A DNA stretch of 64,000 bases from Kudoa neothunni (GCA_964304625.1 OZ199838.1:900809-964808); one strand, 5' to 3'. Positions 1-64,000 are shown, counted from the first letter of the stretch. The notes: generated from the letters alone by a model not told the origin. Translations and numbers: made by a program.

Positions 1-1365
1 TATATAGAGAAAAAATTTCCACAAAGTTTCATTGGTAAATTTAAAGGGACCCTCTGTTTTAAAGAAATTTATGAATTTTCATTTAATAACTATTAAAGAT
101 CGAATAAATGGTTGGATATCTTCAATTATCTCCATGATATTCTAAAAACTCTTGATTAAAAGTTCGCGAAATATAAAGAAAAGTTCGTATATTGTTGGAT
201 AGATGCCTATCACATCTTTAATTTAATCATAAAAACAAGATATATCATTTTTGTTTCAAAAATAAAATATTTACTGTAGTCGCACGTGTGCGAAACCTCG
301 ATATTGGGAAGTAAAAACTCAGGCCCGATTTAGTGCGCAATTTCAAGAACTTATTGTATGTCATATTCCAACAATTTAAGATTGATTAAAGATTGTTAAG
401 AATCAATAAGACTTAAAAATGAAGGTTTTATGGGAAAAAACCTATGCTTGAACATTGTTGAATTGAGCCAAATCTGTGAATAAATTGGTTTTATGAAGTC
501 ACTGAAAGTTTGTGATTACAAAATCCAATTAATTACATTTTTATATTTTATTACTCATTAAAAGATATATGGCAGTTTGTCTTTACCTAATATTTATTCG
601 TTCATCATGAACATGGTTGTATTTTTACCATAAGATACTATGTTATCGACGTTTCGCTATTTCTGTTAATCAAACATAAACTTAAATTGAATAAATAACG
701 AAAATATTTATCAACAAAATAAATGTAGGTGCCATTTTAACCAGGCACTAATCCAGACTTCGAAGCATTTTTATCCGAAAATTTCGGCCAAAAGTTGTTT
801 TGGATTGCGGTTGCTGAAATTTCGGTTAACGAAATATTTTTATTTAGAATCTATATTATTTTAAAATAAATTTTGCAAAATCAGTGGGATAGCGCAATTT
901 TCGGATAAACGGTGTTCGATTGCGTAATAATTTATTATTAAATTTCTAATGTATTACAAATATGGAAAATGTTATGATAGTCATAGTAATATCACAATCT
1001 CCAATACCATTATAATAATAAACCATAAAGATAATTATATAAACTAAAGTTAGATGGATTTGACATTCTAATCAACGAAAACTTAAATACTTTGAATTTA
1101 TGTTGGGTTAAAGTTAATCTCAATTCCAACAAACTATCTTAATCTATAATTACAGAGTTAAATATGGTTTTTACGTGTAAATGCTCTAGTGTGACTAGGT
1201 TAGAGATAATAATAGTCTCAAAGTTTTATTGATGTGAAAACTTAGGGAAATGCAACATAAAAAAAGAACGCGCAAAGTTGTTTATTTTGTTTACAAGGTC
1301 AAATCCATGTTGCAACTTGTTAGGTTGTGAAGTTCCGGCTAGTTAGACCTTCTCCATATACACTA

Positions 1366-1790
1366 GAGGCACCGCAGCGTCATATTAAGGCGACTTATGT
1401 TTATGTGGTAGTGTGGGATTCTAATCCCATAAAATTAAATATCCTCATTTAGGAGCAACCACAACCCCAACCATACCCTGGACTAACCCAGAATTATTCT
1501 GGAAAAGTCGTCTGAATGCGGGCGTCGGCTCTACAGAAACCCCTACTGGGTTGGATTTCATTCCTGTACCCCGGCGTTTATGAGCGCTCAAGATCTACCC
1601 TTCCACATGGCTCCCTTCCTAGCTGAAAAGCTGCAAGCAAGCCACGATAAATCCTAGATCTTTGAGATTACTACATCCTTCCTACATAATGTCGGATTGG
1701 GAGTACAGGAACGCTTGAACTAGGTTTTGAACTCACAACCTCATGATGTGCGATCTCGACCTAACACCACTATGCCCTATTGTCCAGGCT
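1366..1790 (-). mobile_element. tRNA-derived SINE-like element (family 1)
   Basis: GC-richer island. Minus-strand head agcctggacaatagggcatagtggtgttagg...gagttcaaaacc has A/B-box-like motifs. Colinear homolog at 25555-26520. Confidence 0.7.
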
Positions 1791-2956
1791 ATTCACCAAG
1801 CTCTGCACAATCTACGATAATGGCTGAGGTTGTACTTTTGTTGACTTTTTTTAAACCGATTTACTTAAAAATACTGGTGATCATTCCATATTTTAAAAAT
1901 ATAAACAGATGATTTATTATAAAATCAGAAGGTTTGCACACGCGAAAAAGGTCGAATTTTTGAATGTGTCTACTCCCCTATTACCTTTTATAAGAGTGTT
2001 AATATTTTTGACATTACCCAAGAGCTTCCATACATCGATAATGTGTAAAATATTATCACATTAATACACACGTTTAAGATAACCTTTATTTATGTGCTTT
2101 AAGTGACAATTTCAACAATTTTTTTCCCTTCGAATATAACTAAATATGTTTTTAATGCTTGGTTTGGCTATGTAGTAAATAAAGTTTCATCCAACAGATT
2201 ATATGGAATAAGACTACTTTATAGCTATAAATTTTCACAAAATGTTATCAATTAATTTGTCCTTGAAGTATCTATAAAATTTTTAAATAATCTAATTAAC
2301 TGATTAGGAAAGTGTTAGATTTTTTTTAACTTCTATATTTCATTATGATATGATTGTATTTGCTGTTCTACACAGAGAACTTAATATTTCCAGATGTTAT
2401 ATTCAATTGAATTATCAAAATTATGAGGAAAAATTTTAAAAATTCCAGTTATTAAAAATAAACATAAGAAAGTTTAGCCATTAATTATGAAGATTATTAA
2501 CCTACATTTATACTAGAAATGCAAAAATATATCAAATCCAACATTCGCAATAGTCCTATAAATATATAATTGATATTATTTTGTTGTGTGATTGGAATTT
2601 AAAGTAATATTTAATATTTCTATTAATATAAAAACCTAATAATAGCCAACCTATTCATTTCTTCTTTTTACTTTTTATAACTTATTCGATTTTGTATTAT
2701 CTTAAAAAACATCCATAATCATTTATTGCCTCTAATTTTCACACAGTAATTTTAATGAGCATATTTCTCCAGAAAAAACAAATAAAGTTGTTGTGTATAT
2801 GTAGATGTATTTACAATGTAATAAATATTATATATAGTTGTTAGAATTGTGGATAAATCAAAGGTAAAAATTTTTAATAAAATAAACAAGATTACCCTCA
2901 GATATATACATCTGTTTTTAGTGATAAATTGGTAATCGTCTTACCTGTGTACTCTT

Positions 2957-5900
2957 ATGAAGATGTTGGTGTTTATCATTGGAATAGAACTGGTCTGTTT
3001 CATGTTTTCGAATGTGAATTGCGAACCCAATAATATAGTACTATATAACGAAAAATGCATATTAAAATTATACCAGGTCGCACTATTCATATATGACTCT
3101 GCAGACAACATGTGGGGTTGGTTCATTGACTGTATAGTTGATGAAGCAGGAAGAATGACTACAATAATCGAACGAGGACTAATTCCAACTTATATAAAAT
3201 TACATTGTGTTCGAGGTATCATTACTGTCAAAGGATTAACCTAAATATATCAAGTTTTTGAAAACATACATACTCTAATGGAATCAGTGAGGAGATGTAT
3301 CAATGATATGATCAAAAATTCGGGATTAAGTGGAGAAAACTTAAATTATTTAACGTTACAAATGTTCGGATCGTTCACATTCAATGCTCTTAAGTAATTG
3401 ATATCCTAATTATTTTAAAATATATAAATATGTACACATCATTTCAGATCAAAAATTAAATAAATATATTTGTATATTTTTGGAAATTGATGATAAAATA
3501 ATTCAATTATTTAAATTTAAATTTGATATACGATAAAAATTTTAAACTATTTTAATGTTAATCATGTATTATAATAAATTATACCACAAATTTAACATTA
3601 ATGAATATATTTATATTTGAATCAAAACAAGGAAATATATATTATATATGTATCCGTTACACTTAAATATAAATTTATTTCATTTAATTATAAAATTAGT
3701 TGATTTCACCGACTAACATTTTATAGGAATAAAGATACTTATTTGTTTGAAACAACTAAGAGAGAGTTAAATAATCTATTACAAGAATACAAATATCCAA
3801 AAACATCAAGAAAATTCATATATTATACTCCCATTGAAATGGTGCAACCAATAATGGAATATTTGTTATCCTACACTGATTTTGAAGTATTTAATTAATA
3901 ATTCAATTTCAAAAATACATTTCTAACACTTCGTAATGTAGAAAAATAATGTTAAAGGATTTATTTATATTCATTACACAAGTTTCATATTGTTTTACTA
4001 CACCAAAGACCATCTTGAGACAGCCAGCCAATATATGTCAATGTACACTTATCCGGAAAAATCTGAACAAATGTTTGTGGTTAGTGCTCCATGTATGGGG
4101 ATTTATTTAGCTGAGGTTTTAACTATCAGAAAACTCGTCAAAGTATTTCTTTATCACTGTTATATTTACAAATTAATTACAATTCTCTTAAAAATTTTAT
4201 TGTTTAAATATAAAAATGGTAGTGGCTATTGTCACACTAGTGTATAATACCACGTTGGGGCTATCTATTGCCGCGAAAACGAATTTCTCCGTAACCACAA
4301 GATATTATATATTTTTGTTTATTTATTTTTATTGAGAACTTTTTTAATATAAAAACTAGAATTTTCATATGAAAATTCATTCATCTAATTTTTGATATTA
4401 ACATCGTATAACCCCGTATTTATCATACTTGTTGTAATAGTCACATAATTATTATTAAATGTTTATGATAAAATTATTTACTTAAAAAGTTTATAAAATA
4501 ACCAGTATATATATCTTAAACACAACCTTCGATTCGTAATTCACGAATATGAATCATATAATCGTTGATTGAATTTCGAGTATCTTGGTATTATAGGTTA
4601 AATAGAATAAATTACGCTAGAATGATTCACAAAGCGCGAATAAACATTATTATAATTCATTAATTTAAAATTCAATTTTGTATTTTATTTTTTTTTCCGT
4701 TTCTTCCCGATTGTAGTCATTCTAAAATCCCTTAATCTTCATACTGTTTTAGGCTTTTTAGGAAGTGTAAAATCTGCAAAAAATGTAAGAGACTACACTG
4801 AAAATAAAACTTTAGAATACCAGTAGATTTGATTGATTTTATACTTTCTGATAAATTAATCCATTATGAATTAGTTGGATAAAAATCTTTTATAAAATAA
4901 AAATTTAAATCCTCCACATTTAGCTATTAAGCTCAGTGCACATTTTCTGATAATGTTCTTTATTTCTAACATAAATTATTTTTGAATAATTTCTAGTATC
5001 AAATCTCTTAATACACATGTGATATTATTTGCTTAAAGCAATATGTACCACTCAAAAATGTTCAAAGCGTGAAATTTACATATAATTAGTTTTGTATTTA
5101 GAGAATTATTTTTCAAGACTTTTGAGAGTTTCAAATTTTTTCTGGTAATTAAAGAAAGTGTTTTCTCTTCTATCGATGACAGAATAGATTGTAATTCATT
5201 AATATATTAATTTATAATTACTTTTTTTGTAAATAATACATGCACTATTTTTACGGCTCTTTCCAGAGAAAATCGTTTACTAAAGGTATCGGAGAACACT
5301 AAAGAATATTTAATAAAATTGAGAGTTTAAAAAATAAATAGTAATATTGAGTTCTTTATCTTGATACCAGTAATCTTTAGGTTGTATCAACAGAAGTAGT
5401 TCTAGCCAAAAGAAAAAAACTTTTTCATTTCATCTCATCCTCTATAAGTATTGTTTTACCAAGCCGATTTGCATCTCCAGTAAGAATTCTAACATCACAG
5501 TTACGATCTAGAGTTAAAATCATATTAAAATAGTTGATTTTATTACGTAAGAAAGATGAATTTTTCATAGAATGTATGGAATTGAGCGTAATTATTACAT
5601 CAGTTTAATATTTTATTTTAGACTGCAGAACCTTTTCATTAGCAAGCATACAAATTAATTTACTATTGCGGTCTAATTTAATTTGTGGGAGTACACTCGA
5701 AGAAAACCTGACTTCTTCTGTGGTTATGAGCTAGGTGTAAAAATTTTAAATTTAGTTTTTTTCTATAAGAACCGATTCCTATAATAATAATATGAGTTTG
5801 ACAGATGCGTCATAAAGTTTTAGCCTCTCTTACATCCCTTGGTCAATTACAAAAATGGTTGCCAAGATAACAAATATACTAAATATAACAATATTTTTAT

Positions 5901-8900
5901 TCCTCAGAAAATTTTTTGGACGAGAACACGTTTGATATCATTAACTTTTTAAATCTTTATCTATCATGTTACATAATGATGTTTTTTCGTGTGACTTTAA
6001 AAAAATTTCTAGCTGATGAAACAAGATAAATCTTCTCTCTACTTAAACGTAAAACATATTATTCGGTGCTGCTTTATATCATTTATTATTCTAACATATT
6101 ATAATTATCTTTAAAAAATTCACAATAATGAGAAAATAGTTTTGATTATTTATAATCATTAATACTAAATATAAAATAAACATAATTTATAATTATAAGT
6201 ATTTCAAGTATTGTGAGTTTATTTTCATAACACTTTTACATGCTTTTTCAGGTTTATCTATTTAAAGTACCCTATAAGATCAGGTAAAATATCTTTTAAC
6301 GATCAAAACAAAATGTATAAAGATGCACATACAGTTTGTGTACTTATAATGGATCTAATTAAGTTATGACGATTTGAGGATGGATCATAGAATTAATACT
6401 CAAAACAGTCTAGAAATAGTCAATTGTGATAAAATAAAACCGAAAATATTTCAACAGTCACTTTGTGTGTATAAATAAACAGATATTTTAGATTTTTAAG
6501 TCACCGATTTTTATCGTAAAATCTATACGGTAAATTTAAAAGCGAAAATTCAAAATATAATAGATAAAAATATGTTTAAGTGGTAACAAAATTATAGATC
6601 CATGCATCCTCAGAATTAGGAGAAATTCGTTTTTTTGACAATAGGCATTTCCGACATTGGATTATACGCTGGGCTGGTAATAGCCACTGCCTATAAGTAT
6701 ATTAAAATGACGGAGCATGTTTGCAAAATTTAGGGAGATAGGAAATGAGCTATATTTTAAAACTGATCAAAAAAATAATATTCAATTTAAATAATCGACA
6801 CTGTTATTATTAAAATGTATTATGCTTATTAGACCAAATCCTGATATAAGTATTGTCTGATTTCTTCCAGTAACGTGTTAATATGATTGCATGATTCGAT
6901 AAATTTATGGAAAATATTCCTATGTATTTTTCACTTTTTTGATTATTGCAAGATTAAGAAAACTCATATTGCTATATTAAACACAAACATAAAATCCTCG
7001 TTATGCATTAGGAGAGGCATATTCATTTTCCATTCAACATATTCAACTCGAACATTGATTTTATGAAATTTTTTTAAATTCAGTAGGTGATCGATTTTCC
7101 GTAATCCCATAGGTACCAGAGAAAGGTTATTGAAAATGCATCTCTGACCGATTTTACGTATTTTTTTATGCGTACGCGGGAAAATAAAATAATTTGTATT
7201 ACGCAATATAATTAAGTTCTTAATTACTAAAGCTTAGAGAGATTTTTTTCAATAAATTAATGAAAATTTGGTGACTATACATTTAGATCGCTATCGTTTT
7301 AAATAATGCGGTTTTCGAACGAAATACTTCTGTAGTTGGACTTTGAAAAATAAATTATTTTTTCATTGAGAGATAACAGTTAACATAATATTTTTAAAAA
7401 TGTAAGAATGATGTTATATAATTTAGTTTCAATGTTGAAAATTGAGCTACATAGACTTACATATAAATTGTTAGCAATATTTCTGAAATTACTATTTAAA
7501 CAGATTAGGTATATTTTAAACTAGAACAAAAGCCTCATTCGCTTGGGCTTCCTTGCCCAGCCAAATAGACTAAAGCCTTGATTAGGCCAAGGTCATTTGA
7601 AGTTAAAAGTAAATTAAGAGTATTTAGATAAATAATACAAAGATTACCCAATTAACTGATGATTTATTTAACTCATTGGACGCATGAACATTATTTAATC
7701 TTTTTAAAACCAAATAAACACTACTGAGCGTTTAAAATTTATCATTTAATGCTCAAAAAATATCGATTTTTATAGTAATTTCTAAATCATACCATATGAA
7801 TAAGACTAATCTTGTTAAACATTAATAAATGGATTTCATATTAATGTTGAGCTATATAACCTAATATAAACTTCATTATTTGAAATAATTTAATTATTAA
7901 ATTACCTTTAAATAATTTTAAAGTAAAATTAACAGTATGGTACGTTTATAATTAACTTTTTAAAACTTTACCGAAATGATCTATATGTTTGCGTAAATCC
8001 TCAAATCATACGAATAATTACACGGGAAAATGTTTTTTGTCATTTTGTCGAATAAAAAATTTTACTAATTTTTTACGTATTTTTCTGTGTGAAATAAAAT
8101 TTTATCTTTCCGTATGTATGCTCAAATGGAGCGATATGTCTCTCTATAATGAATGAAAAATGCGTACACACTGACACACACACGGATTACCGGTTCATTT
8201 TATATAGTAGATGTTTCGTCATCATTCTTGCATTCTTATTTTACACATATTAAATGGATAAATTTTTACTGTCGTTCAATATCGTAAATGTATAAACTCC
8301 GCATGCCAGTGGCTCTAACATCCCTATGAGTGTAAACTACGGGCTTGTGGTGCTGGATTCGATCATGATAAAAAATAATTTTTACGAAATATTGATTCAA
8401 TTACATCTTACCGTATGTAAGCGTGTGCTAATTTCTTTTAGTCAACAAATGGGGATGCGAGTCCTATTTTAATTGGGAAGGGCTGTTGCATGATATAATC
8501 TGAATAGGATACGTCATTAACCCTCTAACGTTCATAAAGACGACCTACCTTAAAAGTCATTTGGGTTGGAATCGACACCACATTTTTATTTTATTTTACT
8601 TTAGACAAAAATATTTTGTATCGTTTTATAAAATATTTAAGAAATCTATCGAGGAAGTTAGGAGTAAATTTATGTTTACTAATCCATTACTCATCGATAA
8701 TCCGTTAATGTACAGATTCAGACAACTTCTCAAAATATCGCTAATATTACATACGGGGGAAGTGGCGGCAATATTGTGAAATGAGATTCATCTATACAAA
8801 CCAATTTAATAATACTAGTTATTACTATTTTAACGAAATTTTACTAAAGTTAAAACAAACATAAAAGGTAGCTTTATGACTTTGTACACATAAAAAAATA

Positions 8901-11900
8901 CCGCATTTAAACTTTCAACCATAACATAACACTACTTACGTAATATATTATTTCCCGAAGTTTATTTTTTTCGATTTTGAACACACTTAATGAAACGTCT
9001 AACGAACTGATCAATGCAATAATGGTGATTGAATAATCAGCGTATAACAACAATCAAACATTGATTTTACACTCAATGTGGTATAGATTATTGAGCGAGG
9101 TGAAGAGTTAAAAAGACTGTCTATTTTGACGGAACAAATTTTTCTCCTAGAATATTAATTCAATCATTATCATTTTATTAAATATCTGTTACAAATGCTG
9201 AATACATATTTAGTTTTATTTATTTTTTGGTTGACACTCTGGAAACCAAATATATCGAGGATTTTCCTAGTTCTCGTTAAGTGTCAATAGAGAATACTTT
9301 AAGTTTACAATGAAGCAGTGTATATTTCCCTAATAAAGTTAATTGCATGTAGTATAACGCCATAAACGAATAAAATGACCTTTAAAAAACAACTGTAATG
9401 TTGATAGTACCTAGTTCAATCATTATGGGAGGATAGTCTGGCCAAACGCTACTAATGTAAGATATCACACCGGACATAAAAGTGGGCGATGCATTCCCAC
9501 ACTTTTGAAAGACTAAAGAATCAATGAATATGTAATAAAAGCGGGGGCACTTTTGTTACTGGGTCGGGTATTCCATAAAATATCCAACAATAGATATTTT
9601 GCAATGGATTTTCTAGTTTATTTATCAAGTATGAGGATTGAGTGGGAGGGATGGTAAAGTAGTTAAGGAGTTAACAACACAAACTGTTGAAAAATTTAAC
9701 TCGAACGTTAAAATAAGATATAACACATCGTTAAAGTATATGTATACAATATTATGCAGGTTAAAATAGATAATTAAATCGAATAAAATTCCAATAGTTG
9801 CACATGCTGCTTTTACATAAGTAAAAATTTACCATGTAAACATATTATCTCTATTAGAAAGAAAACGAATATTGATTCTTATGACAAAAAGATTGTCATA
9901 TGACGTGATACGAGAAACATTACGTATTATTTATTCAAATGATTATAGATATACATATTCAGAATCATTTGGGTTTTGTGCGGCCAGAAAATACTGAAAT
10001 TTCAAGCTAATGCTATTCTCCGAATTCTACATTTAATCGATATAGGAAGCTAAAATTCTCTGTAAGAAAATAATATCATTAAGTTCTGAGAAAATGGGAC
10101 TTAATATGATTTAGTAAACAAGATTTTTGATGAATTATTCTTGCTCAGTTATTCCACTATTCATATATCAACATAATTCAGTCCAACTTAACATTTGACT
10201 CTATTTTCAGCAACAATCAAGAAATTAAGATCGAAAATGTCATGAGAGTGTCTAGTAAAAGTTTAAGTTACATTTCCTTACTGAGGAATCATGACCGGAG
10301 CGGGTGGATATACAGGAGGCAATTCGAGAAAATGACACATAAATAACTGATATGGAAATCTTAGATATCGTGAATGATTCTACAGTTAAATATCCATCTT
10401 TCATAGTTATGTGAATTTCATCCATGTTGCGAAATTCACAAAATTATAGGAATAAGGTCCCCAACAGATATAAATTCAAGAAATAGACAAAAAGATGTCA
10501 GTTATGAATGTTGGAAACAATTTTTTATTATAATGATGATAATAATATAACAAAGTCTATATATATGATTCAAATATAAGTATATATGAAGTTACACAGT
10601 AACAATTGTTTACGAATTAATGAGTAGAAAGTTCAATATTTTATTCAAATGTAGTGATGTATAAAGCATTCCGTGGGAAAATTTATCTTATTGTAAGAAT
10701 TGTAAAAAGTGAATGGGTCAAATAGTTGTACAACATCTTGTTGTCATTTGGATTCTATTAATAACAATTAGCTTTGTTAAAGTATGTCCTCGAACTAATA
10801 AAGCTAAATTTGTATTCTGCATTTATAACAGATATTTTTGGATAAAAATAATAATGATTGAATTATAATTCTAGGAAAAAAAACGCATCCGGCCAAATAG
10901 ACACAGCCTCAAAAAAGTATTTTCTGCGCTTGTTCTTGATGTAGATCTTTTTGTAAGATTCTAAACCAACCCATATTTGTGAATAAATGAATTATTGTAC
11001 AGTCCAACTGAGTTGTACGTAATGAGTCGGGGAATTGAGTCTCGTCATGTACAATCGTTACGTCGCGTACGAGCCATGTTTTTGATTAATTTTTTTATGG
11101 TGATGTTTGCTTTTTTATTTTTATCATAGTTAAGAGTGTTCCCTTTATTATAAGTAAGAATTAGAAATTTCAAATTCGGTTTTGTGGAAAAAATGGCGAT
11201 CACGTACGACACCTGTTGCATTGTATACACTCAGATCGTTGTCATCAGTTTCTTGAGAGATCCTCAATTATAACATCCTCATATTCACTACCAGAAGACT
11301 AATCGTTATGGAATAAAAAATTAAATTTAGAATCTATAGATATTATCTCGATACTAAATTACTACTGATGGAAAAATATATTTTATATTATCCGATGCAA
11401 TCGTTCGCCGAAATCGCACACAAGCAATGTTCGATCAGGTTGCATATGATTTGTTCAAGGGGTATGACAAATTTTTGCCTAAGCCCGCGCTGGGGTAAAT
11501 ATGAATTTATTGAGACAATTAACTACGTGAACACAGATATAACAAAATGGATAATATCGCGAATGTAAATTTTTTCATTCATGAACTAAAAAAACTCAAC
11601 ATAGTATATCATGTAGAGTTTTTTACATCAAAAATATTTCTTCACTTGAGTTTCCTCCTAATGATTTCGTCGAGAATGTGTTAATAAATTTGTGCGACAA
11701 ATCAAGTAAATTTAAAAATGTCAATATACATCATTTCCTAGAATATTCTAACAAAATCTATATTAAAAAGAATAAATACCACATTGAATTGTGGAATGCT
11801 TATGATCAAATGTTTAATAATATAAAACTTACCTCCAAAAATTCCGAAATTTTGAAAAGGCTTTTCTATTCCCGCCTGAACAAGCTCATTTGGTATAAAT

Positions 11901-14900
11901 GATATTTCGTATAAACTTAAAAACCTAACAAATTTCTACTGGGCAGGAAATAATTTTCCAATTGTGTAATCCTACCAATGATCCATAATGTAATGTATCA
12001 CTAAAAATAATTAACATGAAAAGCATGCCAAAATTATCACTCATATTATGATTGATTCTTTCTTTAAGCCGTTGCAACTATGGCTAGCTAGAAACCAAAA
12101 TAATAATGAATTATAATACCTAAGTTTTATATATAATATCTATCTTGAACCATTATTCATTTGTGTTTTTTACTGTCACATATGCGCCGGCAAACTTTTG
12201 CCTGAAGCCAAGGTTTTCTTTGCATACCAATTAATCCCAAAGGTATTTAGAAAATGGTGATTTTGTCGATTCAAAGTTTGTTAAACGGATTACCCGGTTA
12301 CAACAATATGATTAACATCTGCTTATGTCGTGGTAATGATTGGATGAGGTTAACTTTGCTCTTTATATGCTTTATCAAATTTCAATTAAGCGATACCATC
12401 TGACTTTTTATATAATGTCGGCATGTATATTTTTGCTTATATGCGTATACCATTCATATGTGGGGAATTTTAACGTATTTGACATGATAAACACATCTTG
12501 AAGGTTCTATTAATAGTTTAAGATATGGCAAAAAGTTTATGTTTGCATCATTAATAATATATTCATAGAGCATGCTATAAGTAGATAGATTAAATCTCTA
12601 GAATAAAAGCATTTTTAAGGTAGATTTTATAGAAACCATCCGCAACGTTGAACGCTCAGTGATTAAATTCGATGCAGATGGTTGTATGTATACATCATCC
12701 GTCTATTCAGACACTGGTTATTGACACGGAAGTCGATTTCTCCTAATACAGTCAATACTTTAGAAAAATATTTTATAAATATTCAATTTTGATTTTTTTC
12801 TACTAAATAAATTAAAATCAAAAAAGTTTTAAGAATTCAATATTTTGAGGGATAATTGGTCTGATACGTAAGTGCCCACATATGTCATTAATTAAAGCAG
12901 TATTAGATTTATAAATATAAGAATCTTCTCTGACTTAATTTTTATAGTTTAACCACCATTGCACTGGTCCATGTGTTACGCAAATTGATCCAAATTAAAG
13001 TTAGCGACTCGACTAAAGAGTATACGGATTTTTATTTTTTGCGGAAATTTTAATCTTTTGGAGAGTATTAGTCATTTACAAAAGATCAAGGGGACATTCG
13101 TAAGTAATTCCAAATATTCATGAGTAAAGAAGGATCGAATCAATAAAGAACCGTATCAACAAGTTTGGTAAAGATACTGTAATATTGTGAAGATATGTAT
13201 ACGTGCCATTATTGTGTTCAAAATATAAATAAATAAATGATATTGAGCAAGAAATTTATTAAAGAAGGATTTCCCTTAAGAATTACATTAGGGGTAAGTT
13301 TAGACGGAAATTTCCATGAAGTCAATTCACGCAATGGTGTCTGAATCATTCCCCAAATTTCATGGATTTATAACAACTTGTCCAGTCAAAGGAAATTTAA
13401 TTTTCATGACGAATATTCGTCTGACATAATTACTCTAAGGGCAAATAAAAAAATTATTCAAGCCAACGTCAATAATGTCTAATGTCACTTGGAAAAATAT
13501 TCCACCAAAATCACCTCTAACATAAAAAAACCCTCACAAATTATATCTGGTGACATCAATAGGTCGTTAACATTTTGATGAAAGAATATAACTATACGGT
13601 GAGTGTCTCGCATGACGACATTAATAATTTGTGTATAATTTTTTTTCATTGATAAACGAATGATAAATACACTGGGTATCTTTCTGGACTCATTGATGGT
13701 CGATGTGACATATAAATTGTTGGATTCAAGGGAACCCTAATCAGATTTGTTTTATACATTAATCAGCATATCTTTGTTTATTTCTGTTGCTGAAGATTCC
13801 AATGAATAGTCACATATGACCAGTACATGTATTCTATATGGTGAAACACAGGAAACCTTAAAATGGTATGTAACCCAAATAATAAACATATTGCCAAATT
13901 TAACTCCAGTATCCTAACTACTATTCCTGACAAGCACTATATTTTAGGAAGTTGTGTCCAAATTCCAAATTAATGACGTGTATTTCACGTTTCGCGAAAT
14001 TTAAGACGTTGAGAAATTATTTCAGAGGATAAAATCAAAAAAACTAAGAGGGATCATTTACTACCAATTCTTAATATTATTACGAATTCAAAAAATATGG
14101 ATAATAACGATAACCTACGTTAGAATCATTAAAAATAAAGAAACCGAAGGTTTATTTACCACATTAAACAAAACTTTGAGACAATCGCTAATAAAAGGGT
14201 TTTATTTTAAAAACTTTTTATTTCTGTGTTGACTTTTAAATCTGCGAAGCTACATCGTTAGTTGCTGGAAAAATTAAATTACGTATTTTCATTATTATTA
14301 CGAGATAATTGTTTGAAGAAAATGTTATATTTAAAAAAATGTGATAAAATTCATAAAATTCTGTAAAATTTGGATTGGATCCATACCATAACGCACGGAT
14401 TGCCTAGGAAGGGCACATTTCTGATGTTATGTATGTATGCAGGCACCGATAATTATTCCAATCTATGTCATAGGAATAACAGAAAATGGTAGGAATAATA
14501 TGAATATTGTTTTAAACCCCAATTAAACAGTTATTGATTGAAATATTGAATTTTTCAGTGTATTTTTTGTTTGTTTTAACAAAGCAAAACCTGTAGCGCA
14601 AATTATTAGGTTGTGGAATTTTGGTTGGTCATACCTCTTCCATTAACGCTTTAGGCACCACAGGACATAACACAAAACTCTGCCCCTTATCTTTATGCGG
14701 TAATGTGGGACTTTAACCCATTAAACATCATCTTCTCAGGGCGACCACCATCCCAAACCCTATCCCTTTAAGGACGTTGGCACTGTGAGGGTTGCAAATT
14801 ACTTGCCTTTCGACGGGTTCCTGAGATTCAACCTCCTATTCACGCGAATTTGGCTGCTAGTCCATCCAACTACACAGAAATCGTACACTTTAACCACAGC

Positions 14901-17900
14901 TTCAAAATATGGGATAGAGACCCAACAACGGATTCGAAACCATTACCTCAAGGTTCTGAGTTCGAGTGTCACACCGATGTGCTATCTTTCCTCGGCTAGT
15001 GTATCGTATCAGTACAATTCTCAAAAAATAGAATATTAAATGTTTCCGAAAATTTTTATTAGTTTGTAGGTGAAAAAAATTCTAAAATTAGATTTATGAA
15101 ATCAATTCTTTAAAAAAATTTTTGATAATGGAGAAATCGACTTCCGTATTAATAGCCAGTGCCTTTCTCGAATTATCTTTGTTGATATTGACGCGAATAT
15201 TATGTTTATGAGAAAGAGTGCACTATAATTTATGCCGAGCCAAGGGATATTAATTTGAGTAAAAAAATCAGTTTTCGTATATTTTTCTCTATCTATATAT
15301 ATTTTTTCATCTCCCCCAAAAAGTATTACAAAAACATTTTGAGTTGGATTAGAATTCAGTTTTGAATAATTACCGGGCAAAAAAATAACGTTTTAGATAA
15401 CACTTTAAGGAAATTTAAATAATTCAGGAATACAGATAAATATGACGCTGATATTAAATTATTTAGCGTTGGTACCGGATCCTGAAATCGTTAATTGAAC
15501 GTCGAGATTAATACAACCCTGCACAGAACTGATCAGAATTTCAATTTCGTTAATTTCAATCGTTCAAGGTATGATATTTAAAATTTTTTAGTTATACTGT
15601 TTCAATGTTATAATCTAAAACTTCAATGTATTTTTTGAATGTTATTAAGAAATGAATCTGTGGGGAATCTTCCCCTAATACCTCTGGGCAGTTATTTGGT
15701 AGTATATAAAGTTGTAGTGTCCGTGTGTGTGTGTGTGTGCATAAATCTTCTCTTTATACAGGAATATTTTTTAATATTTAAGATTATTTTTTCATATTAA
15801 AAAATACATAAATAACTAGAAATTGTAATGGGGCTTTCTGAATGCTTATAAATGGTGTACTAGTTGTGTAAATATTTTTTATGTAGATTAGCGCTGATAA
15901 TAATATTATTACAACATGTGACATCTAATATAATACAGTGAATAGTGAAGAAAAAAAATTGATTTTCACTATATAAATACAATTATAAATTCTAATTTTA
16001 CTTTTACTTTTTTTATCCCCTGGGCATAGTTAGGAAGACATACAACATTCATTTTTGCGTTAGCGGGAAACTCGCTGTAAACGATGATTTATTGATTTAA
16101 CGAGAGATTAATCCAGGTGGAAAAATTATTTACTTTCCTCGTTTAATTCGAAATAAAGTGCTCATTTTTTTATTTGAATTTAAAATGAAGATAACATATT
16201 TTTACTTTGTACAAAACTGTAAAATAAACTTGAGATCAGTGGGTTAATCGACGAGTTCGTTAATCCGATTATAATTTTCGTTTGATACATTAATCGAGGA
16301 GCCATATGAAAGATAAAAATAATTTTTATTCTTTTAAGTTATACTAAATAAGTACCATCACTCTAAGGAGAAGATAGGTACTTGACATGAGTAAAAGTTT
16401 TGTTTTATTCCAACAAAATAATAATTTTTTACAACTCAACTGAGGATTATATATAGGGATTAATATAGCAATATAAAACTATTTCTTTTTAAATCTAAAT
16501 TAGTCCACTCCCGAGAAAATCTGGGGTTTTCGCGTTAGTTATATATAAGAGAAGAAATGTAAAATCACGTAAAATCGGTTAGTACGGTAAATCTTTTATC
16601 TACTATAATCTATAGTATGGATGAAGCGGACCACAAAGGTTTAATTATGTAGTAATTGATTGTTATTTTAATATTAATTTAATGTAATCAACTCAAGTTA
16701 TCCTTTATTTACTTTAAAAATCCGATTATATTAATATTATAAAAGTTTATGGTTATTTTTAGCCCAAGTCCATTTGGGGGTAGTTGTTTTTTCATCTGTT
16801 ATAGTGTGAATTAAAATTTTATTTTTAAGAAACCTACACACGATATCAGGTAAACGAAGTGTCTATGTCATTAATGTTCATTAAAGATATTTTTTAACTT
16901 ATTAAAATGGAATACCAATTCAGTTTGCATTTTCTTTACAAAATTCATCTGTTTAACCAATCATCTTTATAATTTGATCAACGAAAGATGATGCAATTGC
17001 TGTTTAATCCGTTTTTTCATCATTTAAAATTTAATTGCGTTCTTGAAATTGAATTGTAGGAATATCATAAGTAAAATAATTTAATAACCGCTGATTTCAT
17101 TGTGTTTTTTAGTTTTTATTATAGTCATTTGAGTCATGCACTCATTGAATTTAAAATCTTTATTCGAATTGTATTCGCGTTAATATATTACATTTTATTA
17201 GGTCACACGGGAGTAGTTATTTTTTCTTTATATTGTATATTGTTTGATTAAATATGAGACCTAATTTTCGTTATATAGTTTATAGAATGTGGAATAAACA
17301 CATTTATTTCAGAGATTAGAAATAATATTTTGATCAATTCTGTATTTGATATTCTTTTAACTTTGTCCAAGTAGTCTATAGTTTATATTTTAATGAATCA
17401 AACCTATTTTTTATAACTTGAAACTCATCATATTAATAATTTTCATTGCAGTAATAATATTAATTATTATCCATTAATTTAACAGTTATATTTCATAAAT
17501 GAAATAAACAAACTAATTTAAAATAAATTTTTTAATGAATATACTAATTTAAAAAGAGTTATCATTTCCAATTTATTGTATAGTCTTATAAATTTGTCAT
17601 AAGGGCCGTAAATTAATAGAACCTCAGTGTATAATAATATAAAAAATAATATATTATTTTTCTAATTAAATTTGTTGGAAGAATAATCATTAGGAATTTT
17701 TCAAACTTCACAAAATTAGTAATGTTATCTCTATCGAATTGATTAATTGAATTATTATTTTAACTAACAATTTTTCAAATGTATTAAAATTTATTTAAAT
17801 CTCATTTAAAAAATTTATCAATAGTTATATAAGTGAATATGGTTTTTTTAAAGAATAAGTGTGTCACATATTGAATTCCATAAATAACTTAATTGAATAC

Positions 17901-20900
17901 AATCTATAAAAAAATATACATAATTCTATTCCGTTATATATATGGTTGTTTTCATTGAAAAGTATTATAGTTACTCATCTATATATGTATATATTAATAT
18001 ATTAAAAAATAACATTTGTTAGTTGCTACATATAATCCAACATCATTGTAGACTAATTAGAACCTTAACCAACTGTTAAACCACTTATTCAAAGCACCGT
18101 AATACAACGATTTAAAAAATTATATATAAACTATAACCAAATTGATCTATTATGTTATGTAAAGAAATTATTCAGCATATGTTGTTCATAGTATTATGCT
18201 TAGTCACTACTTGAATTGAAAGCATTAGGCAAAATATCATATAAACACTAATATAATTTTATTTTAAATTTTTTTTATAATTAACATAGTAGGATAATGA
18301 CATTCAAGTGTCATATTTATTTTTTGAACACGATAAATATATTAGTTGTTTAAATTAAATGGTATTATTTTTTATATAATATTTTAACTATTAGAAAATA
18401 AACGACATTGTTATATATTTATATATTTTTGAGATTATTATAATTTTTAGGTTGTAACTGTATGCAGTAATAAATTTCAAACAATTATTTTTGTTAACAA
18501 TTGGAAATATTAGTAATATATGAATTAATTTTGACGTAAACAATTGATTTGGTTTAATATATTACCAATCATTCAAATATTTGAATTATTTTTGTTTTAT
18601 TTAGAATATGTCACGCATAGAATCAAAAAGTTCATCGTTTTTTCATCCATGTTTGACGTACAAAGTCAATTATCAGTTCAATCCTGGATTGTCGTTAACT
18701 TGTGGAATAAACCTGAACCCTCTGCTAATATATAAAGTTTTCGAACTTCGTGGGAACTATAATTTTGCTGAGTGCAATGAATTACTAAAAAATGTGCTTT
18801 TCGAACAAACTGATAAATTTGACGATATATTTTCGCTCGATAAAACTTTCGTTGGATGGTGGAACTTGACTGACGAATTACCAAAACCTACCTCGACTAA
18901 CTTTGTTGTATATATTTAATATTAAAAAAATGCTACATTTTCATAGGTTTACAGCGAATTCATTTCATCAATTAACCTTATTAGTACCTGGATGCTATAT
19001 GAACAAAAATTAAAAGTTATATCAACTTGTAATGAAGTACCTAGTAAAAGGGTATTTCTATTCCCACATAGCAGTATTCCCTAACCAAATAGCTTTCATG
19101 AGTTTACGACTACGTAATCAGTTGTGGAATATTCAGTGGTTAAACAATCTTTCTGAATGAGGTGACAAACCGAGTATTTAGATGCACCGGTTAATCTCTA
19201 TCTGATATGTTTCCTCGTAAATCTAAAACATATTAAAACTAAAATATTTTTATATACACTCATTTAATTTGATGATACATTACAAGTTTTTTTATATTGT
19301 TTTTTATTAAAAATTTTATTGGTTATTAATTGTCAATCATCCGTGTTATATTTGGTTTGAACAAACAAATGACAGTTAATTATTATCCATTAATTTTTAT
19401 ATTTATATTTTTTTAATCGTAATACAGGTTAAATAAATTTAAATTGTTGTGTAGAGAAATAAGTATATTTTTTGCGTCATCAAATATTTTGATATTCATT
19501 ACTGAAAAACTGCTTAAAATAATTTTCAAAATAGATTCATATATACAGATGAACACCGATTATCCGGAAGAAATTTTAAATTCTATTTGGATTTTAATGA
19601 CATTGCACGCCGATAAATGTTCGATTAACCGGAAACCGGAAGAACGATTTAATCATATTTCCGGATAAAAGTAGCACCCATTACAGTTAGACCTTCAAAG
19701 AATTGAGGGTTGACTTCGAGGGTATAGAGATTATCCTCTATTACGACCAGATTAAGTCAATGTATTGTCAAGATTGTGTGATTCGTTCTCAGTGGAATCT
19801 CTATGCTGTTGTTAAATACATAAAAAAATTGTCTCTGTAATTTTAACAAATTTGAAGTCGTCAATTGTTCACTGAATTTTTTTTATTTTATCTGTTGATA
19901 ATGAGATTGTCTATGTTCAATCTTGTGAATTTGAATTTTTAAAACAGAACTTTCAGATTGATTCTATTAAAAATAGAACGAAGCTGTTTTAATTTATCGG
20001 TGGCATCCCTTAGTGTGATTTTTAGTTTATAAATTTTTTCGCGTAGTTTTTTAATGATTAAAAGATATTACAACAATATTTGTTCCAAAATTCAAACATG
20101 AACATTTTTAATTTATTTTATTAAGTTATCTTTTAATTTTTATTCATTAATAATTAAATTAATGTATTCAATTATTGGTTTTAATTAAAATAAACTTTAA
20201 AGTAGAGCAATGGTCACAAATCCAAATATACGATGTTAAGGCAAGAAACCATTGTACAAATGTGATAATAATAATAAGGTAAGCTAATGGGTTCTTATAT
20301 ATCCGCTAATTTAATAAAGAGGGGGTTTCACAGATAGCGGCATATCGGACTCGTGGTAATTACTTTAGAAACCCACGCACAATCTTATAGCCCCAACATA
20401 CGATTTTTAAGCATTTCTAGTTATATAAATTATGAATGTTAATAAGTACAAAGCATTTTTTCATTATTTATCTCAAAAATATTAAAATGATGCAAAACCG
20501 AAAAAATTACATTTATTACTCAGTTATTGAATATAAAGTGAAATATTACGTCATATTTTATAATCTACTTCAATATTTTTGTGTGGATAAATGTTTCAAG
20601 CATTTTCAATTAATATAATTAATTTAATGAGATGTATTATTTATTAAAATGTTTGTAAAAACTTGTAACAACCACAACACGTAGGAATCATGAATTTCCT
20701 ATCAAAATCCTTGATAATCCTCATTTCGACACATGATCATCATCTATTTTTTAAGGCCTAATCACAATTAGATATGTAAAACGTAGCACATATACCATTG
20801 CAATATTTAAAACAAAAATATTTCCAAGCTGTTCATCAATAAATTTTACATTTAAAGCTAAAGTTATGCGTTCAGTTCTTATATCAATTTTCACTTTATC

Positions 20901-23900
20901 TGAACACATGCTTGTATGTATATTACACAAAAATTAATTATCGATTATTTAAATAAATAGGTTACTTCTTGGTGGACGTGTAAAAACAGTCAATATTATG
21001 AATTTTTTTCCTTTAACCCTCTAATGTACTAAAAATCGACTGCACTCCGAAAAATTTTGGGATAAAAATTACCCCACATTTTTATTTCTCCATTCAAACC
21101 ATAAAAAATACTTGATTCCAGAAAATAAAAATAGACATAATTCTATGTGTAGATTCAGCTGTGAAACAACTATGACCAAAGTAGTAATCCTCATAATGCT
21201 ACGAAAATTGTATTCGTTAACATACGAAATGATAATTTTTGATTGAAGCTTAATGTTTGAGTAGATTTCACATTTATATCCTGTAATAAATAATTTAATT
21301 ATTAGTTTCGCAATAAAATAGAATATTTAATGAGAATAAGATTCGCAAATACTCAGAATGAATTTTCCGTAGTAACATTAAAACCTTGAGAATATTGTTC
21401 ATTTGTTTGGTGTGTTGAGTTATGACAACATAGATAATGTTGTACTCTTAGGATTTTAGACTTTATGGATGTTTCATTCGATTAATGGAGAGAGCAATTT
21501 CGCCATATAAACAAAAAATTCTCATAACCAAATCGTCTCACAAGTTTTTCTTTGTAAATAGAACATGAATTTATAAATACTTATTTACATTAAATGGAAA
21601 AAACCACCATAGATCGTCATTACTTATTAAGGGATTATGGATAGATCCCAATTATCAAAATATTCAATCTCTTCAGATTCTTATGATATATCAGTTGTAT
21701 AGTATTAACAGTCATTTTAAATGAATTTTATTAATAGTTTTAATAATTATCGGTGAAATCCATCAATTAAGGCAATGTTAAAAATAAAAAAATGAGTCAC
21801 GTGATCATTAACATAGGTAATAAACCTATAACATCAAATTTAGCCATCAGATAAACCAACAATTTGATTTACAAATTAATTATTAGTTTATCTATCAATT
21901 GGCATGAACTAAATCTGGGTTGATTTAAACCCCAATCATTAATTGAGGTGTAAACTTGATATAATTTTTCTGATTATCTATTTTTAGTCATAATATTTTA
22001 AAATAATAAAGCATTAACTTTTTTTGATGATTATAAAAATCTTGTATCATACGAAGAGCAAATATATCACGTATCCACATTAATTTCTCGTTGTGTTAAT
22101 AATTTACCCCAATTTCAATAGAGCAGTGATTCCCAACCGGGGTTCGAAATGTCAGTGTTAGGAGTTCGAAAGTAGAATCAAAGATACATAAAATAGCTTC
22201 CAAAAACAGGAGAAGAAACCTCATTAGTTCTAAATTTACATTAATTTATATTGGTTGTTTTATGATTGAAGGATAGAAAATGAATATATGGAATTTTTTC
22301 AAAGCGCTTCAGATATATATATATATAAATATACTGAATTCTTAACACAATTCTCATATTAATTGATAATGGGTCCATAGACCCATGAATGTGTCTATAA
22401 GGGCTCGAAGACGCCCAAAAGGTTGGGAACCACTGCATAAGAGGGTTAAATCTCCATATTCATGGTTATTAGATATGTCCACATTTATAATTTATGTGGC
22501 AGGAATTAAAATATTTTACTTATTAAATGGTATAAAATTTCTTTTTAATCACGTAAAGAATCCTTTAACTCTTTGAGCCCCAATGTTGCCAAATGGCAAC
22601 ATTTATATATTGTGAGTGTTTAACCATTTAATTACATTTTTTATATCTATCTCTATTATAATTATAAAGTTAATGTTTATTTGATTTTATAAAAATGAAC
22701 TATAAAAACTTGTATATTTTATATCAAGAACAATACAGAAGAATATAAAACCCTACGAAAAATAAAGACTAAAATTATCAAGCAATTGAGCTTGGAATTT
22801 TGATGTTTGAATCAAATTAAAAAATATACACATACATTATAAAATAATTTTATTCTAAAAATGAATCTAGGAAGAAAAAATGGTTTTATATGTACACTAT
22901 AGGGACAGATTAAACCACGTTGCCATTTGGCAACATTGGGTCCTCAATTTAAGGGTGTTTATACATTTCTGAATGAATTCTGACTTGATCTGGAGGAGGA
23001 ATAATCCGAACAGACTTAAAAATCATATGATTACTAGGTAGGCACAAATCAGACGTCAGACTGGAATCAGATTCCATATCGTATAGTCAATATGATGATA
23101 TATTATCCGAATAGAGTTCTGGTGATGGGGAGTGGGAGTAAGATGACTATCGTTTTACTTAGACAATGAATTTGTAAAATTATATAAATAATGATATTGA
23201 AACAACTGATATTTTTTAACAAGTTGAAGGCATTATATTTGAATGTTTCACTTGCTTCAAACGATTCTTCAATGATAGATTATTTGATCATATTTGCATT
23301 AAGTTTAATGTTCATTTGTGCCCTTATAACAACAGAACCTGTTATAAGGATTATGAACATTGTAATAAATAATTTAATATTTCATTTCTGATTTAGTAAA
23401 GGTACATTTTTTGGTTAATAACAAAGTAACATAAGAATTTGCACATGTGCACTCCCACACATTGAAATAAGCCGAGTCCCAAAGCTGTTATTTGGCACCA
23501 TGGATGCATCTTTTTAATTTTCGAAATTGGTACTTCACTTTTAGTATATTTTAAATAAAGTTATTTAAAATTTAACAGAAAGAGAAAAAACATTTTTTCA
23601 ATCACTGAATTAAATTCGGGGTTCAAAGGGTTAAGTAGAAGTTAAAAAAAACTTGCGCGTACAATGCACTTTTTAGATTCGATTAACCCAGACCTCGATA
23701 TCCGGAAAGAATATTACCGGTCCCAAATTATCCGGATAATCTAGGTTTGACTATAAAAATAATTATACATTATACTACAGCCTTTTAATTATATTATAAA
23801 GATTTATTAGAAATTTTACATAAATTACTTTTTTTGATGCATTTTACGTATATAACGATCATAAAGAAACATTCTTTTGATGTGTGTGCTTTCGGGAGTC

Positions 23901-24608
23901 AATTAAATCAAAAAAATAAAAAAATTTCTAAATACTTTAAAAAAATAAATAGCTTTATGTGGTTTGGGTTTTCTGTCAAACAAAATGAAGTTTATAATCT
24001 TTTTAAGGATATACCTTCTTTTGATATGTGTTTTAAAAGTCATTACAGCTTGGTGATATATGAAAGGTTGTTGGAAATTTATAGTTTCATGGCGAATGTC
24101 TATGTAAGTTATAAATAAAAAAATTAATTATAAATGAAAATTAGAAAGAAAGTTTCCCATGGATATTAGGTGCAATTAAATTAGAGGAAAAGAAAATAAT
24201 CAGTGAATAAAGTAATTTATATCTAATTTATAATAATGTTTAGCGACTATTCCGGAAACGCCGACTACCACAACCACTACAGAAACTTATGCTCCCACAG
24301 AAGTCACTACCATTACCACCACTCCGACATTTGATATAATCGAAGGTATGTTCCCACCAAGATTAATGCTATCGGTAACACCATCAGTCGTTGCACCATT
24401 GAATAAATTTGCTTTGGTATTCCAAAGTACATATATTTAGTGGGGCTTTATTAATGAATTTTATCTAGTATTAATGATAATTATTGTTTTCATTACTTGT
24501 GTACTGTTCCCGTTCACCTTCTACACAATTTGTAGAAAGTATTACAAATACAGAAATAGACATGGAACCATTCTACGCGAGGAGCGCCTAAAAGCCACAA
24601 TATATTAA
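2957..24608 (+). CDS. Gene A: 11-exon type I membrane protein with divergent GDA1/CD39 (NTPDase/apyrase)-like ectodomain, Thr-rich stalk and C-terminal TM (~534 aa)
   Basis: Manually spliced GT-AG exons: 2957-3037, 3077-3215, 3255-3393, 3727-3886, 3942-4142, 18605-18907, 18947-19051, 24008-24103, 24145-24202, 24244-24426, 24469-24608. All are phase-compatible with no internal stop, and exon sizes and phases match paralog B. Features: signal peptide MKMLVFIIGIELVCFMFSNVNC; CD39-like segments MFVVSAPCMG, FHPCL, FELRGNYNFAECNELLKNVLF, MCF, PWILG; TM ILMIIIVFITCVLFPFTFYTIC. Confidence 0.8.
4730..5940 (-). pseudogene. Possible antisense nested multi-exon pseudogene with N-terminal hydrophobic anchor
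   Basis: Minus-strand segments KNIVIFSIFVILATIF | LITTEEVRF...KY*TDVII...CDVRILTGDANRL | ELLLLIQPKDYWYQD, joined by plausible GT-AG introns. Contains an in-frame stop and lacks a clean start. Confidence 0.35.
9631..10900 (+). pseudogene. Decayed intronless ORF of unknown family (copy 1), nested in intron 5 of gene A
   Basis: Colinear with 44547-45843 from ATGAGGA to ...PAK*. Synonymous-biased differences (LALLKYVLELIKLNLYSAFITDIFG vs IAMLKFVPELMKLNLYSKFIKDIFG). Many stops and frameshifts. Confidence 0.6.
11750..12600 (-). mobile_element. Possible highly decayed non-LTR reverse transcriptase fragment
   Basis: Minus-strand remnants resembling RT motifs in the expected order (KFDKAY...PH for DxxKAYDSVPH; INHNMSDNL for H..YxDD). 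Heavily disrupted. Confidence 0.3.
12750..14050 (+). mobile_element. Decayed MULE transposase inside intron 5 of gene A
   Basis: Plus-strand fragments LMVDVTYKLLDSR, LFISVAEDSNE, CILYGETQETLKW, PNSKLMTC resemble the MULE DxTYK / C..H region. Boundaries approximate. Confidence 0.55.
14653..14997 (-). mobile_element. tRNA-derived SINE-like element (family 2) sharing its 3' tail with family 1
   Basis: Minus-strand head agccgaggaaagatagcacatcggt...ggtttcgaatcc. 14653-14765 aligns with 1366-1480 (aggcacc...tttatgcggtaatgtgggact...gcgaccaccatccc), but the body differs. Confidence 0.6.
21013..22449 (-). mobile_element. piggyBac-type element with decayed transposase fragments, inside intron 7 of gene A
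   Basis: TTAA-CCCTCT...AGAGGG-TTAA termini. Minus-strand remnants DFTDN and KLVRRFGYE resemble the piggyBac HFxDN and KPxRFGYK motifs. Confidence 0.65.
22124..22435. mobile_element. hAT (Charlie-like) MITE nested in the right end of the piggyBac-type element
   Basis: TIRs cagtgattcccaacc / ggttgggaaccactg. Degenerate 8-bp TSD caatagag / cataagag. Confidence 0.8.
22565..23634. mobile_element. Non-autonomous piggyBac-type element
   Basis: Termini ttaactctttgagcccc / ggggttcaaagggttaa. Internal inverted repeat cccaatgttgccaaatggcaac (~22579) / gttgccatttggcaacattggg (~22919-22940). Confidence 0.7.
23675..23755. repeat. Tigger/pogo-like MITE remnant (tccggataa/cgattaacc subrepeats)
   Basis: Ends in ...attatccggataatctaggtttgacta, the reverse complement of a cagtcaaacctcg-type TIR. 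Similar motif clusters at about 770-912, 16240-16300 and 19555-19670. Confidence 0.45.
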
Positions 24609-25554
24609 TATAGTATTGCATTTCTTTTGGGACTGATTGATTGACCAAATTTTGTTTTTTTTCGGTAAATCAATTCAAATTATCTTTTGAAAATTTAAAC
24701 TATTTTTCTTAATATCCGAAGAATTATAATATGTACAATAAATACAGAATAGATTGGATTTTACCATATTCTTTATTGTATTACGATCGAACAAACATAA
24801 TAAGGAACATGAGAAGGAATTATTAAACAGCTAATTTATGTAAACTCTTTCTTTCCACAATTGTTCTTTCGTATCGAGAATTTTTTAAATCCAACTAATT
24901 TTAGAATTATGTTTAAATATAATATTATTTTTTAAAAATAAATAATTTTAAGTCTCTTTTCAGCTGTCTGCTAAAGTGAACAATGAAACGAAAAGATTAA
25001 AATATTTATGTGTATGATTAGATTATACACTAAAATAAGCTGGGGTCCGTGATAAGTCCATTGAACATATTAGGGATCCGCAAGAGAAAGAAGTTAATAA
25101 CAACTAATTTACAAGCTCACTGTTTTATCAAATTATTTGCTATATCAATTTAATTATAATTTAAATCAAAATTATTATTTCTATACATATTGATTCTTCA
25201 ACATCAACTTTAACATTATAAATACTTTCAATTGATACACTCAAATTCTCATCTTTTTAAAAAAAAACATATTCACAATTCCTTAAACATTACAGACTTT
25301 ATTACGTAGAATTCCCAACATTCTTCAACATTTTATTATTGTATCAGAGGAAACGTCTTCGGCCTTTTTTTTAATGGGAGCATGCATTTCAACAATGGAT
25401 ACATTGAATTCATCAGGACATTCAGAAAGAGATAGTAATGTTCACACAAAATATATATGTATTGAGATTATAGACTATGCAAAAATGCCAAATTTAATTT
25501 CTACTATGAACTCGTTGAATTTAAAGTAAAAATAATGATTTGATGAATTCTAGG

Positions 25555-26520
25555 AGCCTGGATAATATGGTATAGTGGTGTTAGGACGAGATCACACACC
25601 GTAAGTTTGTGTATTCGAGATCTAGTCGGGGCATTCCTGTACTCCTAATCGGAAATTAAGCAAAAAGGCTGTAGTAATCGCACAGATCATCGATTTATCT
25701 TGGTGTTGCTTGCAGCTGAGAGAGGTGGCCTAACGGGAGTGTAAAACTCGGGGCCCATAAACGCCGAAGTATAGGAACGAAATAAAATCCAGTTGGGATG
25801 TGTTTTCCAGCCTCGTTTCTGTTGCCCATCTCTTTGTCTAGAAAAAAGTTCCGTGCCCCTCCTTTTTCCAAAGTATTGGTTTTTTTAACTTAAACTGTTT
25901 ATTATATTGAATAAAACACCTTATCAAGTTAAAATCTGAAAGCAATTAATATATACTTCTTTTTCATTAAAATGTATTCGATTAGATATAACATAATTTA
26001 TCGATGGACCTTAAAAATATACCACTTTGGTTTTTTTTGTTAAAAGAGCGTCAAATGAAACTCGTAGTAATCCAACCTTCATTAGGAAAGACTTCCGTGA
26101 ATTCGAAACTAATAAACAGGAAATAAATAGTATGAATGCAAAATTAATCAACATTAAATCAGGTTTAATCAAAAAAGGATTAAAAGGTTCTATATGAATC
26201 AAGGATAAGATCAAATCATTCTGATTCTGTTCGGGTAATGGACACGTTAAATATTCATAATAATTTTTATGTAGAGAGTAATTTCTTTTGATGTTTTTAT
26301 GATGTTAATCATCAATTAATAACATGCGATTTTGACTTCAAAGTACATCATAATGCCCAATTATCTCACCATCATAATGTAACAACAATACTCAGAATTT
26401 TACAACCCCCATCCTGGCAAACGTGCAGTAGGGGGTTTCCTTAGAGCCAACTGCCGCATCCAAACGACTTTCCCAGACTAATTCTGGATTGTTCCACGAT
26501 ATGGTTGTGGCGGTGGTCAG
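25555..26520 (+). mobile_element. SINE-like family 1 copy split by a ~630-bp insertion
   Basis: 25555-25797 and 26426-26520 match the reverse complement of 1470-1790. The insertion is flanked by cagttggg / cagtaggg. Confidence 0.7.
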
Positions 26521-29500
26521 GACTGCCAGCGGTGTTTAAAAAACCCTAGGTCGAGAAAAACACTATTTTAAAGTACGAACAAATAGAGTCTTATCTATTA
26601 AAAATTTTAACATTCTTCCAATTCAATAATTACGTCTTTAGGCATTAAATTTAAAGCTATAGTCGTATGATTGCGATGTTTTGACACGAATACCCACCCA
26701 CTCAATCGTACTTAAAATCTCGTGTAGATCAATATACTCAAAAATAATTACTTTATAATTCAAGATATATTTTGGAATAATGTTTAAAGTTTCTAATAAT
26801 GTAAGATGCTGTTTACGTTGTGATTATGTAATCGTGTCATGTTAAACAATCTAATGTGTTATCGTTCAATATCGCAAATGTTAAAACCATGCATGATAGT
26901 GCTTCCCTACAGAGGGATCCCGTACCAATAAATGTGTGAACTGTTAGCTTAGGATTGTGAGATTCGAAAACAATAGAAAATATTTTTTGAATTATTTTCA
27001 TCGGCTATACGATAAAAGGCTGCAATATCGAAAAAGTTATCCTCCATAAGTTCATTATCGTCGAATTTTAATGGAACGAAGAAGTAAAGATGTTAACTTT
27101 TAAAGTTAATCGATCAATTAAATTAGATAGAATCGAATACATTTTAATTCTAACGGGAAAAGAAATATATAACTGATCGATCTCTTCCATATTTTAATGT
27201 AACATGAAACTTGATTCAAAATTCAAAATAGTTTAAATTAAAAAATTAATATATTTGAGAAAGATGGAGCACAGAACTTATTTTCAAGAAAAAGTAGGCG
27301 CGTTAGAAAAAGGTTGGGAAACACTGCGTTATAGTGTTATTCAATGTGAAATAACCACAGATTTTAATGTTTGGACTTTATAAATCAAACAAATAAGATA
27401 TATGTAAGAAAATAAGAATACTTTCATCAAACATAGTACAAATACACAGTTATATAAGAATAAACAATAATGCGCAGTAGGCTATTAGCATCGCCGACGA
27501 CAACCCCCTCTTAAAAAATGTGATTATTTAATTTAGCTTTTTTGACAAGTTTTCTATTCACTTAATATTTAAAAAATATATTAAGTCGAATTAAAGTAAA
27601 ATGAAACATGTAGAGCATACGCAACATGGTTAATTTCTGGATCCATCTGCTACTAGATTGCCGCTTAAAGCAGTAGGGGGATTAAGGCAGGGGTTATAGA
27701 ATGATCGCACCTACGAAGAAAAGAAAAATTACACAATTGAATAATAAATTCATGAATTACAATAAATTTTATTCGCGCATTATTAATTATTCTTTCGTAA
27801 ATTTCTGTATTTATCATAAATAATCCGGATACTCGCAGTTAACTCAATGATTATACGATCCTTATTTGTGACATACGAATTCAATGTTATCTATAAGATA
27901 TCCATTAGTTATTTTTACTCATTTTCGACTCGATAATTTTATCATTCAATATTTAATATTAGTAAAGTAACTGTTACACAATAATGAAAAATACACGGTT
28001 ATATGTTATGCTGCATGGGCCAAAAATTAGGCGAATAAATTTTCATACGAAAATTAGAATTTTTAAAATAAAAAAAGTTTTTATTCCAAATATACAAATA
28101 GAAATACATAATATTGCGTTTTAATAGCAGCTGCCATTTTTCAACCCAATGGGCACAAACTTTTGGAGCCTGGGACTAAATTTTAATCTTCGGAAAATTC
28201 CATGGCCAGAAAGTTTAAAACTAAAGTTATAGATCACATGTTGGATAAATTTATGTATTTTGAGTCACAATATTCAAAATAATTCATTAATAAATTGAGT
28301 TACTAGTTGTGCGTAATCAAAAGAGAAATCAAAATTATTACGCACGATACGTAAATTTGTCCATGCAAAATTAAAAAAAAATAAAAAATTAGATTATATT
28401 TTGACCAATTAGCATCCTTATTTAATTCAATATTAGATTTACTTTATAGATTATAATGTAACATTATTTAAAATTTGGAGAACACTTAAAAATATCTTAT
28501 GCAAAATGTTAAGTGTTTTTATTAAATTATAATTCGTCTAGTAGATACAGGAGTTGGTTGTGAGGCATCGTAAGGAATTCAATAGCTTTAATAATAATAA
28601 TAAAATAATGAGAATCATGTATCTATTTTGCTCTCATCAGTTTGATCCACCCTTCCACTTGAAGATCAAAATCCAAATTTTCTCCTTTTGAGAGTTTTTA
28701 TTATTTGAATCGAGGAATCGTTATAAATTTAAAATATCCAATTCAAATAGGTAATAGTATTCATGGGTGACCTTATTTTTATATCAATGATCATCATTGT
28801 TTCAGATTTAGCGTTTGATTTAACAGTTTCTTTTTGAATAATATTTTATAATTTCAATGTTTGGAACTAAGTTGAAACTTCATTACCTTCTGTTGACTAA
28901 TAAGCCTTAATATTCGTAGTTATGAAAAAGGAATTATTACTCACGAGTTAAAAGTTTCGTTGTTTCGAAGAAAATTCATGACACACGAGCTATGATAGCG
29001 CACGACATATAAAACATATAAAATCTATTGATATTTTCATTTTTCCATAATCAAATTGAGGCACTATCTTACTTTTTTTACAAAGCTTACAGAGTATAAA
29101 TTAAATTATCTATACAATCATTATTTCACTTTTTATTGCGATATTACCTAGGACTCATAATTGCACACAACCCAAAAGTCACTGCAACAAATATAATAAT
29201 GTTTTATATTGAATAACGAATGACAGAGCAAACAAATAAGGATATCCTATTTGATGGAACAATATTTTTCTGTCTAGGTGTCATTAAAGTTTTTATTCTT
29301 ATTAAATTTTTTTTCGAATTTCAATTATTTTAGCCCAGAAACAAAATATGAATAAGCTGAATTAAATATGAGGTATACCCTGGGTGAGCAAAATGGTTTT
29401 ATACACATATATGAATATGTGAAGTGTAGTCGAAATCACCCATTAATATGTGCTCATTATCAGTTCTAACGGATGTTTAACCTTTCTGTAAAATTTTATT

Positions 29501-32206
29501 TTACGTTCTATTTATTTTTCTTACATAAACTTTTCGAAAACTTTGATTCTTTAGCAAAATAGAAATACCCTATTATGTTAGATCGTTTATAATACGTGCT
29601 TTAATTATTAACCTTATTTTAATATAGTCTAAACTCAGGGTCAATATTGTCAAGTGAATTTTTAAATCATAAATCTGCCCAGTACATGTATGATTATCAT
29701 TTCCATATACACTCAAGAAGAAATACAAAAAATTGGAACATGAAGATGGCTTTAAAAAATGTTTCTTTCCATATCACATAATAAAGTGACAAATTGCAAT
29801 CAACCTTTTTGCCTATTTAGAGAGTTTTTTTGATGTTTCGTTAAATGGTTCGCTTAAAATAAGGAAAATTCAAATAAATTTTATTAGTCAATACATTTAA
29901 TAACTAGCTAAACCAATTGAAATTAAATAGATGAACGCTTTATTCATTTCATTTAAAAGTATACCATCAATCTGAATTTTTTTAGGGTTTATCGTGGGTC
30001 ACAAAAATACTCATTGAGAGCGGAATTAAGCCCATTGGTCGGGGTTTGTACATCCCTGTTCTAACTTAATGTTTGTTAAAGGGTTAAATCAAAAATTTTT
30101 AAAATTTTCGGTTTTTTCATTATCAGAAAAGAGTGAGTATAGAGACTTATTTATATAACTCAGTCAGTGTCCTCTTGTACATAATCCTCCTTGGACTAAG
30201 AAAACAATGTGTAAAATTGGTCATTTCTAGTTTCTCGCAGTTTAAAGATAAGTGTTCAATTATTTCTTAAATAAAATAATTAAATTGCGAAAATTTTGGT
30301 AAAAAGGTAAATCCTTCATAAAGAAGACACAGTCGTTAACCGGGTTAATGTAATCTCTTCGGGATCGCAGAAAAATGTGTGAAATGGTAACGTCCGGTTT
30401 TACGCCTTTATTACCACGCACATATAGTAATATACGTAGTTATTTACTATAATTGGATTGCATACATTTATGAAATAAATAATTTTTTCACTTAGAAATA
30501 AAGTAATTAATTGTTTTTGTCACCAAATATCGTCAAATATTTGAAATATAACTTTCACCATTGCGATCATGATCGATCAATCTTTTGTTCTAGTTGAATA
30601 ATGTTTTAAACACTAAAAAAATTCGAAAACGAACACAATAATCGATTTTTGTTCAATTAATTAAAAAATTTTATTTATTTTTGTTAAGGGGCCATAGGGG
30701 TTTGTTATGATGGATGTCTGGTGTTTTATAGTAACAAATTTGACTGTTTTGGGAAACTATTGTGGATATATTTTATTATTTTATGTTTTGATTTAATTTT
30801 TTTTACAATATTGTTTAATTATTTCGAACATTAAACTAAATTCATCAATTTTTTTAAAGTGAGTAAAACCACTCAGTCAAGGAATTAACAATCTGGAAAT
30901 TTCGCAACATTATTAAATTATTTAGATCCAAATTTCTTAATAAAATAATAAATTATATATTGATTGTATACTTGATTATTAAAATTATAATTGCGGAATA
31001 ATGGTCGTAATCATAATCAGCGAAAACGGACAAAATGAACCTGTTGAATATTTTATTATTAAGTATTTTTCAATTTCGCATCTCTAATAGGATAACTTTG
31101 ACATCATGTATTCTTCATCACAATAATAGTTGGTTTAATCTATTATATGTTGAACTCCTAGTTTTTCGAGATTATTTCAACGGGATGTAACGTCATTTAA
31201 GCACGTACGGGGAAATCATGCTTTATATATTCTAAAATTGGATTCGAAAAACTCTGATTTCGTTGGAATATCATAATATAAACATAACGATTGTCTACTG
31301 TATCAATCCCTTCTCTATAAGAATAATAATTTCATATTTAATATAAACGATAGCTAACTAACTGTAGCATGTATATAACTTTAATATAAAAATAATTTAT
31401 AGAATGAAATTCAGATGTTACTGTGATTAATAGGTCTATCAATATCGCATTAATTAGACTTGAAAAATTCATAAGTAATATCCAAACTAATTATAATTTT
31501 TATTCTGTAAATATGGCCACTATTCTACATTTTAACCCTCATAATGGTCATATCATAATTTCCATTAAGGATCGAAATAAAAAATTCGTCTGTACTATTT
31601 CTACACGTTGTTGTGAAATGTGCGTTTTATACCGACTAGTAACAATACTTTTCAATCACGCAATGTTATTATTCTATTTATGTTTAATTTTTTCGCCACA
31701 CAAAAAAACATACCTGTACATCAAATGAATTCACATTTTTGGGGTATTTTAAAGTTTACATTTTTTTAATCAATTAATTATCGCATTGGTATAATATTTT
31801 ACGAGTAATTTATAATTCGATGTTTACAAAAGTGAGAATTGCAATTAAATATAAAGATACCAGAAATGTAATCGAATAAAAATACGTTGGTTTAGTTTTT
31901 TGTTTATTATATATTATATTAGTAATTAAGCATTAAATTATTATACATTGCAATTAATAAAATTAATAATTTCATTATAAATGTATTCGATAAAGAAATT
32001 ACAACAAAATTGTTTGTAAAAATAACTCTATCAATTCTGTAAAAACATATATGTGAATTTATAGTATTCTAATGTTTGGTCAAAACCTGTAACGACTTCT
32101 TTACGCATACATACTAAAAAAACACTCAAAGTAAACAGATTTATCCTAATCCAAATAAATTAGTACTGACAATTTTTACTGATTAAGATTTATTCTATTG
32201 ATTCGA

Positions 32207-35200
32207 ATGAAAATGGCGTTGTTAGCGACTGCAATAGTAATTATTATATACAACTTCTCGTTTCATACCTATTGCCAACCGGAAACTATTGTGATTTGTT
32301 TATATTGTTAAAAAATCTATGTTTTTTATAGTTCACGTTGTATATTTATGATACTGGAGATGTTTTATGGGGGTGGGGTTTCGAGTGTGATCTAACAGAA
32401 AATGGAGAGCTTTTAGCCCTAGTGCCGAAAAATATAAATAAAGATACTCTAAGATATGGTTGTATTGAAGGTAATTTTTTATTTTTAGACGTTTTAATAA
32501 ATAAATAAATTTCTAGTTTTTGAAAACTTGAAATCATTTGTTGATGCAATAAAGTATTGTGTTACACAATATATCCATGTTGCCGCGTTGAATATTGAAA
32601 AAATTATAACAATGTCGCTGAAGATAGTTGGAACCTACTCATTTAATGCTATAAAGTAATTTAAGATAATTTTCATTCAATGTAATATAATTTAATAATA
32701 TTCGAGTTTATTGCTAAAGTACCAGGTAATAATCACTAGAATATAGAACCTATATGAAATCTGAGGTTTAAAATCGTTACAAAAACTTAACAACAAAATG
32801 TAATATTAATTATCAACTTTATTTTCATGATAATATTAAATTTAAAAAATTATTAATAACTGTTTTAATCACAACGATTTATGAAATATTTTTATCTTAA
32901 TTCTAATTATATTTATAGAAAGAAACGTTCAGATCTGTACCCAATTATTGAAAAAGAGTTAAATAGCTTTTTGGAACTATTTCAATATCCTAAAATTCAG
33001 AAAAATAAACTTATATTGTATAATGCAGTGGAAATGGAACTTCCAATGCGACGAACATTCCAAACAAAGAGGTTTTTTATGGTATTATTTAAATTTATAT
33101 TGAAATAAATTAAATATATTTAACCATAAATTATTATTGTAGAAAAAAGAATTGGATGGATTTATTTATGTTCATTACACAACTTTTTTCATGTCATATT
33201 ATACAGAAGATGAGTGTACTAGTACATCCGAGAATATAGAAATCAAATCGGTACCAGGTGAAAGATACAATGTGTTCGTTTTAAGTGCTAATTGCATGGG
33301 ACCAATTTTAGCTGAACTACTCATCATGATCAAGCTTATAAATGTATATTACCGATTTACAAAAATAATAATTGTATACGGACGGTAATCGATTTTGCAC
33401 ATTTTCTTAATGGCCCAGAAGAGATTGTGCAAAACTGATTGCCTACTGTAATTATTAGACAGTTTTTCGGTTATTAATTTTTTTTTAAATCATGAAACCA
33501 ACAAATATATTAATATAATAATTTTTATGATCATTTATATTGTAAATAAATTTATTATCATAGATTATTGAACGAAAAAAAAAGATTTGAAATACACTTT
33601 TATCGCATGTGCATTTTATATTGAAATACATTACTGTAGTATCTTGTCATAGTAGACTAATTAGGTAACCTTGTAATTGCTAAGCCTTAACAATTCTCAA
33701 TTTAATATCAAACCGAGCGGTGTTATTATTAGGCTAATTATATGGAAACAAACCCCATGTTTCATAAAAAATATTGAGAATAAGTTGAATATGACATAAT
33801 TATCGATTTACGTAGGTAACAGATATTAACTAAAGTAATTATTAGCATATATTATTATTTGTTGTTTGTACATTTTTCCTTCTTATTCCTTTTTTGTGTG
33901 TTTTTTCAGGTTTTTTTGAAGACTAATCGGAGTTATTCTACTACCGTGTGGCCTAACTATCCATTTTATCTTTGATGTAATTATTAGATCTAATTGTGAT
34001 TGTTATTTACTTTAAAAAAAACTTATTTTTTGAATTACGTGACAACAGTTTCTCCGAGGTGTCATTTAATACGAATTTTTTTGAATTGCTATGACTTACC
34101 ACTTCTTTATAAATATGTTAATCAATGAAATCTAGGAAAGAATTTACTATTATTTTTCTCTCGTGGTCCTCCGGATTCATCTAGAAACGCAACGGTAAAT
34201 GTGAATAATTTTTGTCAAATATTTACTCGATATTTTATTTTCAGAATTAATGCAGGTGGATGAGTCAAATAAATTTTCTTTATTGTAATTACACCTCAAC
34301 ATTAATATTAGTAAATATATATATATATATTATAGGGCCAGAAAATTAATTATTTAATTTTATAAAATCAGCAAGTTTTGTTTTGTAAGGATTCTTAATA
34401 ATGTCATCTAAATTTCTAAAAGCATCTACACACATATCATGTAAATCCTCGCAGAACTCAGCTAATGTTTCCGCTAATTTATTGGAGAAAGTTGAGGAAT
34501 AACATTTAACTTTTGAGTGAGTTTTAATCGAATCTCTAGGTTTGACCCTTACGATATCATTTTCAGAAGTATGAATGTTATCTTCAATGACGAATGTATT
34601 ATTGAAATTAGAAGTATGCTGTCGTGACCATCGATGGTCGTTAAAATTTTCAACGAATAAATCAACAAAATTTGATGTTCTCTCATTAAGAATATGCGCA
34701 CCTGGCAGATTTAATGAGAGGCGTTGTTGGTAGTTATATGAGCGCTCACATCTGACTCAAATGAATTATCCATGTCTATAATATTAAGTGATTCATTTAA
34801 AATGATTTTAGAGGAAAATAGCGTTAAATATATTAGTGAATATTATAATTTTTTTTTGTCAAAATTTTTCAATAAATCAGTGACGATTTTGTTTTTTCGG
34901 GCGATTCTCATTGGTTTTAAGGAAATAAAAACTTACGAAAAATTCTTCAATAATTCTAAACCTCATGATAACCCTTTTTAATTGCCCTTTTAGAGCCTTT
35001 AATCGGTTATTATTTGTATTATAATAAAAATTTTTTACGCAACTCTAACCTACAAACCAATCATTAATAACAGGTTCCCAGTTCTCTTCAAAATATTTAT
35101 TTAGATCAATAATACCAAGTTTAAATAATTTTTTTTTCAAATCATCATCAATATGTATTCACACGTTGCATATGTCATTCTACTGATATTTTTCAATAAA

Positions 35201-38200
35201 AATAATTTTTTGCTCGAAGTAATTTTATATATATCGACATTTATTTCTCCTTCAAATGCTTGAAGAATTGAAGAACGTAGTTGGAATCAAAATATTATAA
35301 GCGAAGTTGATAGAAAATCTTCCTTTACAGATTTTATAAATTAATGTTCTTTATCACTGGCAATCGTTGAAAGTTTTTGTGCTAACCAATGGACTGTAAC
35401 GAATTATTCCTCCAATATCTATTTGATGAATTCCTCGGTTTTTTCATACAGAATACAAGCACTTTTATACGTATTAGTCCAAAAGGGGTCTTCTGACGCA
35501 GTTAAGTATAGTAGAACGCTAAAAAGAATGGAAATACGTAATTATTTATTATCTTGAATCCATAATTTTATAAGTTCCTGAAAATACTCTATAACCATTT
35601 TCATGTCATTGTCCAGGAAGAATATTCAGCGAACTATGTTATAACTTGATAATATTTTGACGTTTCAATGGTAACCTTCTTTCAGCAACTTTACGACTGA
35701 GCCCATGTTTTTTTATTTTTTCTGGCGAAATCTTCTTAACATTGAACAAGGATTTTAGCGACACATCGATTCCTGTTTTCTGATTTAATTTATTCTGAAT
35801 GAACTTTGTATTCGCACGATAAATATCAACTCTAATATAGATGGATACGTGAAATTTATTTTTCTTTTGCTGGAGAGATTTTCATAAAGTTTACTTTCGC
35901 AAGGATGATTATGTTCAATATTTAGGAGCTTATTTATAGAAATTGACTATCGATACTAACACGAAGACTAATGTTAAACGGGTAATTTTTTTTAACGAGA
36001 TTTAATTTCTCTCTCCCAAACTTTTAGTTATATAATTTAAACCAAAGTAACATACATATATATATATATATATCTTATTTCATAATATACAAGAGATTTC
36101 AATATATATATAAGAGATTAGGATTGAAATTTTTGTTAAATGATCTTTTAGCATTTTCGATTCTTCGGGAATGTCGAAATTTTAAGTTTCAGGAAGTATC
36201 CTTTTCAAATTCCAAAATTTTGCTTATTAATTCCTCGTAAGATTTCAAACTCATCCCAAAAGTAAATTCAGATATATATCATCCCTCATTGTTTTCAAAT
36301 TGCACGCTGATTTAAGATTGTCATGTTACGTATTATTCCGTAGTTGCGGTGACAGAAATTTAACATAGTCCCGTTTGTGTAGCTATTTTGAAATAAATTT
36401 TAAATCTTTTATTAACATTTTTTGAACGAAGTAAAGAAATTGATAAAAACAAATATACCATTTTAAATTTAAATTTCTTCCCAATAATTAATATTAATGA
36501 GTGAATACAACTATATATTATTTAAATATACATTAACATCTTATTAATAATGTTGATCGAAATGTCTTATATGATCTTAGATCTAATTCTCATTAATTCA
36601 CTTGGATTTTCACACAGAAAATACGAGGGAACCGAAAAATCCACGTTTATGATGTGAGATTCCAACACGCAATAGTACAGGTTTTCATTGAGGAATAACT
36701 ATACGTTCTAAACAATTTAAAATATTACATTAATCAAACATCATATAAGTCCTTATTAATGTGTTTGGACATGATAGTAAGAACAGAAAATGTAATATTA
36801 ATACATAAATTTTGATAAAAAGCTTTTTGCATAAAAATGAGATATTATTTAGATACAAAATATGTTGATACCTCTGTGAATTCAAAATAAGAATATTGCA
36901 AAAAATTAAGAAGATATTCGTTACCGTGTAAATATACAGTGGCTAAAATTTAACAACTTATATAAGGTTTATTGTTGTAATTTATTAAATAAATCATTAT
37001 TCATAATTTCTATAATACAGATAATTCAATGGAAGAAGAGATTTACTAAAATTCAATCTGTTATATTTCTTTTGAAGGCTTTAAATATTTTAAGAAATGA
37101 AACACTTGAAAATAAGAAGTTGACACATAAATTGGTGCATAAGCTGAAAACTGTTGATCGACGTTAGCATACTGCTTGTATTAAGTCTATGTTTAACTTT
37201 CTAAGGTATCAAAAAAGAACTAACCCCAAAGATTTTGGTGTGAAATTCACCCCAGAGGTCTTCTAGGTCATTTTAAATAAGAAATCGTGATACATTTATA
37301 CATAAAGCATTATATGGCTCGACAAATTGTATTCAGAGAAAAAATGGCGTAACTCACGTTAGTGTTCCTCATAAAACCTTTACGGCATTAGCCACCAATT
37401 TTACGGTAACGCACAATGGTAATAACTGTAATTTTTTTAATATCTAACTTAGTTAATTTTTTTAAAATAACGAGTTAAGATTGAATTCAATTTGAACAAT
37501 AAACACATTTTTTGTATGAAAAATTAGGTAAAATTATGCTGGGGTGAATTTCACCCCAAAGTCCTTAGAGGGTTAAAATCAATCACAGATTCAATTTTTA
37601 ATTTATTTTAAGATTGAGAAAAATTTTCACATTCTTTTGATATAGTCGAATAAGATTTTTATATAATTACAACTTTTCCTGTAATCTGACGAGGATGGCT
37701 GATAATAAAATTTTTTAACATTCGGACATTTTGAATCCGTACAATTGACCATGAGTATACAATACATTATCAAGGGAGCGCAAAAAAAAAATTTGGAATG
37801 AAAAGCTTAATTTATAAATATTGAGTATTGTTACGGTATATAATATAACAATATTCAGGTGTCACTAATTTTGGTCATATTTAGTTATATATGCTCTCTA
37901 AGAGAGTAATGAGCGAGCCACAAATGATTACTTAATTTAGTAGAATATAAAAATAAAATTGGTAAACGCTTACTTGTAATTATGAGTTTTTAAAATTTAA
38001 ATGTACTATGTCAATGGCCTCCGCTTCAAAAAAACACGCGGAAAAACCATGAGTTAATCATATGTGTGAAATTTTAATTATTATGATATGTTTGATAGTT
38101 TTTTGATATTTTTAAACGATAAGACCTCACATTTAATTTGGAAATTCTCTTTGTAATCGTAGAATCCTCAAACTATATATTTTTGGATTTTTCAGTCAAT

Positions 38201-40051
38201 ATTTCGTAACACGGTAGTTTTTTATATTTACAAAATGGATTAAAACGTAAACTTTATAAATAATTTGTAACAATTATGAGACATTATTTTTTATGGTATT
38301 TTTCGAAAAATTTACTTAAAATGATGATTGAGTTGTATAATGTTTTAATTAATATACATATTATTAATATGCTAACAATAATTGTGTATTTAAAGAAAAT
38401 AATTTCATACAACTGTGTAACATTAGTAAATATTCATAATATTTGACGAAACAAAAAATCGATCAAGAAATTAAAAGAAATACGAAAATTTTGAATGTTT
38501 CTTTTGCAAACACAAATAATATTCTTTATTTAACACAAAAAAATTTTTTTTATATTACATTGCAATTTTATAGATACTTTTTAATTATAATATGTGCATG
38601 TTTAATAAGCGTTATCGATTGAGTATTTATTTATTCTACATATAACATTTTTACACGGAATAAAATTTAAATAATTTTATTCAAGGAGTTGCCCACCGAA
38701 ATAACAGGAAGTATTGAGCTGGAAAATGTCTGTTCAAAATCCGACTACTTATATTCATTCAACAAAGGAATGCTATTCACTTGTGGCATCGATATCAATG
38801 AAAAATTTATGAAAAAAATATTTAAGGTCATCGGAAAATTCAATTTCTATAAATGCATTTCTATCCTTAAAGAACTTCTTTTTAATGTGCCGGAACCAAA
38901 TGATGTTGCATCATTTGATCCGTCATTTTTAAGATGGTGGTCAGAACTGATCGTATTTCCAAAATCTAAATCAGATAAAATCTATGTATTTTAATTATAA
39001 TATAATGATAACTATATTTAAATAGGTATATGGTTCGTTTGTCTATTATATACACAGAATTAGAATTTCTGCTCTACCTGCCTACGAAGATTTGGTCACA
39101 TCAAATTGCAATCGTTATTACCCCACTAATCATGTAATTTACAATGTTAATATATTTTTAAATATAACTAAGCCAACTCTTACTTACAACGAATGTTTCC
39201 AAAATATATTCTTGCTCTGTGTGTATAGAAAAATATTTGAAAACATAATAGTAACCTTATTACCGAAAGTAATTTCTACTTTGCACAAAATAATTTACTT
39301 TTCGACAAGAGAGAAAGTTTTCCGTGGCTATTAGGTATCGTTGAAATTGAAAACGATAAAGGTATCGCCATCCGATATATTTTCTTCACTCCATTTTAGT
39401 AAAACGTGCCACCTCTGTTACCATTATCGCGCCAACCGAGACAACTACAACATCAACTGAACCTACAACCACAATTACAACCGAGACGACCACTACTACA
39501 CTTTTCAAAATTACTACTACTACTAGTATTACTAGTACTACTACTACTACTACTACTAGTACTACTACTACTACTACTAGTACTACTACTAGTACTACTA
39601 CTACTACTACTACTACTAGTACTACTACTACTACTACTAGTACTACTACTAGTACTACTACTACTACTACTAGTACTACTACTAGTACTACTACTACTAC
39701 TAGTACTTCAGTTCCATCAACAACTAAAGTCGAAAAAACTACATCTCCAATTAGTTTTAATAGTAGTACTGCGACTGTAAAATTCATAGAGATATTTCCA
39801 AGATCATTAATGCTTGATGCAACCCATTCCCCGACCGATCCATCCAATACAAACTCGTTAATATTTAAAGGTAAAATTTCAAGTATATAATGTTAATGAA
39901 ATTTTAATTAGTGATGATGTTCATTATTATAATTGTTACGTGTTTGTTGGTAGTCGCTTGGTTGATATTGGTTGTTAATAAACATTACAAACGTAATAAA
40001 AAGGAAAATTATCTATTACGCAAGAAACGTCTAAAAGTTACTAGATACTAG
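32207..40051 (+). CDS. Gene B: paralog of gene A, 11-exon CD39/NTPDase-like type I membrane protein with long poly-Thr/Ser mucin stalk (~630 aa)
   Basis: Exons: 32207-32290, 32332-32470, 32517-32655, 32919-33081, 33143-33343, 38686-38985, 39026-39133, 39173-39268, 39310-39361, 39400-39870, 39912-40051. Exons 2, 3, 5, 8 and 11 have the same length as in gene A (139, 139, 201, 96, 140 nt). Motifs: GERYNVFVLSANCMG, FKVIGKFNFYKC, ECFQN, PWLLG, TM VMMFIIIIVTCLLVVAWLILVV, tail RLKVTRY*. Confidence 0.85.
34400..36300 (-). mobile_element. Decayed MULE/Mutator transposase with SWIM-like finger, inside intron 5 of gene B
   Basis: Minus-strand fragments GTYKIMDSR, LYLTASEDPFG, ACILYEKTEEFIK, TIASDKE and a degenerate SWIM-like LPGAHIL. 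Homologous to the remnant at about 13.7 kb. Boundaries approximate. Confidence 0.6.
37193..37576. mobile_element. piggyBac-type MITE
   Basis: Termini ttaactttctaagg / ccttagagggttaa. Subterminal palindromes ggtgtgaaattcacccc and ggggtgaatttcacccc. Related fragments at about 8517 and 48575-48800. Confidence 0.75.
39513..39707 (+). repeat. (ACT)n/AGT coding trinucleotide repeat encoding the poly-Thr/Ser mucin stalk of gene B
   Basis: Imperfect ACT repeat punctuated by AGT, in frame within exon 10. It accounts for the spurious poly-Val and poly-Leu ORFs in other frames. Confidence 0.95.
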
Positions 40052-40654
40052 AACCATAATGATAAATTTCTTAAATAAATTTTTGACTCTTTATTTGATA
40101 AATTATTACATGATTAAATGGACATGTAATTTTTCGCTGCCGCAAGCATATGAGACAGGCGAAGGATTTTGGAGGAGATTATATTAATAACGAAAAATTC
40201 CTCTACATTATTTCAATTGACTTTTAGATAATTTTTTTTTCATAATTCATTCAATTCTAACTATTCATCAACTTTATCCGAATGCAGGGGTGACCACTCG
40301 TGTGCATCTGTCATGATGTGATGACACAATTCTGATGCTAATTAAAGTAATTAAAATAAAAGAATAAAAATTATAAGAAATTATTAAAACTCTTTTTTTT
40401 TAATTCACAGAAAAAGAGAACTAGCTCAAATTTACCACTCGTAGGCACTAAGCTTAAGAATAAAGTTGCCCAAATGATGGGTGGTGGGAACTAGAAGAGT
40501 AACAAGTAGCTTCGTCCGTTCAAGATAAAGTGTAGATAATGGCATATAATGAAAGTGCATTGAATGTGGATATAGATAACTTCAATTCTCAATTATTTTA
40601 ATTTAAAATCTTTACTCTCTTTAAATAAGATTTTGATTAATGAAGAATCCATTA

Positions 40655-41860
40655 CCGGGTTTCACATCTAAATCCAGACATTATGATAATCAAATCCGAA
40701 TTCGTACTATTAATTTTATTAAATTTCATTATAAGTTTATTAACAACTATTTAAAAAGGTATTTTAATCCAATGTGTTAAAATATTGCGTTAAAAAACAT
40801 CGAAGTATAAAGTAATAGTGATAAAATTGAATTCATTTCGTTGAATATCACTAAAGGTGTGATATCCAACTATAAAAGATTCAGAAGGTTGAAAAAAAGC
40901 CTTTAGGTCAGCTTCAAATACGTTTTCAGTGAATGTTTTCATTCGGTTGATTATGTCGTTTGCTCCTCTGATGGGTCCACGTTTTCGAATACTATTTTTG
41001 ATTTTGGAAAACACCTCTTCGCATGGATTCAGAAAAGGTGAATACAGGGGTAGATTGAGAATTTTGTATGAATATTCATCAAAGATGTCTCTATTCGAAT
41101 GATGGAATCATACGTTATCCATTATGGTAACATAATTTCGATCACCAAGCACTTGTTGTACTTTTCAAAGGAACTCGGTAAATAGATCACTGTTCACACT
41201 TCCTTGTACTGCCTCACAATACATTACACTGATGGCACTAACAGCGAGTATAATTGACACATTTTTACCTCTACTATTCTCAACAAAAAGGTTGGAATTG
41301 GTTCATATAAGGGAGCGGCCATGTGAGCGTAGGAGATGTAATTGAAAGGGGCTTTCGTCTATAAATATCATTTATATATACCTCCTGTCTATTGAGAGGC
41401 TTGAATACCAGTATGCATACAGTTTAAAATAGTTTGACTTTGAGAGAATTTCTACTTTTAGGTATGATATCTTCATCGCTTCGAGCCACCTCCATACAAT
41501 TGTTACAGTTAACTGCACGCCAATTTTGTCAACAATTGATTGGAGAGTAATCGTGCAGTCATCCTCTATTAAGTTCAAAATTTTGGTTTTTATTTCGTCA
41601 GTAATATTGACATATGTTGCTCCACCCTTTGGATCTTTGCATGAGACCTCTTTGTCATAATATTTTTTAATCTATCAGAGAGAGTACTCTTATGTATTCC
41701 AAGATTAATTGACATTTTCGATTGATAATAACCCTCAAAAACAACCATGTACACAGTAGCTTCTCTCAGTTTATCTGTATGGTCCATACGACCTACCATT
41801 TTTTAAGCGTAAAGTCCATATTTGATTGTCCCAGTGTCCGGATTTGGATGTAAAACCCCA
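40655..41860 (-). mobile_element. Tc1/IS630-type DNA transposon, full length, with inactivated transposase
   Basis: About 40-bp imperfect TIRs (gggtttcacatctaaatccagacattatgataatcaaat vs reverse complement gggttttacatccaaatccggacactgggacaatcaaat) flanked by TA. Minus-strand fragments: HTH-like ISINLGIHKSTLS, IFIDES, IMDNV*FHH, LPLYSPFLNPCEEVFSKIK, with stops and frameshifts. Confidence 0.9.
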
Positions 41861-44546
41861 TATGAAATCTCATAATGGAATGAAAATAACAAACAAGCTC
41901 ATAAAATGAAAAAAAATTTACTATTCCTATGAATAATGCTCTAATTTATTTTAATAAAATATACAAATTTTTCAGGAAAACGAAATTATCAAATGTTATA
42001 TGTTATCTATGTTCATAGATCTAGAAACGACGATTTACGATTCAAGAAACTTTGAGCTTAACCAGTAAAATAATATTAATTATTCTTTTAAAGCAAAATC
42101 AAACTAATAAGAATGATAAAAAATTTGAGTTATATTTTATTATGTTAATTAATTTTATGAAATTTATGCATATCAATGTATATTAAATTTATCTTGATTA
42201 TTAACTCCTACAGCTCTTGTATACAGAAAATAATTTATTTGTTACGCAACACTTACTTAAGATATAATATATAATAATTCATTAAGAAAGCCTGCTGAAT
42301 GTTGTTATTTAAAATCGTCCAAACCTAACGATTAAAATAAAAAATAATTTTTATTGTAATAATATTGGATGTGTGAATTGCATTTATTATTTTTCTTAAT
42401 TCTTGTTGACAGAAATCATTAGTATAGTACTCACGTTGTTTAAATAATTTGTAGAAACAAATTAGTTAAAATAAAGGATCGACTAGATTAATCGCATTTA
42501 ATCTCTAAATCACTTATATACGAAACTTTATTTGTATTAAATATGTTTATAATATAAATAAAAACATAGTGATAAATAAGAGTGATTAAATTATAAGAGC
42601 ACGTACTAAAATTTTGTTTTGTTCGAATGCGCCAAGACGGCTCGAGGGCACCATGGATCCAATTCCCATTTTAATGCCCACGACCCGTCACATATGGTAT
42701 TTAATTTTGACATAGCCAATATTTGATTTTAATAATATAATGGAAAAGAATTGTTTTAATATTAAAATGTTCAAAATTGATTATTTTTAATCATTAAAGG
42801 ACTCTATTTATTCACTTTTTAAATTATCATAAGAATAATTGGTTTGGTTCAAATGATTATATAGCTGCTAGAATATATCCAATGCAATGTTTCCCTACAG
42901 GGGTGCCTATACCCCTAAGGATGCGAAGAGCCTTCATTGGGGGTGCAGAGTCATCCAAGAATAAATTTAATCATTAAATTTATTCTTACACTTCGTAATT
43001 TAAGTTAGTTCCCCGTTTAAATCATGTAAAGACGTAATGCGTGTAATAATATTTTTGGTTGTTTTGATATCATTTAGTTTCTATGCAAAATATGGGATAT
43101 GATAATTTATTTAATGTATAATTTATTTAAATTCATTCTACGAAATAGCGTAGTATGATAATAGTTTATATTAAGCCTGTTCAACTTACAAAATCTAACA
43201 ATCGCTATTTTTATGTAAAATCGTAACTATGTTTTCTTTCAAAATAAAATATTTATATGCTTAAACTGTAATTAGGCTGTCAGTATTTTTGTCTACTTAG
43301 AAATAATCTATATCCATAAAAATAAAACTACGATAAAATTTTGACCTTGTCGAAATTTGAGATCCTTCATTTAATTATATGGTTTTTATTATGTTACGTT
43401 TCAAGTTTACTTTCGAATTTTACCTTGCTTCTGATTTAAATCTAAGTTAAATTATTCTTTAAAGTATAGGTAAAACACGGATCAAAGCATTTATTTATAT
43501 ACAAGGATAAATGAATGTTAATTTTAACAATATGTATTAGTTATTTTAATCAAATATCTTTAAAAGGCATATTTTTTGAATCAATTGAATTTTTATTAAA
43601 GCTCTGCCTCAAAATTCAAATTAACATATGGCTAAATATAGAATAAGGAAGTCGTTAGATTTATTCAACCCAAGATAGCATATGAACCAAGCTTATCGAC
43701 TTCATTATGTACAAATAATAAGTATTGGAATTCAATAAACACGGGAATCGGTTTTCATGTTTTATAGTCCAACATAATGTCCTGGTTTGAATTACTTATG
43801 AAATAACGGCAAGAGCAAGAGAGCAGCATAGTCAAATAAATATTAAATGACAATTTATTTTGAAAAAATGTTTCTTGTGAACTATACGAATTGGTTATTT
43901 ATATTTGACTTATTTAATTTTCACCTTAAAGTACAGAACTTATTAACCGACAATATTTTTTATAGTTTACTATTACGTTTATATTTATTTTTTACGTCTA
44001 CTAATATTTTGGAATAATTATAATAACATAGTTTATTGGAATTATTTATTACTTTACATAAAAATGATATATATAAGCATGAATGGATAATAGCTCCAAT
44101 CATTGAATGTTAATTCATGGAGGAGTGAAAAGATAATGTTCATCCTTTTTCAGTTATACATAGCAAATTGAGTTATCTAAAAAATTTTAGTTTTAATTTA
44201 TTTTAGAAGTAATTTTGGGAAATTTTTAAATTAAAATATAAACTAAAATAATACAGATTATAATTTTAAGACATTTTTCATTGGTATTATTATTTTCGCA
44301 TTTAAACAAAAAGTATAATTGAGTCTTGACATTCACATGGAGGAGGGGATGCGAGGTGAACGCGGAAATTTGGATGGAGGTACGAATGTAGAATTTGCAG
44401 TGAAACACTGACTTAATGGGTTCTTTTTTAAATAAATTTAATAATCAATTACAATGCATAAATTCAAAAATTAAACAAGTCATAAAAAAATTCTCAACAA
44501 AAAAAAGTTTTTTGCAGTGATCTGCTTATTTATTTATTTATCAAGT

Positions 44547-45843
44547 ATGAGGACTGAGCGAGAGGGTAAAACAGTTGTAGAGTGGAAAACCCAAACTGTT
44601 GAGAAATTAAATTCGGACAATAACATACGATATAAGACATTGTTAATTTCATATGCATATAATATTATGCACGATGAAATAAATGATCATATCGAACCCT
44701 ATACAAATCCTGATCCCAATAGTTGTACATATAGTTTCTACGTAAGTAAGGAGTTATCATGTAGACCTATAATTTCTGCCAGAAAAATAATGAACCTGGA
44801 TTTATATGAAGAGGAAATTTGTAATAGGAGGTGGCAAAAAAATATTAACCTTCATTAATTCAAATGACCAAAAATATAGATCTTCAAAATCCTTTGTGTT
44901 GTGTACAGTCAACTATTACAGAAATTTCGAGATAATGCTCCGTTCCGAATTCTGCTTTTAGCGATACAGGGAGCTAGAAATTCTTTGTAAGAAAATAGCT
45001 TCATTAGGGTCTGAAAAAAAGGGAGTCAATACGATTCATTTAAAAAAGATTTTATGTGAATTAATATCTCTTATTTCCTCCAATTGGGAATCTCTGGATA
45101 TGGTGACTATTTTTTTCCACTGTTCATATATGAACTTACTTTAGTTTAAGTTAACATCTGAAACTGTCGTCGAAAACAATCACGAGATTTCAATCCCAAC
45201 ATGTAATTAATGATTATGTCCCATCATTAATAACTAAAATGGAGATGCTGAATATTGTAGATAATACCACAACTAAAAATTCATCTTTGAAAGGTGTGTA
45301 TCTCCTGTCCATTTTGCTAAATTCATAAAATTATAGGAATTAAGCTGCCAACAGTAGTGAAATTGAGGGGTGTATTACAAACAGTTGTAGGTTTGAGAAA
45401 AAAAAGAAATTCTGGTTATAAAAATGATAATGATAATAATTATAATAATAATAATATCAACACCATTATTGATATATAGTATTCAAATATAATTTTATGT
45501 AGATGTTAAACAGTCCCAATTATTTAGCGTTGCAATAGAAGATAATTTCCAACATTTATTATTTAAAAGTAGAATAATCAATATTTCATTAAATTTGAGC
45601 GATTTATAAATCATCTGCTAAAAATATTAATCTATTTATAAAAAATTAAAATACGAATAGGCGAAATAGTTTTACATTACTGTATTTCCATTTGGAAATA
45701 TGGATAAACAATAGCTATGTTAAAATTCGTCCCTGAATTAATGAAACTAAATTTATATTCTAAATTCATAAAAGATATTTTTTGGAAAAAATGGTAACGA
45801 TCGGATTATTATTTTCAGAGAAAAAACGCGTCCAGCAAAATAG
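44547..45843 (+). pseudogene. Decayed intronless ORF of unknown family (copy 2)
   Basis: N-terminal part is ORF 44517-44858 (TQTVEKLNSDNNIRY vs TQTVEKFNSNVKIRY in copy 1). ILCKKI.SL.SEK.G is shared. Both copies end at the same stop. Confidence 0.6.
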
Positions 45844-46184
45844 ACACTGCCACATTCATTAACTGATTCATCGTGGCTTATTTCTGCTCCAACAAAATTA
45901 TTCCATACGGATTCCGCGTTTGTATTTCTCATGGTGTAAGCCGTTATAATAGCTTTTATGGCCTTCAATGACCCTATCGTATCATTTACGTTGTCATCGG
46001 GAACGATGAATTGCCTAAGTGGCTTGGGTATTGCCAAATAATACAACGGATGACGGGGAATATGTAATCCCTACGGAATCGAGGGAAAAGTGCGAAATAG
46101 CCAATATATTGCGGGCTATTTCGCACCTAACGACGACCGCTCGTCCATTATAGAAACAAGAGTTTATTAATAATTCAAAATCAA

Positions 46185-47950
46185 CTAAAAACTACTATAG
46201 TAATCTAATATTTTTAATTGGGTCGTGCTTTTTTCCGATGTCTTATAAAGTTCTATTTCATGTTGACAAAGTGAATCCCAAAAATCAGAACGGCATTGTT
46301 TAAAATAGCATTTGAAGTATTCGAAACATTTTAATGCCTCTGTTGAATCATATAGTATATTTTCAATTTTGTCTTCTTCATTTTCAGAAGATGACTCTGA
46401 AAGAATCACCAAATTTTCTTGTAGAGCATACTGATACACTCTAACAATAGATTCCTCCATTATGGATTCAAACAAATCGGTGCCGTCTTTTCTATCATTA
46501 AATGACTGTTTTGAAATTAACTCATTGCAAGTCTGGTCAACATTGATTATTTCTCTGGATGAATCAGGGGGAATTCCAGTACTAATATCCTCTAAAATAA
46601 AGCCAACGTTTCTAAAACAATTTGAAATTGTCTGCGGCCTGACATTTTCCCAGGATTTCTTTATCAATCCCATGGCATCCAAAATATCAATCAACTTTAT
46701 ATCAAAGTTATTTTTAATGTGTCTGGTATATTTTTAAATCGAATTTTTCCTATAAATCGACTTGAACGAATTGAATTGGTTACACACTGATCCATCCTCT
46801 ATCATTCATCATCCATCCTCTATCATTCATCATCCATCATCCATCAGTTGGAGTACAGAGGTTTTGTTTGTTGGGAAAAATAATAACATAATGTTGGAAA
46901 GATTTAATGGAGGGTGACAGCTTGCATTGTACACGAAAAATAAAACTTTCAAATTTTTGTTATTGAATGTTTGATTTTGTTGGATTAAATAATGAGTAAA
47001 TATTTCAGTGGTCATCCAGGCATTTTTAATTGAGTAATAAAGGATCGGTTTTCGTTTTAAATTTTGAAACATCATGCTTGACTATGATAACCCACGACTA
47101 TTGGCTCGAGCTTTTCTACTGTTAAGGAGGCCACAAATAATAGTGTCATTCGTATTTTGGACCGTTTAGTGCATATGGGATTTGACTCATTAGACGAACT
47201 ATAACTTCTTCCTAAATAGAATCTAAAAAATATCATTCCTTCTAGAAAACTAAAAAAATCGACTTATCACGCAAAAAAAACTTTAAAAGTCGCAAAAATT
47301 AACATTAAAAATGATTTAGTAATGAATGATAAACATTCATCTCAATATTAATTAACTTAGTATACACTAAACGATATTAATATACAGAAACAAAAAATTT
47401 TAAGCTTTCACTTGAAGGTTATTGTTAGAATAAAGCAGTTTCATCCAGGTTAAAGATATTATTTTTTTCGTAATTCTTCATTATAGATTCTAAATGAGAT
47501 TTCAAGTCAGACATGACATCACCACTCACGGTACTTGACTAGAATCTCGATGAAACTTATATCTTCTGAGATTAAATTTATCTTTAAAACCGCGAAACCA
47601 TTCATAACGGACACATTTCGAATTTTTACAGAATTCTTTTCCAATTTCATCGTTTTCTCCCATTTTAGAATTTTTTTATTTTTTAACTAAATTATTCCCA
47701 TGAAAATTGATAATTTGTGATTTTTTTGCTAAAATAAATCATTTACGGTCGATATTAAAGCAAGCTTAAAATGCTTCACAGTTTGGCTTTTAGCATTTCT
47801 AGGTGGTTGCTTTTCGAAAAATATGATGATAATATGTTTCTCCTTAATAGAATACAACTTTTTACACTTTTAATCGGCCATGTTTTACAAAACTGAAGTG
47901 TTGCCTGTGATTTATTATCTAACCGGGTCGAAAAAGATGCCAAAAACCCA
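46185..47950 (-). mobile_element. pogo/Tigger (CENP-B-like, DDE_1) transposase remnant
   Basis: Minus-strand fragments WFRGFKDKFNL, IFNLDETALF, NAWMTTEIF, LFFVYNASCHP, FFPTNKTSVLQLMD, LDAMGLIKKSWENVRPQTISNCFRNVGF, QLKILDYY. Interrupted by stops, frameshifts and a short tandem duplication at about 46790-46845. Confidence 0.85.
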
Positions 47951-48997
47951 CCCATCAACGAAGGCTTGAAAACATATTTATATTTTTAAATTGAATAATA
48001 TAAGTTCTAAAATGTATTTACAACTTTTTGGGAAGTTATTGTCTCCTACGTTATTTTATTTCGTTAGATATTCTAAAGGTGCCAAATACCCATCACCCAC
48101 TGTAATAAGCATAAACCTGCACACCAGCTAGCCCTTATAAAACAATGGTAGTTGCTACTTCGACCAATTGATCTACAATCGACTCATCAATCGTTAATTC
48201 TGATTCTTCCATCATTGTAACCTAATGTAATGTGCGCCAAGAAAACCACCTTTCAGTAAATACACACAAAATATTCGTAGGAGTAAGAATCATAAGCGCG
48301 CCTTAATTAATTCTCTTACATTATGAAACAAAAACTTAAATTCTGAATCTATTGATATTCTCCTGATATAAAATTACCACTGAAGGAAATAATATTTTAT
48401 ATTACCTAATGAGATTGGTCGCCGAAATTATGCACGAGTAATGTTCAATTAATTTGCGTACGATAAGTTCAAGGATAAATTCTAATTTTGCTTAGAATTC
48501 TGTGGGTAAAATTTTTTAATATATCGCGCAACTAATTTAATTAAATTTATGAACAAAATGATGAAATAAAAAGATGGGGTCGATTCCACCTCAAATGATT
48601 GTTGGAGGGTATCCTTCAAATTTTGGCTACATAAATAACCTAAATTATCTAATTTTCCTCAGTTGCATAGAAGAATATATTTGTGATGAATAGCTTGAAT
48701 TCAAATACATTAGAATTGAAGGATAAAAAACTATACGTTATTCAATTTTACATTGGGTCGATTCGACCCCACTATCACTATCCGTTTATCGTTAGAGGAT
48801 TGATTTGAATAGAAATAATCCATACGTAGATGACAAAATGTCTAAAATTATTTAATGTCAAAATATTTGTCATAACTGACGAATCATTTAAAAGATCAGT
48901 CTCATGTTAATCTTCCAACAAATTTTTGTTCACATGAAAGAAATAATTCATATCTAAAATCATTGATAAAAATTGTGCGCATGCCATTTTCCATGAA

Positions 48998-51900
48998 ATG
49001 AGGGAGAGGTTTGTGTTTGATTGTTTGAAAAAAGCTATACTTTCAAAATTGGATGTCACCGAATTGTAACCATAATTATTTGGTATCATATGCAATCTTA
49101 CTTATATTAGGAGAAGTGAATGTGAGAAGGATTTTTTTGATTTTCATGTTCGTTTATTGTCCAAATGTATTGAATCGCATTAATTCTTAATCCTTTAATT
49201 AATATATATATATATATATTTAATAGATTCACATATAAAGGCAAATAATGCTGATACGGTTAGATTTTTTGACATTGAACGTTACCCATTTCGTCTTGAA
49301 TTGCCATTCGATGATCCTAATCTATTTATCTCACAGTTAAACGCAGAATATAGACTCAATCATAGTGGTATAATAAATTATATTTTTTTATATTGGATTT
49401 GATGGAAAATCTTAGATAAAATTAGTATCATTGAATTGAGACTATTCGTATGTAGTATATATGCATATGTATGGTTTATACGACAAAGACAAGTACCTTA
49501 TTTTATAACTTTTTTTGTTTTAATTTAATTTTAGTCGGAAAAATTGAAAAGTTTACGCCAATCACAAGTCAATCTACCTATATATTCGTTCAAAGAACAA
49601 ATTCTCTCCAAACTACAGTGTCACAACGTGATCTTGATTGCTGGCAACACAGGATGTGGAAAATCCACTCAAGTTATAATTTCAATTTATTGACTTAATT
49701 ACAATGATTGATAGGTGCCGCAATATTTACTGGGTGCAGGATACACTTCAATAGCATGTACTCAACCCCGTAGAATTGCTTGCATTTCGTTAGCTAAGCG
49801 AGTAAGTTATGAAACGTGTGACCTTTACAAAAACCAAATTGCTTATCATGTAATCATTTTTTCATTAAAATGATATACACATACATATACCTAGGTTAGA
49901 TTTGACACGAATATTGATGAAAAATCAACAAAAGTTACATTTCTAACTGAAGGTTCACCTCTAATTTGAAACCTCACAAACAATATCACCATTTAGGATT
50001 GTTGCTAAGACAAATTCAAAACGATCCCGAACTTTCCAAATACAAGGTTATCATAATGGATGAAATACATGAGAGGAGCACCAATACTGATATTCTAATG
50101 GGAATTCTAAAAAATTTGATCTCCAAACGTAGTGATATTAAAGTGGTTTTAATGTCTGCCACTGTGAATATATCGTAATCTAACAGAGATTGGTTTTATT
50201 GTACAATGCTATATAGACTTTTTACCAACTATTTCAGCAATAATGTACCTGTTATTGAGGTAGAACATCACACTCTTTATTTGAATTTAACTAGCCTAAT
50301 CATCATAAAAATGATTTTAGGTTCCCGGTCGATTGCATCGTATCGATCTGAAATATTGTCCACAGTTTACACAGGTTACTTTTTTCACTGTATAACTATC
50401 AAATAGTCTTCTTCTCTTTCAGAGATTATCCGATGGTGATCATTATAAAAAAAGTTCAAAATTTGATCCTCAACCATATGTCAAATTGATGAGACACATC
50501 GACGAACAAGTAAATTTTTCGACTTAATAATAATTTTATTATTAAATAACTCCCATATCCCAATATACATACATAAACTGATATACATATGCTGATATAT
50601 TGTCGAATCCATTTATTAATTATTATAGTTTCCAAAAGAAGAAAGAGGAGACTTGCTAATATTTGTGAGTGGAGTTAAAGAAATAAATAGTGTGATTGAT
50701 GCGGCTCGACAATATGCATCCATGAATAACAACTGGATCATCCTACCTTTGCACAGTGGTTTGACTGTAGAAGAGCAGGATAGGGTTTTTGACTATACTC
50801 CCCTTGGTGTAAGAAAAGCGGTGGTTTCAACTAATATTGCAGAGACATCAGTTACAATTGATGGTATACGGTTTGTGATTGATTCTGGGAAAGTAATTGT
50901 TAGCCACATCCAATCCAACTACATACGTGTGTTATTGTGAGTGAATCTAGATGAAAGAAATGAATTATGATACTGCTTATCTGATGAATCGGTTGCAAGA
51001 GTTTTGGATTAGTCAGGCTAGTGCTGAGCAGCGGAAGGGACGTGCAGGCGAGTTATCTAATATATCAACCAAAAAGTTGTGATAATTATTATTGTTTTCA
51101 TCTTTCACTTAGGCCGTACTGGACCAGGTGTGTGTTATCGATTGTACTCAAATGATGACTACGAAGCAATGGAAAAATATTCCAAGCCTGAAATCCAACG
51201 CACAGCATTATACAATGTAATTCTTCAACTCACAACACTTGGATACGTTGACACCAATCGGTTCGATTTCATTGAGCCTCCACCTCATGCAGCTATCCTA
51301 GAAGCTCATCACTTACTTATCAATAAGAATGCGCTCACAATTGATGGTCAAATAACTCAATTAGGTGTATTTCTTGCATCACTTCCTCTGGCTCCATCAA
51401 TAGGGATTATTCTTCTCGGTGGATGTTTATTAGATTGTGTACGTTGATTCGATTGATAGTTCCGTGGATGTGTTAAATTCTGATTAAGATTGGTCCATGT
51501 CTACTTATTGCAGCCACCTCCACTGTGGGTACTCCATTTAGAAGTCGACTAAATGGTTCCTATTTCGACCCTGAGAATTCCTACAATTTAAACAAATATT
51601 TTAATCATGCAAAAGGTGATGGATTTGTGTATTTGCATGTGTTCACCGAATGGCTCAAATTGAAACGCTCCAACTATACTCGCATGAGAAATTGGTGTTT
51701 TGGAAATGGAATAGTTGAGCGTCGATTATTCGAGATTGTGCAGTTGTGCGACCAATTTGAAAAGATTATTGCTGCTAATTTCCATCTTTCCAGTTTGAAA
51801 CTATCCAACGCTAATCGACAGGCAACTTCGAACAACAGTCGCGATACCACTGTACTTTCGAGATATCAAAAAAACCAACTCAAGTCGTTAAAAAAACAAC

Positions 51901-53237
51901 TAATCAATGAAGAACCTAGACAACGTCGTTTACTATCCGCTGAAAATGATGATCCTCAGAAGGTTGAATCTCCAGCTGTTTCTTCTTGGGAAAATATTAA
52001 AGAAATAGAATTCAAATTGCTGGATAGTGGAAAATCTTTGTCGCATTTCCATTACGATGATCTCACCGAGTCGGATATTCATCTGATAAAATTTGCCATT
52101 TGTTCTGGCCTCTATCCTCACGTATCCATTGCCGACGAGGTCAACCGTTTTCGTCTCGGCCCTGAAGCGTACTTCCATTTGAAAGAAAAACAGTTTGTGA
52201 CCATCCATCCCACCAGCTGTTACTCGTATAAACCATTAATACTTAAAAATCTCACATCAACGGATATCAAATCACCTTTTGTTATTTTTTATGGATCCTT
52301 GCTAGAAACCACAAAACAATACTTGGTGGATTGTTATCATGTACCTGCATTGCATATGCTATTGTTGGTTGGTTTGTCAATTGATACCAATTCAAATTTT
52401 TCGAGAATTGTTATAGATGATTGGTTAGAGTTTGGATTTATTGTATATTCTAATTGGAAATTTTGAATAGTTAAAAATGTGATAATTTAGAGCACCAAGA
52501 AAGCTATAGATTTTGTAATTGAAGCCGTTAAATTGAGAACCGATATTGAATACATCAAACACCAATTCCTTCAGAACCAAAACGCTTTTGAATTTCGTCT
52601 GGCTGATTTTGATGTAGAAAATTATTTGAAACAAAAATCGGATATTGTCAGTCGATTAAAAGCTTATTTTGATACATCTATCGAATATTCGATGAAATAC
52701 ATATTGATGGGTGATAGGAAAAATCTTTTTCATGGCCCCAAATGTATTCTCCTTGAATATTACGTCATCGTTCAATAGTATGTTTAGTCTTTGACCCCTC
52801 AAATCTCCCGCAAATAAATATCAACATCCAGAACAAATTATCCACAGCCATCACTTCCGATACTTCCGACCTGCAAAGGGAAAATCACTTCAAGGGAGGT
52901 TTCTATGTAACTGATTATTTGGTTTTTAACTCGCTAAAACCAACCAATTCTCACAAAGATGGAGACCACATCAAAAAGTACTATTTTTGTTAAGATTATT
53001 TCTTTATCGCTGAATAGACATTTTTATTGTGAAAAATGTAATGATCACCTCGTGTGTAATGACACTGAAAAGGCAAATCATATTAAATATTGCAAACCAC
53101 CTACCCAAACTATCAACGAACCAATTCGTGTTGGTGGACCGAATCAGAAAACATCTTTCTGTGATAAATGTCAAAGAACTATCTCGGGAACAACACTGGA
53201 TTTACTTCGACATAAAAAACTGCATGACCCCTATTGA
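48998..53237 (+). CDS. DHX34: DEAH-box RNA helicase DHX34 (NMD factor), about 18 exons
   Basis: Spliced motifs [75 protein letters not shown]; HA2/OB-like region; [15 protein letters not shown]; two C-terminal CxxC..H zinc-finger-like motifs as in animal DHX34. The start codon (MRERF...) is tentative. Confidence 0.92.
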
Positions 53238-53939
53238 ATTATTCATTTTTGATTAAACGATTCTTATTGTGTTGCTCATCCCTGTATATGTTTGTATTTA
53301 AAGTAGGATTCCTTTTATAATTTTTCTTTTCAATGATTGTGCTATTTTTTAAACATAAATTAATTTATTTTGGCATCATTTGATTCCTTATTCATTGTTA
53401 TACCTATATATTAAATATTCTACGTATAAATATGATATAGTAATAGTTTTGCTAATATTGAAATATTTATATTATTACACTTGTTTTATGTTCATATAAA
53501 TAAAATACAAATCTTGTAATGGGAGTTGGAAAATCTAAAGATATTTTATCGATATAACAAAAGGTAATTTATGAAAGTAACGTTAGATTACAAATTTATA
53601 ATTTTTATCACATGTGGTTTCATAACGACTAATGATGATAAATGACATCTTTGTCTCATTATTTATGTGAAGATCTATGATGTGCTAATAACAAACTTAG
53701 TTGTTAGAAAAACAAAATCGATTATTTTCTTAACACATCCTGATATATCAGATAATTGAAATCAAGTTGTCTATGAATATATCGACTTCCCTGCCAGTGA
53801 TGACGCTGTTTGAGATAGTAACGTTTTATCAAGAAGCAATATTTCAGATATAAGATGGATTGTGGCATGAATTTTGCTAAAATTTTTATCAAACGCATGA
53901 TTATTTTATAGAATGATAAAGTTTTGAAACCATATATTT

Positions 53940-54720
53940 ATTTTATTTTAATTAATTTATTAATTAATTTTATTTCTTTAATTTTATCTATTTATTTTAT
54001 TTATTTATTAATTTAATTTTAATTTATTTATTTTATTTAATTTATTTTAATTAATTTTATTTCTTTAATTTTATCTATTTATTTTATTTATTTATTAATT
54101 TAATTTTAATTAATTTATTTTAATTAATTAATTTTATTTAATTTATTTTAATTAATTAATTTATTTATTTATTTTAATTAATTTATTTTATTTTAATTAA
54201 TTTATTTATTTATTTATTTTAATTAATTTTATTTCTTTAATTTTATCTATTTATTTTATTTATTTTATTTAATTTATTTTAATTAATTTATTTATTTATT
54301 TTAATTAATTTATTTTATTTAATTTATTTAATTTATTTTAATTAATTAATTAATTTATTTATTTTAATTAATTTATTTATTTATTTTAATTAATTTATTA
54401 ATTTATTTTATTTTAATTAATTTTATTTCTTTAATTTTATCTATTTATTTTATTTATTTTATTTAATTTATTTTAATTAATTTATTTATTTATTTTAATT
54501 AATTTATTTATTTATTTTAATTAATTTATTTATTTATTTTAATTAATTTATTTTATTTAATTTATTTAATTTATTTTAATTAATTAATTTATTTATTTTA
54601 ATTAATTTATTTTATTTAATTTATTTAATTTATTTTAATTAATTTATTTATTTATTTTAATTAATTTATTTTATTTTAATTAATTAATTAATTTTTTTTA
54701 ATTTATTTAATTTTATTTTT
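53940..54720. repeat. Almost AT-only low-complexity satellite
   Basis: About 780 bp of (TTAA/TTTA)n mosaic with no G on the + strand. A higher-order unit ttaattttatttctttaattttatctattt recurs about 4 times. Confidence 0.95.
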
Positions 54721-57700
54721 AACATTGGAAACAAATACTGTACTTAATCGTCTCAATTTTTAGTATTTTTATACAAATGTTAATTTTAAAATATTTACAG
54801 TAAAAGAATTATTTGTAATTAAACTAATTTAGGATTTATAGCTTAAAAATGTATGATCGGATGAACAGAGATAAATTGGGATTACTATTGCGCTATTTAC
54901 ATTATTGTAATAAAAATTACGTAGTTTCATTTTCGATTATATAAAATAGTGCCTGCTTCTGATTTCTGATATAACAAAAAAAGGTATGTTTGAGTGGAGA
55001 ACCCTGATTAAGAGGTTGGTTGATTTAAAAATATTTCCATCAAAACTTCAAAGGAAAATTACCATTAAAACGTTATTTTCCATCCAATCCTATTAAGTGA
55101 AGGTTGTAATTTCACCATAATTTGCTTTAAGCGGAGGAACGCATGATTTCATTATTGAAGTGGTCCATCGACAAATCCTCAAACAAACACTAAACAATCA
55201 TCAAATATAGTGGTTAGCGTTGCCAACCACTATATTGGAAAAATCATAATTTTTCGTAAAAACTTAACTTATATTTAATTATATATATATAAATATAACG
55301 TTAATTCAAAATTAACTCAGAAACTTCTAATTTATGACATCATTTGGTCGATATGTAGAAACATTTTCTCATCAGAACAAGATTATCTAATGTAGAGCAC
55401 AATATTCAATTTTTTTCTGATAATTTCGATAATTCAAGTAGAGAAAATGCTCCTTCCGGAGAACCGTTAATCAGATCTAGAGGAAGTAGAGATGTGCTGT
55501 ATTTTCCAATAGAATTAAAATTTATTCGTCAATAAACAATAACCAAAAAAGCGATTGATAAAAATTTAATCTAACAAACTTTGTTTTTGAGTTTATTCAC
55601 TTCGTTTAATTTCCAACAATTGTATTACATTCTTTCAGTCTTTAATTCCATTTTTGAACAATATATAAAAAATATACCTAGACGAGGTTTTATTTTTATG
55701 TACGACCATTCATTCATTCAATGTGAGATAAATTAGTCAAGTAGATTATTTTTAGATAAATATTAATTTATTTAGGTATTAACTAAAATTATATTTTTTT
55801 GAAAATTGTTAACAAACACTTTTAATGATAACTTATAATGATAAGTTAGCATTGGATATCACCAACATCAGAATGCTTTAAATTCAAACACAAACATCTC
55901 TTCGTAATAATTCCAAATTTGTTTATGGTTAAGATGAAACTATCTTGTCGCTAATAATGGTAAAAACTTCAAATTTTTGATCTTAACAGGAGCATAACAT
56001 TTAAAACTGTGTTCATTTTGATAAATGTTTGGTATGTTTCTTTAAGCTCAATTTTTGTATTATGTGGGCTTTAAGAATTATAAAAATTCTTAATTGTATC
56101 TTGCTTTTGGTGAATTTTTATTGTAGACATTTTCATCTGAAATAAAGCATTTTTCCAAGTAGAAAATTATCTACTCGAAGATTTCTCGTAATAAAATCAA
56201 CAATCATTTAACTCCATCTTTTGTGAATTTGCAATAAGTCTATCGTTGACACGTTGTTTTGCGATTATTCAGTCTTTCGAAGAACGGAAGAAAAAATCGG
56301 ACATAACGTGGGGGACGTTTGGTGATGTTGATAGTGGTAAAGATTTAGTGAAATTTTAATTGACACAAATTATCATATTTATTGCGATAATATTTTCTCA
56401 AGTTCTGACTTAAAAGAAGAGTTTCTGCTGCGTAATTATTTCTAAATTTCTGTCATTTCCTAATTATAATAACAGATATTCTCTTCAATTATGGGTAAAT
56501 TCCCAATAATGAATTAATGGATCTGTTGTCTTTTACACTGACCATCAGTGAACGTTTTATTCATTAAAAAATCAACTGTAGCAACAAAGAGTGCACGTCG
56601 AGCCCTTGATACATCAACGAACACAGAGTCCGTTAGTTATTCTACTCAAAATAGAATTAGAAACTTATCTGAATCGATCATCGATCATATTTGACATTGT
56701 CGCTCATAACCCCCAAATAGTAGAAAAAAGCAGATGTCGATTATGTTTATGTCAAAGAAAGGCACAATTCGTTTTTTAAAATGTAATACCCCGTGTTGCA
56801 TATTAAAAGAAAGTTTTTATTTCTAATCTTACCATAATAAATAAAACTATAAAACTGCGTGAAAATCTGTTTTAAGTCATGCTTATCGTTGAAATTTTTT
56901 TGCGCAGGTACCCAAAGGGTATTCTAAATCTAGTACCCATGAAGAAAAATGTAAAAAAGTTGCATTAAAACATTTTATTAATTTATTTTATTTATATAAG
57001 CAATATTTTTTATGCATTAAATTCGTACTCTACAATATAATAATTCCCCTTTGTTTATTCTAAATTTTAATTAACAAAAATGATTATTTTATATAGAAAA
57101 AATATTTCGATTATTTTTGAACATATTCACTTTAAAAATTTAATTAATTCAATAAATTTATCTCAAAAATTTATTTTAATAAATTATGAGTCATTTCTAT
57201 GCTTTGTTGTAGTTTTAATAATTAAAATAATAACAGGAATGGATTTCAGCGTCGTGAATTTTTTAATATTCAAAATAATTCGTTTCATAGTGATTATAAA
57301 TTGTTAATAAATATTTTAAAACAAAGCGACTATATAATTAAATTATATAATGAATATTTCAGTTTATCAACTATAATTAAATCATTAATTCTAGTTGAGA
57401 CATTTATATTTATGTTCGGATTATGCACAAAAACAAAATAGGGTCAGTGTTATGTTTATTGAACGTATAATAACGCAAACGCGAAAGGTTAAGAATCATT
57501 GTCATAATGACACAAAACCGTAATCAATAATCTTAATTCCATTCGCAATAAGAATAAATTAAATGATTGTTGAATACCTTATAATATTCTTGTTAAAGGT
57601 TTATTTCATTTTTGATGAGAAAATAACGAAAACAATACATACTACAAGGAATGTATTCGAGTATATTTTTAATTTAATATAAAATTATCTACGCCTACAA

Positions 57701-58376
57701 TAACATAAACTGTTAGTTGATATGTTATAAGAATGAAATAAAAATATATTTTATAATATTTTGTTTAATTTATCATTGAAAACACTAAAAGTTATTCTGT
57801 AAACGCGTGTACATTATTATCATCTCTCCAAACAGGGAGTGTCCTTATGATGTCATACGACATTATTTTTCTTGAATTTTTCGCAAAAAATGTACTATTA
57901 TAATTTAGTTTACAATATATTCATATATATAGGTTGAATTATTTTTTCGACCAAAATGCTTTAAAAATTAAATTAATCTATAATAAATATTCAATAATAT
58001 TAACCAAATATTAAATATTAGATAATCATTATACGAAAAGGTTCAAACTTTAAAATATGAGAGAAACTAAATTAATAACTCAATATTCAACGAACTAATT
58101 AACAAACCAGAATTACAATCTTATTACTCAAAAGTAAAAATTTTATGCAATACAATATACATAGATAATTCGGAGAATTTCCAGATATCAATAAAAAAAT
58201 CGTTTCCAAGTCTAACAAAAGTTCCAGTTATCCAAATATAGAGTCTAATGAAAATTATAAACAACGTACATATGTCAACAACACAAAGATCTTGCGTATC
58301 GTGTATTGTCGGGTGAATAAAATCACAAAATCCGATCATCAGGACGAATTAATCCTAGCCTTGTTTGAGTAGAAGA

Positions 58377-59497
58377 ATGGACAGATTTGAGGAAACTGAA
58401 AACGATCTAAAACTGCTGGTCAACTCTATCAATGAGCGGATCAAGGGAACGCTACCTTATCTTGAAGGAGGTATCCTCTGTGTGGTGTTGTTTAATTTAA
58501 TTAACGTCGAACAGATCGAAGAAAAAAGGAGATCCGAGAGGTCGAGAATGACATTGATGAATCTTTTGCATTGGTATTTATTTATCTATTGGAATATATT
58601 TGGATTATAATATAACTCAAATTGACATAAATTTTTTAAATCAATTTCTACACATATAGGTTGGAATCTTACAAGATCATGCAGCTCTAGCACCAAGTTC
58701 ATTAAGTATGAAAATGAATGCGAAAATTCGAAACTACGAACGCAATTTAGAACGTTTTCAAACTAGTTTGGTAGATTTCTAAATTCCGTTATTTCTAATA
58801 CGATAACTTTTATCATCAAGTCCGAACAGACGATGGTTAGCACTAGAAAACAACTTTTTAATGATCCATTGAGTAATTTGAAAACTGATACCTCCTACGG
58901 ATATGTATTCATTTATTTCAATTGCGCTTTTGTCAATTGCGCTTTTGTTTACTCAACCTACTTTGTGAAGGTCCCTGAAAAAAGAACTGCCCTAGAAACA
59001 TTGGATCGACTTAATGATGTTACTGTGACAATTGAACGTTCCAACCAAATAGCCACTAATACAGGTTTCATTTTTTTGTTTTAGGTTTATTGATTGGCCC
59101 TTTAATTTTCTATATATGTATGTGTGTATGTATGTATGTATTTATGTATGTATATGTAGAGGCAATTGGAAACGAAATATTTACTGATCTCGACCAACAA
59201 CATCAATCCCTTGCCAAAACTAGAGATAGAGTATCCAACCTATTTTCATGCAACTGTAGAAAATTCTAATGATTTTTCGAAATAGTTGCTTGGGACCCAA
59301 GAAACTTTAAGCAAAACTAAACGACTCATTTTTCTAATACAAAACCAAGTAATAATTAATCGGTCGGTCTTTCTATGGTGAAATATTGTTATAAATTATT
59401 CAGAGTTCTCAGCAATAAGATCATACTTATGTTTATTATTTTCTTGGAGTTAGCTATTTTGGGAGGTGTTGTATATTTAAGATTTTTCAAAAAATGA
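58377..59497 (+). CDS. VTI1B: Qb-SNARE VTI1 (VTI1B-like), multi-exon
   Basis: N-terminal MDRFEETENDLKLL, then KIRNYERNL. SNARE motif IERSNQIATNT|EAIGNEIFTDLDQQHQSL. C-terminal TM NKIILMFIIFLELAILGGVVYLRFFKK*. Short GT-AG introns. Confidence 0.88.
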
Positions 59498-61099
59498 CGA
59501 TTTCGATTTATTTTTTGTTTTTTATGGATATTCTTTTTCTACTTGTCAACTCGCTATGTTCGCTTCATGTGCATCTAATGTATTATTATTATTTATTAAA
59601 TTTTTTATATATAATAAAAGATTATATTTATTTAAACTTGAAAAATTTAATTTTGTCGATCTCGATAATATTTTTTTAAACACAACGTTTAATGCTATTT
59701 TAACAAATAAGATTTAAACAATTAAAAATGAACTTTGACCACTCAAATTCAAATTGTTAAGGTACGACATTAAATATTAGGCCGCTAATGTTTTGGTTAA
59801 TTGTGGTTTTACTCTTTGCGCGTCTACACTTCAAAAAACATGTACATACGTTGAAATTGATTTATTGTTTTATAGTATTAAAAATATAATCAATATATAT
59901 TTTTTTATATAATATGTGTTTATGAGCGTTGTGAAAAAAAAACGATACATTGAATTAATAATAAATTATTTTATATACTTCGATAATGAAGACAATGAGT
60001 AATTTGAAGTAATTTATTACTCAGAATTATTGCTTGTCAAATATTTTTTTCAATTATTTAAAAATCATGTAAAGTTAGTCATTATTAGGCTATACCTCAT
60101 GATTTAAAATGATGATTTAAAGTTGTTCAAGATATTAGATAGTAGTTGAAATGATTAAGATAACTCGTTGATCAGTAATTATTATGGTATGACATTTCTG
60201 ATATTTCAGTTGGTAAAGAAAACTCATCTCGAATAATTTCAACGATATTTTATTTAGAGATAATTACTCTTGTTGTCAGACCCCTTCGTAATTCAAGTGA
60301 CACAAAGAATACAGTAAGCAACCAATTTCACCCACTTTTTAAAATCGTATTTAATACGAATATTGATTAGTCATTGTTTATATAATATATTTCTTACATT
60401 GTTTCAACAAAATTTTTTATAAAAATTATTTTAAAAAGCTGCGAAATAATATAATTAAGAGTCACGTGGTTGTCTAATTTCACACACTTTTTTAGGGTAC
60501 TTGTTGTTTATTATTTAGTCAAGTCAATATTTAATGACATAAAACTCCTACAACTATACCTATTGCCGTAAGGCACAAAATTACTTATTGTTACGACGAT
60601 AGTCTCAAATCTAATGGTCCATAAACTGCCACTATATCACTTTTTAAAATATTTATTATCTCAACTCTTAAATCAGGAGTCTTAATGACATCCTAGAAAT
60701 GAAAAATAAAATAATCAAAATCTATATACGTTTTTAGAATCTAAAAATAGACATTATTTTCAGGCAAGATAATTTTATTCTGTTGATGATGAAGATGATG
60801 ATGACGTATACGTGTACGTATATTAGTGGATAAAAAGCAAAAAGATTGAAGTAAGCGTTGCCACTATAATCATCTAGAGAAATCAATTAGCAAAAGAAAT
60901 AGGTTTACCTTCATGTGAAATTCGTGGAGGGTGTCGTTGTTTGAAATATGGAACAACATTAAATAATCAAATTTTATCAATTTATCTGTTGATGTTACGC
61001 CTGAAAGTACTTCAGGGTAGATCAATCAAATCAATACATTTTTTAGATACTCTGAAAATTTTATTTACAATGTAGAGGAAACTGCCGTATTCTACAAAT

Positions 61100-61160
61100 A
61101 GCAATAGCTACAGCAAAAGCAAAAGCAACAACAACTGCAACTGCAACTGCAACTGCAACA
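61100..61160. repeat. Hexanucleotide microsatellite (GCAAAA/GCAACT)n
   Basis: agcaaaagcaaaagcaacaacaactgcaactgcaactgcaactgcaac. Confidence 0.8.
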
Positions 61161-62458
61161 AGGGGAGTATTTCAGAGATTGTTGAAAAATAGTTTTTCGG
61201 TGTGATCACGTTTCTAGAGTTTAAATTATTTTTTAAAAATTGATACATATTTAATTGGCCTTTTTAAACGTAACTTTATCATCATTAAATGTCAATTTTT
61301 TCTTAAATAATTGTGCACGCGAGTGCCCAAAATTGAACTTGATTCACGTTCAATGGGACTATCGATAAAACCAAAGGTAACAAAGAGAACAAAATAATAT
61401 TATTAAATAACAGAAATTTTGGTTTAAACGGAATTTTCTAATTATTGTTTTCAATTGAATCGTCTTCGTCATCTTCACTATCCTTAGTTAGGAAGGTTGA
61501 TTTATTTTTCGAGCGCTCAAGATATCATTGCCTCACAACACCGCTGCTCACATCATGTGTTTATTTGTTGGATGCGACGTCAAACACGGGTTATTATTTC
61601 TTCTGATCAACTGCTTTGCGATGAGCTTACATTTTACAGTTTTAACCTTTGATGAGTTAGTTTATTTTGTTTTTACTGTGTTCATTGATGAATAAATTCG
61701 TTCAGCATTTGCAGTAGCTGGAATTTCCGTCTTTAGCATATTGATAAAGCCAATATTTAAATTCTAATTTTAATTAATCTTGATTGAAGCACATAATACC
61801 CCACTTTCTTTTTTGATTTCCGTTTGAAATTTCACGCATACTTCAAAATAATATACGTCAATAACTTCAAAATATCCAAATACAATCAGAGAGTAATACA
61901 AACAATTGAATAAATAACAATTTTCCAGGGTTCGGAAAACAGCACGTTGTCGACGACCGTGATATCTTTTTAAAATTTCGAATAATTTTAATTCTCTCCA
62001 TTATTAAAACAATAAATATGATTATTCTACCTAATTCTAAAACTTATTATTTATAAAATCATCTCAAAAAATTCAATAATCTAAAAGTTTTGTAAATAAA
62101 CAAAAAAAAAGTTTTGGACTCCCTGGACGTGACCAATTGTGCACACTTTTTTCTTGGTCCTGAGGGGATTTCGTGAAATTGACTCCTTGTCGTAATCGTA
62201 TTAGTATTTAGGAAGAGATATTTAGACTATAATGTTAATAAATAAAATATTTATTTAGCGCTATAACTTTCATTAGTTCGAATATTCACCTCTTTTACAA
62301 TTTTAAATTGTTCAATTATTTTCAATTTCTGAAGACCATTTTTAAAATTTAAGATTATTTACTAAAATTGTAGAAATTTAAGTGTTTAGTTACAATAGGC
62401 TACAAATTAAAAACTGATAGTAGATCAATCAAAAAATTTTATATTTGATACGTTAACG

Positions 62459-62497
<39 letters not shown>

Positions 62498-64000
62498 CAT
62501 ATATATGTGGTTTTGCATTTCTTATTCTATAGGAGACGAATGTGCTCATATAAAGATAACATGGTAGATTTTATTTAGAAACACTTTGTTGAATATTCGA
62601 CGTTTCACCAATTTTTGAAACATTTTTAGGTTTAATAGCTTTTTTAGTTAATATATTTGAAATAAAAGGGAGTTTAACTCTTGAGTGCCATATTCGAACA
62701 TACAGAGTTTTGTTGATTTGCTATTACGAGATATTTTCCAGGTGAATGAAAATTTGGAAGTATTATGTTCAACCCAGTAAAAACACATATTGGTTTTATC
62801 AACAATATAACCATTTTATCTTTAATAATTTTTAAAGGATTCATCAGGCTAAATTTTGGTATTTTCAGTATATTTCATGAACGTAGAAACTCAAAGTCAT
62901 AAATTAATTTGAGGAATAGTTTATATCGTTTTAAAGATTTAAAGATTTAAAAACAATTCAATTAAAAATTCTTCATATACACAAGCATAATATAGAAATT
63001 AATTTGATTATTTAAGTAAAATATATCCATTGTTGTATACGCTGTGTGCGTGACCTTTATTTTCCAAATTTAATTTTAAATTTTTTCATTAATAATGTTT
63101 CTCATTATCAGCAATCATTTAGTTTAACGAATAAGGATTACCTGCATGTTGCAATGAAATACACTAATCATGCTAGAAATTTAACAATTTAAACAATATT
63201 TTCTTAACAAAAATTATGCAAGAATATTTCAGAATTTAACTTTTAGACCACACCACGTGGAATTAGGGCAAATCTGTGATGTATTGTGCTTTAAAGTAGC
63301 TGAAATTTATATAACTGGTATTTGAAATTCTATACAATGTATAAAAAGCATGTTCAAACAGAAATATTTGTATTTTACGTATGAGACGGATTTAACATTA
63401 ATAAGAAATTATATTACCTGAAATAATACTATTCCTAATATAACATAATAATAAATTATTAATATAATGAAGGATGTATATAAATTTTAAATATGGTCTT
63501 CAAATTTTAATTATTTTCTGAATGAGAAACAATGTTATTTCCCGAAACTTATTTTTCTAATCCTCAATCATATAAGCCAATTTATGTTATCTTGCCTATC
63601 TTACATTAAACCCAATAAAAATTAAAAAATGGAGATGATTTTATCTGTTATTTATCTCTTATGGATGAATTTTTTTTAAATAATATTTATATTGTAGTGA
63701 ACTTTGCAGAAATTTTAAAAAATCCCACCTTTTTTAGAAATAACGATAAAACTTGTCGAATAAAAATAAAATAGATTCACCAACATTATTTCGTCGTTAA
63801 ATTCAGCTATAATTTGTTCTCGCAATCTCAAATGGAATGCATCCCACTTTTATGTATATATTCTAAACGTCAGCTCATTGTAACAAAATTACAATATAAT
63901 TATATATTTGAAGAGAATGAGTCATATAAAATATTGTTAGAATAGAATTGAATTGAATTGAATTGAATGAGTTATTGCTTTAAAAATCTCCCCAGTCATC

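What the first reader, a model, noticed from the sequence alone, without database searches (positions are those of the whole stretch)
2957..40051. Tandem pair of mucin-stalked, apparently catalytically dead CD39/apyrase-like surface proteins hidden by giant introns
Seen in sequence: two intact 11-exon paralogs with matching exon sizes and phases, which the ORF track shows only as unrelated fragments. Established knowledge: CD39/NTPDases carry ACR1 DAGSS, ACR2 ATAGMR, ACR3 GxEEG, ACR4 DLGGASTQ and ACR5 GWTLG, plus YTHSFLCYG, DPC, GxGNYxxC and YCF segments, and cell-surface members are anchored by two terminal TMs. By-eye alignment finds these elements in the right order and spacing. The scaffold is kept: YNVFVLSANCMG / MFVVSAPCMG, HPC / NVC, GNYNFAEC / GKFNFYKC, MCF / ECF, PWILG / PWLLG. 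The catalytic motifs are replaced: ACR1 becomes DSADN / DTGDV, ACR2 GSFTFN / GTYSFN, ACR3 TPIEM / NAVEM (catalytic Glu position apparently Met), ACR4 YIHYTSF / YVHYTTF. The domain follows a signal peptide and sits on an O-glycosylatable Thr stalk with a single TM. Inference: a lineage-specific pseudo-enzyme family reused as a surface adhesin, receptor or nucleotide decoy, plausibly at a host-parasite interface.
Basis: partly seen in the sequence, partly recalled or inferred. Interest (0 to 1): 0.9.

Follow-up and report, generated by a model that had tools for sequence, protein, structure and literature searches.

The report
Dead apyrase-like surface protein gene pair
Two neighbouring genes encode membrane-anchored, sugar-stalked copies of an ATP/ADP-degrading enzyme (the CD39/apyrase type) whose nucleotide-binding motifs have been erased; they belong to a larger family in a poorly sampled animal and probably bind something rather than hydrolyse it, but the ligand is unknown.

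Summary
Two intact 11-exon paralogs lie on the + strand (2957-24608 and 32207-40051). All 20 introns are GT..AG, the phase series is identical, and several exon sizes are identical.

The CD39 reading is supported, but not by the proposed route. Exon-wise Pfam and PDB searches find nothing. The link is a bona fide NTPDase gene ("gene X", about 15 kb upstream, opposite strand) and its paralog on another contig ("gene Y"). Both carry canonical ACR1, 2, 4 and 5 and share the pair's first eight intron positions and phases.

Exon-by-exon profile alignment of the pair to X/Y gives z-scores of 0.6-4.6 (mean 2.6). Mismatched exon pairs give 0.0 +/- 0.96 (p = 9e-7). Exons 6, 8 and 9 also hit an independent NTPDase profile at the same columns as gene X.

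ACR1, 2 and 4 are replaced and the ACR4 Asp-x-Gly is lost, so loss of catalysis is likely. This is inferred, not assayed.

A phase-1 Thr-rich stalk exon sits between ACR5 and the single TM.

No RNA evidence could be obtained. No fold test was possible, because joining the exons was left out by rule. Function and any host-parasite role are untested.

The parts
2957..3037 (+). gene 1 exon 1: start codon and signal peptide
   Evidence: ATG, hydrophobic N-terminus, GT donor, phase 0
3077..3215 (+). gene 1 exon 2: degenerate ACR1 (IYDSADNMWGW) and first scaffold Cys
   Evidence: aligns to ACR1 exon of genes X/Y, z=3.2
3255..3393 (+). gene 1 exon 3: degenerate ACR2 (GSFTFNAL); phase-2 intron directly after it as in X/Y
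   Evidence: z=4.6
3727..3886 (+). gene 1 exon 4: ACR3 region (TPIEM)
   Evidence: alignment to X/Y not significant alone (z=0.6)
3942..4142 (+). gene 1 exon 5: degenerate ACR4 (YIHYTSF) and the Cys-Met-Gly scaffold segment
   Evidence: Cys 16 residues before exon end as in X/Y
4143..18604 (+). gene 1 intron 5, 14,462 nt (41-42 nt in genes X/Y)
   Evidence: at least 26% old interspersed repeats
18605..18907 (+). gene 1 exon 6: Cys-rich lobe (HPC ... GNYNFAEC)
   Evidence: best non-NTPDase piece of 7195 against an NTPDase HMM, at columns 302-353 where gene X exon 6 maps
18947..19051 (+). gene 1 exon 7
24008..24103 (+). gene 1 exon 8: MCF motif, Cys at residue 8 as in X/Y
24145..24202 (+). gene 1 exon 9: ACR5 remnant FPWILG
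   Evidence: (z=4.05)
24244..24426 (+). gene 1 exon 10: short Thr/Pro stalk plus conserved juxtamembrane segment (phase 1-1 exon absent from X/Y)
24469..24608 (+). gene 1 exon 11: TM helix, basic tail ending T-I-Y, stop
32207..32290 (+). gene 2 exon 1: signal peptide
32332..32470 (+). gene 2 exon 2: degenerate ACR1 (IYDTGDVLWGW)
32517..32655 (+). gene 2 exon 3: degenerate ACR2 (GTYSFNAI)
32919..33081 (+). gene 2 exon 4: ACR3 region (NAVEM)
33143..33343 (+). gene 2 exon 5: degenerate ACR4 (YVHYTTF), Cys-Met-Gly segment
38686..38985 (+). gene 2 exon 6: Cys-rich lobe (NVC ... GKFNFYKC), after a 5,342-nt intron
39026..39133 (+). gene 2 exon 7
39173..39268 (+). gene 2 exon 8: ECF motif
39310..39361 (+). 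gene 2 exon 9: ACR5 remnant FPWLLG
39400..39870 (+). gene 2 exon 10: 156-codon stalk, 80 Thr + 23 Ser, built on an (ACT)n/AGT tandem repeat at 39512-39707
39912..40051 (+). gene 2 exon 11: TM helix, basic tail ending T-R-Y, stop

Best explanation
Genes 1 and 2 are old tandem duplicates of a lineage-specific NTPDase (GDA1/CD39-family) gene of the gene X/Y type.

What they kept: the signal peptide, the two-lobe ectodomain scaffold (aligned cysteines, the Cys-Gly segment, the Cys-rich lobe, the CF motif, WxLG) and the C-terminal membrane anchor.

What they lost: the glycine-rich phosphate-binding loops. ACR1 DxGSxxT became DSADN/DTGDV. ACR2 GTGGLR became GSFTFN/GTYSFN. ACR4 DIGGSS became YIHYTS/YVHYTT.

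What they gained: a phase-1/phase-1 exon encoding a Thr-rich, presumably O-glycosylated stalk between the ectodomain and the TM helix.

Most likely they are type I surface glycoproteins that no longer hydrolyse nucleotides. They would present the former enzyme fold on a mucin stalk as a binding module (ligand unknown). A short conserved basic tail ending in [S/T]-x-Tyr would couple them to sorting or signalling.

Shown: the gene models, the paralogy, homology to NTPDases, the motif replacement, and the constraint on the coding sequence. Inferred: the fold, loss of activity, glycosylation, surface location and a binding role.
For: - Gene models: intact 11-exon models with the same phases in both genes.
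- Canonical relatives: gene X (L009:3273-5041, minus strand, about 15 kb upstream) and gene Y (L019:4081-5871) carry canonical ACR1, 2, 4 and 5. Gene Y's exon 5-6 open frame scores 26.5 bits against PF01150, above the 24.9 cut-off. Gene X exon 2 scores E = 3e-4.
- Shared introns: the first eight introns of X/Y and of genes 1/2 have the same phases. Their positions relative to anchor residues are the same or within a few codons: directly after ACR2, five residues before the Gly of ACR4, 16 residues after the CxG Cys, 7 residues before the CF Cys, and 5 residues before the Trp of WxLG.
- Exon-wise similarity: profile-profile alignment gives z = 3.2, 4.6, 0.6, 2.0, 3.3, 1.6, 1.8 and 4.05. In the 8x8 control, the diagonal mean is 2.6 against 0.0 +/- 0.96 off the diagonal, Mann-Whitney p = 9e-7.
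- Independent profile: against an NTPDase4/7 HMM of 108 proteins, gene 1 exon 6 is the top non-NTPDase piece of 7195, at the columns where gene X exon 6 maps. hhalign gives P = 3e-4 for exon 6, 0.01 for exon 8 and 0.012 for exon 9, at the same columns as gene X.
- Constraint: pN 0.43 against pS 0.70.
- Role of the lost residues: the Asp residues of the DXG motifs in ACR1 and ACR4 contact the metal cofactor, and ACR1-5 bind the phosphates (PMC12489842). The ACR4 Asp and Gly are gone in both genes.
Against: - No GDA1_CD39 hit for any single exon in Pfam at E <= 10. No NTPDase among exon-wise PDB hits.
- Pairwise identity to gene X is only about 15%.
- The exon 4 (ACR3) alignment is not significant.
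- The fold is not verified: the AF2 model of exon 6 alone has pLDDT 40.
- No transcript evidence.
- No homolog in 1.8 billion representative proteins, so no independent conservation outside this genome.
- One Glu in ACR3 and the ACR1 Asp are kept (gene 2 keeps D-x-G), so residual or altered activity is not excluded.
Confidence: 0.72

Rival explanations
1. They are still active nucleotidases with an unconventional active site, for example a different metal or phosphate coordination, or a new substrate.
For: The ACR1 Asp is kept in both genes and gene 2 keeps D-x-G. One Glu in the ACR3 region aligns with the second acidic residue of ACR3. WxLG is kept. The coding sequence is constrained.
Against: The ACR4 Asp-x-Gly-Gly and the ACR1 Gly-Ser-x-x-Thr loops have no glycine left, and the ACR2 Gly-Gly-Leu-Arg is replaced. 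These elements bind metal and phosphates in all solved NTPDase-substrate complexes (PMC12489842).
Confidence: 0.08
2. They are decaying, non-functional duplicates (pseudogenes) of the neighbouring NTPDase.
For: The third tandem copy upstream (gene 0, C1:857812-876545) shows frameshifts in exons 5 and 6. No RNA was found. Giant repeat-filled introns have invaded genes 1 and 2.
Against: All 22 exons are open in a genome with a stop every 12 codons. All splice sites are intact and exon sizes and phases are kept. This holds although synonymous sites are saturated (pS 0.70) while pN is 0.43. Cysteines and the C-terminal tail are conserved.
Confidence: 0.1
3. The resemblance to CD39 is fortuitous: a lineage-specific Cys-rich type I glycoprotein of another fold.
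For: No single-exon Pfam or PDB match. No usable language-model neighbour.
Against: Eight shared intron positions and phases with two canonical NTPDases, one of them inside the same tandem cluster. The matched-versus-mismatched exon test gives p = 9e-7. Three exons hit an independent NTPDase profile at the expected columns.
Confidence: 0.04

Closest known systems
Genes X and Y of the same genome (G000:C1:884081-885849 minus; G000:C3:5317580-5319370 minus): divergent but canonical NTPDases
   Same: Signal peptide plus single C-terminal TM. The same first eight intron positions and phases. Near-identical exon sizes. Aligned cysteines, CF motif and WxLG.
   Different: X/Y keep ACR1 DAGSTGTR / DVGSTGTR, ACR2 GTGGLR and ACR4 DIGGSS, have no stalk exon, and have only 34-68 nt introns. 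Genes 1 and 2 replaced those motifs, inserted a Thr-stalk exon and acquired 5-14 kb introns.
Vertebrate cell-surface NTPDase1/CD39 (and NTPDase2, 3, 8)
   Same: Extracellular GDA1/CD39 domain.
   Different: CD39 has two terminal TM helices and no mucin stalk, and is an active enzyme with all five ACRs. Here there is one TM, a cleavable signal peptide and a stalk, and ACR1, 2 and 4 are erased.
NTPDase4/7 / MIG-23-type Golgi enzymes (including this genome's copy at C2:7278507-7279569)
   Same: The profile built from 108 of them recognises exons 6, 8 and 9 of gene 1 at the expected columns.
   Different: In the C2 gene, ACR2, ACR3 and ACR4 lie in one exon, so the exon structure differs. It also has full ACRs and no stalk.
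Expanded families of catalytically inactive surface enzymes on mucin-like stalks, e.g. inactive trans-sialidases of Trypanosoma cruzi (from memory, analogy only)
   Same: An enzyme fold kept, catalytic residues lost, displayed on the surface in many paralogs. The known examples act as lectins or adhesins.
   Different: Unrelated fold and organism. No evidence here for a parasitic lifestyle or for ligand binding.

Membership tests
GDA1/CD39 (NTPDase) family, PF01150 | Pfam PF01150 match above the gathering score | tested here: inconclusive
   Exon by exon there is no hit at E <= 10 for genes 1 and 2. The test has little power. Gene X, with canonical ACRs, gets only sub-threshold hits in 2 of 8 exons. 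Gene Y passes only on a 182-aa open frame (26.5 against 24.9 bits). The joined protein was not searched (rule).
GDA1/CD39 (NTPDase) family, PF01150 | ACR1 phosphate loop D-x-G-S-x-x-T | tested here: not met
   IYDSADNMWGW and IYDTGDVLWGW, against FDAGSTGTR in gene X. Only the Asp is kept, plus D-x-G in gene 2.
GDA1/CD39 (NTPDase) family, PF01150 | ACR2 A/G-T-A/G-G-M/L-R | tested here: not met
   GSFTFNAL and GTYSFNAI, against GTGGLRNL.
GDA1/CD39 (NTPDase) family, PF01150 | ACR3 G-x-E-E-G with catalytic Glu | tested here: inconclusive
   TPIEM and NAVEM. One Glu aligns with the second acidic residue of X/Y (AEDET / GDQEA), but the exon 4 alignment has z = 0.6.
GDA1/CD39 (NTPDase) family, PF01150 | ACR4 phosphate loop D-x-G-G-x-S-x-Q | tested here: not met
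   YIHYTSFI and YVHYTTFF, against DIGGSSLQ, in an exon that starts and ends at the same positions.
GDA1/CD39 (NTPDase) family, PF01150 | ACR5 W-T-L-G | tested here: met
   FPWILG and FPWLLG, against NWTLG/GWTLG. Exon 9 z = 4.05. It maps to the WtlG columns of the NTPDase HMM.
GDA1/CD39 (NTPDase) family, PF01150 | Collinear sequence similarity to bona fide members beyond chance | tested here: met
   (p = 9e-7 for matched against mismatched exons). (rank 1 among non-NTPDase pieces)..
GDA1/CD39 (NTPDase) family, PF01150 | Shared gene structure and synteny with bona fide members (supporting, not defining) | tested here: met
   Eight introns have the same phase and position as genes X/Y. Gene X lies inside the tandem cluster.
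GDA1/CD39 (NTPDase) family, PF01150 | Two-lobe ASKHA (actin-like ATPase) fold | not testable with these tools
   The AF2 model of exon 6 alone gave pLDDT 40 and was not searched.
GDA1/CD39 (NTPDase) family, PF01150 | Divalent-cation-dependent NTP/NDP hydrolysis | not testable with these tools
   Needs a biochemical assay.
Mucin-stalked type I membrane glycoprotein (architecture) | N-terminal signal peptide, Ser/Thr-rich stalk next to a single C-terminal TM, short cytoplasmic tail | tested here: met
   Read from the sequence only. The gene 2 stalk exon has 80 Thr and 23 Ser in 156 residues. TM-like matches appear. Glycosylation and topology were not tested.

The most novel reading that the evidence does not exclude
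Genes 1 and 2 are members of a large, fast-diverging family (at least 15 loci on three chromosomes). In it the NTPDase ectodomain has been converted into a non-catalytic recognition module on mucin stalks of variable length. That would be a previously undescribed class of surface receptors or adhesins built on the apyrase fold, in a compact-genome, fast-evolving animal lineage.
Probability: 0.35. Interest if true: 0.8.

Novelty: new variant of a known kind. Interest (0 to 1): 0.62.

Why it matters
NTPDases are studied as enzymes of purinergic signalling and glycosylation. I found no description of a catalytically inactive, expanded NTPDase-derived family in the searchable literature.

If the proteins are made and displayed, they would add the apyrase fold to the list of enzyme scaffolds recycled as surface binding modules. 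The same genome supplies a natural active/inactive pair (gene X against genes 1 and 2) for asking what the scaffold does without catalysis.

The case also shows how a gene can be hidden from ORF-based annotation. Introns of 38-61 nt stand beside 5-14 kb repeat-filled introns in one gene, and single exons are too diverged for Pfam.

Tried and rejected
- Exon-wise Pfam and exon-profile PDB searches: no NTPDase hit. Judged uninformative, because the positive control gene X is also mostly missed.
- HMMs of the family exons against six-frame pieces: no hit on gene X exons.
- Exon 6 profile against 1.84 billion representative proteins: only two repeat-protein artefacts.
- ESM Atlas features for exon 6: no usable hit.
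- AF2 on exon 6 with a 5-row alignment: pLDDT 40, not taken to fold search.
- RNA: no RNA holder. 0 reads laid from three metatranscriptome runs and one contig set on 32860-38859. This is no test, not absence.
- hhalign with shuffles timed out. Replaced by my own profile-profile alignment.
- Pairwise exon alignments to gene X are only marginal (combined p = 0.003 and 0.0005).
- dN/dS is limited by saturation.
- Organism identification: HSP70 reaches at most 78% identity to assorted protostomes. The NTPDase4-like gene's closest named proteins are Trichuris and Helobdella at 35%. The Logan contig look-up gave no name. The 18-kb fourth contig gave no obvious mitochondrial ORFs.
Full report
**Setting.** The window has about 27% G+C and comes from a eukaryote. 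It lies at G000:C1:900809-964808. The assembly has three chromosome-size contigs plus an 18-kb contig, 40.3 Mb in total. An intronless HSP70 is at most 78% identical to proteins of assorted protostome animals. The host is therefore a divergent, poorly sampled metazoan, and I could not name it.

**The observation.** Stop-to-stop pieces of 2500-31000 and 31000-41000 match each other collinearly on the + strand, at E = 1e-5 to 1e-17. Reading the DNA gives two 11-exon models.
- Gene 1 spans 2957-24608, with a 1605-nt CDS.
- Gene 2 spans 32207-40051, with a 1893-nt CDS.
- All introns are GT..AG, and the phase series is 0,1,2,0,0,0,0,0,1,1 in both genes.
- Exon sizes are equal or within a few codons, except for the stalk exon.
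- Most introns are 38-61 nt. Gene 1 has introns of 14,462 and 4,956 nt, and gene 2 has one of 5,342 nt.
- At least a quarter of the largest intron is old interspersed repeat.
- In this window a stop occurs every 12 codons, so 22 open exons are not chance.
- Between the paralogs, synonymous sites are saturated (pS 0.70) while pN is 0.43.

**Direct tests of the CD39 idea fail, but they are weak.**
- No exon hits PF01150 at E <= 10.
- Exon profiles find no NTPDase in the PDB.
- The exon 6 profile finds no relative among 1.84 billion representative proteins.
- The Atlas gives nothing.
- An AF2 model of exon 6 alone is unusable, with pLDDT 40.

**The bridge.** A six-frame search of the genome with PF01150 found two things. 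One is an NTPDase4/7-like gene on C2. The other is a weak ACR1 hit on the minus strand, 15 kb upstream of the window. That locus is a complete 9-exon gene, gene X (L009:3273-5041). It has a signal peptide, FDAGSTGTR, GTGGLRNL, DIGGSSLQ, NWTLG and one C-terminal TM.

Gene X lies between gene 1 and a third, frameshifted family copy further upstream, gene 0. A paralog, gene Y, lies on C3. Gene Y's exon 5-6 open frame passes the Pfam threshold, 26.5 against 24.9 bits. Gene X itself is mostly missed by exon-wise Pfam, which calibrates the negative result above.

**Shared gene structure.** The eight introns of X and Y have the same phases as the first eight introns of genes 1 and 2. They sit at the same places relative to anchor residues:
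- a few residues before the first beta-strand and its Asp;
- 1-5 codons after the first Cys;
- directly after ACR2, in phase 2;
- five residues before the Gly that opens ACR4;
- 16 residues after the Cys of the Cys-x-Gly segment;
- seven residues before the Cys of the Cys-Phe motif;
- five residues before the Trp of WxLG.

Exon sizes are near-identical. The NTPDase4-like gene on C2 has ACR2, 3 and 4 in one exon, so this structure is specific to X/Y and the pair.

**Sequence similarity.** Pairwise, genes 1 and 2 are only about 15% identical to gene X. The combined p-values are 0.003 and 0.0005.

Profile against profile, I aligned the family (genes 1 and 2, with gene 0 where it is intact) to X+Y, exon by exon, with column shuffles as the null. 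The z-scores for exons 2-9 are 3.2, 4.6, 0.6, 2.0, 3.3, 1.6, 1.8 and 4.05. In an 8x8 control, matched exons average z = 2.6 and mismatched ones 0.0 +/- 0.96. The diagonal is the row maximum in 6 of 8 rows, and Mann-Whitney gives p = 9e-7.

Independently, I built an HMM from 108 NTPDase4/7-type proteins. Against it, gene 1 exon 6 ranks as the best non-NTPDase piece among 7195 six-frame pieces from 164 kb of this genome. It aligns HPC...GNYNFAEC to the DPC...GtGdfdkC columns, where gene X exon 6 maps. hhalign places family exons 6, 8, 9 and 11 at the same columns as gene X, with P = 3e-4, 0.01, 0.012 and 0.002. The N-terminal exons are not recognised, as expected if their ACR motifs are erased.

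**What changed.** The alignment to X/Y shows the following.
- ACR1: FDAGSTGTR became YDSADNMWG / YDTGDVLWG.
- ACR2: GTGGLRNL became GSFTFNAL / GTYSFNAI.
- ACR4: DIGGSSLQ became YIHYTSFI / YVHYTTFF.
- ACR5: WTLG became WILG / WLLG.
- Aligned cysteines are kept in exons 2, 5, 6 (three) and 8.

In solved NTPDase-substrate complexes the Asp of the DXG motifs of ACR1 and ACR4 contacts the metal, and ACR1-5 hold the phosphates (PMC12489842). Loss of the ACR4 Asp-x-Gly-Gly and of the ACR1 Gly-Ser loop therefore predicts loss of hydrolysis. This is an inference. One Glu of the ACR3 region may still be in place.

The family also gained two phase-1 introns flanking a new exon.
- In gene 1 the exon encodes 60 residues, 17 of them Thr.
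- In gene 2 it encodes 156 residues, 80 Thr and 23 Ser, built on an (ACT)n/AGT tandem repeat.
- A conserved juxtamembrane segment, the TM helix and a basic tail follow. The tail ends T-I-Y in gene 1, T-R-Y in gene 2 and S-S-Y in gene 0.

**Family size.** A mixed exon 6 profile finds 17 exon-sized open frames on all three chromosomes. Eleven further loci fetched with 4-kb flanks carry xPC...NYxFxxC exons. They show no canonical ACR1, 2 or 4 nearby, although distant exons could be missed. I spot-checked the one 154 kb upstream and found an exon 6-type piece there at E = 0.004. These notes are unverified and are not independent evidence.

**Expression.** No RNA run holds the locus. Three metatranscriptome runs carrying the species label, and one contig set, laid no read on 32860-38859. 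The organism may not be in those runs, so the junctions remain predictions.

**Verdict.** The pair is real and intact. It derives from an NTPDase of the X/Y type and has lost the nucleotide-binding loops while keeping the scaffold. The architecture is that of a mucin-stalked type I membrane protein. Catalytic death, surface display and a binding function are the most likely reading (about 0.7). A host-parasite role is speculation. I found no description of a dead, expanded NTPDase family in the searchable literature, so I rate it a new variant of a known kind.

Noticed in passing
L009:3273-5041 minus strand (G000:C1:884081-885849), about 15 kb upstream of the window: Complete 9-exon NTPDase ('gene X') with canonical ACR1, 2, 4 and 5, a signal peptide and one C-terminal TM, inside the tandem cluster. 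It is probably close to the active ancestor type.
   Followed up: yes
L019:4081-5871 minus strand (G000:C3:5317580-5319370): Paralog of gene X ('gene Y'), 43-55% identical in exons 5-6, with the same 9-exon structure. Introns 3 and 5 are in frame and stop-free.
   Followed up: yes
L016:7004-7323, L008:2435-3389, L012:5112-5737 (G000:C1:857812-876545, + strand): Third tandem family copy ('gene 0') with a Thr stalk and a tail ending S-S-Y. Exons 5 and 6 are each split between two reading frames, so it is probably a pseudogene or carries assembly errors.
   Followed up: partly
window 24545-24605 and 39985-40048; L012:5564-5737: The short basic cytoplasmic tails of all three copies end in [S/T]-x-Tyr (T-I-Y, T-R-Y, S-S-Y). 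This may be a conserved C-terminal sorting or docking motif.
   Followed up: no
window 50653-53237, + strand: Exons of a DHX34-like DEAH helicase (Helicase_C, OB_NTP_bind, DHX34-type zinc finger).
   Followed up: partly
window 45753-47075 minus strand; also 9617-10911 inside gene 1 intron 5: Remnant of a pogo/Tigger-type DDE_1 transposase. A 66-72% identical copy of the adjacent sequence (44533-45854) lies inside the giant intron of gene 1.
   Followed up: partly
L022:3896-4207 and L023:3896-4207 (G000:C2:7527895-7528092 and C2:7504144-7504341): Two exon 6-type family exons with identical protein sequence, 23.7 kb apart. This suggests a recent segmental duplication within the wider family.
   Followed up: no
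window 39512-39707: The gene 2 stalk is encoded by a 91%-matching (ACT)n/AGT tandem repeat (periods 12, 21 and 33), so stalk length is likely to vary between individuals.
   Followed up: no
L031, L032 (G000:C4, 18,219 nt): The fourth contig has the size of an organelle genome or rDNA unit, but its longest ORFs did not look like mitochondrial proteins. Its nature was not determined.
   Followed up: no
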